From NCBI GenBank assembly GCA_963717525.1, contig OY970343.1:1248001-1312000 (forward strand): 64,000 nt of DNA, given 5' to 3'. This stretch comes from an uncultured Methanoregulaceae archaeon (GTDB lineage: Archaea > Halobacteriota > Methanomicrobia > Methanomicrobiales > Methanospirillaceae). Position 1 is the stretch's first letter. Each line of letters opens with the position of its first letter. Of this stretch, positions 1 through 64,000 are shown piece by piece. The notes under the pieces are model-generated. The model saw only the letters and a program-made list of their open reading frames with translations. It was not told the DNA's origin and ran no database searches. Made by a program: the position numbers and the translations under genes.

Positions 1-560
1 AACACACCCCGCTGATTCCCTCATCCATGCCCACAGCGGTTCCGGCCCCTCCAAAAAAACCCTCGAACAAGAAAAAGATCCTGCTGGCTGCTGGCATCAT
101 CGTCGTCATCCTCATCGCTGCGGTAGCAGCTTTCGTTATCCTGCCAAAGATGGGGTTATTGGGGGCTCACGGTTCCGGTGTATCCGTAGTCGCTGCCACA
201 ACAACCACCATTCCGGTCACCACACCAGCATCAGGCACCAGTACAACTCCCGCAATCGCTATTGTAGCGACAACTCCGCCGAACATCCCATCGACCGGCA
301 TCGCCATCAGTGTCAGCTACATTGGGGGTTTCAACGGCTCCTATAGTATCGGTGGGGTGACCACAACCATAACGCCCAATTCAGGAACCCAGATGTATCA
401 GGTGGGGAACGCCACCGGATCCTTGACAGCAGTATTCCAGAAGAAGGATAACACCGCCACCCACCCGCTGACTGTGAACATATACGATAATGGCAAAGAG
501 CTCGCTTCCAATGTTACGAGCGCGGCCTATGGAAAAGTCACGGTCACTGCATCCGTGTAA
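1..560 (+). CDS. Membrane-anchored hypothetical protein (single TM helix, Thr/Pro-rich linker, small beta domain); probably 5'-partial
   Basis: ORF 27..560 has no in-frame stop back to the window edge; KKK followed by a hydrophobic TM segment; stop TAA at 560. Confidence 0.6.
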   Translation, partial: HTPLIPSSMPTAVPAPPKKPSNKKKILLAAGIIVVILIAAVAAFVILPKMGLLGAHGSGVSVVAATTTTIPVTTPASGTSTTPAIAIVATTPPNIPSTGIAISVSYIGGFNGSYSIGGVTTTITPNSGTQMYQVGNATGSLTAVFQKKDNTATHPLTVNIYDNGKELASNVTSAAYGKVTVTASV

Positions 561-634
561 TCGGCTCATTTTCCTCTTTTTCCACGTACAACTGTGAATA
601 TATTCGTGATCAAAGTAGTTGATGTGAACAGACC

Positions 635-1238
635 ATGACAGACGCCACCAAGCCCCCGGTTCCCGATGGGGCAAAGGATCTTGAGAAACAGGGAATTGCC
701 ATCATGATCAGCACCCTGCACAACAATGCAGAACCAGCCATCAGGAGATATGCGGCCTACCTGCTCGGTAATGCGAGGACCCCCCAGGCTATCAGACCCT
801 TAATCGAAGCGCTCGGGGATCTGGACAAATCAGTACGGGAGCAGGCCATGCTCGCGCTCGTAGCCACAGGGAAAGCCGCAATTGAACCTCTTTCCGCCGC
901 AATGAAAGACCCCAGATGGGAGACGCGATACCGGGCAGCGGAAGCCCTCGGGAAACTCGCCGATGAGAAAGCCGTAAAGCCTCTTATCCAGGGGCTCCAG
1001 GACAGCCGCGATCATGTACGGGTACATGGCAGCAAAAGGATTGACCGGTCTTGGAGATTCAGAGGCAATCGATCCACTGATCATTCTCTTAAAGGATGAA
1101 AATCCGGTAGTGCGGATGATGACCACGAAAGCGCTCTCCGCGATTGGAGGAAAAAAGGTTCAGTCTGCAATCAAGGATGCCCTTGCCCACGAAACAAATG
1201 AGGGGGTCCGGGAAGCGATGAACGCGGCGTTACACTAA
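635..1238 (+). CDS. HEAT/PBS-lyase repeat protein (split by +1 frameshift near 1020)
   Basis: Repeated 'VR..AA.ALG.L.D..A..PLI..L.D' units continue from ORF 635..1099 into ORF 1014..1238; extra G in CGGG at ~1020. Confidence 0.85.
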
Positions 1239-1459
1239 GTATGCAGGTTGTATTTCTCCCAAATCCAGCCGCAATCCGGGCCCGGCGCTTCCTGAAGTAT
1301 GTTCCCGCGGCAACAGAATTACGACAAGGAAAAAAAACCTTTTTTGACGGCTTTTCCGGGCATGAAAGATCAATTACGTATCCTTTATCACATCTGATAG
1401 GCGATTCACTAGTTAACACAAGTCAGAATAACCATATCCATAGTTCGTGGTGATACCGC

Positions 1460-3608
1460 GTGGGGAACAAAGATCCAGCTCCCGGAAATAACCGTTCTTT
1501 CTCCCGTTCACTCCTTATCACTATGATTATCCTGCTCATCTTTCTCGTCAGCCTTATGACGCTGTACGATTATTTCAACCTCAAAAGCAGCATAGACAAT
1601 GAATTTGCGAACCTTCAGAATCAGACCGAGGAAAGCATTACCGCGGCATTACGGCTGGATGATTCGGCCACTACTGTTCTGGATGACCAGCTCAACCAGC
1701 AGATGTTAAATGGCTTTGGCGTGCTCTTTGCCGCATACAACCGATCTGGCGAGAATCCGGCGGATATGAATCTCACCAAGATACAGATGACTTTGGGAGA
1801 GGGGTACGACATCTATATTATCAACGAGTCCGGCGTTATTGTCTATACCACCTACCCCCTGGAACAAGGAGAGAATTTTCAGAGCATTCCCTATTTTTAT
1901 GCATACCTGACCAACGTCAGGCTCTCGCAGGGCTTCTTTCCCGATCGCGTGGTAAGGGAGATTCCGGACGGAAGATTCATGAAGTATGCCTACGAGCCTA
2001 CGCCGGATCATCAGTACATCATGGAACTGGGATACTCTCCACCCGCATTCAACACCACCTACCTCATCCTCAATGACCGGGATGACATTGCAAGGTTTGT
2101 GTCATTCAATCCCTATATCACTCAGTACCGGGTCTTTGACACGACGGGACATAGTACCGATGATGACAGCCTGCCGGACAACGTCACTGAGGCAAATCTT
2201 AAACAGGTGATTGCAAGCCGGGCAGACCATGGAGATCGATGACCCTGCAAATCACACGGAAACCCGGTACCTGTTTGTCGATCTGAAAAATCCCCGGTAC
2301 GGTTCCGATATGAGCAGGATCGTGGTACTCACGTATGATACCGGGCGGGTCCAGGCTGATCTTGACCGTCTGGTGTACGTCCACCTCCTCTTTGGGGGCG
2401 GTGCCCTTCTGATCGGGTGTATCCTTGCCTATGGGCTGTCCCGCAGGATGACCCGCCCGATAGAGAATATTGCCCATGATGCGGATATTATCGCAAGCGG
2501 CAATTTCGAACATCGCATAGGAACAACAGATGCTCTCGAATTTAGAATCCTTGAAAAAAGCATCAATATGATGGTGGATTCACTCAAATCCGCAACCAAG
2601 AGACTCGACGATGAGGAAATATTCCACAGAGACCTTATCGATCAGATGCCGGTGGGGATCTTTCTGAAAAAAACAGATGACGGAACCTATGTCTTCTGGA
2701 ACCAAGCAAGTGAGAAGATCTTTGAACGGCCGGCAAATGACGTCATAGGAAAGAGAGATGAAGAAATCTTCCCGCCCGCCATGGCGGCGCAGATTAAAAA
2801 AGAGGACAACGATGCGCTTGCGTCCCGGGTGGAGATTAAATATAAGAAGATCACGTCCAGAACACTCGGAGACCGTGTTATCCACATGATCATCGTCCCG
2901 ATCTTTGACTCAAAGAGATGTGTGAGATACATGCTCGGTATCGCGGACGATGTAACCGATGAGGCGACCACCCTGAAACGGGATCTGATTTTCAGCATAA
3001 CCCGTAGTGATATTCTCGATCAGCTTGCCATCATCATGACCTACCTTGAACGTGCCCAGCTTAAAACCACGCATGAAGAGATGCAGATGTTCTTTGACAA
3101 GACCATCGGCTCGGTTGAGTCTATCAAGAACCAGATTGCGTACGAACGGGCCTTGCAGAACCCCGGGGTCATCACGCCCCGTTGGCAGTCTGTGAATCAG
3201 GCATTTGCAGAAGCGATCCAGATGCTTCCGGAACATACTGTCGATATCAGTACCGGTGTAGGGAAGATCGAGATCTTTGCTGATCCCTTACTCCCCAGAA
3301 TCTTTTTCAGCCTTCTGTCCCTCTCATTCCGGCATGGCGGGTCAGCACTTTCCAGGATCCGGATGACTGCCATCCAGAGCAACGAGTCACTCATCCTGAC
3401 CTACGAAGACGATAGCACAGGCATTCCCACCGGCGAGAAAGAGCGGATCTTCGAATTCGGGTACAGCCACGAAAATATAGTCAGCCTCTTTTTAATCCGC
3501 GAGCTTCTTGGCTTTACCGGTATTGCCATAGCTGAAACAGGAGAGCCCGGGCACGGTGTGCGTTTTGAAATGGTGGTACCAAAAGGGAGATTCAGAGAGA
3601 TAAAATAA
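1460..3608 (+). CDS. Membrane sensor: 2 TM + extracellular domain, HAMP, PAS, degenerate HisKA/HATPase (frameshift ~2220)
   Basis: ORFs 1460..2242 and 2211..3608 join; HAMP (TRPIENI...EFRIL), PAS (WNQASEKIF), kinase-like C-terminus with eroded motifs. Confidence 0.8.
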
Positions 3609-3914
3609 CAAGAGCCAGAGGATCGTAGCTTTTTCCGGCACCAGCGAAAGGATTCAGTTACCGGAAAATCATAGGACAAAAGACGGGATAGATGATCTAT
3701 TTTGCCTCAACTCTGAACACCCGGGGATGGTTAGTAAAAAGGGGTTCCGGTGGGGATAATTCAAGCACGGTTTTTCAAGCCAGATCGGGGCACTTCATCA
3801 CTTCATGCACCAGCCCCGGACTGAGATCGAAATAAAAAAGACTATTGAAGCCAGAGAGTTAAAAGCCTTCACTCCTGTGCTCCGAAGTACAGAACCAACG
3901 AGATGGCGAAAAAT

Positions 3915-5903
3915 TTACCTGATCTTCGTCCCCGGTTCAACCGGTTTCTCAGAAATCAGGAGAGATGCTCTGTCCCCGGCCGCAAGGATCATGCCGTTGC
4001 TTTCCACACCGAAGATTTTTGCCGGTGCAAGGTTTGTCAAAACGACAACATCTTTTCCCACCAGCTCTTCTGGATTATAGAATTGCGCAATGCCACTCAC
4101 AATCTGCCGGATCTCCCCGCCGATATCCACCCTGAGTTTCAGGAGCTTGCTCGATTTGGGGATTGCTTCGGCGGCAATTACTTTCCCGGTCTTCATCTCA
4201 ACCTTACTGAAATCCTCGATCGAAATCGACGGTATTTTCTCCATCTTTTTATTCGCCTCCGCAACACGCCGCTGGAGGACAGCGTCCAGCTCTGCGATCT
4301 GTTCCTCCTCAAGCCGGCCAAACAACGGAGTCGGGGCTGAAAGTTCCCGCTCAGGGACCGGGCGGGTCGCCTCATCCACCCTGTGGGCTGCAACGAGGTC
4401 AGGGTATCCCAGTTGCGCCCAGCAGTCCTGTGCTTTTACCGGCATCACCGGCTCTATCATGAGGGTAAGGGATTTCACGATCTGGACGCTGTTTTTAATT
4501 ACCTGAGCCGCTGCAGCACGGTCGGTTTTGATCAGTTTCCACGGTGCGTTTGTCTGGATATACGTATTCCCGAAAGCAGCAAGGGCCATGATGGTATCGA
4601 CCGCGCCCTTGAACTCGTACTCTTTCATCTGGTTGTCCACACTCGCGAGGCACGTTTCGATTTCAGCAGTTATAGCTGGATCGATAACGCCAGCGGGCAC
4701 GCCCCCAAATTCCTTATGCGCAAAAAAGAGCGTGCGGTACACGAAGTTTCCCAGGATATTAACGACCTCGTTGTTGATCCGCTCGCCAAAGACCTTCCAC
4801 GAGAAGTTGAGTTCCTTGGTATGGCTTGTGTAGGCAAGGAGGTAGTACCGAAGGTAATCAGCGGAAAGACCCTTGTCGAGGTAATCTTCATTGGTCCAGA
4901 CAACATACCCCCGGGACTTCGAGAATTTGTGGTCATCCACTTTGACCATCCCGCTTGCGACAACCGCGTAGGGTTCACCGTACCCGGCGCCTTTCAGGAG
5001 GGCCGGCCAGAAGATGCAGTGGTGGTAGATGATATCCCCGCCGATGAAATGTGTGACCCGGTTATCCTTGCACCAGTACCGCTTCCAGTCTTTGCCGGTC
5101 TTTGCTGCCCACTCTTCGGTGAATGCAATGTAGCCGATCGGTGCGTCGACCCAGACATACACCACAAGGTCGTCGCGGCCGGGAAATTTCACGCCCCACT
5201 CAAGCGTGCGGGTTATGCACCAGTCGTGCAACTCGTCTTTTATCCACCCGATCGCATAGTTCTTCGCGTTGCTGGTTCCCCGTAACCGGTCAAGAAACGG
5301 CAGGAGATAATCCTTAAACGCGGAGAGTCGGAAAAAATAATGTTCCTGGTCCCGGAACTCGGCCTTTGTCCCGCAGACCTTGCAGACCGGGTCCTTGATC
5401 TCACCCGGTTCAAGGTGCTTGCCGCAGCCCTGGTCACATTCGTCCCCCCGGGCCTGCTTGCCGCAGTAGGGACAGGTGCCTTCCACGTACCGGTCAGGCA
5501 GGAACCTCCTGCACTTCGGGCAGTATGCCTGATGAACAACCTGCTTGTAGACATACCCGTTTTTTTCCAGCCTCCCGACGATCTCCCGGGTCCGGTGGTG
5601 ATTTGCCGGGTCGTCGGTCATACCGAAATGATCGAAATTGACCCCGATCCGCTTGAACGTCTCATCGAAGTGCCGGTGGTACTGCTCGGAGAGTGCCCGG
5701 GGTGATATCCCCCGCTCTTCGGCAGAGACCACGATGGGCGTCCCGTGATTATCCGAGCCTGATACAAAGACGACCACTTCACCCGTCCGCCGCATGTAGC
5801 GGACGTAACAGTCGGCAGGGACGTACGTGCGCAGATGCCCGAGATGGCAGGGTCCGTTCGTGTAGGGGAGCCCGCAGGTAACCAGCAGCGGTGGTTGAGT
5901 CAT
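3915..5903 (-). CDS. metG: Methionyl-tRNA synthetase with C-terminal tRNA-binding (Trbp111-like) domain
   Basis: [11 protein letters not shown] (HIGH-type), Zn knuckles, [15 protein letters not shown] (KMSKS-type), C-terminal [15 protein letters not shown]. Confidence 0.98.
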
Positions 5904-5945
5904 TCAGGTACTTTTTAGCATGCGATAGGTAATAATTCATGTACC

Positions 5946-6743
5946 ATGCCAAAGATCGTGCCGCTCGCAACACGGGCGCTTGGCGGTGAACCGGGTATAC
6001 CGGATCTCGCCACGCTCGCCGCCTGGGTCGCGGATCACCGGGGAACTGCGGCCGACCTCACTGCGTATAGGCTCGACGTGTCACTTGCCCCGGAGCTTTC
6101 TGCCGGTATCATGTTCCCCTGCGCAGGCGGCCTTTTCTGCCGTGATCGTATCCGCGAAAGTCTCGCCGGTCTGAATCCGGACAGGGATATGGTGGTCGGG
6201 GATATTCACGTGGATGCTGGAGCATTGGTTGAGGATGCCACCCTTCTCGCCGCACAGAAAAGAGAGGTCTGGTGCGCACTCCCGGCTCCCCACACACTGG
6301 GGATCAGGGATCGGTATTATGGTGACGAAGACGAATGGTGCGACGCGATCATTGCAGCCTACCGCACCCTGATGCGGGCGATGCGGGACGCGGGAATCGG
6401 GGGACATGTTCTCATCGGAGATACGGTTGATGAGCGGGAGATATCAATACTTGCAGGAAAAAAGGTATTCTTTTTTGCACCGGCCCCGGCACAAACCGAC
6501 CTCGTCCTTCTTATGGAATACCAGCGTCAGGTGGCAGTGAGCAAATCCATGTTAGGGCGGGCAATAGAACTCGCAAACGAATATGAGATTCAGCGGTGGA
6601 TCATTATGGATCCTGACAAAGAGGGGATCCGGCTCATATTATCGCACTTCGACCCGGACCAGGTGATTGCCGGGGGATATTGTACGGGTGAGGACGACAC
6701 CTACTGGAAAAAACTCGAGGACCGTGCGGTGTATGTGAAGTAA
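5946..6743 (+). CDS. Hypothetical protein, possibly degenerate MetE/URO-D-like barrel
   Basis: 265-aa ORF divergent from metG; segment WCALPAPHTL..DRYYGDEDE...YRTLMRAMRDAGI resembles the MetE C-terminal barrel. Confidence 0.55.
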   Translation: MPKIVPLATRALGGEPGIPDLATLAAWVADHRGTAADLTAYRLDVSLAPELSAGIMFPCAGGLFCRDRIRESLAGLNPDRDMVVGDIHVDAGALVEDATLLAAQKREVWCALPAPHTLGIRDRYYGDEDEWCDAIIAAYRTLMRAMRDAGIGGHVLIGDTVDEREISILAGKKVFFFAPAPAQTDLVLLMEYQRQVAVSKSMLGRAIELANEYEIQRWIIMDPDKEGIRLILSHFDPDQVIAGGYCTGEDDTYWKKLEDRAVYVK

Positions 6744-7077
6744 CCCCGCGATACAAGGTTCAGGCATCGGGTGGGTCTTCATACGATCCATTAAAGATAT
6801 CAATAGTTTTTCGTATCTTTCATTGGCATGTATCCTTGCTGAAACCGGCAGAAAGATACCGCCCTTATGATGCACATGCAATCATCGATGGTAAAATACC
6901 GGATGATTCCGGGATGGCTTACCCGATCCGGATTACCAGATGATCCCGTTGCATCACAACCAGTGGAGCAAACATTAATAACAAGAAATAAAAGGAATGG
7001 TACAAAGGAGAGAGGAAGTAAATGAAGCGCGTCTGTCTCATTTCATCCCCGGGAAAAAAGGCATCGGATGATTCAGC

Positions 7078-8666
7078 ATGAAAGAAAAAACGGCAATCTG
7101 GCTATTTCTTATCCTTATTTCAGGTATATTTCTCATCAGCCCGGTCCTGGGGGCGATACCCGTGGCATCGTTTATATCAAATGCATCTTCGGGAAATGTC
7201 CCGCTCACTGTGCAGTTTATGGATTCCTCCCTGAATACGCCTACCTCGTGGACATGGTTGTTCGGTGATGGTGGGATCTCCTCACTCCAGAACCCGGCGC
7301 ATATCTACACGACTCCCGGCACCTATACAGTGACACTGATTGCATCAAACTCAGCGGGCAGCAATACCGCCACCTACCAGGGATACATCACCGCAACCAA
7401 GGCAGCCTCCGTACCGATCGTCTCGTTTGTGACTAATGTCACCTCGGGATCCCCCCACTCTCTGTCCAGTTCCTGGACACCTCAACCAACTCACCGAGTT
7501 CCTGGGTCTGGTCCTTCGGGGATGGGGGAACCTCGGCAAGCCCCAACCCGGTACACACCTATACGACTCAGGGGTCGTACGCGGTCACCCTCACCGCCAC
7601 GAACTCTGCAGGTAGTAACACCTCCTCGGTGAGCAATTTTATCACAATAAACCAAGTGACGGTCGTCCCGATGGCGCTCTTCAAGACAACAGTGACGTCG
7701 GGATACGAACCTTTGACCGTCCAGTTCGTGGACTCCTCGACCAACTCACCGAACTCCTGGGTCTGGTCTTTTGGGGACGGCGGGACATCCACACTTCAGA
7801 ACCCGGCGCATACCTATGCTGCGGCAGGTTCCTATACGGTTACCCTCACTGTATCCAATGCCATGGGCAGCAACACGGTATCCCAGCCGGGGTATATCAC
7901 GGTAAATGCTGCAATCCCCGTTGCATCCTTTATCGCCAACGTCACTTCGGGTATTAACCCCCTGGGCGTCCAGTTCACCGATACCTCCAACAACACTCCG
8001 ACCGGGTGGTACTGGACTTTTGGGGATGGCGGGACATCCACACTCCAGAATCCGACGCATACATTCACCAGCGTCGGATCCTACGCCATCTCTCTTGGAG
8101 CCACGAACACTGCAGGCAGTAATACGACCACCATGCCGGCATTTATCACGGTATCAAATGCTGCATCTCCGCCCTCAAGCTCCTTTATCTCTGATATCCA
8201 ATCGGGAAAAGCCCCGCTGACCGTCCAGTTTCAGGATACCTCAGGGAATTCCCCGACGACCTGGCAGTGGTTCTTTGGAGACGGCGCCCAGAGCACCGAC
8301 CAGAACCCGATACATACGTATATGGAGAGCGGCACTTACACGGTCAGCCTGACCACCACAAACTCTGGCGGCGAGAACACTACGACCATGCAGGGATACA
8401 TCACCGTTGCTTCACCCCTTGTAAACGCGATTCCGACACTTGCTGCCCAAACAACTACCCCGGCACAGGTAATAACGACGGCAGAGCAAACGCAGGTGCC
8501 CGCCGCAGCAGCAAACACTTCCTCTCCGGCATCAACCGGGGCCTCCCCCTCATGGACGTTGCCCCTTATCGGTATCGTGATCCTGGTACTCGTAGTCATT
8601 GCCCTTGTCCTTCATCGCGGAGGACGCTCCGGTGGCAGGAGAAGGTCGGGACGCGGGGAACTCTGA
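7078..8666 (+). CDS. Surface protein with signal peptide, 5 PKD domains, Thr/Ala linker and C-terminal TM anchor (frameshift ~7455)
   Basis: Five PLTVQF.D.S...P..W.W.FGDG..S..QNP.H.Y...G.Y.V.L repeats across ORFs 7078..7632 and 7629..8666; missing C in a C run. Confidence 0.92.
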
Positions 8667-8749
8667 GGGACTGCTGTCCACAGGTTTCCCATGCTTCTTT
8701 GAAAATGACTGAAGGATAAAAAAAGACTAACGGGAAAAAGCTTCCTCGT

Positions 8750-10243
8750 TTATGCCATTTTCTCCCGGCCGATACATTCGAAATCGATAAAGCCGTTGTA
8801 GGGGTCGGTTTTTAAAAGGCGGACCCTCACTTTCTGGCCGACATGGAGGTTTTGTTCTCCCTTCACCACCCGGCCTTCAGCCGGCGGTACAAGAAGCCTG
8901 ACATAAGTCCCCTTGTCCGCGGCACCGGTCACAAGTGCTTCGAAAGTCTTGCCGATACTGTCTTCGAGCAGCATGGCAGCAACGGATTTTCGCATGAACC
9001 GTTTGACCTTCTTTGACGCTTTCTCCCGGTCTGTCAGCCACATAGCTCGATCAGAGAGGTCTGCTGATGAATAAGGGCCGGGGTTCGCCATCAGGATCGC
9101 TTTTGCCTGGCGCTGGTTGATGATATCTACATAGCGCCGGTTCGGTGCTGTCGCATGGGTGTAATCGATGACCGCGAGGGCAAAATGACCAGTTGGCGTG
9201 GCACCCGGTTCAAGCATCATGTACTCGCCGGGCCCCATCAGTTTTATCACGGCGAGGGACAGGTCGGGGAAATGGAGAGGATCTGCAGCTTTCTCCTTCA
9301 TGAGGAACTTTGCAAGCGCTTTCGCATCCGGGTTCTCCGGCAGCGTCTCACCGAGGGTGGCTGCGGCGAGGATGATGCCGGCCCAGTTCCTCGGGGTCTT
9401 TACGACTCTCTGGATCATCGGCACACCGGCAGCACCCAGCCGGGCGACCATTGTCCCGTTTGCTGCAACCATGAACTCCTCGATCAGGGCCCGGGCCGGG
9501 TTCGGTGTCAGGGCCACAAGCCCCCTGACCTCGCCATTTTCGATGACCACTTCAGGCTCTACTGTATCAAACTCGAGTGCTCCCTGATCCCTGCGGTATT
9601 TCCGGAGAAGTTGCGCTGCGTCGTTCTGGAGGTGGAGCTGCTCTTCGAGCCCATGGACCTCCTCAATACCCTTCGGGATGGGTCCCGTCCCCTCCAACCA
9701 TTCTCCTACCTCCTCATACACGAGTTTTGCCTTGTTGCGGACCAGCGCCCGGTGCACTTCACCGGGAGTGAAACTACCGTCGTGTTGGATCAGAAACTCA
9801 ATGATAATGGCCAACCGGTCTTTCCCCTGCAGGAGTGAGGTGATCCCGTGGGAGAGTCGATCGGGCAGCATGGGAAAGGTGATGACACCGGTGTAGACCG
9901 ATGTCCCGTTGTGGGCCGCATACTCATCAGTGGCAGACTGCTTTTGTACATAGGAGTCGACGTCTGCTATGGCAACCTGTACCCGTATCGTACCATCAGG
10001 CATACGCTCGCAGTATTCCAGCTGGTCGAGATCCTGAGAATCGTGGTTGTCGATTGATGACCACAAGAGTGCCCGGAGGTCGCGCGTATCCTTGGGTAGA
10101 TCAACAAAGGTCCGCTCCTGCATCGCGTTAACCTCATCCATTACCTGTGGGGGAAACCGTGGTTCAAAACCGTATTTTTCCATCGCATGCCATGCGATGG
10201 TTCTGAGATCGATATCGGGTGGATGCGGCCGGTGATCTTTCAT
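8750..10243 (-). CDS. RNB-domain exoribonuclease (RNase II/R family, short form)
   Basis: SIDNHDSQDLDQ catalytic loop, VAIADV, LIEEFMVAAN, YTHATAPNRRYVD, C-terminal S1-like region. Confidence 0.92.
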   Translation of the reverse strand: MKDHRPHPPDIDLRTIAWHAMEKYGFEPRFPPQVMDEVNAMQERTFVDLPKDTRDLRALLWSSIDNHDSQDLDQLEYCERMPDGTIRVQVAIADVDSYVQKQSATDEYAAHNGTSVYTGVITFPMLPDRLSHGITSLLQGKDRLAIIIEFLIQHDGSFTPGEVHRALVRNKAKLVYEEVGEWLEGTGPIPKGIEEVHGLEEQLHLQNDAAQLLRKYRRDQGALEFDTVEPEVVIENGEVRGLVALTPNPARALIEEFMVAANGTMVARLGAAGVPMIQRVVKTPRNWAGIILAAATLGETLPENPDAKALAKFLMKEKAADPLHFPDLSLAVIKLMGPGEYMMLEPGATPTGHFALAVIDYTHATAPNRRYVDIINQRQAKAILMANPGPYSSADLSDRAMWLTDREKASKKVKRFMRKSVAAMLLEDSIGKTFEALVTGAADKGTYVRLLVPPAEGRVVKGEQNLHVGQKVRVRLLKTDPYNGFIDFECIGREKMA

Positions 10244-10394
10244 GTCTATCGAGTGTTGTTCTCGCTGAATGCATAAATATCTCTTGAATGACCCGTTTCC
10301 GGGGGTTACCGGCTGCGGGTGTCGTAAAAAGAGATCAATCGCACCTATGTCATGAGGGATAGTGTGGGTGGAGATGCTTTTTAGAAGGAGGATT

Positions 10395-11063
10395 TTAAGA
10401 TGATGGGGTAACCTCGATACTCTCGCCGGGCTGGAGAATCTTTACCGTGAGATCCGTTGTCCGTTCGATGGCTGTTTTGAACGCCAGCGGATCTGCCGCG
10501 ATACGATCCCAGGTATTGTAGTGGATCGGCACCACGATCTTCGCTCCCACAAACTGTGCGGCCATCATGGCCTCCCTGGTACCCATCGTGTACCTCCCGC
10601 CTATGGGAAGGAGGGCGATATCGGGATGGTAAAGCTCGCCGATCAGTTTCATGTCAGAAAAGAGGGCAGTATCCCCTGCATGGTACACGCACGCACCATC
10701 CATCCTGACCACAAACCCTGCGGCCATGCCCGTAGTTCCTCCCGCGGCCGAATCATCAATCCGTGAAGAATGCAGCGCCGGGGTCATAGTGATCGTAACA
10801 CCGTCAAGGGAGAGAGTCCCGCCAATATTCATCCCTTCGGCAGGGACACCTTTAGTCTCAAGGTAGTGAGCGATCTCTCCCGTAGAAACCGTCGGTTTTT
10901 TGAGCGCAGTTGTCTCGCCCAGATGATCGGAGTGACCGTGAGTGACCATGACGAGGTCAGGGTCTGTACGGGCAAGACTTCCATCCGGGATGAACGGGTC
11001 TATCAGGACTTTTTTAGTACCGGTGAGCAGGACGCAGGCATGGCCAAGCCAGGTAAGTTGCAT
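10395..11063 (-). CDS. Metallo-beta-lactamase-fold metal-dependent hydrolase (UPF0173)
   Basis: MQLTWLGHA start, THGHSDH, HSS, YHAGDT, LPIGG.YTM, PIHYNTW. Confidence 0.92.
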   Translation of the reverse strand: MQLTWLGHACVLLTGTKKVLIDPFIPDGSLARTDPDLVMVTHGHSDHLGETTALKKPTVSTGEIAHYLETKGVPAEGMNIGGTLSLDGVTITMTPALHSSRIDDSAAGGTTGMAAGFVVRMDGACVYHAGDTALFSDMKLIGELYHPDIALLPIGGRYTMGTREAMMAAQFVGAKIVVPIHYNTWDRIAADPLAFKTAIERTTDLTVKILQPGESIEVTPSS

Positions 11064-11190
11064 ATATGCTGGTATGGGTTGTACTGGGATGAACATTATT
11101 GTAAAGACCGGGTGCGCCGGAGGTAAAACCTGTTATGGCGCCTGCCGTTAATCGTAAAAAAAGGATGTTTGTGATGTGGGAAGAGAGCCG

Positions 11191-11799
11191 TTATGTCACA
11201 TCGATCAGTTCGGCTTCGGTTATATCGATGGATTCACCCAAGCTGTCTGCCGTGGCGCTCCGGGTCATCTGCTCGGAAAGATCACGGTCCTCCATCACAT
11301 CCCGGATCCGGTGGATGTACGGATCGATGGTGGGGTCTTCCTGTTCTTCAATCACATGCCGGTATTCCCGAAGTGTTGACGGGCTGACCCCGAGTTCGTC
11401 AGAGACCTCCTTCATCGTCTTTCCCGACGCGACCAGTTCTTCCATCTTTGCCTTGTCAAACGGCATCCTGAAATCAAGATCCCTGAAGAGCTTGAGCCTG
11501 ACCCGGGCCCGGGCGACGGTCTTACTCAGTTTCTCATCGCCGAGCTCGCGGGCGATCTCAGTGTCGTTCTTACCTGCATAAAACGAGGTGACAAGCTTTG
11601 CAAGCTGGATCGGTTTGAGCGACGTCTTAAATATCCCCTGCTCGATGATCTCCCGCATGACCAGCGCGACTTCGCGTTCAATCGCATCGCTATCCCTGAG
11701 GGTGCCATGAATGTTTTTCATCGGCTCGACAATCTTTGTCTTGCCCGACATGGTGCTGAAGAGTTCCAGCAGCTGTGTTTTTCGTTTGTCTTCCGTCAT
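11191..11799 (-). CDS. Conserved hypothetical HTH-containing protein
   Basis: Two HTH-like motifs (NDTEIARELG..KTVARAR; TMKEVSDELGVSPSTLREY). Confidence 0.7.
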   Translation of the reverse strand: MTEDKRKTQLLELFSTMSGKTKIVEPMKNIHGTLRDSDAIEREVALVMREIIEQGIFKTSLKPIQLAKLVTSFYAGKNDTEIARELGDEKLSKTVARARVRLKLFRDLDFRMPFDKAKMEELVASGKTMKEVSDELGVSPSTLREYRHVIEEQEDPTIDPYIHRIRDVMEDRDLSEQMTRSATADSLGESIDITEAELIDVT

Positions 11800-12085
11800 T
11801 GCATACCCCGTCTTGGGATTAGGATATACAATACTTCGTCAACTATTTAATGCTATCTTTACTGTTCTTTTGACCAAAAACCTTTTATTTAAGTCTGGAT
11901 CGAATTTCTGCAGCCCACCGGATTTAAAGGAAAAAACGATTTTGGGTAACATATTCTGTATACGTGGTTGTCCCGCATCATGTAACAATAGAGGAACCAT
12001 TCCGGATGGTCCCGGTACCCGGACGCGAGCCTTTTTGTCGGGAGTCGTGCAACTGTATAAGAGATAATAGTACCAGGTATCCTGC

Positions 12086-13806
12086 ATGAGTGATGTTTTT
12101 GAGAATGTAATGGATCTGGCCAAACGCCGGGGCTTTATCTGGCCTACCTCGGAGTGTTACGGGGCGGTGGCCGGTTTTATCGATTATGGCCCGCTCGGCG
12201 CCATGATGAAGCGGAGAATCGAGAATATCTGGCGGCAGTTTTACGTCGTACAGGAAGGGTATTACGAGATCGAGTGCCCGACGATTGCACAGGAAGCGGT
12301 CTTTATCGCATCCGGCCATGTCAAGGGATTTTCTGACAAGATGTGCCAGTGCCCGCACTGCAAAGAATACCTCCGGGCCGATCACGTAGCAGACGGCGGC
12401 GGAGTGTGCGGGGCGACGACGATGGATAACGCAACACTCGCCAGTGCAATTGCGGTGTGCACATGTCCCGCCTGCGGTGAAGTGCTCGGGAATGTCGAAG
12501 TCTATAATTTCAACCTGATGTTCTCGACCACGATCGGCCCCGGTTCGCAGCGGGTCGGCTACCTGCGCCCCGAGACAGCACAGGGGATGTTCGTAGACTT
12601 TGCAAGGCTTCTGCGGTTCTACCGGGACAAGCTCCCCTTTGGCGCAGTGCAGATCGGCAAGTCCTACCGGAACGAGATCTCGCCACGGCAGGGCATGATC
12701 CGGCTCCGTGAATTCACGCAGGCGGAGGCCGAGATCTTTGTCCACCCGGATGAGAAGAACCTTCACCCGGCATTCAAACGGTACGCAAACTACCGGATGC
12801 CTCTTCTGACGTACATCCACCAGCAGAAATGTGAACCTGCGGTAGAAATGTCGATGCGGGAAGCAGTGGATAAAGGTGTCATTGCCAACGAGTATGTTGC
12901 CTACTACGTCGCTCTCACCCATGAACTGCTGGTCACGGTCGGGATACGGCCGGACCGCTCCGGTTCCGCCAGCATCTTCCCGACGAACGGGCGCACTACG
13001 CGACCGACTGCTGGGACGCGGAGGTGTACTCGGAGCGCTTCGGCTGGGTCGAGACCGTCGGGATTGCCGACCGGACGAATTATGACCTTAACGCCCATGC
13101 ACAGCAGAGCGGGACCTCAATGACGGTGTTCATCCAGTACGACACGCCAAAGAAGATCCAGCGCCGGCGCATCATCCCGAACATGGGTGTGCTCGGCAAA
13201 AAGTACCGGCAAAAAGCCAAGGCCATTTTTGCCGCCCTCGAAACCGCGACGCCGACGGCAGAAGGGGCAGATGTCACCGTAGACGGCGAGACTATCCATA
13301 TCCCGGCTGATCTTTTCGAGGTCCGCGACGAGGTTGTTGATATCAGGGGCGAGGAGATCGTGCCCCACGTGATCGAACCTTCGTACGGTATAGACCGTAT
13401 GTGTTACGCGGTGCTCGAACAGGCCTATGACGAGGACACTGCTGACGGCGAGAAACGCACGGTGCTCCGGCTCTCCCCGGGAGTCGCTCCGGTGCAGGTC
13501 GCGGTCTTCCCGCTCATGGCCCGCGATGGCCTTGACACCCTGTCGGGAGAGATCACCACCACGCTCCAGAAGCAGGGCATCCTCGCGGAGTATGACGATT
13601 CCGGTGCCATCGGCCGCCGCTACCGCCGGGAGGACGAGATCGGCACACCCTTTGCGATCACCGTCGATTACGAGACAAAAGAAACAAACACGGTTACTCT
13701 CAGGGAACGGGACAGCATGAAACAGGTGAGGATCGCCATCGACCGGCTCCCTGCGATCATCCCGGCACTGGTAAACGGGACTGTGACGTTTGCAACGCTC
13801 GGGTGA
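12086..13806 (+). CDS. glyS: Glycyl-tRNA synthetase, archaeal/eukaryotic dimeric type (frameshift ~12957)
   Basis: DYGPLG, YLRPETAQG, YRNEISPR..RLREFTQAE, EPSYGIDR, IGRRYRREDEIGTPF; ORFs 12086..13123 and 13024..13806. Confidence 0.97.
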
Positions 13807-13852
13807 ACCCGTTTTTTTATTGTTCCCCTTTTTTCAAAGGAATCCCCCATGA

Positions 13853-14000
13853 GAGATAATGCCTCTTTTCCCCGTGTACGATGCCTGCCGCCGTCCCGAA
13901 GGGCGCCCCGCGGCGGCCCTCAATTACCAAATGAGCTTCCCGGTAATCTGCCCCTCCGTGCCCCGTGAGAGGCCCTGAGGCGGGGAACCCTCATTATCTC
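13853..14000. repeat. GC-rich intergenic hairpin element
   Basis: GAGATAATG (13853-61) and CATTATCTC (13992-14000) form a perfect IR, with inner TTCCCCG/CGGGGAA arms. Confidence 0.5.
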
Positions 14001-14101
14001 CAGCTTGCACGAACAAAATCTTCATGAAATCCGATTATCTATTCCTCTCCTCATCACCCCTCTCTATATTACCCGGGCACACCAAACCTCTCACCGGATA
14101 C

Positions 14102-16338
14102 ATGACCTGCATCAGCCACCCCCTCATCCGTCCCGACAGCATCGAGTCGCGGGAGTACCAGCTTGCGATCGCGATGAAGGCTCTGGATGCCAACACGATG
14201 GTGATCCTCCCGACGGGTCTCGGGAAAACTGCCATAGCCCTGCTCGTTGCCGCATCCCGTCTCTACAACGAAGGGGGGAGGGTGCTGATGCTTGCCCCCA
14301 CGAAACCGCTCGTGGAGCAGCACCTCCGTTTTTTCGAGAAGTTCCTGATTGCAAAAAGCCCTGCAGGTTCTGAAGAATCCCCGTTTGCTATGTTCACCGG
14401 GGATGCCCCTCCCGCGGAACGCACTGCAGACTGGGAAAGGGCACAGGTGATCTTCGCGACCCCACAAGTGGTGAAAAACGATCTCATTGCGGGTCGCTAT
14501 ACGTTGCGGGACGTGACCCTCCTGATTGTCGACGAATGCCACCGTGCGGTCGGAAATTACGCGTATGTCTTTCTTGCCCGGCGGTACCACGATACCGCTG
14601 ATAAACCCCTGCTCCTTGCCATGACCGCATCGCCAGGAGGGGCACAGGAGAAAGTCCAGGATGTATGCGCAAACCTCGGCATCGCCCAGATCGAGAACAG
14701 GACCGAGAGCGACCCGGATGTCAGCCCCTATGTTTACGAGCGCGACATCGAAATATACCCGATCGATCTGCCCGCAGAACTCAAGGAATCCATCCATACT
14801 ATTCATACCCTTATCGATGACCGGCTGGGGCTCCTTGCCTCGCTTGGCTTTGCGGTCCCGAAAAGAGATCGCCTCTCGATGAAGGAACTCAATATTATCA
14901 ATGCCCAGATCCAGCAGCGGATCCAGAACCGCGATCCGGCGGGATACTCGGCTGCCTCGGTCTACGCGGAATGCCTCAAGCTCAAGCATGCCGTTACCCT
15001 TGCCGAATCCCAGGGAAGCGAGGTGTTTCGCGGTTATATCGCAAAACTGGTCGCTGAAGGGACAGGGCCGGGGGGAGCAAGGCCAGCCAGCGGCTGAGCA
15101 AGGACCCGGGCTTCCGGGTACTTTATGATAAGACGCTTGGCTGGACCGGGGAGCTCCATCCCAAACCTGCCATCGTCCTTGGTATCGTAAAAGAGCAACT
15201 CGAGTGCCATCCCGACAGCCGCATCATCATCTTTGCCACCTTCAGGGATACCGTGCAGCTTCTCGTAGACTACCTTTCCAGGAACGGGATAGCCTGCGAA
15301 CGGTTTGTGGGCCAGGCAACCAAGGACGCAGAGAAAGGGCTCTCGCAGAAAAAGCAGATCGCTGCCCTCACCCGCTTCCGGGATGGGGAGTTCAAAGTAC
15401 TTATTGCGACATCCGTCGGGGAGGAGGGTCTTGACGTCCCCTCCACCGACATGGTGATCTTCTATGAGCCGGTACCGTCAGAGATCCGTTCCATCCAGCG
15501 AAAGGGAAGGACCGGCCGATCTGCCGCCGGAAGGGTCATCGTGCTCGTGACAAAAGGCACATCAGACGACGTATACCGGTACGTGAGCCAGTCCAAGGAA
15601 CGCCGGATGCAAAAAAATATGCAGCAGATGAGAGGGCATGCAATCTCACCCCCGCAACCTGTGGAGGCAGGCCAGGCGCTTATCGAGGAGTTTACTCCGC
15701 AGGGCCCGGCGATACGGATCGATGACCGCGAGACCTCCTCGAAGGTTGTCGAGGAACTGTCCGGGATGGGGGCGGCTATCCGGCTCGAACGCCTTCCCCG
15801 GGGGGACTATGCGATCGGCGACCGCATCCTGGTCGAACGCAAGACCGCCCGGGACTTTGTCGATACCCTAATCAACCGCGACCTTCTCGGGCAGGCAAAG
15901 GCGCTCGCGGATGCAGTGCCCCGGCCGGTCATAATGATCGAGGGCGGCGATATCTATACCCAGCGGGACATGAACCCGAATGCGCTCCGAGGGGTGCTTG
16001 CTGCGCTCACCATCGATATGGGCATTTCGCTCCTCTTTACAAAAGACGAGCAGGAGACCGCACAGATGCTCTTTGTGCTCGCGAAGCGTGAGGAGGGCGA
16101 GCGGGGGGAGCGCAAGTTCCACCCTCATAAATCGTTTAAATCGATTAAGGAAGAGCAGGAATACATCATATCCGCGTTTCCCGATATCGGCATGAAAAAC
16201 GCAAGGCTCCTCCTCGGGCATTTCGGATCCGTGGAGGCAATTGTTAACGCGGAGATCACGGAACTTGCCGCAGTCAAAGGTATCGGGGAGAAAACGGCAC
16301 AAAAAATTTACGAGACCTGCCGCCGGCCTTACATCTGA
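14102..16338 (+). CDS. hef: Hef helicase/ERCC4 nuclease (FANCM homologue) (frameshift ~15075)
   Basis: PTGLGKT, DECH, MTASPG, EEGLD, QRKGRTGR, nuclease GDY...VERK, C-terminal HhH; missing G in a G run. Confidence 0.95.
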
Positions 16339-16739
16339 CGCAGGTTGAGGAGCGCTTCTGTCCCGATCTTTACGGCATCCATGAACGCGAGGCAGCGGTC
16401 GGGATCGTCATCGTTTTTGATGCGCTGGCAGAGTATGAGGATCGTGCCGGAGAGTTCTCGGGAGAGCATTTCCGCTTCGGGAGAGCGAGACACTGATGGA
16501 GCCGGGGGAGCCCGGAATGCAGGCTCACCCTTCACCGGCGGGGCTTCGCTGGCAGGAACCGTGGACGGGGATGCTGGCGTCGCCACTGCTACGGGCTTTT
16601 TCTCAGCGCAGACCACGCAGAAGGTCTTTTTTTTATACTCAAAGAGCGGGCAACCGCAGGCGGGGCAGGACTTTTCGAGCATCTTCCCTCCCTTGAGAAG
16701 ATACTCGGCCATGATCTCGTCGTCTTTCCTTTCGGGCAT
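16329..16739 (-). CDS. UPF0148 / Sjogren-scleroderma autoantigen 1 family Zn-ribbon protein
   Basis: [24 protein letters not shown]...FCVVC. Confidence 0.88.
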
Positions 16740-16816
16740 ACTTCACTGTCTGGTTAATATTCAAACTATATATGCGAGTTCTACGTATTAACTACAGGTA
16801 CGCGGTAGGTGATACC

Positions 16817-17080
16817 ATGCCAAATCCCGAAAAAACAATGGAAAACTGTATCCTGATGCTGCAGCACATCCAGGAGGACAGCACAATTCCCCGGAACATA
16901 CGGCGCGTTGCTGATGAGACCCGGACGCTGCTCTCCAACAACGCCAAGGCGATGGGCCTGCGCGCTGCAGAAGCAATCTCAAAAATTGATGAAATCTCAA
17001 ACGATCCCAACATGCCCATCCATGCACGGACACGGATATGGGAGCTGGTATCCCAACTCGAGACCATTCCGCTGGACTAG
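16817..17080 (+). CDS. UPF0147 family protein
   Basis: [10 protein letters not shown]...[33 protein letters not shown] upstream. Confidence 0.92.
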
Positions 17081-17368
17081 TCCTGCCGGAGTCATTTTCA
17101 CCCGTTTCTTACTACCCTTTTCTTTTTTCGGCACATCACCTTTCTTTTACCAGAAGAGGGGTCTTATCCACCGGTAGATACGTTCAGCCCTGTTTTTCTG
17201 CAGGGCAAAAGAACCGGGCCTCAATTGGTAAAAATTGATCTAGTCTTTAGCGGTAACATGAAAACACTTCGTTGTGCCCGAGTTGGTACCAAAAGGCAGG
17301 ATGCTTACCGGAAAAATAAAAAATAAAGATTTTTTCCCTGGAACTGGCCGGATACGCGGGAAAAACAC

Positions 17369-17866
17369 TTATGAGATGGTATGGGAAACGGAGGGGATAC
17401 TTATCTGGTCATTGAAGCTGGCCTGGTACCCGTCCGGGAAGGTGATGGTCGTTGTCTGTGGAGCAAAATCTGCAGATATAAACGAGGCATACCACTCATT
17501 CCTCATCTCCTGCTGGGCATTGGCAAACGAGAAGGGAGGTGTGGTTATGATAGTTGAACTCCCGGACTGAGTAACCGTGGCAAAGGAGGGGATGATCACA
17601 TCTGCCGATGACATATCTGCACTGACGACCGTGACCGGCCGGTTAAGGTTGTTCTGCAGGGCATTCTGGAGCTCGGCTGATGGGTCGGCCGCATGGAAAA
17701 AGATCGCTGCCTGTTCCACAAACGAGAGGTCGTACTGCATATCAGCCTGTGCATCCCCGTTCCCGTTCAGGGTGATGGTAAGCGTCTTTGCGGTGAAAGC
17801 CTGTGCCGGCATGACCGCGAGTAAGACAACAAGGATGCATCCCATAAGAAGATAACTAAGTTTCAT
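17369..17866 (-). CDS. Secreted hypothetical protein
   Basis: Signal peptide MKLSYLL...PAQA; 165-aa ORF. Confidence 0.7.
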   Translation of the reverse strand: MKLSYLLMGCILVVLLAVMPAQAFTAKTLTITLNGNGDAQADMQYDLSFVEQAAIFFHAADPSAELQNALQNNLNRPVTVVSADMSSADVIIPSFATVTQSGSSTIITTPPFSFANAQQEMRNEWYASFISADFAPQTTTITFPDGYQASFNDQISIPSVSHTIS

Positions 17867-18061
17867 ACGGTGTCAAGTTTACATTACAATTTTAGCTATA
17901 AAGGGTTGTTGCCTGCTATATCACACCGGAGATATTATACCCAGAGGCAGGAGCCATTTTTCCCCTTGATTAGGTAAGCTTCAGCAATCTAACTGTAAGG
18001 TGTGTGCCGGAAAAAGGGTATATTGGTACATGGGGAATTCACGATCTATGAGAGCCGGCGT

Positions 18062-19054
18062 TCAGATTGATTCCGCGATCTTTACCAGTTCATCGAAGTG
18101 TTTGCTCTTCTTGAAAAGCCACCAGGTGAACCGCTCGACGACCGTAAAAGAGAAACTCCCCCCCGCCGCGTTCGGGTGCCCCCCACCTCCGAACTCCCGG
18201 GCGATCAGGTGACTGACCGGCGGCACTGACCTGATGGAGAACTTCCCGTCTTTCCCGATGATCACCTCGATCTCGGTATCCCTCGCCTTCCGGATGAAAT
18301 GCGCAGTCTCGCTCGGGTACCCGTAGAGCGGGGCAAAGACAATCCGGTACTTTTTTCCGCGGAAGGTCGCGTGGGCCAGGCTGTTCTCCATCATTGCCCC
18401 CATCTCGGCCGTGATCTCCGCGTTCTCGGCCTCGATGAGGGGATCGGAAAAAACTCCCGTCACAAGGCAGTCGCGGACATGCTCCCGGTTTTTCTTTCTC
18501 TGGAGCACCTGCCCCAGAACCGCAGACCGGGGATCGGCATGCTTCCAGAGGTCATAATCGCAAACTACCCGGGCAACCTCGGCTGCTACCGGGTCCTCCG
18601 GTACAAGATCCCGGGCAACGATCCCGGTCGCACAGACACCAGTATCGATATGGAGGAGGGTGACCTCTTTTTTGATCCCTGTGATCTCCTCCTCACGCCA
18701 GCGGTGGTGATCCCGCCACTCGATCACCCAGCCATTCGACCGCGCCTTTGCCGCCACGGTTCCTGCGTCCCGGTGGAATCCGAGGTCCGATATCGAGAGC
18801 AGATCGCCTTTGCCGGGACAGGACGCAATCAGGGAGAAAAGGCCGGGAAATTTCCCTACCGAGCTCCAGACAGTAAACACGCCGGCTTTCCCGAACTTTA
18901 TCCGGTGGATCGCGTCGGCCCCCACGGCATCGAGGTCATTGTGGGTCAGGTGGACGACGTGGGCGGTGCGCGATGCAACGGCACGTGAAAGACCGGCATC
19001 ATCCTCGGACGTGGGCAGGCGGGGCATCCGGTTAATACTGGCATGGCGGGACAT
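18062..19054 (-). CDS. DHH/DHHA1 family phosphoesterase
   Basis: THNDLDA, DLG, WRDHH, DYDLW, FSIRS, FGGGGHPNAAG. Confidence 0.93.
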   Translation of the reverse strand: MSRHASINRMPRLPTSEDDAGLSRAVASRTAHVVHLTHNDLDAVGADAIHRIKFGKAGVFTVWSSVGKFPGLFSLIASCPGKGDLLSISDLGFHRDAGTVAAKARSNGWVIEWRDHHRWREEEITGIKKEVTLLHIDTGVCATGIVARDLVPEDPVAAEVARVVCDYDLWKHADPRSAVLGQVLQRKKNREHVRDCLVTGVFSDPLIEAENAEITAEMGAMMENSLAHATFRGKKYRIVFAPLYGYPSETAHFIRKARDTEIEVIIGKDGKFSIRSVPPVSHLIAREFGGGGHPNAAGGSFSFTVVERFTWWLFKKSKHFDELVKIAESI

Positions 19055-19097
19055 AAATAAGAGATGTCAGGGAGTCATTCCCCCTCACCGGGCGTAT

Positions 19098-19110
19098 CAT
19101 TTATTAAGCC
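19098..19110 (+). promoter_or_regulatory. Probable TATA box of the tRNA-Phe gene
   Basis: TTTATTAAG about 30 bp upstream of the tRNA. Confidence 0.5.
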
Positions 19111-19133
19111 CAAATGACAACATTTATACTCCT

Positions 19134-19207
19134 GCCCTAGTAGCTCAGACTGGGAGAGCGCCAGACTGAAGATCTGGTTGTCCCCGGTTCAAATCCGGGC
19201 TGGGGCA
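19134..19207 (+). tRNA. tRNA-Phe(GAA), no intron, CCA not encoded
   Basis: GCCCTAG/CTGGGGC acceptor stem, CCAGA-CTGAAGA-TCTGG anticodon arm, GGTTCAAATCC T-loop. Confidence 0.97.
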
Positions 19208-19663
19208 TTCGGACAAAGGGTTACATTCTAATTCTAATTTCGGGCTTAATTTGCCCGTATTTTCCCTTTGGCTTTTACGCATAAAAACTGATCTCTGATA
19301 TTCCGCTCATCGTCGAGCGGGTCATTTTCCTATGATGAGTGCGAAAGATCCTATATGCCTCAAAACAGGGGTTCTTTTCATACGCCACATACTTTTACCC
19401 ATCGATGGGAACTTTTGCCAATAGAACGCGATGGCGAACCTTCTCTCTATATTCCATGGGTATCCTGATGGCACGGGCCTAATGGTTTGCCGGAACAGCC
19501 GGTCCCCGCGTGGTTGGTGTTCCGGGAGGGTTTGCTGTATACGGACTGAACGGTCTAAACAGTGTGAACAACCGTTTTCAGAAGTGAACGAATCGGAAAA
19601 TAGGCCGGGCTGGATACCTTTATTGGCTCGGAAAAATAATTGCCCCATAACGAAGATGAGAGA

Positions 19664-19900
19664 ATGAGCCTTGTTTCCTTTTGCGGGAAGGTAGCGGCGG
19701 GAGTCTCTGTTCTAATTGTGCTCGCAGTTATTGGCCTACTGGTCCTTGCCGTGGTCCTGATAGGTGTTGGAGCTTATGAATCGGCAACAAACCCTCACAT
19801 CACCCAGCAGACAGCGCAGGAGTACCAGCAATTACAGGAGAATATCAGCCATGCGCGGGCAGGGATCTCCGGTGCTGTGGGTAATGTGACGGGGGGTTGA
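19664..19900 (+). CDS. Small membrane protein, hypothetical
   Basis: 78 aa with a long hydrophobic segment. Confidence 0.5.
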   Translation: MSLVSFCGKVAAGVSVLIVLAVIGLLVLAVVLIGVGAYESATNPHITQQTAQEYQQLQENISHARAGISGAVGNVTGG

Positions 19901-19910
19901 ATCGGTTCAC

Positions 19911-19989
19911 GATTCTAATAAGTTGATGGTTAGTATGGAATTGTTAATGTTGTAAAAAATCGGTTACCAAACGCTTTCTTATCAGACTC
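19911..19989. repeat. 79-bp hairpin element (degenerate member of the 80-bp family)
   Basis: GATTCTAATAAG ... CTTATCAGACTC, 10/12 IR. Confidence 0.45.
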
Positions 19990-20015
19990 GTATATTTCAA
20001 AAACATCGCGATCAT

Positions 20016-22175
20016 TTAAAACGGTGAAAGATGAGTGTCGATATATTTTTTGGCAAATTCGGCAACCAACAGGTTTCTCGACAAATAACGATCATATTTC
20101 TCATTGGAAATATTCTGAATCTTCGCTGCAATCTCTTCGGCGGAGGGACAATTTTCAAGAAGCGAGTGATAGATATCCTGAATTTGTGAGGGGGATACCC
20201 CCTTGAATTTTAATGCGATCTCTAGATCCTCTACATCCAATCCGCCGAATGCTTTCCCAAGAATATAGAGGGACCGGTGTTTTGCAGATCCGGTCCAGGT
20301 AAACCAGTACGTATTGGGCCCATCGATCACAAATGAACCTGTTGCAAGTCCCGCCTCCAGAGCGGCAGCCTGTGCCTCTTTCAGTATCAGTTTTGCATTT
20401 TCGTCAAGATACTCAGGGATATAATTGGATGTGAGCAGCTCTCGCATTTTCTCTCGTACCCTTGGGTGAATATCAGAACCAAGCCCCCCCGAATAATGGG
20501 AAGTTTTCCCCCCCTTCGAGGGTATGACATACATTTTCTCTTTTTTCAGATTTAGTTCAATAATTTCCCACCGTTTTCCAGCTAAAATCAGGAATTGACG
20601 AGTTTCAAGGTCTGGAACGAATTGGACACTCCCAATTTTTCGTCCCGCAGATATGACATCAAGTTCAATTGCCGAAACAAATGCCGAATAAAAATCAAAA
20701 TTTTTAACAATTTTTTCCCCTTTTAATCCCAGAATCACAAGTCCGGAGGAATCCTGATCAACCAGATCGGCAATTTTGAGCCCGTGTAATATCTGAATAA
20801 AATCCTCCTGAGTGACATTATGGAACGCACCATCACTAACAAGCGTATCAAAGAGATCCTGAACCGTTGCTCCTCCTCGTTCTTTGATAACGCTCAAAAT
20901 CTGTTGAATCAATGTGGAAAAATGAAAAAGATCCGTTTGTGGTGGTTCGCACCACTTCTGAAACAAAAGTTCGGACATCGCCAGAGCCCGAAGAAATTCG
21001 GGATATAATCTGTCAACAATATTCTCCGTTTTCTCGGGTTGAGAAATAAACATTATGAGGATTGAAGGATCACCCTCTTTACGTCCGCTTCTTCCCAGAC
21101 GTTGGGCTAATGAGTTCACCGACCAGGGAGCACCAATCTGTCCGATTCGGGATACTTTCCCGATATCAATTCCCATTTCCAATGCACTTGAACAAAATAC
21201 AGAGATGTGTGGATTTGATTTCAGGGAATTTTCCACAGTTTCACGTTCGGTTATTGAGAGTGAACCATGAAAAATTTTAATGTTTTCAGGGTTTCCATAT
21301 CTTTTTTCCACGGTTCTTTTAACTGCATCTGTATAGTATTCCAGCATTTGACGACTATTGATGAAGATTAGGGAATTTCCTTTATTTTGCTCATCAAAGT
21401 AATAGATAATATCTTCAATTAAAGAGGGATTTCGAGTTTTCTCATCTGCGCTGTCAGCATCCGGCTCATTATCTGGGAAATATCCTCGGATCAAATAACA
21501 GATATCCTTTTGTTCAATCGGATCTGTGATAAGCGAGACAGAGGAAGGATCTCGTGGGATTAACCACTGTTTTGCCAGTTCGGGATCGCCTATTGTTGCA
21601 GAAAGACCTACAATCCTCACATCTCCTTTACTTTTATGCATCGCCCTAGACAGCAGACTTTTGAGATGGGCTCCTCTTTCTGTTCCAATAAAGGAATGCA
21701 TCTCGTCAATAACAATAAATGAGAGAGATTTAAAAAGATTTGAAAGATCATCCGAGTGATTGATAAACAATGATTCGATGGATTCAGGCGTGATAAGAAG
21801 AACTCCTGACGGATTCTTCAGGAACTTCTTTTTTGGATCGGATCCAACATCACCGTGCCATTTGAAAACGGGGATTTCTGCGGTTTTGCATAATACTTCC
21901 AGACGTTCAAACTGATCATTGATCAAAGCTTTTAAGGGACCAACGTATATGGCAGAGATACCTCCATCATTTCTATCCACTATTTGCGAAAGGATAGGTA
22001 GAAATGCGGCTTCAGTTTTTCCTGATGCAGTTTGTGCAGATATAATCAGATTCTTGTTCGTGTTAAAAATTTCATGGATTGCATCTACCTGAATGGGCCT
22101 TAAGTCCACCCAACCCATTTTGTATAGGATATATTTCAACTTTGGATGAAGTTGTTCGGAAGCAGATTTTTCCAT
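20016..22175 (-). CDS. Lhr-like DEAD/DEAH-box helicase (Shango SngC-like)
   Basis: TASGKTEAAFLP, PLKALINDQ, TPES, DEMH, GLSAT, LEMGIDIG, QRLGRSGR; directly downstream of a DUF2791 ATPase. Confidence 0.9.
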   Translation of the reverse strand: MEKSASEQLHPKLKYILYKMGWVDLRPIQVDAIHEIFNTNKNLIISAQTASGKTEAAFLPILSQIVDRNDGGISAIYVGPLKALINDQFERLEVLCKTAEIPVFKWHGDVGSDPKKKFLKNPSGVLLITPESIESLFINHSDDLSNLFKSLSFIVIDEMHSFIGTERGAHLKSLLSRAMHKSKGDVRIVGLSATIGDPELAKQWLIPRDPSSVSLITDPIEQKDICYLIRGYFPDNEPDADSADEKTRNPSLIEDIIYYFDEQNKGNSLIFINSRQMLEYYTDAVKRTVEKRYGNPENIKIFHGSLSITERETVENSLKSNPHISVFCSSALEMGIDIGKVSRIGQIGAPWSVNSLAQRLGRSGRKEGDPSILIMFISQPEKTENIVDRLYPEFLRALAMSELLFQKWCEPPQTDLFHFSTLIQQILSVIKERGGATVQDLFDTLVSDGAFHNVTQEDFIQILHGLKIADLVDQDSSGLVILGLKGEKIVKNFDFYSAFVSAIELDVISAGRKIGSVQFVPDLETRQFLILAGKRWEIIELNLKKEKMYVIPSKGGKTSHYSGGLGSDIHPRVREKMRELLTSNYIPEYLDENAKLILKEAQAAALEAGLATGSFVIDGPNTYWFTWTGSAKHRSLYILGKAFGGLDVEDLEIALKFKGVSPSQIQDIYHSLLENCPSAEEIAAKIQNISNEKYDRYLSRNLLVAEFAKKYIDTHLSPF

Positions 22176-22191
22176 TTTTTTATCCTTTTAT

Positions 22192-23487
22192 TCATAATTT
22201 CAAATTTGCTAAGTCTCCGGTCGGATTTTTCTTGATTATTGAACTATCCTGCTTGAGTATGTCTTTCCATGACCTATCTGGGTGTGTTTCGAGAAGGGAG
22301 AGAAACTTCACAAAACTTTTTACAGTTTCGCGCGGGTTCATATAGAAATCAGATCCCAAAATTTTCGAGCACTCAGTCAGAAATGCCTTCATTCCTTCAT
22401 CAGTAACTAAATATTTTTCCGTGTCTCCATTGGCAAATACATCTCGGATATTTTCAAGGAGAAGATATGTGTCCTCTGGTGATAGGTTCCCCAATTTGAT
22501 AACAGGACTACGGGAATTTTTCAAATCCGGTGCGATCATCTTTTCAAGAGGGTTTTCTCGCAGTTTATAGTCAAGCGCGGGATAACTCGCAACACCATGA
22601 TGGCTGTCATCTAAAAAATCATCTGTGCCAGCAAAAATAAATCCTATACCACTGGTACTTCCCTGTATACAATCATTAAGTATGTCCAGTATTGTTTTGT
22701 AGTTCGAGTTCCTTGACTGGGCAACGTTCAAATGGTGGGATATGGCTCCCATCTCATCAAGAGTTACGAGAAAACCGGAATATCCTGCTTTCCGTACAAA
22801 TCGTGCCCATAATTTCAGATAATTATAGTAATTACTATCGTCGATAATTGTTCGAACTTTTAAATCCCGTTGTGCATCGGTCTTTGTTGGGTATTCTCCA
22901 TAGAGCCATCGAAGAGAAGCATCCATTAATTCGTCGTTGCCAGATTCAAATCCTTCGAAGTATTTAGTTAGAACCAATTCAAAATCATAACCATTGACAT
23001 AATTCTGAAGATCTTCCTTGAGGTCATTGTGAATCTGGGATAAGATCTGTTTGTTGTCTTTTCCCTCGCTTCGTAGTTTATAATCAACATCAGAAATATA
23101 TCGTTCAATGATGCTTTTGAGAGCACCACCATCAGGTCTTGCTTTTACCGACAAATTATGCATCAATTCCGAGTACAATGCCCGTGCCTTGCCTTGGGTT
23201 GAATATAAGAGATGTCCTTGGCTGATATCCGCATGAGCGACTACAAATTTTCTATCGAGTGCTACAATACGGGAAAGGGTAAGAAAGAAACTTTTTCCGG
23301 ACCCATAACGCCCAATAATGAACCGGATAGCTGTCCCGTCATCTTTAATTCTTTCCAAATCGGTTACGATGGCAGCAATTTCATCATCTCTTCCGACTTG
23401 TATGTGTTGTAGGCCGATTTTTGGAACGAGGCCCACAGAAAGAGACATGAGTATTGCATCCCTTTCCTTTGGTTTAATTTTCCCCAT
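22192..23487 (-). CDS. DUF2791/BrxD-like P-loop ATPase (Shango SngB-like)
   Basis: GLVPKIGLQHIQVGR, Walker A GRYGSGKS, Walker B LVTLDEM. Confidence 0.88.
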   Translation of the reverse strand: MGKIKPKERDAILMSLSVGLVPKIGLQHIQVGRDDEIAAIVTDLERIKDDGTAIRFIIGRYGSGKSFFLTLSRIVALDRKFVVAHADISQGHLLYSTQGKARALYSELMHNLSVKARPDGGALKSIIERYISDVDYKLRSEGKDNKQILSQIHNDLKEDLQNYVNGYDFELVLTKYFEGFESGNDELMDASLRWLYGEYPTKTDAQRDLKVRTIIDDSNYYNYLKLWARFVRKAGYSGFLVTLDEMGAISHHLNVAQSRNSNYKTILDILNDCIQGSTSGIGFIFAGTDDFLDDSHHGVASYPALDYKLRENPLEKMIAPDLKNSRSPVIKLGNLSPEDTYLLLENIRDVFANGDTEKYLVTDEGMKAFLTECSKILGSDFYMNPRETVKSFVKFLSLLETHPDRSWKDILKQDSSIIKKNPTGDLANLKL

Positions 23488-23573
23488 AATACCAACTGAA
23501 CTTTCAGAAAAGTCTCCCTAAATCTAGGGAGTACTTTTTATATTCAGACGTATCATGCTAAAGTATGGCCACA

Positions 23574-24935
23574 ATGACAAGGTTGGAACAATTCTTTGAC
23601 GACCTTGGAAACAAGTCAAAGAGTACCGATAAAGGGGTACCGCACGGCAATCTCGCAGTACATGGGATTCATCTACCCCGAGGCAACAAGGGAGCACTGC
23701 GGGGAATATGTAGAGAAGTACTTCAATGAAGGCAGGGATTACCACACCGATTTCAAGAAGTTTATCCAGGTTACGCAGAAAGACAAACCGGGATTGTCTG
23801 CCCTTCAAACGTTCAACACGATTCATTCATTTCTCCGGTTGTGTGATGTAACCTTCACGGATAAGCAAATCAAGCAGCTCAAGAACCAGCTCCCGAAGGG
23901 TGGGGTCATGACTATGGAAGATGACATGGACACGGAAACGATCCGTAACCTCATTCAGCACACGGACATTAAGGGGAAAGCTTTGATCCTTTGTTTAGCG
24001 TCCGGGGGAATGCGCGTCGGGGAACTTCTTCAAATCCGGTGCGATGATGTGGATCTCACCTCAATACCTGCGGTGCTCAAGATCCGAGCAAAGACAGAAC
24101 ACGGAAAGACAAAAAATGGGGAAGGCCGGATCACGTTTATTTCCAGTGAAGCAACCGCTGCAGTACGGGAATGGATGAAGATCCGCGCGGCATATCTCGC
24201 ATCGGTTGCGAACAAGGGAACCGGATTAAAAAACCGAACGACGCCGAAGGACATCAACGACCCCAGGTTATTCCCATTTAGCGGGAACACCGTGAACGAA
24301 CTTTTCCGGGAGGCCGTAATCGCAGTATTCGGAAAGAACGCCGTAGATCCCAATACCTTGCGATCAACCCATCACGTTCATCAGCTTCGAAAATTTTTTC
24401 TGTCTCGAGCTTTCTCTCGCCGTATCGAAGGAAATTGCGGAGTGTCTTGCAGGTCACGCCGGCTACTTAACGGGGAACTACCGCCGGTACACCGTCGCTC
24501 AACTCAAGGAAGAATACCTCAAGGGCGAACATACACTTTACATTGAGGCCATCCGGGAGATCCGGGAAAGTGCCACAAGCACGAAGAAAGAACTCCTCGC
24601 CGTCAAAGACGATCAGAACAAAGACTAACTCCCAGATGCTTTCTCTCCTGATAGAAAAGGATCAGCTGAGGGAAGTCGTAAAGAAGCAAGCGGATGAAAT
24701 TGCCGCATTGAAAGAACAAACCGCGCAGATCGCTGAATTGAAAGCACAAACTGAACAGATTGACACCCTGAAAGAAGAACTTCACCTGCTTGCAGATATC
24801 GTGGACACTCTCGATTACCAGAAGAGAGACCTGATGTCTGAGGATATGAGAAAACAAGAAGACGAATCAATTGCAGAAGGCGGGAGAATAGCAGCAACGC
24901 TGTTGGCATCAAAGAAAAAATCAAAGAAAACATAA
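23574..24935 (+). mobile_element. Tyrosine recombinase/integrase with C-terminal coiled coil (three +1 frameshifts ~23628, ~24408, ~24620)
   Basis: ATG 23574 after TTTTTATA; catalytic GMRVGE, KTK, HQLRK; after frame correction LAGH..YLTGNY supplies the H and Y residues. Confidence 0.88.
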
Positions 24936-25179
24936 TTTTTTACTATCCTGCTGGTCTTCAGAAAATAATCATTTACCCTTTCAAGCGCTCAATGCAGGTC
25001 ACCAGGCACTCTCCAGTGAGGGATATTATGGTTTAGTACCTTTTGGATGTTATAATCTGAATCTTTCCTTACACTCCGAAAGAGTGGGAGAACCATGGAC
25101 AACTACGTGTTATGAACGAGGTGGTTTTCTGTCTCTATAATACTCCAAATCGAGCATGCAAAATTTTATGCTCAAAGTA

Positions 25180-25248
25180 TAGATTGCTACGCATAGATTC
25201 TCATACAGATTTCCATCTAGATTCTCCGATAGATTGCAGTATAGATTT
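25180..25248 (+). repeat. Six YAGATT direct repeats, 12-bp period (iteron/operator-like)
   Basis: AGATT at 25181, 25195, 25207, 25219, 25231, 25243. Confidence 0.75.
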
Positions 25249-25306
25249 CTAGTGGCATTTTATAGTATGATATGTAAAGTCACCTTGAGCATTCGGAAGG
25301 CCCAGT

Positions 25307-25771
25307 ATGAAAAAAGAGACAAAGAAAGAGGAATACCCTTCTCAAATCAAGTATCGGGAGAATAATCCTTCGACAACATTCAGGGTGAAGAAAGAAGATA
25401 AACAACGGCTTGATTCGATTATTGCGGCATCAGGTAAACCGCTTTCACAGTGGATGACTGATTTTATTCATGAAAAGATGGACCTCAATGAGGAAACATC
25501 GAAATTGGCAAATAAATGTGATAATTTTCGAGAATATGCACTCGAATTAGAAACAAAGAACAAGGAATTAGAGAATGAAGAAAAATTTATTGTCCCCTGC
25601 TCCATTTGTGGAAAACCTTTGACGTTATCATCCAAGCATTCAAACTGGAAAACAAAAATTTACCCCAAATTGAAAGAGGCATTTAGCACATGGGGTCATG
25701 GAGAATGTAAAACCCGAAAACCGTCTCCTCCAACAAATCGTATTAACTCACCGGAAAATTCGAAGGTCTAG
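25307..25771 (+). CDS. Putative DNA-binding protein (RHH-like N-terminus, coiled coil, CxxC...HxxC Zn motif)
   Basis: TTFRVKKEDKQRLDSIIAASGKPLSQWM; CSICG...HGEC. Confidence 0.6.
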   Translation: MKKETKKEEYPSQIKYRENNPSTTFRVKKEDKQRLDSIIAASGKPLSQWMTDFIHEKMDLNEETSKLANKCDNFREYALELETKNKELENEEKFIVPCSICGKPLTLSSKHSNWKTKIYPKLKEAFSTWGHGECKTRKPSPPTNRINSPENSKV

Positions 25772-25842
25772 AAATTCGATATTCTCTATTCCCCACTCAA
25801 AAATGATCTTATTTTAGGGTATATGGATCTCTTGGACTGTGT

Positions 25843-25870
25843 TTTTCCTTGAATTCCTATTAAAGGAAAC
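25843..25870 (+). other. dif/Xer-like recombination site A (11-6-11)
   Basis: TTTTCCTTGAA-TTCCTA-TTAAAGGAAAC, arms 9/11 inverted. Confidence 0.5.
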
Positions 25871-26051
25871 GACGGAAACTCCAAAATTTTAGAGACTGCT
25901 ATACCGGTGAGATGGCGGAAAAATCCGGGTTGGATTCCCCAGAGAATAACGGTACCATACTGAAGATCTTGTACGGGACTTGTACTAGGCTTGAGGTAAA
26001 ACACGGGCTTCTTTCGATCAGGGGGTATTTATTAATTTCTTTGAATACACT

Positions 26052-26651
26052 CTATTTTTTCCCGAGACCATAATGGTCTCGTAAAAATTTTCTGACATTT
26101 TCCGACTCTAACTGCCCCTCATCGAGCTTGTCGAGAATTTTTTCGATTATTTTTACCTGTTCTGAGACAAGAGATTTTGTTTTTTCATCAACCATTGCGG
26201 TATCCAGCAGAATGGCCTGTAGGGGGTTTCTGATCTGGTCATTGAGGATCGCAAATTGTTCCAGGTTTTGTTCTATCTGCTGGAATGCGTTCATCTTTAA
26301 TTGTTCGACCTGTTTTTTGCGTATTATGGAACGTTCGGCATAATACGAGATCACAATTCCAAGAGAGACAAAGATGAAAAACCATGCGGTGTGAACTGCG
26401 ATCATTGCGGCAGAAAGCGTTCCGAACACGCATACCAGAACGAAGTAAACTCCGCCAAGGGTGATGGTAACCATTATCACACGTTGGGGAAGGGCATATG
26501 CCGCCAGGAGTACCGGGACAAGGAAAAAATAGGGGAATATATCATTGATGCCATGGGACAGGCTGAATACGGCAACCAGAATCGCAATGAGTGAAGTTAC
26601 GATGATGAGATATATCCAGATGATATTTTCGTGGATAAAATTACGGTGCAT
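26052..26651 (-). CDS. Membrane protein (4 TM) with Methanomicrobiales HisKA-like C-terminal tail
   Basis: Hydrophobic N-terminal half; QIEQNLEQFAILNDQIRNPLQAI. Confidence 0.75.
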   Translation of the reverse strand: MHRNFIHENIIWIYLIIVTSLIAILVAVFSLSHGINDIFPYFFLVPVLLAAYALPQRVIMVTITLGGVYFVLVCVFGTLSAAMIAVHTAWFFIFVSLGIVISYYAERSIIRKKQVEQLKMNAFQQIEQNLEQFAILNDQIRNPLQAILLDTAMVDEKTKSLVSEQVKIIEKILDKLDEGQLESENVRKFLRDHYGLGKK

Positions 26652-26707
26652 TTCACCCCCCTCCCATTAGTCCGTTCCAGAAGATACAGTCTTTACCGGG
26701 CATGAGA

Positions 26708-27439
26708 TCAGATCTTCGCAAAGGACATCGGAATGACTTTCATGCCATACCCCGGGTGGACTTCGAAACTCACAAGGTTTCCGGTAGTTTTTCGCGCACC
26801 ACGGACCTTGACCACTTCCATGACCATGACGTACTTGTCTCCGACAAGGGCCTTTTTCATGTTGAGATGGGCATCGCAGATGGACCGTATCCGGACAAGA
26901 GTATCTTCCTCAAAGGCATAGGTGTGGAGGGTAACGAGCACCGTTTTGCCGTTATCCACAAGGGATTTGCAGTTGGTAAAGAAGGTGAGGATGGAGGCCG
27001 ACTCTGCATATTCCGTAAAAAGCGTCATTGAATCAATAATTGCAACCTCAGCTTTGCTGTTCTGGATATAGGTGATCAGCTTTGCCAGAATGCCTTCCAT
27101 CTCCTCTTTTTTCCACTCAAAACCTACTACATGAAGGGGGAAGACCTTAACATATCCCCAAGCAAAATAATCCGAGATATCGAGGCTCATAGACTCCATC
27201 TGCTTGATAAAACTCTTGCTCGTGTTTTCCGTAGTGAAGAGATTTATCGAACGACTCTGTTTCAAGGCTCCCCAGATGATCTGCTGAGTGAGCACGCTCT
27301 TTCCGGTATCGTTTTCCCCTTCGATAAGGGTCAGAGACCCAAGTGGAATACCGTCGGCTATTTTCTTGTCAAGTTCGCCGTTACCGGTGGAGAGAATCTG
27401 TCGGTCCTCGCCTCCCATCAGGTCACTCATCATTGCCAT
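26708..27439 (-). CDS. flaH: Archaellum motor ATPase ArlH/FlaH (KaiC-like)
   Basis: STGNGELDKKIADGIP, GENDTGKS, IIDS, TLH.YAF, RIRSICDAH, VVKVRGA..TTGN..SFEV.PG.G. Confidence 0.9.
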   Translation of the reverse strand: MAMMSDLMGGEDRQILSTGNGELDKKIADGIPLGSLTLIEGENDTGKSVLTQQIIWGALKQSRSINLFTTENTSKSFIKQMESMSLDISDYFAWGYVKVFPLHVVGFEWKKEEMEGILAKLITYIQNSKAEVAIIDSMTLFTEYAESASILTFFTNCKSLVDNGKTVLVTLHTYAFEEDTLVRIRSICDAHLNMKKALVGDKYVMVMEVVKVRGARKTTGNLVSFEVHPGYGMKVIPMSFAKI

Positions 27440-27536
27440 GTAAATCTCCTGCCGGCAATTTCATACCGAGAGTTTTTCCGAATTCACCACATTCCTCCAT
27501 TGTGAAAATCACGATACCACACCAGAACCAAACAGG

Positions 27537-27827
27537 CTATTTTTTTATCAGGTGAGCTTCGGTATCGGTGATTTCGTAAATAAGATCCCTCTTCTCCTTT
27601 TTCAGCTGCTGGAGATCTTTTAAGATATCCTGTATCTGGAAATCCCGGTCCCTGATTGCGATTACATACGGCCTGTCCGGCTGATGATTTTCCGGGGTGA
27701 TAGCAAGAATTTCACTTGTATTACGCTGGTGGATTATCTTGAATTCAGTAATTTTTTCAAGATCGATACATACAAAATCCCCGCGATGGAATGGCCCTGA
27801 ATGGCCGAATTTTATGAATACACTCAT
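27537..27827 (-). CDS. Hypothetical protein
   Basis: 96-aa ORF with GGTGA RBS, lying between the arlD/E-like gene and arlH. Confidence 0.55.
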   Translation of the reverse strand: MSVFIKFGHSGPFHRGDFVCIDLEKITEFKIIHQRNTSEILAITPENHQPDRPYVIAIRDRDFQIQDILKDLQQLKKEKRDLIYEITDTEAHLIKK

Positions 27828-27896
27828 ATAACATCACCCGCTTGGGGCCCAGCGATCAAGAACTTAACGACAGTAAATTTCTCGGCAGACATAGGA

Positions 27897-28796
27897 TCAG
27901 ATCCTATAAGGGAGGATCATCTTTTCATCAACTTTTGGTTTATCAGGAGACGACTTGTTCATCTCGCTGAGTGAGAAATCGGAAAGATCACCATGTTTCC
28001 CAGTTTCCTTCTGGCGATGCACGGTAAGGACATCGATCATGTCGCGGTCAAGGGAAATATCGTTGGGCTTCAATATCCTGTTGAGGTTATACAGTGCTGA
28101 TACGAATTCGTCTGGACCTACTTCGTTTTCATCACCAAGATTTCCCGGCATCAAACGGGATATCCCCCGGATTTCATCAACGGATGCTTTGGATAGGTAC
28201 CCCATAGTCTGGTAGGATTCGAGCATAATTTCAAGCCGGTCGTGGCCGAATTTCCTGACCGTCTCGTGGGTCCATCTGAAAAGATGGTATACCTTATTGA
28301 GCTTGAGTTTTTCGTTTGTATGAAGATGTGACAGGGATCCCGACTTATGAGAATCGGCAATCTGGGATTTCAGCAGTGCAAACATCCTGTCGTCAAGGAT
28401 ATTTTCATCTTCGTTAACCGATGGAGTTTCAGGTTCATGCTGTTTTTTCGGGGATTCGTTTCGGGTTTCTGCATCCAATTTTGCTTTTGTCGCATCCATC
28501 TGCGATTCCTTGTCGTCAAGAGCAGCTTCCCGCGCCTTCAACGCAGATTGTTGGGCTTCCCTGATATCCTCGTCCAGGGCCGACACTCCATCCGGGGTAA
28601 CACGGTCACTACCGAAACTGGCTAGGGTATGCGGATTTTCGATCTCGTTCACCCGTTCCCGGATATCCATCAGAAGCCGCTTGATGGATGTTTTGATGAG
28701 GTCAACTTCTTGCTCTAGGTTCTTGAGCTTGGCATCGGGATCGTCTCCGATTGTTCCCGCAAGGATATGGTCAACCTGTTCTTGATCTATCGCCAC
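27897..28796 (-). CDS. ArlD/E (FlaD/E)-like archaellum accessory protein
   Basis: N-terminal LEQEVDLIKTSIKRLLMDIRE..NE.ENP coil; C-terminal W....V.KFG...LE..LE.Y..MGY.S motif. Confidence 0.7.
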   Translation of the reverse strand: MAIDQEQVDHILAGTIGDDPDAKLKNLEQEVDLIKTSIKRLLMDIRERVNEIENPHTLASFGSDRVTPDGVSALDEDIREAQQSALKAREAALDDKESQMDATKAKLDAETRNESPKKQHEPETPSVNEDENILDDRMFALLKSQIADSHKSGSLSHLHTNEKLKLNKVYHLFRWTHETVRKFGHDRLEIMLESYQTMGYLSKASVDEIRGISRLMPGNLGDENEVGPDEFVSALYNLNRILKPNDISLDRDMIDVLTVHRQKETGKHGDLSDFSLSEMNKSSPDKPKVDEKMILPYRI

Positions 28797-28961
28797 AATA
28801 CAATCCCCGTATTTAAATCGCTTAGTAGTTTTTTTTGTTAATAAATCTATCTATTTTGAAATAACGATTTATAGTTAGATTTAATGCTATTATCACACGA
28901 ATAGAAGGTTTTTCCGAAATTTTCATCGATTTGTCAGAACAAAGGCTAAGCTTTCCATTCT

Positions 28962-28994
28962 AGCTCTGTCAAGTCTTGGGCAGCTTGGCTTTCC
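28962..28994. repeat. Half copy of the 80-bp IS6-like element
   Basis: AGCTCTGTCAAGTCTTGGGCAGCTTGG closely matches the reverse complement of the right arms at 38719 and 42101. Confidence 0.6.
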
Positions 28995-29161
28995 ATGCAC
29001 ACAAAATTGCCGCAGCCATTGGCCTGCCGCCTGATGTAGTATATCCCCCTGCTTGCCCGGACATTTGTAGCAAACTTGCGAGTACGAGACCGGAAAAGCC
29101 TCATGTCAGATTCTTCCTTATGGGGAAAGTCAAGAAATGGATAGATCAGAAAGGTAAAAGG

Positions 29162-29241
29162 GGCTCTGTTAACTTGGTGAGTGATCGAATATTTTATCAG
29201 GCGTTGCAAATTTGATAATCCCCTAACAAGTTAACAGAGCC
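29162..29241. repeat. 80-bp IS6-like hairpin element
   Basis: GGCTCTGTTAACTTG ... CAAGTTAACAGAGCC perfect 15-bp IR. Confidence 0.8.
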
Positions 29242-29294
29242 CTCAATTGCGTTTTTTTTATTAGCAGAATATCACTCATATGCCATTACTATAA

Positions 29295-29375
29295 GGTTCC
29301 GTCAAGTTAGCGAGATACAGAACCTTTCTCAAATGTCTGTGAAAATTTAGAAGTTCTTGACAACATAACAGAACC
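29295..29375. repeat. 81-bp IS6-like hairpin element
   Basis: GGTTCCGTCAAGTT ... AACATAACAGAACC, 11/14 IR. Confidence 0.65.
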
Positions 29376-29394
29376 TCACCGGCCGCAAACGGAT

Positions 29395-30480
29395 CTAAGA
29401 TGCGTTGCGGGAGAGCGAGAACCGGTTCTGGTCGGAAATATCCCGTATAGATTCAATTGCTCCGATAACATTCCCTTTCGTATCATAAAGCGGGGATGCG
29501 ATGAACCAGATATAAGCACCTTTCCCGTCATAGAGTGTCGGTACAAATAATTCTGAGATCAGTTTATCGTCCTTCTTTTCGACATGGGAATAATATTTTT
29601 TCTTGTCCTCTTCATTACCGAGGACGAAATCGACCAGAATTGGCCGGCGTTTTCCATAGATAGGAACCGAGTATGCGTAATCCCCGATCCCGAGAATTTC
29701 CTCCCGTTTTATTCCGGACATATCCTCTATCGCCTTGTTCCAGACAATGACTTTTCCTTCGCGGTCGATAGCAACGGTTGGATCCGGAAGGAAATCGATG
29801 ATATTCGCCAGCCGTTGTTCAGACTGCTTTAATGCCTTTTCCACCTGTTTGTGCTCCAGGATTTTATTCTGGAGCTTCGTATTATTCTTGATACATTTAG
29901 TGATCTGTCCTTTCACCAGTTCAAGTTCATTCTGGCATTTTTTCATTTTTGTAATATCATCCATGATGATAACAACAGCCTGATCGCCATTCCCAAAAAC
30001 AAGCGGAACAATCTTTGTCGTAAAATTCCGGTCATCTCCGGAGACTTCGAAACAATCCTCAAATGCAAGAGTTGTTCCTTCGGTAGCTTTCTGCAAAGCA
30101 TCGAAATGGTCATGAGTGAAATATGAGGCGAGAACCGAATGCTCGATCTTCTGATTTTTCAACACTTCTTGGGTCAGCTGGAAATAATTAAGAAACGCAT
30201 TATTCGCATCCTGGATGAAGAGCTCTTTATCGAGTATAATGATCAGGTCTGACGATAGGTTTAACAGGTTGGCCAGGGGAAGCCTTTTAGTATGATAAAA
30301 AAGTTTTGCGTTACCGAGTGCTCGCATTTCGGCTCGGCCGGAGCTAACCAATGAATTGAGATATTTCGCCGTAGTCGACCGGTTCAGGGAAATCTTTTTG
30401 GATAATTCGTTAATTGTGAGTCCTTTCGGGTTGTTTTTCAGGAAGTCTTCAATCCGTTCGATTTCGAATTCCTTATCCAT
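29395..30480 (-). CDS. Winged-HTH + two PAS domain regulator
   Basis: PKGLTINELSKKISLNRSTTAKYL HTH; PAS motifs (DANNAF; WNKAIEDMSG...GAIESIRDI). Confidence 0.85.
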   Translation of the reverse strand: MDKEFEIERIEDFLKNNPKGLTINELSKKISLNRSTTAKYLNSLVSSGRAEMRALGNAKLFYHTKRLPLANLLNLSSDLIIILDKELFIQDANNAFLNYFQLTQEVLKNQKIEHSVLASYFTHDHFDALQKATEGTTLAFEDCFEVSGDDRNFTTKIVPLVFGNGDQAVVIIMDDITKMKKCQNELELVKGQITKCIKNNTKLQNKILEHKQVEKALKQSEQRLANIIDFLPDPTVAIDREGKVIVWNKAIEDMSGIKREEILGIGDYAYSVPIYGKRRPILVDFVLGNEEDKKKYYSHVEKKDDKLISELFVPTLYDGKGAYIWFIASPLYDTKGNVIGAIESIRDISDQNRFSLSRNAS

Positions 30481-30755
30481 CTTTCTCCCACCTTTCAATA
30501 GGTTAGTTGAACAATCACATATATAATGATTTTATATAATTATGTACCTTCAATGCTAGACAAGAGAGATAAACAATATAAGAAAGGTATAAATATAAAA
30601 AAAAGGAAGAGATTAAATATTATAAAATGCCGTCGGATAGCAAATGCGTGGTTACGAAGGTGAATGCATCTGTTCTGGAAACCAAAAAACTACCGGGCTT
30701 TGCCATATCGATGGAGGGGACTCCCCAAAAATCACGAAAACAATGATTGGAGATA

Positions 30756-31351
30756 ATGATGTCAGACGGGAATGAAAAAGGACTGGATGGATTGAAACTA
30801 CTGGATACAACCGCAAATCCAGCGCCCCTCGGGCTGCTGGGATTCGGCATGACAACAGTACTCCTGAACATGCACAATGCCGGGTTCTTTGCGCTCGGTT
30901 CGATGATCCTTGCGATGGGTATCTTCTATGGAGGACTCGCCCAAATCGTCGCGGGGATCATGGAGTGGAAGAAAAACAACACGTTCGGCGCAACTGCATT
31001 CTTTTCGTACGGATGCTTCTGGCTGAGCCTCGTAGCTCTTATCATTTTGCCCGCACTCGGTATCGCACAACCGGTGGACCCGGCTTCAATGGCGGCCTAC
31101 CTGCTTATGTGGGGATTTTTCACTGCGGTGATGTTTGCTGGAACGCTGAAACTGACCGGGCACTCCAGTTCGTTTTCGGGTCCCTTACGATTCTTTTCTT
31201 TCTGCTAGCCCTTGGCGAGATGACCGGTATCGGACTGATCACGACAGTGGCAGGCATTGAAGGAATCATCTGCGGACTTTCTGCGATGTATGCGGGTCTC
31301 GGACAGGTGCTCAACGAATTATACAAAGAACCGGTTGTCAGACTGGGGTAA
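30756..31351 (+). CDS. satP: Acetate uptake transporter, SatP/GPR1/FUN34/YaaH family (frameshift ~31158)
   Basis: Signature [32 protein letters not shown]. Confidence 0.9.
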
Positions 31352-31356
31352 ATAAA

Positions 31357-32838
31357 ATGCTCGAATTAGAGGATTACACAGGAATATTCGAGAAAAGCCC
31401 GGTTGCACAGGTCGTCATTGACCGGGACCTCCGGATTCTTGTGGTGAACGAAGCGTTCTGCACGCTGATGGGATACAGCAGGGAAAGGCTCACCGGGATG
31501 ACATTCACGGATTTCAAGACAAAAAGCCTGATCAAATACCTGAAAGATACCGGGGATTCGTGCGTCACGGTACTAACAACGAAGCGCCCCCTTAAATTCG
31601 AATCAAAGTTCGAAACTTCATCTGGTGTCCACTCTCTCCTTCAATCCTGCCAGCCGTTCCTCGATGAGAAGGGCGATGTGAAATACATCTACAACATGTA
31701 TACTGATATCTCGAAGATCGAGAAAAACCGGGATTACTTGAGCCGTGAGATTGAAGAATTTATAAAAGTATACGACCAGATGGCAGCTGGCGATCTCACC
31801 GCCAGCCACCCGGTTGAAACTCCGGAAGATCCCGACCTCCAGGATACGTTTAACTTCCTCACAAAACTGAGAACCTCGGTCCGCGGAATTATCGCAAATC
31901 TCCAGGTGAATATCAGGGATGTCAACAATCGGATGCTGAATCTTACGACCTCTACTGAAACCACATCCCACAGTGTCAGCGATGCAGTGAAGGGCGTCCA
32001 GGTGATCGCTCAGGACGCAAGCAAAGTCAGCAGCAATGCGGAGAAAGCATCGCAAGGTGTCGACCAGATTGCAAAAGCCATGCAGGACATGAGCGCAGCA
32101 GTCGAGGAAATTACGTCGAGCATGGAATCGGTCTCGACTCTCACCAAGCAGACCAACGACCTCTCCCAATCCGGCGCGGCGCTCGCAGGCAAGGCGGAAA
32201 AGGGCATGGCTGAGATCGCTGCTCACACAGGAAAGGTGCATGAGATCGTCTCTGACGTGGAGAAGCAGATGGGCGAGATCTCCAAGATCGTCGTGCTTAT
32301 CCGCGAACTGGCCAATCAGACAAACCTGCTGGCGCTCAATGCAGCCATTGAAGCAGCTCGTGCCGGGGATGCAGGACGAGGCTTTGCCGTCGTCGCGACA
32401 GAAGTGAAATCGTTGGCACAGGAGTCCCGGAACTCTGCCGAGCGGATCGAGGAAATGATCGCTTCCCTGAAAAAGCGCACGCAAAATGCATCCGCCGCTA
32501 TGAACGAAGCGAAGGGGATTGTCGAGCAGGGTTCAAAGATGGTGACCGAGACAATGCAGTCCTTCAACAAGATCGCAGCGGCCGTTGAGAAGGTAGCCGC
32601 GAGCGCGACAGAGGTTGCGGCGGCAACCGAAGAACAGGCAGCAACCACACAAGAGATCACGGCAAGTGTCAGTGAAGTTGCAAGCTTGGTGGAGCAGACC
32701 GCAAAAGATGCTGGTGATGCAGCGGCAGCAACAGAAGAATCCTCAGCTGCGTTGGATGAGATCACCCGTATGGTAGAAACCGTAAATAAAGTCGCTGTCG
32801 AGGCAATGGAAGCAAACAAGAAATTCAGGGTGGATTAA
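31357..32838 (+). CDS. Soluble PAS-domain methyl-accepting chemotaxis protein
   Basis: N-terminal PAS, no [36 protein letters not shown]. Confidence 0.95.
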
Positions 32839-32853
32839 GGAGGGTCGTGTCCA

Positions 32854-33393
32854 ATGGCGGCGAAAGCAATCGAGCCACGAGATACTCAGGCCCAAAACGC
32901 GGAAGATGAGGTCAGGAAACGACAGGGCAGCATCCAGATCGTTGAGTTCATCCTGGGCAAAGAACGCTTTGCCATCGATCTGTTCGATGTCAAGGAAGTC
33001 GTGGAATACACCACGATCACCAAACTTCCCAACGTGCCGGCGTATATAAAGGGGATTATCGATCTCCGTGGAGAGATAACGACTATTATCGATCTCAAGC
33101 ACCGGCTTAACATCACGGATGGCAGCCAGATTGCAGCCGAATCATCCCGGATTATTGTGCTCGACAACAAGATTACCGGTACCAAAATAGGGATCCTTGT
33201 CGATGATGTGACGTCTGTCTCGACCTTTGAAGGAAAGCAGGTGGACTATACCTCTGCATCGGTGAGCAAAGAGGATACAGCGATCATTGGCATCATCAAA
33301 CGAAAGGTGAAGGTCAAGGAGAAGGAGAAAAACGAACTCATCATCTGGATCGATATCAAGCAGCTGCTGGAGGGTATTGATACATCGGCTTGA
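32854..33393 (+). CDS. cheW: Chemotaxis adaptor CheW
   Basis: IVEF.LG.E.FAIDL.DVKEVV, PN.PAYIKGIIDLRGEI, IGILVDDV. Confidence 0.95.
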   Translation: MAAKAIEPRDTQAQNAEDEVRKRQGSIQIVEFILGKERFAIDLFDVKEVVEYTTITKLPNVPAYIKGIIDLRGEITTIIDLKHRLNITDGSQIAAESSRIIVLDNKITGTKIGILVDDVTSVSTFEGKQVDYTSASVSKEDTAIIGIIKRKVKVKEKEKNELIIWIDIKQLLEGIDTSA

Positions 33394-33519
33394 GAGTATA
33401 ATCGACCGGCTTTGTAGTTTGGTTCGGATGTGTCAGAGAAAGTACCTTGGAAAAGATTGAGGGGGGATATCCTCCATTTTACATTCTGGAAGAGTTGGGC
33501 CCTTAAACGTGGTTTGTTT

Positions 33520-33960
33520 ATGATTTCCGTACTCTATGTCGATGACTGGTCGCCGTTGCTGCATATCATCTCCCGTTTTCTGATGGAGAAAGGGGATATT
33601 ATAGTCGAAACATCACTCTCACCCGAAGAGGCGTGCCGAAAAATGGACTTCTTCTCCTTTGATGTCATCATCACTGATTATAATTCCAAGGACTCGGCCG
33701 GTATCGGTCTTCTTCAACAAACCCGGCAGAAAGGAAAAATGACGCCCTTTGTTTTCTTTACCTTAGAGCAAAACCGTGTAATGGAACAAGAAGCCGCACG
33801 GTATGGCCATGTGGCATTTGTGCGAAAAATACAGAACTCCGATTCGAGCTTTGACGAGCTTGAGAAAAAAATCCGGACAACAATTCCGGCACCTCATTCA
33901 GGAAATATAATTCCAAAAAAGGATCCGATCTATCCGATAAGTGGAGAACCATCATCATGA
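33520..33960 (+). CDS. Stand-alone response-regulator receiver
   Basis: VLYVDD, FDVIITD, PFVFFT, K. Confidence 0.8.
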   Translation: MISVLYVDDWSPLLHIISRFLMEKGDIIVETSLSPEEACRKMDFFSFDVIITDYNSKDSAGIGLLQQTRQKGKMTPFVFFTLEQNRVMEQEAARYGHVAFVRKIQNSDSSFDELEKKIRTTIPAPHSGNIIPKKDPIYPISGEPSS

Positions 33961-35621
33961 TACCTGTTCTTTATGTTGATGATGAATCAGCCCTGCTCGA
34001 CATAACGAAGCATTATCTGGAGCGCAGCGGAGAGTTCAGAGTAGATACTGCGACCTCTGCCAACGAGGCGATCAGCAAACTCATGGAGCAGGAGCGGTTG
34101 TACGAAGCAATCATCTCCGATTTCCAGATGCCGGAGATGAATGGCATCGAATTTTTAAAGAAAATCAGGACTACCGGAAATACCATTCCTTTTATTATTT
34201 TTACGGGAAAAGGGCGGGAAGAAGTTGTCATCCAGGCATTAAATGAAGGCGCCGACTCGTACATCCAGAAAGGCGGTGAGCCCAAGGCGCAATTTGCCGA
34301 ACTCGCACACAAGATCCGGCAGTCCGTCCAACAGAGAAGGGCGGAAATCAATATCAGGGATCTTGAACGGAGAGAGGGGGACATCATCAACTTCCTGCCG
34401 GATGCAACCTTTGCTATCGACACCCATGGGATTGTGATCGCATGGAACCATGCGATGGTGAAGATGACTGGTATCAGGGCAGCTGAAATTCTTGGGAAAG
34501 GCGACTATGAATATGCACTGCCCTTTTACCATGAGCGCCGTCCCATCCTGATCGATCTCGTACTCCGTGATGACCCTGCAACCACTGTAAAATATGGGAA
34601 TGTCACTAGGAACACAGGGAACCTCATTGCAGAGGTCACTATCCCCCACTTCAATAACGGGGAGGGGGCCTTGCTCTGGTTCGTTGCCTCCCCCCTCTAT
34701 GATACCCGGGGCACCACCGTCGGTGCAATTGAATCGATCCGGGATATCACCGAACGTAAAAAGGCGGAAGAATCCTTAAAAAGTAGCGAGGAACGGTACC
34801 GCACGCTCCTGCAGCGTTCGTTCGATGCGGTCGTGGTTCACCGTAACGGCATCATTACCCTCGCAAACCAGATTGCTGCCACTCTTCTGGGTGTATCGTC
34901 ACCATCAGAACTTGTCGGAAAAAAAGTTCTTGATTTTGTCCATCCCGCATACCGGAATACCGTCACGGAGCGGATAGGAGCGATGACCACCGGTAACGTA
35001 ATGACCGCAGTTGATACTATCGAAGAGAAATTTCTGCGGACCGACGGAGGGGTTATTGATGTCGAAGTAGTCGCCACAGGTTTTTTTGATAAAGGCCAAC
35101 CCTCGATCCTAGTGGTATTCCGGGATATCACCCGGCGCAAGGGATTGATGGAAGCGCTTAAGGAGAGCGAGGAGCGATACAGGAACGTTGTCGAGACCCA
35201 GACCGAGTTTATCTGTCGGTTCAGGCCAGACGGCACCCATATCTTTGTCAACGAGGCATACTGTCGGTATTTCAATAAGACACGGGATGAGATGATCGGG
35301 AATAAGTTCATCCCCAGGATCCCGGAGGAAGAAAAAGCCGGCGTAAAGGAACATTTTGTCTCCCTGACCCGGGAAAATCCTGTTTTGGCGATTGATCACC
35401 GCATCATCATGCCCGACGGCAAGATGCGATGGCAGCGGTGGAACGATCGGGCAATTTTCGATGATAAAGGGATCCTTGTTGAATATCAGTCAGTTGGCCG
35501 GGATATAACCGATGTCAAGGAAGCGGAAGAGGCACTGAGGTTCAAGCATGAGGAACTGATCAGTGCTTATGAGAAATTGACCGCAATGGAAAAAGAACTG
35601 GCTCTACAGAGCCCAAAATGA
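33957..35621 (+). CDS. REC + three PAS domain signalling protein
   Basis: VLYVDDE, ISDFQMP.MNG, IIFTG.GREE, YIQKGG; three PAS/PAC repeats ending RDIT. Confidence 0.9.
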   Translation: MIPVLYVDDESALLDITKHYLERSGEFRVDTATSANEAISKLMEQERLYEAIISDFQMPEMNGIEFLKKIRTTGNTIPFIIFTGKGREEVVIQALNEGADSYIQKGGEPKAQFAELAHKIRQSVQQRRAEINIRDLERREGDIINFLPDATFAIDTHGIVIAWNHAMVKMTGIRAAEILGKGDYEYALPFYHERRPILIDLVLRDDPATTVKYGNVTRNTGNLIAEVTIPHFNNGEGALLWFVASPLYDTRGTTVGAIESIRDITERKKAEESLKSSEERYRTLLQRSFDAVVVHRNGIITLANQIAATLLGVSSPSELVGKKVLDFVHPAYRNTVTERIGAMTTGNVMTAVDTIEEKFLRTDGGVIDVEVVATGFFDKGQPSILVVFRDITRRKGLMEALKESEERYRNVVETQTEFICRFRPDGTHIFVNEAYCRYFNKTRDEMIGNKFIPRIPEEEKAGVKEHFVSLTRENPVLAIDHRIIMPDGKMRWQRWNDRAIFDDKGILVEYQSVGRDITDVKEAEEALRFKHEELISAYEKLTAMEKELALQSPK

Positions 35622-35647
35622 AACAACCGGAATAACCAGGTGGTGCG

Positions 35648-36022
35648 ATGAAACAAGAAAACGTTCAATATTTTACAGAAAAGGAAGAAGAGATCGTCAA
35701 TCTCTTGATCGAGATTGGAACGAAAAAAAATGTTGCAAAAGTGCTGGTATTTTTAGATAATATTCCCGAAGCGACATCCCACGCGATAGAGCGCGGGACT
35801 AACCTGCGCCAGCCCGAAGTAAATATAACCATGCATTACCTGATGGATAGGGGCTGGATCAGGAGCCGTGAGAGCAAGGCCGAAAGCCAGGGACGTCCGG
35901 TCAAGATCTACGAATTGGCTAAGCCCGTCGCAGAGATTATGGACAGTTTCGAGAAAGAGAGTGAGGACAGAGCCAATAATCAGCTCAAACTCATAAAGAA
36001 ATTACGGGATTATATTTCCTGA
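35648..36022 (+). CDS. Archaeal winged-helix transcription regulator
   Basis: EATSHAIERGTNLRQPEV...GRPVKIY. Confidence 0.85.
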   Translation: MKQENVQYFTEKEEEIVNLLIEIGTKKNVAKVLVFLDNIPEATSHAIERGTNLRQPEVNITMHYLMDRGWIRSRESKAESQGRPVKIYELAKPVAEIMDSFEKESEDRANNQLKLIKKLRDYIS

Positions 36023-36132
36023 TAACATTACACCTGTGATATATTGAACCACCTTGTGACCATATATCGATAAAATCAATTCGTCAGCGAGTCTATCTCA
36101 TTTTACAAAATGTGGGGGTTCCAAAATCTGGT

Positions 36133-37463
36133 ATGTCGCTGCTTTCTCATCAAAAGCAAACCATTTATGATATCGGCATTATCGCAAGTGTCATCGTTGC
36201 CATTATAATCACTTATGTATGTCTCAATAATGGGATCTATGAGGTATTTCCGTACCTTTATCTCATCCCGGTGGTGCTTATTGCATATACCCGTCCGAAA
36301 TTTGGGATTTATGGGACAGTTCTCGTTGGTTGGTTATATTTCGTGCTTGTCTATTTCTGGGAAATCCCGGATTCGCAACTTTTCACTCTGGCCACAATAA
36401 GGTTCTATGTCTTTGTTTCCATCGGTATCCTCATATCAGTCTTCTCCCAGGAATATCGGAAAGGGGAGCAGAAAAACCATACGTTATATAATCATTCTCA
36501 GGCAGGAATTTTCAGCATTAATAAAAAAACCCTTGAAATAACGGATGCCAACCGGAAGTTCGCTCAGATAATCCATTACCAATGTAGCGATCTGATAAAA
36601 AAGAATCTCTCAGATATTATCACCGGTTCCGAAGAGCGGGAATCATTTCTCGCCAACTTACACGATTTTTGCAGGGTAGAGGATATTGAGGTATTCCTGT
36701 CCGCACGGGACGGACCCGGGCGATGGGTACTTATCTCGGCTTCTCATACCGACGAAGAAAATATTGTCTGCACAGTAGTCGATATCACAGATCAGAAAGA
36801 GTCACAACGTGCTCTTATGCTGGCAAACCGGAAACTCCTTTTGCTCTCCAGCATTACACGACATGATATCCTCAACAAGTCATCCGGTATCTATGGATAT
36901 CTTGGTATCCTTCGTATGAAATTCCCGGACCCTGCATTGGCAGATTATATCAGTAAACTGGAAGATACAACAAAGAAGATTCAAGCCCTGATCGCTGAAA
37001 CCCAAGTCTACCAGGATCTGGAACCCAAGAACCCAAGTGGCAGGAACTGGACAAAATCGCAAGGGACGTACAGGTCCCGGCAACTATCGCACTCATCGTA
37101 GATCTTCAGGGAGTCGAAGTATTCGCAGATCCGATGCTCAAAAAAGTGTTCTCAAATTTCCTTGATAATTCACTTCGGCACGGAGAGCGGGTGACCGAAA
37201 TTCGGGTGTCGTCCCAAAAGTCTGGCGAAGATCTGATTGTGGTATGGGAGGACAACGGGGTTGGCATCGCTGCTGAAGAAAAGGAACGAATCTTCGAGTG
37301 GGGATTCGGGAAAAATACCGGACTCGGGATGTTCCTTATCCGGGAGATCCTTTCCCTGACGAGCATCACCATTAAAGAAACCGGGCAGCCAGGTAAAGGA
37401 GTGCAGTTTGAGATAACGGTGCCGGAAGGGCAGTACCGGTTTACAAGGGTGGATCAGAAATAA
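36133..37463 (+). CDS. Membrane PAS sensor histidine kinase (frameshift ~37021)
   Basis: TM region, PAS, SITRHDILN H-box, DNSLRHG, EDNGVG, GFGKNTGLG. Confidence 0.9.
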
Positions 37464-37496
37464 AAAACCATCAGGATATTAAGGATAAATAATAAA

Positions 37497-37513
37497 AGTT
37501 CTGTTGAGTTATC
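37497..37513. repeat. Solo left end of the 80-bp element family
   Basis: GTTCTGTTGAGTTATC matches 38641 GTTCTGTCGAGTTATC at 15/16. Confidence 0.55.
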
Positions 37514-37640
37514 ATGATTTTTAATTGTTATTAAAAAAAACAATGAATAATTTTTGAGCACTAATATCTCGTTTTATGTAAATAAAAAGAAAAGAGGGCA
37601 ATACCATAATTTCTTTCACTTAATTACGATTAAAGACGGG

Positions 37641-38550
37641 CTATCTGCCACTACTTTTATTTATAATCTGTTCTAGCGTAACAATTGTAATTTTTAATGC
37701 ATATTCAGCATCATCTTTTGCAGGAATACTACCACCATGAGCACCTTTGTTGCTTAAATAAATCCATACACTTTTTATGGATTTTCTATCCGTGTCCGAT
37801 GGAAAAATACTATTCAATGCGTTTTTCCAATCTTCATTTTTACCTACTTGGATACATAATGCCTCAATAGCTGCCCTACATGAAATTACACAATGGCGTA
37901 AGGCATCTGGTCCTCCATTGTGAAGGCGATCAATTGCACCCAGGACAGATTCTTGAACATTCGGGTAGTTTTTCAATTTCTCAGCAACGGATAGGCGATT
38001 ATATATCTCAACTGATTGGGCTGATCGGACTAACTTTGGGCTCGATATACGAAGTAAAGATTTTTCTTTTTTTTCATGCTCCATTATTGTCTTTCGTAAT
38101 GCAAGCTCGAGCGGAATGTCTCTATTCCAGATTAAGTCTTGATTCTGGAGTTCCTGAAGGACTAAAATTAATGTGTTGTAGAAAGAAACTGCACTCTTGA
38201 GTCGTCGCACTCGATTGAATTTTTTTAAAAGATTCGAAGAGTTTCCACCATACGATAGCGTACGGATTTTTATTGACATGTCTTTGACCGAAGATTCACA
38301 TTTTCCGAGGAGTTGATCACCAACGTGGCGCAAAGAGGAATTAACGTTATTTTTTGAGGTATTTAGAATCGATCTTCCTATTTTTCTTGTCAATCCTTTC
38401 GCTCCATATGGGACAACTGTCTGAACCAGCAATTCACCAAATATCGGTGCCTGATGATTATTGATTCCATTTGAGAGCGCTTGTTCTGCTTGGTACTCTG
38501 TATTGGACCGCTTCTTGAATAAGTTGAGAAATTGTATCTTTCGGTGTCAT
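37641..38550 (-). CDS. AT-rich protein with C-terminal HEPN/Abi_C-like domain (putative defence); likely start ATG 38550 with a frameshift
   Basis: AIDRL...ALRHCVISCRAAIEAL...YLSNKGAHGG...DDAEYAL; frame open upstream of the TTG at 38432. Confidence 0.55.
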
Positions 38551-38639
38551 ATTTCTTCCATGAGAAATAACAATTCCTATCGAACTAATCTACAATGATG
38601 ATAGGATTAGATACCATAGAGTGTCCCTTTACAATATAT

Positions 38640-38719
38640 GGTTCTGTCGAGTTATCGGCAGTTATTAAAGTTTGGTACTCCTGTTTGGGAAACCAAGCTG
38701 CCGACAACTTGACAGAACC
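38640..38719. repeat. 80-bp IS6-like hairpin element
   Basis: GGTTCTGTCGAGTTATCGGCAG ... CTGCCGACAACTTGACAGAACC, 20/22 IR. Confidence 0.85.
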
Positions 38720-38762
38720 TTAAATAACAATTATTAAGTAAACCATTGAAGATTACTCACAT

Positions 38763-41700
38763 ATGAAAACATTAAATGATATAATTGATCTCTTAAAAAC
38801 ACAGAATGTAACTCTTTTTTTAGGTGCTGGAAATTCATTGCGTTTAGGAGGACCATCTGGTAAGGACTTATTAGAGAGAGTGATTCAAAAATTTTCAGAT
38901 TTAGACTTCAGAAATCGATCTAATTTTTTTGATGTCTGTGAGGATATTATCGGATCTGATTCACACTCTCGCGTTGAATTAGAAGATTACATTAAAAAAC
39001 AGTTTATTGGATTAAAGCCTGACGAGTCTATAATTAAATTAATATCTCTCCCTTGGAAGTGCATATTTACTACAAATTATGATTTGGTAATAGAGAGAAT
39101 TCCTGAAAATCGATTGAAAACTCGATCAATTCGTCAAGTTACTGAAGATAATCCACAAATATACCCTGATAGAATAGATATTTTGTATTATATCAAAATA
39201 TTTGGATCTATAGATTGTAAATATAATGAAGAAGGATTTCCTGTTTTATCGAATATTGATAAATCCATCTCCTTTTTAAGGCGAAATGCCTATTATTCAC
39301 ACTTATCCGAATGTCTAAAAAAAGGACCGGTACTCTTCATAGGATATTCCTTTGAAGATGATATTGTTTTTACAATAATGGAAGAACTACTATCTTCAAG
39401 AGGATCGGGATCTTTTCAACATTCGTATGCTTTAACGCCAAACGATATAGATGAGCGTAAAATTAAAAAATTTTCAAGATACGATATTCATCATATCAAA
39501 GGAACGGTTGAAAATTTTGTTTTTCAAGCAGATCTAGGATTAAAAAATTACGATTTTGAATCCCATTTATCTGAAAAAACAGTTCATATTCGTGGGATTC
39601 CTATTGACATTCCTTTAAACATTGAACGACCCTCTCAAGAATATTTAGAATTTTTAAATCTTACATCAATGACATCGAAATATAGCAATATTCGAAAATT
39701 TTTTAGCGGTGAAGACGACTCATACTATCCTTTTGAAAAAGGTTGGGATTTTAAAAGAGAAATCTATGAAATTGATGAACAAACACAATCAGGACTCTGT
39801 CAACTTTACAATGTTCAGACAGGATTTAAAAAGTTTATTTTTAATAATATCGACAGCCCTTCACAAGATGATAATTTGTATGCCATACTGACCGGACCCG
39901 CCGGATGCGGGAAAACAATTATCCTGAAACGATTGGCATACGATTGGTATTCTTACGGAAATCCAGTAATTTTTTTGAAACCTCAAGCATCTCATATAGA
40001 TCGCAAACAATTAGAGGCATTCATTGAATACATTGAATCTGCTTATAAAAAAGTTTCCGGATATTCGAAACCACGACCTCGAACGTTATTGATTTGTGAT
40101 AATGCTTCATCTATATATCGAGATATAATTTCATTATTTTCAGAGATTTCATCAAGAGGAAAAGCCATCAATCTGATCATTTCTGATAGAGAAAATTTAT
40201 TCGCAGGACGAAATTTTTCAGGCTACCCAGTTTATAGAATTCCGGAATCAATCACATCATCAGAATTAACGACTTTTAGAGATTATCTGTATTCAAACAA
40301 ATTAATTGAATCCGACGCCGAATTATTCAACATATACGATAATCCAAAGATAAATCAATCATTTTTTGCTTTAATGTATACTTTAATTGATGAATCAAAA
40401 AGACCGCTAAATACAATTATTCATGATCAATATCAAAAATTAAAAGATTGGCAAAAGGCGGCTTATGAATACACCTGTTTATTCAATAAGTACAGATTGA
40501 ATCTAAATGAAGAAATTCTTGTTAATGCAACAATAAATGAATTTAAAAAATTTCGAGATGAGGTAAAAAAGGGATCTTTAAAATCCATCTTGTTCCCCGT
40601 TGATGAACAATATGAGGAAGTAGATTATAGGGTTCATCATCCGATTATTGCTGAAAGAACTGTGGATTTTGAGTTCGGTGAACCTGGAATTATCGCTCAA
40701 AAAATTACTGAACTAATCAGTAATGTAAATCCGCAGTATCCTCATCAGGTTAATCAAATAGAGAATCTTCTGATTTTTAAAATCGGACCCAACTCTAATG
40801 AGAAGGAAATCCCCATTTCTCTTAAGCGAGACATTTTTGAGGTCGCTAATCAGAGATTAAAATCGAGATCTATCTGTCACCATTATGCACTGCTTGAAAT
40901 TGAGGAGCCAAATGCAAATTATAAACATGCCGAACAACTGTTGAAGGAAGCTCTAGCAATAAATCAATCCAGAGAGAGAGATGAATTAATCTTCACCTCT
41001 TTTGGTAAACTATATGCAAAAATGGGTTATGTTTTTGCAGACAAAGGAAAAAATTCGGATGCCGAAAAATATTACAAAATGGCAGAATTAAATTTTGAAA
41101 GAGGGCGTTCGAAGCATTTTAAAAATCAATATTCATATCATGGTCATATTAGTCTTTTAATCAGAAAAGCAATAAAATCGAGCAATTCACTCGAAAAAAT
41201 TACACATCTTTCAAGGGCATTACAATTATGTGAAGAAGCAATAAATGTTTTAGATCAATCTGAACATATTCGGTTTTTGGAAGAAAAAGGCCGAATCTTT
41301 TCATTATCTAATGATATCGAAAAATTTGATGAAATTGTTGATTTATTGGCAAAAGAATACAAAAGCTCCGCAGGTTACAAACTTAAAGCCAATATTTTAT
41401 ACAGAAAACTTGCAGATTTAGAACGAACTCCCGAAACTTTATCTAAGTATAATGAATTAGACCAGTTAATTGAAACCGGATTGACAATTGAGGCAACCGA
41501 TCCGGAACTATTACGATTAAAGGCCCGTGTTTCGTTAATATTGCACAAGGATGATAAGACGTACTTATTGAAAATATTGAAAACTTGGTATCAACACGCA
41601 CAAGATAATGATCTGTATGTTTTATTCAGATATGGCGTTACACTTTTCGAAAAAGATAGTTATGAAAAGTCAAAACATATTTTTGAGGAACTGGATCAAT

Positions 41701-41966
41701 TATCTGAAGGGTATAAAACTAAAAGCACCCTTAACAAGGTCTATTATATAATGGAAAATGGAACAAATAAAGAGTATTTGGGGAAAATTACTCAAGTATC
41801 CTCAAATGGTAAAACAATTAAAATTAAATGTTCATCACTTCCCAATTTAAAATATGATATTGGTGCATTGTACCCGGAATTTGAACCTATAGTTAATGAT
41901 TATGTAAAATTTAATATCGCATTCAATTTCAGAGGGATTATAGGAAAAAATGTAAAGAAAAACTAA
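38763..41966 (+). CDS. SIR2-like domain + STAND-type ATPase + TPR + C-terminal OB/cold-shock-like domain (Avs5-like antiviral protein)
   Basis: LFLGAGNS, FTTNYD, FIGYS; Walker A GPAGCGKT, Walker B LLICD; helical repeats; C-terminal VKFNIAFNFRG; markedly AT-rich. Confidence 0.8.
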   Translation: MKTLNDIIDLLKTQNVTLFLGAGNSLRLGGPSGKDLLERVIQKFSDLDFRNRSNFFDVCEDIIGSDSHSRVELEDYIKKQFIGLKPDESIIKLISLPWKCIFTTNYDLVIERIPENRLKTRSIRQVTEDNPQIYPDRIDILYYIKIFGSIDCKYNEEGFPVLSNIDKSISFLRRNAYYSHLSECLKKGPVLFIGYSFEDDIVFTIMEELLSSRGSGSFQHSYALTPNDIDERKIKKFSRYDIHHIKGTVENFVFQADLGLKNYDFESHLSEKTVHIRGIPIDIPLNIERPSQEYLEFLNLTSMTSKYSNIRKFFSGEDDSYYPFEKGWDFKREIYEIDEQTQSGLCQLYNVQTGFKKFIFNNIDSPSQDDNLYAILTGPAGCGKTIILKRLAYDWYSYGNPVIFLKPQASHIDRKQLEAFIEYIESAYKKVSGYSKPRPRTLLICDNASSIYRDIISLFSEISSRGKAINLIISDRENLFAGRNFSGYPVYRIPESITSSELTTFRDYLYSNKLIESDAELFNIYDNPKINQSFFALMYTLIDESKRPLNTIIHDQYQKLKDWQKAAYEYTCLFNKYRLNLNEEILVNATINEFKKFRDEVKKGSLKSILFPVDEQYEEVDYRVHHPIIAERTVDFEFGEPGIIAQKITELISNVNPQYPHQVNQIENLLIFKIGPNSNEKEIPISLKRDIFEVANQRLKSRSICHHYALLEIEEPNANYKHAEQLLKEALAINQSRERDELIFTSFGKLYAKMGYVFADKGKNSDAEKYYKMAELNFERGRSKHFKNQYSYHGHISLLIRKAIKSSNSLEKITHLSRALQLCEEAINVLDQSEHIRFLEEKGRIFSLSNDIEKFDEIVDLLAKEYKSSAGYKLKANILYRKLADLERTPETLSKYNELDQLIETGLTIEATDPELLRLKARVSLILHKDDKTYLLKILKTWYQHAQDNDLYVLFRYGVTLFEKDSYEKSKHIFEELDQLSEGYKTKSTLNKVYYIMENGTNKEYLGKITQVSSNGKTIKIKCSSLPNLKYDIGALYPEFEPIVNDYVKFNIAFNFRGIIGKNVKKN

Positions 41967-42021
41967 CAATTCATTTTATTCTTATCCGTTTCATGTCACC
42001 CCATATAATACAAATATTTAC

Positions 42022-42101
42022 GGTTCTGTCAAGTTGTCGGCAGTTTCTGAAATTTGATACTTCGAAGAAAAGTCACTAGCTGCCGAAGACTTGACAGAAC
42101 C
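42022..42101. repeat. 80-bp IS6-like hairpin element
   Basis: GGTTCTGTCAAGTTGTCGGCAG ... CTGCCGAAGACTTGACAGAACC, 20/22 IR. Confidence 0.85.
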
Positions 42102-42369
42102 CATTGTGCAGAGTGAGATCACTCTTAATGTAAAAATCTGGAATGCTGCTGGTGATTGTCAGAGAATGTATCGTGTTGAGTTTAAATTTTTAGCATATGC
42201 TTAATAGAATTTGCAATATAATACTGCGCGGCAAATATATTATCAAGTATGCACGGCAGTAAAAGAACGAGAGGCCAACGAATCAGAACCTCTGGACTGG
42301 TCCAGATCCCCAGTTTTTTCTGGCGGTTTTTTGGGAGCCGGAAATTCTTTAAAATTTTAAATTTTTGCG

Positions 42370-42397
42370 TTTTCTTATAATCCCTATTAAAGGAACG
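42370..42397 (+). other. dif/Xer-like recombination site B
   Basis: TTTTCTTATAA-TCCCTA-TTAAAGGAACG, centred in an imperfect IR 42337..42428. Confidence 0.5.
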
Positions 42398-42721
42398 ACG
42401 TAAAAATCAAATTTAAAAGGATTCCGGCGACTAATGCGGCAGGAAAAATCCAACCCGGGAAACCGGACATCGATGACCGTAAACGCCTTAGGATCCCGGA
42501 AAAATAGATTACTTCCCGCTGTTCCGGAACACCACGATCGCCCCGATGACCGGCACCGCATCGGGCCCGGACCGGGGCGTATTGGCAGGCAGCGGAATTT
42601 TCTTCGCGCTCCAGTATGGGGCCAGAGGAGCCGGGATCTCTCCATTTTAGAGAGAAAGGATTACAAAAATCCAGTGTTCAATCCCGAAAGTATAACCTAT
42701 GTGGGTGATAATCCCTACATC

Positions 42722-43858
42722 ATGAAAGGGTCATATCGGATCGGGCGGATATTCGGCATTCCTATTCTCATCCATTACACGTTCCTGATCGTGATCCCAC
42801 TTTTAGCGTGGATCATAGGGAGCCAGATCTCGCTGACGACAGATACTATCAGAGGGATCTTCCAGGTCCCGATAGATACATCCCTGATCACAGCGGGATT
42901 CATGCCTTGGATCCTCGGAACCGTCGTCGCACTCGGTCTCTTTTTGGGCGTCCTTGTCCACGAAATAGCCCACTGCATCATCGCCCGGCAAAATGGCGTG
43001 AAGATCCAGAGCATCACCCTGCTGATCTTCGGTGGCGTCTCCCAGATGGAAGACGTGGGGGTACCGGATCCGAAAGTCGAGCTCCCGATGGCACTTGCCG
43101 GGCCGCTCACCAGCCTTCTCGTCGGTATAGTTTGCGGGGGTATTGTCTTCTTTATACCCGAAATGACCACAGACACCGCGACTGCCGGCGTCCTCATTCT
43201 TATCTTCGGATATCTCTCATTCCTTAACGTCATCCTCTTCGCATTTAACCTGATTCCTGCCTTCCCCATGGATGGCGGCAGGGTGCTCCGGGCGGAGCTG
43301 GCGAAACGGATGCCACTCCATAAGGCGACCCGGATCGCCGCCAACGTTGGCAAGGCTTTTGCGATTATTTTTGGCATCGTCGGCCTTATATTCTTCAACC
43401 CGTTCCTGATCCTGATTGCCCTTTTTGTCTACATCGGGGCTAGCTCGGAATCTACCATGGACCAGTTCACCTACCTGCTGCATGATGTAACGGTGGGTAC
43501 CACGATGAGTTCTCCGGTGACGGTCGTGGCGCCGACCCTGACGCTTGCAAAGGTGATCGAGATGATGCTGATCAGCAAGCACCTTGGATTCCCGGTCGTA
43601 GAACAGGATAAACTTGTAGGCATGATTACGCTTGTGGATGTGAACCGTATCCCGCAAATCGATCGCGAGACGATGCAGGTCCGCAACATCATGACTCACG
43701 ATCCAATCACCCTCCCGCCATCTGCACCGGTCATGGACGCCTTCAGAATCATGTCGGCCCGAAACATTGGGAGGATTCCGATAGTTCAAGAGGGACGAGT
43801 CGTCGGGATTGTGACCCGAACCGATATCCTGAAAGTGACAGAGCTAAAAAAGATCTAA
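42722..43858 (+). CDS. Site-2 protease (M50) with tandem CBS domains
   Basis: HEIAH, AGP, FNLIPAFPMDGGR, two CBS motifs. Confidence 0.95.
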   Translation: MKGSYRIGRIFGIPILIHYTFLIVIPLLAWIIGSQISLTTDTIRGIFQVPIDTSLITAGFMPWILGTVVALGLFLGVLVHEIAHCIIARQNGVKIQSITLLIFGGVSQMEDVGVPDPKVELPMALAGPLTSLLVGIVCGGIVFFIPEMTTDTATAGVLILIFGYLSFLNVILFAFNLIPAFPMDGGRVLRAELAKRMPLHKATRIAANVGKAFAIIFGIVGLIFFNPFLILIALFVYIGASSESTMDQFTYLLHDVTVGTTMSSPVTVVAPTLTLAKVIEMMLISKHLGFPVVEQDKLVGMITLVDVNRIPQIDRETMQVRNIMTHDPITLPPSAPVMDAFRIMSARNIGRIPIVQEGRVVGIVTRTDILKVTELKKI

Positions 43859-43872
43859 CAAGGGGAAGGCTC

Positions 43873-44349
43873 TTACGAACCGACCAGGATTGGAGTCTGT
43901 ACCTCAGACGCCATTTTCTGCATGGAATGAGGTACCGCAGGGGCGTGATGCGAAGATTCTTTTGGCGGTTCCCATACGGCGTGTTCGGAATGTCCGGTTA
44001 AGATCTGATTCTGCTGTGTAAGTGTTGCAAGGATCTGCCGGTTGACTTCGAGGCTCTCATTGGCGAGTGCGGAGATCTCGCCCAAGATCTTTGTCTGTTC
44101 GGCGATTAAAGCCGCGATATCTTGCGCGGATTTTGTCCCGGCTTCTTTTGTAGTAATGGACAGAGGCCGTTTTTTTGCAAATTCACTCCTGCGTTTCCAG
44201 ATTTTTGAGATACTATCAAGACCTTTTTTGGTATCAGGGAACACCTTGAAGTATCGATCATAAAATTCATGACTATCCTTGCACTGGAGGACGAGGTCGA
44301 TTTCCGCTTCCTCGACCACCTGGTATTTGCGGACGGGGATTTTCTCCAT
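43873..44349 (-). CDS. Hypothetical protein
   Basis: 158-aa ORF with coiled-coil segment. Confidence 0.6.
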   Translation of the reverse strand: MEKIPVRKYQVVEEAEIDLVLQCKDSHEFYDRYFKVFPDTKKGLDSISKIWKRRSEFAKKRPLSITTKEAGTKSAQDIAALIAEQTKILGEISALANESLEVNRQILATLTQQNQILTGHSEHAVWEPPKESSHHAPAVPHSMQKMASEVQTPILVGS

Positions 44350-44460
44350 AGCACCGGATCACTCACTGAGGGAGATAAAGGGGCGGCCATGAGGGGGGTG
44401 AAAGTGAAGAGGAGTCAGTAATACGAAGACCTCCCTCTGAAATGTCGAGTTTATTCAACT

Positions 44461-44880
44461 TTATACCCGCAATTGAGACTGTACCGATTGTGAATCCGTT
44501 TTCAGCGGTTCACAAGCATGCGCCATCTTCTGAACAATCAACGCAAGCTGGGATTGTGCTTCTTTGTCATGTGGATTTAACTTCAGGACTTTATCGAGTG
44601 CGCGGAGTGCCTCGGTATCTTTCTTGAGATGCACAAAAGCCAGACTCTTATTGAACAACGCGTTTGTGAATTGTGGATCAATGTCAGTTGCTTGCCCGAA
44701 GGCATTCACTGCATCAATGTATTTTCCTTGTCTGAATTGGATAATGCCGATGTTATTCCAGATGGTGGCGTTATTGTTATCGGTTCGAATAAGTGCCTGA
44801 AATAAGACGAGTGCCTCGTCCAATTGACCCTGTTCGGCGAGTTCGGTTGCCTCATTGAACAGATCGAACGCGTCGGGCAT
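44461..44880 (-). CDS. TPR repeat protein
   Basis: WNNIG...GKY..A..AF.QA..IDP; start MPDAF at 44880. Confidence 0.85.
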   Translation of the reverse strand: MPDAFDLFNEATELAEQGQLDEALVLFQALIRTDNNNATIWNNIGIIQFRQGKYIDAVNAFGQATDIDPQFTNALFNKSLAFVHLKKDTEALRALDKVLKLNPHDKEAQSQLALIVQKMAHACEPLKTDSQSVQSQLRV

Positions 44881-45261
44881 AATTATCGTGTCGTAGTGGT
44901 GAAGGGATGAAGGTTGTGGATACGGGGTGGATACCGAAAAAGTCTGGTACGCCCGGAACTGCTCCAGGAGATTGCCTCCCGACTTTCGATGGTAGGTACT
45001 CACACAGGCGTTCGTTCCAGTGGAAATAAAGGGGTATAAAAATATTTTCAATTTGTCGGATTGGCTTAAAAATCCTCAAAAGGATATGAAATCTAAAATG
45101 CGGTGCGATAAAAGGAAATTTTGATGAGTTCTCTTTATCTAAAACACTTATACCACTATAATGAAGATTGGTGCGACGAAGTCCATGAGAAACACTGCGC
45201 TCACTACCTAATTAACACCTCGAACACCTTGCTATATCAACAAAACCAAAAATCCCCCTTT

Positions 45262-45815
45262 TTACAGGATGTTTTCGAGCTTCTGTTCGAGGACGTCAAG
45301 TCCCTTCTTGACGGCTTCAAGATTTTTGCCACCGGTGAGAATAGCTTTCCTGAAGAGAAGATTAACACAACGATCTTGGGATCTTTGATCCGGTATACAA
45401 GCCCGGGGAACTGTTCGGGTTCGTACTCGATATTTTCGACATTGAATGTGACGACTACCTTGTTGAGATTGATGGATTTACCGAGATCGTAGGAACAGAC
45501 CATATTGGTGATCGCAACTTTGGGCACTTTGAGGGTTTCAAAACCCGCCTCATTTAACGATTTGATGAGGGCAGCAAGTCCGTCTGTAAGCGCCTTATTG
45601 CTACGAAGGCCGGTCAGCACTATCTTGCCCGTCGAAAAAATCAGGGATGTAATCCTAGGTTCATCGATACGATATACTGCGCCGGGAAACCGTTTCTTAT
45701 TGAGTTCGCAGTTCTTGACCTTATTTGACAACTCAACAAGATCTATCGAATCGGCGATGACGCCCGACGCAACGATATTCTCAATCTTCAAGGATTCATA
45801 TCTTTTATCAGCCAT
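45262..45815 (-). CDS. tbp: TATA-box binding protein (frameshift ~45345)
   Basis: KIENIVAS, FPGAVYR, LIFSTGKIVLTG, EYEPEQFPGLVYR, LIFSSGK; corrected frame ends ILTGGKN...ENIL-TAA. Confidence 0.95.
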
Positions 45816-45933
45816 CTCTTCCTTCTATGACGTTCTTTGAAGCATAAGACTAATGGACAATCTTTATGACACTGAAAAAACCCGGCAAAGATCCACAAGA
45901 AATTATTTCAGGGCCCTTGGAGGATTAAGGATT

Positions 45934-46962
45934 ATGGAAAACAAGGCCCCCGTAAGATTGTCCCACCCCGGTGATCGCGAAATCACGTGAACGATCACGC
46001 TTGAAGAGCACTATGCCAGCCCGGCATTCCTGGACGGCCCGGGACGAAACCTCAGGGAACAGCCCGGGATGACCGGGCGTTTCGGGTATGGGAACCCTGC
46101 CGAAGATTTGTTGGATCTCGGTGAGAAGAGAATCGCTGAAATGGATGCCGCAGGTATCGACGTGCAGGTATTGTCGCTGACCGACCCCTCCGTGCAGCAA
46201 CTTGATGCGGACGCGGCCGTAGATCTGGCCCGTGAAGCGAACGACTATCTTGCGGACGCGGTCAGGCTATATCCGCAGCGGTTCGCGGGATTTGCCACGC
46301 TCCCAACTGCTGCTCCCGACATTGCTGCCGATGAGCTGGAGCGCATGGTCAAAGAACATGGCTTCAAAGGAGGATGGATCAATGGACACACCCGGGGCTG
46401 CTACCTCGATGACAAATTCTTCTGGCCTATCTTAGAGCGTGCTGATGCGCTCAAAGTTCCCCTCTGCATTCATCCGACACCCCCACCGGCGCCGGTGATT
46501 GAAACGTACTATTCGGGCTTCTCACCAGAGGTAACATTCGGCTTATCCCGGCACGGGTGGGGCTGGCATATCGAGACTGCGGTCCATGTCCTCCGTCTCA
46601 TCCTCGGTGGAGCGTTCGACCGGTTCCCGGATCTCCAGATTGTTATCGGCCACTTGGGAGAGGCTCTTCCCTTTATGATGCCCCGGCTCGACAAAGGTCT
46701 GTCCACGAACGTAACGAAGCTTGAGCATCCTGTGGCAGACTACCTCCGGGAGAATGTGTACTATTCGTTCAGTGGTTTCAACTTTACCCAGACCTTCCTC
46801 AACCTGTATCTTCAGGTCGGGGCCGACCGGATCATGTTCTCTGCCGACTACCCGTATAGTTCCATGGCGGAAGCACGCACCTTCCTCGAAAACCTCCCGG
46901 TGAGCCGTGCGGATAAGAACAGGATAGCGCACGGAAACGCGGAACGCCTCCTGCGGCTCTGA
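45934..46962 (+). pseudogene. Amidohydrolase_2 (ACMSD/aromatic decarboxylase-like) with in-frame TGA at 45988
   Basis: GGAGG RBS + ATG 45934 in frame with TGA-ACG-ATC-ACG-CTT-GAA-GAG-CAC (TITLEEH); later IHP, GHLGE, FSADYPY. Confidence 0.7.
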
Positions 46963-47072
46963 TACCTTCCCGAAGAGTACGTAAAAAGAGGTGGTTTTCC
47001 TTTTGGGAAAGTCCGGGAGGAACAGGCATTCCGCCAATGATGCACTTCCTGCCGGCAAAACCGGAATCTTTT

Positions 47073-47495
47073 TTAGCGCTTCCAGATTTCCAGGCTCGAC
47101 ATATTCTTCCCGTGATACGCAATCTCGCCTGCGGTAAACACGATCACGACAAAATCCGGATTCTCCGGCGTTTTGAAGTGCTGTTCGAGCATCGGGTTCC
47201 AGTACTTCTTTTTCGTTGCAATATCTTCGTGGACTTTGCCCTTTGCCTTGATCTCGACATACGGGTCGGAATATTCCTTTCCCGACCAGATGGCAAGAGC
47301 CGTGTCAGGGTTTTTCTTCAGCTGTTCGACCTTTTTCGAGGATTTCATCGTCGCCCCGACGAGGGTCATGTCAGGTAAGCCGGCAAGCACCATGAACCGG
47401 ACTGCCGGGAGCTTACCGTCCAGTGTTGCAACCGCTGCAACATGAGGACCATTGATAACTTCCATGATCTGCTCTTTGAGTGGCATGGAAGCCAT
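47073..47495 (-). CDS. Pyridoxamine-5'-phosphate oxidase-like FMN-binding protein (general stress protein 26 family)
   Basis: VATLDGKLPAVRFM, T..SSKKVEQL..NP, W......F..PE.PD. Confidence 0.85.
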   Translation of the reverse strand: MASMPLKEQIMEVINGPHVAAVATLDGKLPAVRFMVLAGLPDMTLVGATMKSSKKVEQLKKNPDTALAIWSGKEYSDPYVEIKAKGKVHEDIATKKKYWNPMLEQHFKTPENPDFVVIVFTAGEIAYHGKNMSSLEIWKR

Positions 47496-47588
47496 TCTCA
47501 TCCATGATCGTATAAATGTACGGATTGGGGAAATTGAGATACGGTCTATCATGGCCAGTCTCATACCAAACCGGTTGCGATATGATTA

Positions 47589-47699
47589 GGCACTGACGCG
47601 TCTGCGTGACGTTTGAATAGTCAACGTTAATGGGGTCACGCCATTATCGTTTTTCCATAAGCCCATTAACGCAACAGCAACCGCAGATGCAACAGAATC
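47589..47699. repeat. Composite IS6-like hairpin element
   Basis: GGCACTGACGCGTCTGCG ... CGCAGATGCAACAGAATC, with an inner end AACGCAACAGCAACC. Confidence 0.55.
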
Positions 47700-47720
47700 A
47701 TCGATACTTATATATCAAAT

Positions 47721-47738
47721 TAGTTGCTCAGTCAACCA
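47721..47738. promoter_or_regulatory. Putative MarR operator just downstream of TATA (47708-15)
   Basis: TAGTTG-CTCAGT-CAACCA; same motif at 49989. Confidence 0.55.
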
Positions 47739-47801
47739 TGTCCAATCTCTTCCTTTCTAAAAGTTAGTTCAACGAGGGAAATCCCAAAACAAAATGGAGG
47801 C

Positions 47802-48488
47802 ATGAAGAAAATGAAAATTATCGGAATTAATGGGAGTCCCAGAAAAAAAGTGAGTACTACCCTGAAATTAATGCAGGCCGTGCTTGACGGGGCTAAAGAA
47901 GCGGGAGCAAAAACGGAAGTCATCGATATCTGTAAACTGAACATCAATTTCTGTACCGGTTGTTTATCCTGTTTTGAAACCGGGGAGTGCGTCTATGACG
48001 ATGATGTCGCATCTCTCATCGAAAAAATGAAGATGGCTGATGGCATTGTCCTGGGATCGCCAGTGTATATCGACAGCGTAACCGCACAGCTCAAACGCTG
48101 GATTGACCGGTCTGCCAACTCATATCACTGCATGACACTTCTTGGTCTTGGAAAATATGGCTGTGCAGTCTCCACGTCGGGAGGATTCAAAGAACAGGAA
48201 GTCGTTGAGTACCTGAACCATGTAATAACCGATTTCGGGGTTGTCCCTATCGGCGGTGTGGGAGTTGCAATGGCCAAAGGGCCGGAAGCATTTGCTGACG
48301 CAATGAGCAAAGCGCATGACCTTGGTCGGGACCTTGTCCTTGCAATAAAAAAGGAGAAACGGTTCCCTGAAGGTGAAGCCCGGGTCCAGGAACGGAAGGA
48401 ATTGTTCAAAAATCTGGTCAATTCAAACAAGGATATATGGCAGTTCCAGTACCAGTTCTGGAAGGAGAGAGGAGAGACTAAACCATGA
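47802..48488 (+). CDS. Iron-sulfur flavoprotein / flavodoxin-family protein
   Basis: GINGSPRK, CTGC..C.....C, GSPVY, LK..IDR. Confidence 0.9.
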   Translation: MKKMKIIGINGSPRKKVSTTLKLMQAVLDGAKEAGAKTEVIDICKLNINFCTGCLSCFETGECVYDDDVASLIEKMKMADGIVLGSPVYIDSVTAQLKRWIDRSANSYHCMTLLGLGKYGCAVSTSGGFKEQEVVEYLNHVITDFGVVPIGGVGVAMAKGPEAFADAMSKAHDLGRDLVLAIKKEKRFPEGEARVQERKELFKNLVNSNKDIWQFQYQFWKERGETKP

Positions 48489-48616
48489 GGATAATGTCGA
48501 CGTCTCTCTTCGGGCAGGTCATGTGCGGAGGAGATCGCCCGGAGACGGGTGGGGCATGCGCCCCCTCTTGAATTTCAATAAGGAACAGGTAATCTTGCAC
48601 GTACTTATAAGGTGAT

Positions 48617-49396
48617 ATGAAAATGGCACCAATATCATTTAGAGAAATCGGACAGCAACTTGCGACAGCATTCCGGATGAAGACCCGCCCCCTTGCAGTG
48701 TACGGCTCTGATGTCCTGCCGCCGGGTATTCCCCGGCTGGCTGAGGTGAACCGCTGTTTTGCGGTCTCATTGTACCGGATGGCAAGCGATACGAAAGTGT
48801 CAGCGATTTATCTCAGTGCTGACACCAGCGAAGGCTGCTGTCCCGGTGGGCTCTTCCATGTGGGATACATTCCGGTGCCCGATGAGATCAAGTATTTTGT
48901 ATCGACCGGAAGGAAAGACGTTCGCGGCGGAGCTGCGGAGTACCTGAAGGCAAGCCCGGAGCTGATCGATCGCTGCTCGGTGGCGGCAGGGCCAATCCAC
49001 CCGCCGGGGAAATACCTTGTTGTACAGGCGTGCGACGCCCTTCCCGATCCCATGCCCGCCGTCAGGTCCCTCTGCTGCTTTGGCACCGGCGAGCAGATCC
49101 GGAACATGGCGGCCCTCATCCACTTTGACCGGGACGATCCGTTCTCACCGGTGATTGTTCCCGGGGGATCTGCCTGTTCGACCTATATCACGTTCCCGGC
49201 AAGCCTTGCGGAGAACACGCCGCATGACACTGCGTTTATGGGCCCGGAGGACCCGACACAGAACCATTCCCTTCCCCCGGAAATGATGGCGCTGGGGATT
49301 CCTGCGGATATGGCCGTCAGGATGGTAAAAAACCTGGATTCGTCATTTATCGTGAAACGACCGCAGGTAGCGTTCCCCCGTCACCTAGAAAAATGA
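48617..49396 (+). CDS. DUF169 family protein
   Basis: PLAV, RCF, GCCPGG, GSACS, ALGIP; Cys pattern typical of the family. Confidence 0.75.
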   Translation: MKMAPISFREIGQQLATAFRMKTRPLAVYGSDVLPPGIPRLAEVNRCFAVSLYRMASDTKVSAIYLSADTSEGCCPGGLFHVGYIPVPDEIKYFVSTGRKDVRGGAAEYLKASPELIDRCSVAAGPIHPPGKYLVVQACDALPDPMPAVRSLCCFGTGEQIRNMAALIHFDRDDPFSPVIVPGGSACSTYITFPASLAENTPHDTAFMGPEDPTQNHSLPPEMMALGIPADMAVRMVKNLDSSFIVKRPQVAFPRHLEK

Positions 49397-49436
49397 TCTT
49401 GCAAAACCGGGGATTATTCCGGGGAGGAACTTTTTT

Positions 49437-49910
49437 TCATTTCATAAGTTCGGTGATAATCGTCGTATCCTCCAGTTCCATCGCATGCATCACATTGGCA
49501 ACAATCTTTCTCGTAAGTTCTTTCAGTACCAGACTCTCAATTTCGGTGAATCCAGAGATGAGGATCGAGTTCCATTCCTGAGATAACTGAGTGATAGCGG
49601 GTTCGATCTCCCTCCCTTTTGGTGTCAGGAAGATCCGGTTCGCCCGGCCATCCGTTTTATCCTGAATGCGGGATACATATCCTTCCCGCTCAAGTTTGTC
49701 CATTGCACGGGCAATCGTTGCTTTGTTAAAAAGAAGCCTCTTTGCAATTGTCTCCTGGTTCAATCCATCTTCACGGTAGAGCAGCTTCAGAAATGGGAAC
49801 TGTCCGTAGCTCAGATTGTACGGTTTGAGCCGTTGCGAGTAAAAAGCAGACTGGGCCCGCAACAGATAGGAAACGACTCCTCCGAGATGGTAATCCTGCA
49901 TACGATACAC
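49437..49910 (-). CDS. MarR family transcriptional regulator
   Basis: LSYGQF..L..L...DG..Q..IA......KATIARA..KLE..GYV.R..D..DGR...I.LT.KG. Confidence 0.92.
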   Translation of the reverse strand: MYRMQDYHLGGVVSYLLRAQSAFYSQRLKPYNLSYGQFPFLKLLYREDGLNQETIAKRLLFNKATIARAMDKLEREGYVSRIQDKTDGRANRIFLTPKGREIEPAITQLSQEWNSILISGFTEIESLVLKELTRKIVANVMHAMELEDTTIITELMK

Positions 49911-49988
49911 CTTGATCTCTTCAAAACCATAAACCCTGCTGTGTAAAATGTTTCATCAATCGAAACTCAGGGGAGTCTTAATATACCA

Positions 49989-50006
49989 TAGTTGAGTATG
50001 CAACTG
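49989..50006. promoter_or_regulatory. Putative MarR operator upstream of marR
   Basis: TAGTTG-AGTATG-CAACTG, next to a minus-strand TATAAA at 50007-12. Confidence 0.55.
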
Positions 50007-50178
50007 TTTATACCATAACTTAAGGAAATAGGATAGGATAATTGAGCGGTCGGTGACCGATATTTCACCGCATTAAAAATTCCTTGCCCCGTTAATTTAT
50101 CACAACCAGCAATTCACACACCCGACAGGGGCACATACCTTAGATTGAGAGAAAACAAGAAGAATGGAGGAAAAATCA

Positions 50179-51632
50179 ATGCCAGAAGTCTGTATAGGAT
50201 TTGAAGTGCACCAGCCATACCGGCTGAACCGGCACTTTTCGCCTAATCCAAAGAAGAAGAATAAAGATCAGTATGACTATATTTCGATGAGTTGAATCGG
50301 GAAGTGCTGGAACGGGTATCTGAAAAGTGTTACGTGCCGGCCACGAAGATCATTCTGGAAAAACTGGACGAAGGGTTTCATTGTTCATTTTCCTTTTCCG
50401 GGACGCTTATCGAGCAGCTGGAGAAGTGGCAACCGGATGTCCTGGCTCTCTTTGACCAGGTTGCCCGTCACCGGAATTCCGAGTTGCTCGGGCAGACTTA
50501 CTACCACAGCATTGCCGGCTGCTTTGGTGACAAATCGGAATTTATCGAGCAAGCTGGGATGCATACCGACCTGATGTATGACCTTTTCAAGATCCGACCC
50601 ACAGTCTTTGAAAATACCGAGTTCACGTTCAATAACCAGATCGCCAGTTGTGTAAAAGATATGGGCTATGCTGGCATATTCACCGAGGGTGTGGAACGGA
50701 TACTCGACTGGCGCAGCCCGCACCATATCTACACCTGTAATGATTTGCCCGTTCTGCTCCGCGATTTTCAGCTTTCCGATGATATCGCGTTCCGGTTTGG
50801 CAACCAGGGCTGGAACAAGTACCCGCTGACTGCGGATACCTATGCTGACTGGATTCGCGGCACATCCGGGGATCTCGTCAATCTCTTTCTGGATTATGAG
50901 ACTTTCGGGGAACACTTCTGGAAAGAGACCGGGATCCTTAATTTCCTCTCCTACCTTCCCACAGAGCTGGAGAAACGGGGAATCCGGACTACCCTGCCCA
51001 CGGAAGCACTGGAGAGTTACCCTCCGGTTGGTACGATCGATGTCAAGGATACCATCTCTTGGGCTGATATCGAGAAGGACGCGTCCGCATGGATGGGCAA
51101 CGAGCGGCAGCACACGGCATACTCCGCGATCCAGAAAGCGGCGGCCTTTGCAAAGGACAAAGAAATCTGGCGGTATCTCCAGACAAGCGACCATTTCTAT
51201 TATATGGCCTCCAAGTACGGGACCTCTGGCGAAGTACACAACTACTTCAGCCATCACGAAGCCGAGGATGCGTTCCGGACGTACATGGCGATCCTTGCCG
51301 ATTTTGAGGAACGTAACATACGGGCGGCGAAGAACAAAAAATCGGCAAAGACCCTCCGGACACTGACACCGGAAGAGGCGTTTCACTTTGCATCTCCCTC
51401 CGGCCATGTCGGGTATGCAGCATACAGTCTCGACCAGTTCTGTGACCTGCTCCGGGTGGTACCCGCCGACTCGATAACGTACCACCAGGAACGGGGGGAT
51501 ATCGCCCACTGGATTGAACATACGCTTTTCGACCAGAAACTGGCCGCGGACGTTACCGGCCTCATGGACCGTCAGGAACTGATCACCCTGATCGATGAGC
51601 GGAGGCAACTGTTATGGAGTCGATTACAGTAG
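50179..51632 (+). CDS. GH57 alpha-amylase-like glycoside hydrolase with C-terminal DUF5752-like domain (frameshift ~50283)
   Basis: FEVHQPYR, QTYYHS, ENTE, LSDDIAFRF, DYETFGEH, LQTSDHFYYM. Confidence 0.92.
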
Positions 51633-51651
51633 CGTTCTTCTGCGAGAGATC

Positions 51652-52467
51652 ATGATCATACAGCACAGCAGTTCCGGCCCGATAACAGGATATCCCGGCC
51701 CTGTCCACTGGGAAGGTCCCCTGCCCGTACCTGATATACGGGATGTGAGGGAGCTGGCGGGCGCTCTTGCTGTGCCGGGTTGTTCCGTTAACGGGCCTGT
51801 TTATTACATGTACCGGGATGTGGCCCGTTCACCCGAAGACCGCCAGTGGCTTCATGAGCGGAAGATCCGCTTCGATATCACCGTCATCCCGCCACGGGAT
51901 CTTTGTGGGGAGTGTGTGAAGACCAAAGGGCACTATCACCCGGCAAATCCCACCGGTACCGGTTACCCGGAGATCTATGAGGTGCTGGAGGGCGAGGCGC
52001 ACTACCTGATCCAGACCCGGGACTGTGCGGATGTGGTGATGATCGCCGCCACTGCTGGGGAGATCGTTGTGGTGCCCCCGGGATACGGCCACGTCACGAT
52101 CAATCCTTCCCGCACGGCCGTTCTCCAGATGGCAAACCTTGTCTCGTCTGCATTCCAAAGCGAGTTCCAGGCCTACGAGGATCTCCGCGGAGCGGTCTTT
52201 TACGAGATGACAACAGGGGCGTTTGTAAAAAATCTGCGTTACCCACAAAAATCCCGGTTGAGGCTCGTTAAAGCCGGCCACATTGCCGGCGTGAAAGATA
52301 CGGTCAGCGACCCCCTCTATGATCTTGTGGAAAAGCGGGCGGCGATCCTTGGCTTTCTCAACTACCCTGAAGAATACCAGGCACTCTTTTCCAGGATCTA
52401 CCCGGAAGGTACGATGGCATCCTCCGGTGATTACAACCTGAACCGGGTGAACATACATGCTGATTAA
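51652..52467 (+). CDS. pgiA: Cupin-type glucose-6-phosphate isomerase (start uncertain)
   Basis: YYMYRD, RFDITVIPP, KTKGHYH, YPEIYEVL.G, VPPGYGHVTIN. Confidence 0.8.
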   Translation: MIIQHSSSGPITGYPGPVHWEGPLPVPDIRDVRELAGALAVPGCSVNGPVYYMYRDVARSPEDRQWLHERKIRFDITVIPPRDLCGECVKTKGHYHPANPTGTGYPEIYEVLEGEAHYLIQTRDCADVVMIAATAGEIVVVPPGYGHVTINPSRTAVLQMANLVSSAFQSEFQAYEDLRGAVFYEMTTGAFVKNLRYPQKSRLRLVKAGHIAGVKDTVSDPLYDLVEKRAAILGFLNYPEEYQALFSRIYPEGTMASSGDYNLNRVNIHAD

Positions 52468-53926
52468 AACGACACGCAGCCTTTGCCCGACCTGCTACTC
52501 CGTCATTGATGCGAAAATTGTCGAAGAAGATGATACTATCTGGCTCGATCGGACTTGTCCGTCACACGGGAATTTTCGGCACTTGTACTGGTCGGATGCC
52601 CGTATGTATCACCGGTTCGACAAGTACGATGCAGTAGGAAACGGGATCGCCAATCCCCAGAACCCCGGTGCGCCAGCCAACAGTTGTCCGACAGCCTGCG
52701 GTTTGTGCAACAACCACCATTCCCAGACGCTTCTTGCAAATATCGATCTGACCAATCGCTGCAACCTCGACTGCGACTTCTGCTTTGCCAATGCCCGGGC
52801 CTGCGGTTTTGTCTACGAGCCCGAATTTGATGATGTCGTTCGGATGCTACAGGTACTGCGGGACGAGAAGCCTGTCCCGGCTCCTGCGGTACAATTCTCC
52901 GGTGGTGAACCCACGATGAGGGAGGACCTGCCGGATATTATCCGGAAGGCTAAGGCGATGGGGTTCCCCCAGGTGCAGATCGCAACAAATGGTGTCAAAC
53001 TGGCAAAAAAGCCGAATTTTGCCCGCGAACTCAAGGATGCCGGCCTCGATACGGTCTACCTCCATTTTGATGGGGTGACCACTGAGACGAATCCCTTCCT
53101 TGCTACCCACAAAAAGACGCTTGAGAACCTCAGGAAAGCCGGGCTCGGAACTGTGCTTGTGCCGACGGTTATCCGGGGACGGAATGATCATCAGCTGGGG
53201 GATATCATCCGGTTTGCCATTGAGAATATCGCTTTCGTGCGAGGGGTGAACTTCCAGCCGATCGCATTTACCGGCGCTGCCAGCGATGAAGACCTCCAGA
53301 ATGCCAGGATCACTATTCCCGATGTCCTCGCCCGGGTCGAGAGCCAGATGGACGGGATTCTCAAAAAGGACGACTTCTACCCGGTCCCGTGCGTCCTTCC
53401 ATTCTCGGATCTCGTGGAGGCCTATACGGGCAGGCCGCAGGTAAGATTTACCGCCCACCAGCACTGCGGGGCAGCAACGTATGTTTTCGTGCAGAAAGAG
53501 GGGGTGGTCCCGATCACCCGCATGGTCGATGTGGAGAGTTTCTTTGAATCGATAGAGTACATGGCCGGGACCCTCCGGAAAGGCGGCACCATAAACAAGT
53601 ACAAGGCGCTTCTCGCAGGGGTCAAAGGCCTGCACAGTTCCGTGAAGAAAGGGGAGCAGGGCAATACCGCGGAGTTCTGGAAGCTGATTGGCAAGACCCT
53701 GATAGGCCAGAATTTCGACGCGCTCCGGGAGTTCCACTGGAACGCACTTTTCATAGGAGTCATGCACTTTATGGACAGGTACAATTACGATATCGAGCGG
53801 GTCCAGCGCTGCTGCATCCATTACGCAACCCCTGACGGGAAACTGATCCCCTTCTGCACCTATAACAGTGGCCCGGTATACCGGGAGCAGGTCTGGAAGA
53901 AGTTTGCTAGGAAGCCGGATACGTAA
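52457..53926 (+). CDS. tes: Radical SAM tetraether lipid synthase (Tes/GDGT-MAS, MJ0619 family)
   Basis: N-terminal CPTC..CPSHG, CP.ACGLC..H, TNRCNLDCDFC, QFSGGEPT, HCG, RCCIHY..PDG..IPFC.YN. Confidence 0.88.
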   Translation: MLIKTTRSLCPTCYSVIDAKIVEEDDTIWLDRTCPSHGNFRHLYWSDARMYHRFDKYDAVGNGIANPQNPGAPANSCPTACGLCNNHHSQTLLANIDLTNRCNLDCDFCFANARACGFVYEPEFDDVVRMLQVLRDEKPVPAPAVQFSGGEPTMREDLPDIIRKAKAMGFPQVQIATNGVKLAKKPNFARELKDAGLDTVYLHFDGVTTETNPFLATHKKTLENLRKAGLGTVLVPTVIRGRNDHQLGDIIRFAIENIAFVRGVNFQPIAFTGAASDEDLQNARITIPDVLARVESQMDGILKKDDFYPVPCVLPFSDLVEAYTGRPQVRFTAHQHCGAATYVFVQKEGVVPITRMVDVESFFESIEYMAGTLRKGGTINKYKALLAGVKGLHSSVKKGEQGNTAEFWKLIGKTLIGQNFDALREFHWNALFIGVMHFMDRYNYDIERVQRCCIHYATPDGKLIPFCTYNSGPVYREQVWKKFARKPDT

Positions 53927-54081
53927 GATTATGATTGCCGTTCTCGATGTTAATGATAAATTGATTTCTGTGGCGTTAACAGGACTTAATGAATACTTAA
54001 TATCGTCGTAACTCATCAATGTTGACAATATAATTGTCTCGAAGTCGCACCAGAACCTGTCACATGATTTCGGGATGGGAT

Positions 54082-54160
54082 GGTGCTGTTGCGTTTAAGG
54101 TTGGTGACAAATAGTTTACCTCGTTAAAATATTCAAATCAACCGCCAGTGCAACAGCACC
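54082..54160. repeat. 79-bp IS6-like hairpin element
   Basis: GGTGCTGTTGC ... GCAACAGCACC perfect 11-bp IR. Confidence 0.75.
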
Positions 54161-54235
54161 CATGTAACGAACCAAAACTGTATATATCCTCTTGGGCGAT
54201 TACCAACTATCGAATGTCGATGGAGTGAATGAGAT

Positions 54236-56198
54236 ATGGCACAAGAAGAACCAAAGCCGGTGCTGGTCCGGGAACGGCTTGATGTCTGCGAGCTGGACCG
54301 GGCCCGGATGTCCCTGATGAACCCTGCACTCATTGAGCAGAAGAAACAGGAGCGTACGATCGACGAGAATGCAAAGCCCCTCCTCGAGATGGCGATGAAA
54401 GAGGGCCTCGAGACAGTCTGGGACCGGCACGAGATGCAGCAGCCACCCTGTAAGTACTGCGAGGCGGGGACCTCCTGCATGAGATGTACGATGGGGCCGT
54501 GCCGGATTATCCCGCCCCACCGCATCCGCGGCGTCTGCGGAGCTGATGTCGACCTTATCGTCGCCCGCAACCTGCTTGACACGATCGCGACCGGTTCGGC
54601 GGCCCATTCCGATCACGGCCGTGACATCGTCGAGACGCTGTATCTCGTAGGGATGGGAAAGGCCAAAGACTACGGCATCGCCGATCCGGACAAACTGCGT
54701 GTGCTCGCAAAAGAGTACGGCATCGAACTCGAAAGCAAAAGCAATGAGAAACTTGCCGCCGAACTCGGCCGCGCCATGCTCGAAGAGTACGGCATGGTGA
54801 AAAACACCCTCCAACTTCTCAACCGGGCTCCGAAAGCGACCCGGGAGATCTGGGACAAACTCGGGATCTCCCCGAGGGGGATCGACCGCGAGGTGGTGGA
54901 TTGTATGCACCGGATCCAGATGGGAGTCGGTGCGGATTATGTCAACATCCTGCTGCAGGGCCTGCGCTGCAGCCTCTCGGACGGCTGGGGAGGGTCGATG
55001 CTTGGCACCGATGTCTCGGATGTCCTCTTCGGGACGCCGACCATTAAGGAATCGAAGGTGAACCTTGCGGTACTTAAGGCTGACCACGTCAACATTGCTG
55101 TCCACGGCCACAACCCGGTCCTCTCCGAGATGGTGGTAAAAGCAGTCTCTGATCCCGAACTCGTGGCGCTTGCAAAGAAGAACGGCGCAAAAGGCATCAA
55201 CCTGGTCGGGCTCTGCTGCACGGGCAGTGAGCTTCTGATGAGAAAGGGCATCCCGATGTCCGGCAACCACTTCAACCAGGAACTGGTCATCATGACCGGG
55301 GCGCTCGAGGCGATGATCGTTGATTACCAGTGCATCTTCCCCTCGCTGCCGAGGACCGCCAGCTGCTTCCACACACTGATCATCTCGACCAGTGCCAAGG
55401 CAAAAATACCGGGATCGTACTACTTCGATTTCAGCGCGGACAAGGGTCTTGTGACCGCAAAGGCAATCGTCAGGATGGCTGTCGAGAACTTCAAGAACCG
55501 CAACCACATGCGGGTGTTGATCCCGGGTAAGCCAGTTCCACTCATGTCAGGATTCTCTAACGAAGCAATCAAAAAGGCGCTGGGTGGGTCATTCAAACCC
55601 CTTATCGATGTCATCGCTGCCGGTAAGATCAGAGGTGCAGTCGGTATTGTCGGGTGCAACAACCCGCACGTGAAACATGACTATGGCCATGTGACCCTGT
55701 CAAAGGCACTGATTAAAAAGAACATCCTCTGTGTCGAGACCGGGTGTGCAGCGATCGCCTCGGGAAAGGCCGGGCTTCTCATGCCGTCTGCCGCCGCCCT
55801 TGCGGGCGACGATCTGCGGGCAGTCTGCGAATCGTTAAAGATCCCGCCCGTGCTCCACATGGGTTCCTGCGTGGACAACTCCCGTATCCTCGTGCTCGCG
55901 GCCGAACTGGGCAATGCGCTCAACGTCCCGATCCACAAGCTGCCCATCGCCGGCGCAGCACCGGAATGGTCACTCGCAGAAGGCGGTCTCGATCGGCACC
56001 TACTTCGTTGCGTCGGGCGTTTATACCGTGCTCGGCGTGATGCCGCATATCTCCGGCAGCCCGGCCGTGGTCTCGCTCCTGACCGACGGCCTCAAGGGTG
56101 CGGTGAACGCAAACTTTGCCGTTGAGCCCGACCCGGTCAAGGCGGCCATGCTGATCGAGAACCATATCGAAAAGAAGCGTGTCGAGCTCGGGATATGA
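54236..56198 (+). CDS. cooS: Anaerobic Ni,Fe carbon-monoxide dehydrogenase catalytic subunit (frameshift ~55970)
   Basis: C..C.MGPCR...GVCGA, HSDHG, VHGHNP, LCCTG.E, DYQC, VGCNN, TGC, MGSCVDNSR, APEW. Confidence 0.95.
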
Positions 56199-57081
56199 GC
56201 AGATATGGAGAGCCACGCGGTGCACCGGTAGCCGGCAACGGCAATTTTTTCTCTGAAGGCAAGAATGGAATACGGATCGTAATTACTGGGAAAGGCGGGG
56301 TCGGCAAGACCACCATCACCGCCCTTCTCGCCCACCTGTTTGCACAGCAAGGGTTCCGTGTGCTTGCCATAGACGGCGATCCCCAGCAGAATCTCGCGGT
56401 TACCTTGGGCATCCCGCCACCGGTGGCAGAGCTAATTGTCCCGGTCTCCAAAAGTGTGGAGTACCTGCGCGAAAAGACCGGCGCGGCCCGGACATCTCCC
56501 CGGGCGGGCTTCTTACCCTCAATCCGGATGTGAGTGACGTGGTTGACCGGTTCTCCATTCCTGTGGTGGATAACCTGCGGCTCCTTGTCATGGGAGGGAT
56601 CAGGCAGGCCGGTTCTGGCTGCCTCTGCCCCGAGTATACTCTTCTTACCGCAATCCTCCGGCATATGCATACCCTCAAAGACGAAGTGATTCTTCTGGAT
56701 ACTCCGGCGGGTCTTGAGCATTTTGGCAGAGCGGTCGCGGACGGGTTTTCCTGCGCAGTTATAATGGCAGATCCTACCTATAATGCCCTTTCTGTAGCAC
56801 GGGAATCTGCTGCGCTGGCGCGACAACTGGGAATCGGGCATATCATTCTTGTCGTGAATCGTGTTGGCAAACCGGAGGAACGAGACAAAGCACGTGAACG
56901 GGCAGGACGTCTCGACGAATTCTCCCGGGTGATGCTGCTTTCCTTTGATCCTGGCGTAATCGCTGCGGAACCTGAAATATGCCCACTCCTTTCGACCGAA
57001 TCGGATTTCATGCGTGAAATCAAATCCTTGGTAGTAACCATTACCCATCCTTCCGAAGTCCGCTCGCCAGATTTCTCGTGA
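56195..57081 (+). CDS. cooC: CODH nickel-insertion ATPase CooC (frameshift ~56495)
   Basis: GKGGVGKT, IDGDP, GSGCLCPE, DTPAGLEHFGR; ATGA overlap with cooS. Confidence 0.9.
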
Positions 57082-57094
57082 GGGTACCACCTCA

Positions 57095-57161
57095 GGTTCT
57101 GTTGCGTTGGCGATTGATCGGTATTATGCCGAGGTGAAAAACCGATTGCAGACCCGGAACC
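57095..57161. repeat. Shortened IS6-like element
   Basis: GGTTCTGTTGCGTT left end (13/14 to 54082), degenerate right end CCGGAACC. Confidence 0.5.
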
Positions 57162-57259
57162 CTGATTTCCCCCAATCGTGGAATGGCTGGCCAACATGTG
57201 GTATGCACTATCGTACCTATACAAACCTATAATTCCCCTTTCTCCTCTTAAACTCCCGT

Positions 57260-57865
57260 ATGCTAAAGATAATCGGGATTCTAGGGAGCCCGCTTCCTGA
57301 CGGCAATACAGCTCTGTTGCTCGATAAGGCCCTTGAGGGAGCAAAGGCAGCTGGTTGTGAAGTCGAGCTTATCGATGTAATTACTCTAGATATCCAGAGC
57401 TGTCAGGAGATTTATTATTGCAAGGATCATAACACCTGCATCTTAAATGATGATATGATCCCGATCTATCCGAAGGTTGCGGCACTGGACAGCCTGATCC
57501 TCGCCACACCTATCATGACAATGGGTATCCCGGGGCATCTCAAGTCGTTCATCGACCGGTTCCAGGTCTTTTATATGGCCAAATACTTCCGGAACGAGCC
57601 GCTTGTCTCTCCGGATCTGAAAAAGAGAAGAAAGAGCCTCTTCATCAGCATTTCCGGGATGGATATCCCCGGGGTGTTCAATGGAGCAAAACAGACGATA
57701 AAGGCGTTTTTTGACATTATTGATAGCCCCTACCATGACGAACTCCTCATCAGCGGTATGGATCAGATCAAAGACATAACGACGCGGCCGGATCTCCTCA
57801 ATAATGCTTATGCGAAGGGATTTGCCCTTGGGGCGTCGTTAATGGAATCGAGGCAGCCCGACTAA
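57260..57865 (+). CDS. Flavodoxin-family / Isf-like NADPH-dependent FMN reductase
   Basis: GILGSP...GNT..LL..AL.GA, CQE...C...C, ATP, LKSFIDR. Confidence 0.88.
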   Translation: MLKIIGILGSPLPDGNTALLLDKALEGAKAAGCEVELIDVITLDIQSCQEIYYCKDHNTCILNDDMIPIYPKVAALDSLILATPIMTMGIPGHLKSFIDRFQVFYMAKYFRNEPLVSPDLKKRRKSLFISISGMDIPGVFNGAKQTIKAFFDIIDSPYHDELLISGMDQIKDITTRPDLLNNAYAKGFALGASLMESRQPD

Positions 57866-57872
57866 TCCGCCA

Positions 57873-58023
57873 TTGTTACGAGGGTCCCATCATATTCCTC
57901 ACTGCATATCTAAATAAAGAAAAAATTGATGAGGCAAAGAGTATTTCACCCTCTGACTTTCTTAACAAGCCGTATCTGGAACATGATCTCCTTGCGGTAG
58001 TTGAGAAAGCATTTTTCAGGTAG
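57873..58023 (+). pseudogene. C-terminal fragment of a receiver domain
   Basis: Manual translation ..GPIIFLTAYLNKEKIDEAKSISPSDFLNKPYLEHDLL..; no start. Confidence 0.6.
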
Positions 58024-58115
58024 TTCTTCATTATGGCAATATTCTATCGATTCCTCCCCGGTTTTCTCACTACGATTTTCCGGAACCGAAAAACCTTGAA
58101 TTTTGTATTTTACAT

Positions 58116-58143
58116 CGTTCCTTTAATAGCAATTAAATGAAAC
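58116..58143 (-). other. dif/Xer-like recombination site C (inverted relative to A and B)
   Basis: Reverse complement GTTTCATTTAA-TTGCTA-TTAAAGGAACG. Confidence 0.5.
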
Positions 58144-58223
58144 AGAAAAATTTTTTCGCTTTATATCAATAAAATATGGATTTTATTAATGCCGAATGTC
58201 GAATCTTCAGTGTTTTTAGGAGT

Positions 58224-58697
58224 TTACTTTGCATTCGAGAACCGGTATGTACCTTCTGGAATCATCATCTCAAACCGCGCTCCATTCTCAGATTCGCCGG
58301 TTTCCCTGATGGTGATACCGGTGATTGCAAGAATCTCCCTTGCGAGGAATAACCCGTATCCTGTATTCTTTCCGAATCCTCTGGTGAAGATCTGATCTTT
58401 ATCCTGCTCGGGAATACCAATCCCATCGTCTTCAAAGACAAGAATTAGTTCTTTTTCTGTCTGCCGGTATGATACACGAATCCGGGTGACATGTTCACCA
58501 TGGCGGAGTGCATTTTCAATGAGATTGAAAAAGACTTTTTCGATGAGGAGGTCAGCATAAATCTCCAGATTTTCCGTATTGACTTCAATAGATACGGTCT
58601 CGGCATTTACCGTTGCAAATACTGACGAGATACTATTTTTTACATTATTCCATTGGGGCGGCTGTACGCCAACATTTTGGTAAATACGGGTGAAAGT
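58224..58697 (-). pseudogene. Histidine kinase C-terminal (HATPase) fragment lacking its 5' part
   Basis: Manual translation FTRIYQNVGVQPPQW...KVFFNLIENALRHG...EDDGIGI...GFGKNTGYGLFL; breaks off next to the 58709 element. Confidence 0.8.
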
Positions 58698-58708
58698 ACC
58701 GTCTCCCA

Positions 58709-58800
58709 GGTTCTGGTACGTTTTCGAGACTCGTTAAATACTGGGCTGGTGTTGAATTCGATGGAGTTATTTTCTTGAGTCACGATAACGCACCAGAACC
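58709..58800. repeat. 92-bp IS6-like hairpin element
   Basis: GGTTCTGGTACGTTTTCGAGACTC ... GAGTCACGATAACGCACCAGAACC, 21/24 IR. Confidence 0.8.
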
Positions 58801-58922
58801 GGTGAGGGTCGGCTTGGCGGACAAAAGAAAGGGGGACTCTTCCCCGATTCTTCACTAAAACAGCGCCGCCCGTATCTCGATTCTGTAAGAAAAAGGTTGA
58901 AGGGGTGCTGGGGGGTGGGGAT

Positions 58923-59780
58923 TTAGTAGGGCGGGGATTCATTCACGCCAAGGAAATTGAGCGTGGTCTCTCCATATTCAACGGGTGCGTACCCCGAGCC
59001 GATATGCGGGAGATCCTTGAACTCCACAAGCCATGACCCGTTGATCTGGCCTGCAATCTGGTGCGTCACGTTCGGGGGCGTGAGGATATCATCGGTACCA
59101 ACCGCAAGCATCACGCTCTTGTTGATCCCCGAGAGCTGGTCCCAGGTGCCGTTCCACGCAAGGTTTGCCTCGGCCTCTTTTTTCACCCCTGCAGATGCAG
59201 TGGGATCGAGAGCCGTTGCTTCGATCACTGCGTAGAGCACTCTGGTGTCGGGTATCCGTATGCTATAGGTGACAGATTCAAGCATCAGCTTCCGGACCCG
59301 CTCAGGATGATCGATTACCAGCTGCTGGCCAATCGAGGACCCCATCGAGGCCCCGTACACGTTCATGCTCGAATACCCAAGGGCCGGCATCAGGGCAGCC
59401 GCATCGTCCGAGTATTGGGATATTTCAGGTGTTGCATTCGTATCGCTGCTGTACCCCATGCCCCGGTTGTCGTAGATGTATACATGGTACTGCGAGGCGA
59501 GGATTCCAAGGAAGGTCCCGTTCCACATGGTATCCATAGTGGCATTGAATCCGCATATCATCAGGAGCGGCTCACCGGATCCAAACTCACGGTACCCAAG
59601 CCGCACCCCGTTAACATCGGCGTACTGGACGGGAATGGAGGTAACATTTATTGCAGGGGCCGTATTGACCGCCGGGGCCGCTGCTGGTGTGCTGGTCGTC
59701 GTGCTGCTCGTGCATCCGGTAACGAGAAGGATGGACAAAAGGACGGCAGCCGCGAGGAGGGTGGAGATCAGTTTCTTCAT
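58923..59780 (-). CDS. Alpha/beta hydrolase, lipoprotein-like signal
   Basis: LLVTGC signal, YDNRGMG, nucleophile GASMG, D and H near the C-terminus. Confidence 0.88.
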   Translation of the reverse strand: MKKLISTLLAAAVLLSILLVTGCTSSTTTSTPAAAPAVNTAPAINVTSIPVQYADVNGVRLGYREFGSGEPLLMICGFNATMDTMWNGTFLGILASQYHVYIYDNRGMGYSSDTNATPEISQYSDDAAALMPALGYSSMNVYGASMGSSIGQQLVIDHPERVRKLMLESVTYSIRIPDTRVLYAVIEATALDPTASAGVKKEAEANLAWNGTWDQLSGINKSVMLAVGTDDILTPPNVTHQIAGQINGSWLVEFKDLPHIGSGYAPVEYGETTLNFLGVNESPPY

Positions 59781-59937
59781 AAAAACACCGCCCGATCAAT
59801 GGAGAGGGGATAGTTCATAGTCGGAGTGCAGAGATATGAACATTCTTATTTCGCGGTCTTTGTGCGTTCCCGGCCGGATGCGTGCAGAAGATATCCTTCG
59901 GATATATTATATCGCGGCCCGTGGACATTCTGGATCA

Positions 59938-61005
59938 ATGAATGCCAGAACACAGTTCCTTCTTGCTTTTGCGGTCATGTTCGCGGTACTCGCCATTGTT
60001 GCCGCAGGCTGTACCGGAACAGCACCCTCATCCGGGCAGGGCAGCACCGGGACAGCGGCGAACGTGTCATCAGGAAACACGGGTATCCACACGATCTTTG
60101 TCGAGCCCAATGACGGCCGGGCGCTGATTCTCAAAACGATTAACGGTGCGCAAAAGACCATCACGCTCACCATCTACCAGCTCGATGACCCGGAGATCGT
60201 CGCCGCGTTGGCAGCAGCGCAAGGAAGGGGCGTCTCGGTACGGATCATCTACAACAATGCCTCGTTTGCGGCTGAAAACGTCACGAACCCGAACAACTAT
60301 GCGATCGCAAACCTTACCCCGCTCGGGGTTCAAATGATGCCTGGTTCTCCCGCATTTGTCCTCACCCACCAGAAGACGCTCACTGCAGACGGATCGGTCT
60401 CGATCATCATGACGCTCAACCTGGACCCGGCATTTTTTGGAACTACGCGGGATTTCGGGATTATAACCAATGACCCGGCAGAAGTACAGGAGATTGGGAA
60501 GGTGTTCGAAGCCGACTGGAATTACCAGAACGTGACGCCGACCCAGCCATCGCTCGTCTGGAGCCCGGTCAATGCGCGGGAAAAGATCCTCGGCCTGATT
60601 AACGGTTCTACAAAGACACTCGACGTCTATAATGACGCAATAACCGACCCTCAGGTGATCGCGGCACTCAGCGATGCAGCCAGGCGGGGGGTTGCCGTAC
60701 GGGTGCTTGCTGCCTATAATGTGGGCAGCAACGGGACGAACGTGAATGCACCGGCCCTTGCCACCCTCACTGCCAGCGGTGCCCAGGCAAAATCGATTGC
60801 GTCGCCATACATCCATGCCAAGGTGGCGGTTGCCGATTACGGGACACCCCGTCAGGTCGCGTACGTGGGGTCGGCATATTTTGCTGCGGAATCCCTGGAC
60901 CAGAGCCGCAACCTGGGGATCCTTGTGACGGAGCAACCGATCCTCGACCGGATTGAACTGGAATTCAACCAGGACTGGCAGGTTCCCGCCGTCCCGGAAC
61001 CTTAA
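59938..61005 (+). CDS. Phospholipase D superfamily protein, lipoprotein-like signal
   Basis: AAGC signal; two HKD motifs HQKTLTAD and HAKVAVAD. Confidence 0.88.
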   Translation: MNARTQFLLAFAVMFAVLAIVAAGCTGTAPSSGQGSTGTAANVSSGNTGIHTIFVEPNDGRALILKTINGAQKTITLTIYQLDDPEIVAALAAAQGRGVSVRIIYNNASFAAENVTNPNNYAIANLTPLGVQMMPGSPAFVLTHQKTLTADGSVSIIMTLNLDPAFFGTTRDFGIITNDPAEVQEIGKVFEADWNYQNVTPTQPSLVWSPVNAREKILGLINGSTKTLDVYNDAITDPQVIAALSDAARRGVAVRVLAAYNVGSNGTNVNAPALATLTASGAQAKSIASPYIHAKVAVADYGTPRQVAYVGSAYFAAESLDQSRNLGILVTEQPILDRIELEFNQDWQVPAVPEP

Positions 61006-61162
61006 ACAGGTAAGGGTATCCGGGGCCGGGATATCCCTCTTTCTTTTACGCCACCGGCCCTGTATGCTGCCGGTGCCTGTGTGCCCGGGCCGTGTCGTCA
61101 TCCGTTGCGGTCCGGTGTCGCGCCCGCCCTTTCCCTGATGGCAGGGTACGTGCAGTGAACCG

Positions 61163-62699
61163 TTACGGGCCTCTCACGGACGGGGTGATATTGATATCGA
61201 GATACTGTCCCTGTGCCCGCGTGTAGTTCGGCCAGGTGATATCCATTCCTCCGTTCGGGTTCCCCGTCTTTGCAAAACGGGTCCAGAGATCCACGACATT
61301 GTCGGCCACGGCCGGATCCGTGCTCACCCCGGGGATCCCGAAGAGCAGGACGAGCTCGCTGCCATGGAATGCTCCCTCTGGCTGCCCGGGAATGATGTAC
61401 CAGTACCGGGTACATGTACGTGTCCGGGCTGATGTCGCTCATCGAGCCTGCCGCAAACTTCACCGAGTCGATGAAATCCCCGTTCTCCATGATCTGGGCA
61501 AGCTGGAGCTGGACTTGTGCTGTGGAATTGGCCGGGTACCGTGCGAAGACCGCGCCGGCACCGCTGCCGAACCGGCTCGCAAGGAAGGACCGGTATTCCG
61601 CAACGCTCATGTTGGCATCCGCAGAGAGCGTTGTCCCATCATTGGCATTATTCCCTGCCATCAGGGGGACCGCCGCCTCCTGGTGATTGAGGTACAGGTT
61701 GTCCAGGGTGTCCGGGAGGACCCACCCGTCAACGTTGGGCTCGAACATGACGGTATGGGTACTCCAGAACTCTGACGGGGACGACGGCGTTGCAGTGATG
61801 AGGGCATCGGGGCTGAGGTTTCTCATGCAGGCAATGGCATCCAGGCCGGAGCACCCGAGGCTTTGGGCATACCCAACGCCGAACTGTTCGGCATAATCCT
61901 TCGGATGGGTGGCGTTGATGATCGCCCCGTTGGCCCAGAATGGACCGCTCTCCACGATTGCCTGGGAAAACAGCCCCCTGCTCCCGGGAGAGACCAGATG
62001 GATGTAGACGCTCTCGGTCCCGGCGGACTGGCCAAAGATCGTTACCCGCGAGGGATCCCCGCCAAACGCGACGATGTTGTCCTGTACCCATTTCAGGGCT
62101 GCCTGCTGGTCGAGGATCCCGTAATTGCCCGAGGCATTATGCGGCGATTCACGGTCCAGATCCGGGTGGGCCAGAAAGCCCAGCGCCCCGAGCCGGTAGT
62201 TCGTGGTGACGACAATGACCCCTTTCTCTGCAAGGGTGGTCCCGTTGTACATGGGCATGGAGCCTTCAACGCCCGTAAATCCCCCGCCGTAGAAGAAGAC
62301 CATGACCGGCAGCCTGGCGCTCGCGTTCTGTGTCGGGGTCCAGACATTGAGGTACAGGCAGTCCTCGCTCATGTTCAGCGCGGGGACTCCCGGCAGGGAA
62401 GGCTCTGAGCCTTTTTGCGCCTGGGGGCAGGTTGCCCCGTATTCTGTTACCGCCTTCACGCCTTCCCAAGGTGTAACCGGGGCTGGGGGTCGCCAGCGGA
62501 GGTCCCCGACCGGCGGGGCTGCGAATGGGATCCCGAGATATACCTGAATGCCGCTTTGGTTTATTCCCGATACGAAGCCGGCATCGGTCTTTACGATCGT
62601 TGAGTCCTGCACTTGTTGCGTACAACCGGAAATCAATACCAGTCCGGCAACAATAAGGCAAGCTGCCAGAATATACCCCGCACGATGAATCCCTTGCAT
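61163..62699 (-). CDS. Type-B carboxylesterase, lipoprotein-like signal (frameshift ~61408)
   Basis: GIPFAAPPVGDLRW, SEDCLYLNVW, YGGGF, NYRLG, FGQSAG; corrected frame gives AFHGSEL...WTRFAKTGNPN. Confidence 0.92.
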
Positions 62700-62890
62700 A
62701 CGAAACCTTGCCACCCTCCGTAACCAGAACGTATCAAACCGTATTCCGGCCTGATAACAAAGGACCTGCACATGCCGGCGTCAGCCGATTCTCGGTCTTT
62801 ACGGTATGGGGAGTATCATGCTGCCGGCGTTTAACTTTTCGGATCTGACTCGGCACATCACACGATTACTACAGTTGACATCCTGATGTC

Positions 62891-63235
62891 ATGAATTCCA
62901 GACCGCAGCTCGTTCTCACCGGTGCGGTCATGGTCGCGATCCTTACCGTTGTCGCCGCAGGCTGTACCGGGACGGCGCCCACCCCGGTCCAAGGCAGTAC
63001 GGCGACAACCGCGAACGTGTCATCGGGAAATCCGGACATCCATACGATCTTTGTCGAATCCAATGACGGCCGTGTGCTGGTTCTCAGAACGATCGCCAGT
63101 GCACAAAAAACCATCACTCTCACCATCTACCATCTCGACGACCCGGAGATTGTCGCCGCCTTGGCCACAGCATACCCGGGCGGGGGCCAGTACCTCGATA
63201 TCAACGATGCCCCGACGGTGATGAGCGGGTATTAA
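62891..63235 (+). pseudogene. Chimeric remnant: PLD N-terminus fused to carboxylesterase C-terminal tail
   Basis: First ~92 aa parallel the 59938 PLD; ends GQYLDINDAPTV, like the esterase tail GQYLDINITPSV. Confidence 0.75.
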
Positions 63236-63315
63236 GGCCGCACTTTTTTGGCAGGGGTCAGATATAATCCCTGCCGGCGCGAATGAATGTATGAACAACA
63301 AGGAGCTGAAGCCAT

Positions 63316-63870
63316 ATGCAGGACCATGAGCAGAAAAACACCTGCGCATCTGTGCCGTTCCGGACAATTGCCCATATCTATGACCCGGATGACCCGTCGC
63401 CAGAGGACAGCCGCGAGCTTTCGGACCGGGCCGAAAAAGCGATCTTCCTTACGGTGCTGGAAGGACAAAAAGGAGCGCATAAAGCGCTGTGTAGCCATCT
63501 TGAGATTCTTCTCCCGGCACCCGACCTGGCACCCGACCGTCTGGCCGCGATCACCAGAGCGATCCGGTCCCATTTCCAGCGCCGGGCGGATGAGGTGAAA
63601 CGGGACATGAAACTGACACAAAAGGTCGGGCTCCGGCAGTTCCGGCTTACCCTTGCCGTATGGATTCCCTCATTTGCCGGTATTGCCGTCTGTTCCCAGT
63701 TCAAGGGGAACCCGGTAAGCGAGGTTGTTGAGAATGTCTTGGTGATCCTGTGCTGGGTGACCCTCTGGCAGCCGTTCCAGGTGCTGGTCTTTGACCGGTG
63801 GACGCAGGCGGAAACCGCAAAGGTGTACCGGAAGATCGCGGAGATGGAGATCGGGGTCCGGGCAGCCTGA
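63316..63870 (+). CDS. Hypothetical membrane protein (2 TM)
   Basis: 184-aa ORF with AGGAG RBS; two hydrophobic segments. Confidence 0.7.
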   Translation: MQDHEQKNTCASVPFRTIAHIYDPDDPSPEDSRELSDRAEKAIFLTVLEGQKGAHKALCSHLEILLPAPDLAPDRLAAITRAIRSHFQRRADEVKRDMKLTQKVGLRQFRLTLAVWIPSFAGIAVCSQFKGNPVSEVVENVLVILCWVTLWQPFQVLVFDRWTQAETAKVYRKIAEMEIGVRAA

Positions 63871-63948
63871 TTCTGCCGGCTGAAAAAAATAAGGCTCTGG
63901 TTTTTTAGCGTTAGCGAAAACAAAAAATACCATGATCGCGCCAGAATC
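63869..63948. repeat. 80-bp degenerate hairpin element
   Basis: GATTCTGCCG ... CGCCAGAATC; length exactly 80. Confidence 0.45.
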
Positions 63949-64000
63949 GCTATCCGGCGGGGTGGTAAAAAGTCACGACAACGCGGAAGGCCTAAGCCTG

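Follow-up and report, generated by a model that had tools for sequence, protein, structure and literature searches.

The window, the whole stretch of 64,000 nucleotides that was analysed, holds most of an element of 41.4 kb, which runs from position 23502 to 892 bp beyond the window end. The features of this element other than its cargo are listed below.

23502..23510, forward strand: left attachment core, a 9-bp direct repeat (TTTCAGAAA)
23574..24935, forward strand: tyrosine integrase of 452 aa as read from short-read data (PF00589; P0001)
25307..25771, forward strand: ORF of 154 aa, RHH-like by a weak lead (atlas feature score of 0.86 against a bar of 0.9)
25843-25870, forward strand: site A, an 11-6-11 core with spacer TTCCTA; the match to the sister element stops in its right arm
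25871..25952, forward strand: E-arm of A, conserved accessory DNA on one side of the core, containing A-tracts and a palindrome of TCC-A4T4 type
37514-37541: weak partner of site D, a family member with a weak score
37566..37593, forward strand: site D (25.9 bits), core only, with spacer TGTAAA, a second spacer class
42286..42468, forward strand: site B, spacer TCCCTA, core at 42370-42397, flanked on both sides by an E-arm directed outwards from the core
58035..58143, reverse strand: site C, core at 58116-58143, spacer TTGCTA, with an E-arm; opposite in orientation to A and B
58153-58180: weak partner core of C, a family member with a weak score
64137, just past the window: site E, spacer TACGAG
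64884-64892 (G000:C1:1312884-1312892), past the window: right attachment core, a copy of the same 9-bp repeat

The intact integrase, the flanking direct repeat and an empty allele show that the 41.4-kb unit is a tyrosine-integrase integrative element. The empty allele was present in one contig of run X12, and the same junction was seen as loose letters in run X6. The sequence-only reading had proposed a search for an empty single-site allele. Such an allele exists, but it lacks the whole 41.4-kb element at the 9-bp repeat and was not formed at A and B; in public contigs, A, B and C are all internal to the element. The attachment site is of a T-tract/A-tract type, unlike the 11-6-11 sites, and insertion at a chromosomal dif in the manner of IMEX elements did not hold up, the borders being the 9-bp repeat and not dif-like. 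Anchoring of the island at tRNA-Phe (19133-19208) was also rejected: the tRNA end has no second copy, and the empty allele retains the DNA to the left of 23502.

The catalytic residues R147, K180, H269, R272, H294 and Y302 were all present in the integrase. The gene had been thought to need repair; the frameshifts are absent from the short-read contigs and the reading frame is intact. A pseudogene was likewise rejected, as the three extra bases had no support in these contigs. The integrase is not XerA (NF040815 score of ~51 bits for the sister copy, against a cut-off of 220). Homologues of the 154-aa ORF were found in 5/107 congeners, and in relatives the ORF again lies between the integrase and the first site. 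A search of solved structures gave no match beyond a weak XerC-like one, 4a8e.

The positions and letters of A, B and C are exactly as first reported, and the dif-like 11-6-11 pattern is above chance: a degenerate 25-mer matched exactly A, B and C in the window and nothing in 100 dinucleotide shuffles. The similarity noted in the right flanks is longer than claimed, at ~95 bp (the E-arm), and B carries E-arms on both sides, contrary to the right-flank-only description. The three sites stand, but the window holds further family members, namely D and the weak cores at 37514 and 58153. The family comprises ~30 sites in this Methanoregula genome. In a matrix scan of the genome, 26 of the 29 best sites fell in three integrase-bearing islands, an enrichment that is partly circular since island sites served to train the matrix and the analyst drew the island bounds. 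The arms of the sites are near-symmetric, and the spacers sort into conserved asymmetric classes. A and B are in direct orientation and C is inverted, with no strict alternation. IS6-like ends adjoin some borders. Folding showed only a short core stem common to the sites (z of -1.3 to -3.7, with folds that were unlike), and Rfam gave no match except a tRNA. The repeat in the outer flank of distal sites, TCC-N4-GGA in tandem, does not always change in a compensatory way, and a hairpin role for it was rejected. By analogy, the E-arm would be an accessory stretch of the cer/psi type, and it is perhaps also a terminator.

Strong sites were present in 21/107 congeners and in 0/138 relatives from other genera, with no site matches in viral contigs. 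Pattern matches in the genome contigs of five unrelated taxa are probably due to chance.

The sites delimit the following cargo.

26052..37463: cargo A-D, with ArlH/FlaH, PAS proteins, MCP, CheW, and receiver and kinase genes; 47% GC
37641..41966: cargo D-B, with an unknown ORF and a 1067-aa SIR2-NTPase with a ThsA-like N-terminus; 33% GC
42398..58115: cargo B-C, with M50 protease, TPR, TBP, flavoproteins, GH57, radical SAM, prismane and others; 52% GC
57094..58142, reverse strand: 1049-bp block that starts inside C and matches a block of island 2 at 97% identity
58144..64000: cargo C-E, still within the element; past the window follow site E and then a truncated SMC-like ATPase gene

As proposed, A lies after the integrase and the RHH-like ORF, B follows the SIR2-NTPase gene at the end of the AT-rich defence DNA (33% GC), and C lies between remnants of a receiver and of a HATPase, both judged by eye. 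The DNA from A to B is not the single uninterrupted block it had been taken for; D at 37566 splits it into at least two modules. Cargo D-B is a candidate defence module. The SIR2 module was not found in 107 congeners, where only the neighbouring genes were matched. No further sites scored within cargo B-C, and the far end of the 1049-bp block is not at a site. The SMC-like ATPase was rejected as a universal partner of the sites, being found in just 4/108 genomes, and sngA, past the right end, had no PADLOC match.

The sister element shares 2406 bp of the left end (99.2% identity) and 534 bp of the right end, and nothing between these common ends is >80% identical. It diverges from the window's element inside site A, where the left flank matches at 30/30, the left arm at 11/11, the spacer at 6/6, the right arm at 9/11 and the right flank at 11/30. 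A collapsed double-depth contig stops at 25868, also inside A. The same profile was seen at 4/5 block ends in this genome (inner arm 11/11, spacer 5-6/6, outer arm 8-9/11, outer flank 5-11/30). The thiC block has a site at each of its ends; the GNAT, flavoprotein and integrase blocks border on a site at one end, and a TrmB block common to G120 and G105 is a further case of a module bordered at sites. Across site-bearing loci, 8/160 block ends coincided with a site in each of the two sequences (~0.7 expected), or six when two duplicate loci were removed; the other 152 ends lay away from sites, and several common cargo blocks stop elsewhere. The suggested tie between the sites and gene-content breakpoints is thus borne out by duplicated blocks that start or stop inside the cores, and a modular, pdif-like reading fits the breakpoint data.

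Because block ends lie within the cores and convergent genes flank 15 of the 31 sites, these are read as crossover sites and not as operators, and A, B and C are very probably crossover sites of a tyrosine recombinase. The operator alternative had been raised at the outset; the sites do not occupy fixed promoter positions. It is quite unlikely that they are operators, insulators or terminators at gene ends, with the repeat seeding homologous or IS-driven exchange. The gene on the E-arm side is mostly directed at the site and would read through the T-tracts, IS6-like ends occur at some borders, and eight of the 31 sites lie between divergent genes, all of which would suit a binding or termination signal. 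The convergent contexts (the remaining eight are tandem) and the site-to-gene distances, which range from overlap to >900 bp, argue against it, as do the conserved asymmetric spacer classes and the switch of identity within a 28-bp core, a short stretch for homologous recombination.

The reading we favour, with a probability of roughly 0.45, is that A, B and C are internal crossover joints at which host XerA swaps cargo between sister elements. Cargo modules of the 41.4-kb element would be exchanged between sister elements at the 11-6-11 joints; strand exchange would take place in the 6-bp spacer, and near-matching spacers would be needed. Where the two spacers of a module are unlike or inverted, as with thiC (TTCCTA...TGCAAA), the module would move in two crossover steps, the scheme proposed for pdif, and not as a circle. 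Recombination of A with B, whose spacers TTCCTA and TCCCTA are in direct orientation, could remove 16.5 kb; that of A with C, inverted and with one mismatch, could flip 32 kb. The contigs showed neither product. The predicted A x B excision left no joint or circle in the contigs of runs X1, X2, X6 and X12, a result from contigs, which drop rare forms; B is spanned by unbroken contigs in X1, X2 and X6. No recombinant joints at A, B, C or D were among those listed for six runs. A and C never occur in one reference, so that the one trace of an A-C inversion would be a loose end; the ends listed included none of this kind.

XerA is favoured as the enzyme by elimination. Whether or not sites are present, the left end of the integrase family is of one type. 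Integrases with sites are dispersed over the tree (nine rows, six changes, at least five forced), and the DNA examined for relatives of 76-79% identity contained no site. An integrase-family member is missing (E 1e-30) from 11/21 site-bearing genomes, and the only PF00589 match in G114 and G124 is XerA. The 82-98% identity of XerA over 15 genomes is consistent with a constant site, and dif has the same 11-6-11 arrangement and inner TAA/TTA (PMC2958812, PMC8371274). The Methanoregula XerA has 307 aa; XerA passes its cut-off in 74/108 genus genomes, with one Xer-type gene per genome. It counts against XerA that a core match at ≤2 mismatches occurs in 25/108 genus genomes and is lacking in the other 83, and that no host chromosomal dif like the island sites was found in the palindrome lists of G000 and G020/G061. 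These lists, one of which covered 150 of 537 matches, yielded four dif candidates; one had only unlike matches elsewhere, the other three were present in 0, 0 and 1 of five other genomes, and all were rejected. Acinetobacter pdif sites resemble their own dif (PMC6449649). Unlike in pdif arrays, orientation shows no alternation, which also counts against the favoured reading.

The arrays start 0.9-4.5 kb from an integrase of one family (three islands, G104, G111, L200 and L204), which fits the integrase as enzyme equally well. The element's integrase could then be dual-purpose, moving the element at its T/A-tract ends and shuffling cargo at the 11-6-11 sites, with the RHH-like protein on the E-arm; we consider this doubtful. 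Arrays lie directly behind the integrase and RHH genes in two elements here and in G104 and G111, the catalytic residues are intact, and most XerA-bearing genomes have no dif-like match. Sites were found at 5/5 relative loci with both genes and at 0/23 integrase loci without RHH, although more DNA was examined at the five RHH loci, of which 3/5 have sites within ~18 kb. Against this, the element's attachment core is unlike the 11-6-11 sites, which stay constant beside integrases just 29-44% identical. Co-occurrence across genomes was not significant (10/21 vs 31/86, Fisher p 0.33), island 2 has sites without an RHH homologue, and a third RHH copy in the genome has no site within 20 kb. The wider form of this idea, a Methanoregula-specific shuffling platform of integrase and RHH partner that evolved independently as an archaeal cassette system unrelated to integrons, is similarly tentative; in it, modules of several genes would be swapped or inverted from one sister copy to another by the enzyme that also moves the element. 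As neither XerA nor the integrase fits fully, a third recombinase encoded in trans might act on the sites, which appears unlikely. The genome has five other tyrosine recombinase matches, one merely 206 aa, and many loci have sites distant from any recombinase gene; however, no recurring recombinase turned up beside the sites, and only the XerA family was common to ten site-bearing genomes in a PF00589 scan.

Module shuffling of the pdif kind has so far been treated as an Acinetobacter trait, and no case of an archaeal pdif-like module system was found in literature searches. An archaeal counterpart, if true, would be a route by which genes for signalling, defence and cofactors pass between wetland methanogens. 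Should XerA act on the sites, mobile DNA would be exploiting archaeal Xer, with a handle on dif specificity in methanogens; should the integrase do so, it would be a dual-specificity recombinase. Spacer-defined exchange sites could serve methanogen genetics.

The element ends, with T-tract/A-tract junctions and two copies in unrelated chromosomal places, resemble what we take to be the pattern of Tn916-type tyrosine-integrase transposons. The element differs from these in its exact 9-bp repeat at both ends, in an integrase without any linking profile match, and in that no conjugation genes were recognised in the window's element. Dif-like sites within mobile DNA are shared with IMEX (PMC5357621), but this element has its own integrase and targets a 9-bp T/A-rich core, not dif. 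The arrangement of variable genes and a row of sites next to the gene of a tyrosine recombinase resembles that of integrons, archaeal ones included (bioRxiv 10.1101/2022.02.06.479319). Unlike integrons, neither island integrase matched the IntI profile (TIGR02249), the modules span 0.7-16 kb in both orientations and are often multi-gene, and there is no common attC-like fold. A core with one-sided accessory DNA, which may bind accessory proteins, is shared with plasmid cer/psi, where these are ArgR/ArcA and PepA (PMC5357621); the accessory arm here is ~95 bp and unrelated, with many sites per element. With archaeal XerA/dif, the sites share 11-bp inverted arms, a 6-bp spacer, inner TAA/TTA and a single host recombinase. 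Archaeal dif is single-copy, chromosomal and conserved among relatives (PMC2958812, PMC8371274), whereas ~30 copies lie here in mobile DNA and most congeners have none.

The nearest known system is that of the Acinetobacter pdif modules (xrs; XerC/XerD). In that system (PMC11705084, PMC6449649), many 28-bp 11-6-11 sites lie in accessory DNA, sister replicons are the same except between sites, flanking sites are often inverted or unlike in spacer, consistent with two-step exchange, and the system is confined to one genus, all as seen here. A further likeness is that identical modules recur in different contexts and are bordered by sites, as thiC is at both ends. The present sites differ in being archaeal and inside chromosomal integrative elements, in the ~95-bp accessory arm on some of them and the absence of strict orientation alternation, and in near-symmetric arms, which suggest one recombinase where pdif has distinct XerC and XerD arms.

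The three 11-6-11 sites A, B and C claimed by the sequence-only reading (each core an 11-bp arm, a 6-bp spacer and an 11-bp arm) were found in the sequence exactly as written. A degenerate 25-mer matched only A, B and C within the window, and 100 dinucleotide shuffles gave no match. A symmetric matrix (consensus TTTTCCTTTWA-N6-TWAAAGGAAAA) added site D, two weak partner sites and site E.

23574..24935 (+): integrase gene
25843-25870 (+): site A
37566: site D
42370-42397 (+): site B
58116-58143 (−): site C
64137: site E, just past the window end
in the window: two weak partner sites

The Methanoregula genome under study is a single contig of 2.29 Mb (87% complete), of which the window takes up positions 1248001-1312000. 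The core matrix returned ten strong copies (34-39 bits; block shuffles reached a maximum of ~15 bits) in three clusters, each adjoining a divergent PF00589 integrase. All ten kept the E-arm, a one-sided accessory stretch of ~95 bp that contains A-tracts and a TCC-A4T4-type palindrome; at site B an E-arm was present on both sides. With the symmetric matrix, 26 of the 29 sites above 17 bits lay inside 143.5 kb of island DNA (integrase-bearing mobile regions), an enrichment that is partly circular as island sites served to train the matrix and the analyst drew the island bounds; ten shuffles gave none above 18 bits. The spacer classes were mainly TTSCTA, TTTRCA and TACGAG. In most of 23 hand-picked distal sites, TCC-N4-GGA was repeated in tandem along the outer flank. 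These tandem palindromes (L002:1490-1524 and 22 other loci) and the TCC-N8-GGA of the E-arm may both be bound by a single accessory protein. Outside the islands, genome positions 441291, 1347019 and 2144967 hold a further small family of repeats, whose palindrome is similar and whose flank is conserved.

Blocks duplicated between islands begin or end within cores. Both ends of a thiC block (1721 bp, 97%) lay within cores, as did one end each of a GNAT block, a flavoprotein block (at C) and a 2406-bp integrase block (at A). At four of these five ends, the inner arm was identical at 11/11 positions, the spacer at 5-6/6, the outer arm at 8-9/11 and the outer 30 bp at 5-11/30; at the fifth (GNAT, a 90% block), both arms were 9/11 and the inner flank 12/30 by ungapped count. 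When all site-bearing loci were pooled, 8 of their 160 block ends fell inside a site in both sequences versus ~0.7 expected (Poisson ~1e-4, the ends not being independent), which bears out the enrichment at breakpoints that had been proposed as a check. Six remained after two duplicate loci were dropped, four of them in this genome. The other 152 ends lie away from sites, in this genome neither end of six shared blocks (cargo or IS) is at a site, and IS6-like ends account for some block borders. The 16.5-kb block described between A and B is indeed flanked by them, but is not one block: with D inside, it divides into two or more modules, among them one of signalling genes (47% GC) and one of a SIR2-NTPase (33% GC).

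The kinase remnant beside C is cut by IS6-like miniature ends (window 58720-58800), and such ends bracket a single gene adjoining three sites at L204:6810-7930. An SMC/Rad50-like ATPase beside distal sites begins at residue 143-146, immediately after the site; this recurring half-gene was seen in four copies in three genomes (L195, L193, L194, L196).

Public-run contigs were aligned to window 22900-42890 and genome positions 1304001-1317000. In run X12, a 6281-bp contig (depth 38.7), equated across the two alignments by its length, depth and loose-end letters, matched through window 23510 and resumed at genome position 1312884, and depth over the island between these borders was mostly 0-7. 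In run X6 the empty junction and the filled allele occurred together. Each border is a copy of the 9-bp repeat TTTCAGAAA, so the element measures 41,391 bp. An empty allele exists, but it lacks this whole element and is joined at the 9-bp repeat, not at A and B; the data fit both excision and a strain that never carried the element. A sister element of 34,366 bp, with the repeat TTTCAAAAA, has the same ends; the left 2406 bp of the two match at 99.2% and the right 534 bp at 89%, with nothing above 80% between.

The element sits ~15 bp before the beginning of an SngB/BrxD-like ATPase gene (window 20016-23487 and 23502), followed by an SngC-like helicase (both PADLOC). In the empty allele a 511-aa ORF directly precedes these genes; because the element parts that ORF from them, it may split a defence operon. 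DNA of 42% GC past the right end (L010:4899-12681; genome 1312899-1320681) carries a resolvase, a D5-like primase/helicase and an integrase of a second kind, and an older integrated element may surround this one. Another right-end copy (510735-510816; L125, genome 500000-530000) has sites at 504507 and 525799 and no integrase hit nearby, and is possibly a non-autonomous fourth element. The genome also encodes a 206-aa tyrosine recombinase, hardly more than a catalytic domain, at 1432117-1432737. Element cargo includes genes for TATA-binding protein (window 45237-45815) and archaellum ArlH (26708-27439). Island 1 is flanked by two inverted tRNA-Cys genes (L001:14625-14697, L003:16252-16324) plus cysteine-metabolism genes; the genome has three tRNA-Cys genes.

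The three frameshifts of the window integrase were missing from contigs in 3, 4 and 4 of four runs, and the source sample may be among the runs that best cover the element. Read intact, the protein is 452 aa long with its catalytic residues present, and the repair implied earlier is unnecessary. Contigs of this region merge both element copies at about double depth and stop at 25868, inside A. Six indels in window 22900-42890 were contradicted by short-read contigs, which makes it unsafe to call pseudogenes from this assembly. The gene for XerA, the host's Xer-type tyrosine recombinase, is frameshifted in it, and single-base shifts break up many genes (window 14024-16338 and 30747-31351; L003:14966-16236; L145, xerA).

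Deletion between A and B is geometrically possible, since they are direct, with one spacer mismatch and inward E-arms; A and C also differ by one mismatch and point in opposite directions. The predicted A x B excision found no backing: no A-B joint was present among the contig matches listed, from runs whose contigs lose rare forms, and contigs spanned B in three runs.

Sequence comparison supports well the reading of the cores as crossover sites. The whole element would be moved by its integrase. At internal sites with near-matching spacers, a simple tyrosine recombinase would swap strands within the 6-bp spacers. A module whose two spacers differ, thiC for instance, would move by a pair of crossovers between co-resident elements, the route suggested for Acinetobacter plasmids. 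In those plasmids, according to PMC11705084, deletion between flanking sites went undetected and a site pair with one spacer-base difference did recombine.

XerA is tentatively taken as the enzyme acting on the sites (probability about 0.45). One gene exceeded the cut-off in 74 of 108 genomes; the proteins are 82-98% identical, site-bearing and other genomes are not separated, and two of the site-bearing genomes, 76% and 89% complete, have no PF00589 match other than XerA. The dif geometry was counted in its favour; counted against it were 83 of the 108 genomes with nothing within two mismatches of the core, and a search of genus genomes for a host dif resembling the sites, which found none. 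The element's own integrase, closely linked to the sites, is a doubtful alternative: most members of its family, with sites or without, show by eye a T-tract/A-tract that precedes the start codon by 60-90 bp and is the mapped attachment end here. Furthermore, in a quickly built tree of 29 rows the 9 site-bearing integrases are dispersed, requiring 6 changes (a value as low arose in 37 of 500 shuffles), relatives at 76-79% identity have no sites in the DNA examined, and 11 of 21 site-bearing genomes are without the family, co-occurrence being not significant. Action by a third enzyme is unlikely, and a role outside recombination is improbable to a similar, slightly greater degree. The transcription-factor site previously offered as an alternative does not fit as an operator, because 15 of 31 sites (including A, C and D) lie between convergent genes; eight are tandem and eight divergent.

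Among the 107 other genomes of the genus, a sequence-only model of core plus E-arm detected 31 at E 0.001, and 21 of these reached E 4.2e-9 or better; it detected 0 of 138 genomes from other genera of the order. In G108, G114 and G125 the core itself was weak or unmatched. A metagenome scan gave 18 loci, and the element's integrase family was represented at four. Two congener contigs (G104:C3, G111:C2) repeat the order integrase, RHH-like gene (a 154-aa ORF in the window), first site, cargo, inverted distal site. Among 28 relative integrase loci, sites occurred in 5/5 with the RHH-like gene and 0/23 without, over unequal DNA (up to ~50 kb versus ~2-35 kb); restricted to ~18 kb, the five gave 3/5.

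A literature search, with most subscription papers outside its cover, returned no paper on such site arrays in archaea. Comparison relied on PMC2958812, PMC11705084, PMC6449649, PMC5357621, PMC8138268, PMC8371274 and bioRxiv 10.1101/2022.02.06.479319. The island sites would work like pdif modules. However, pdif sites have distinct XerC/XerD arms and alternate in orientation; because both features are absent here and the search for a host dif found none resembling the sites, they are not classed as pdif. They are not a chromosomal dif, and the element is neither an IMEX nor an integron; it may resemble Tn916.
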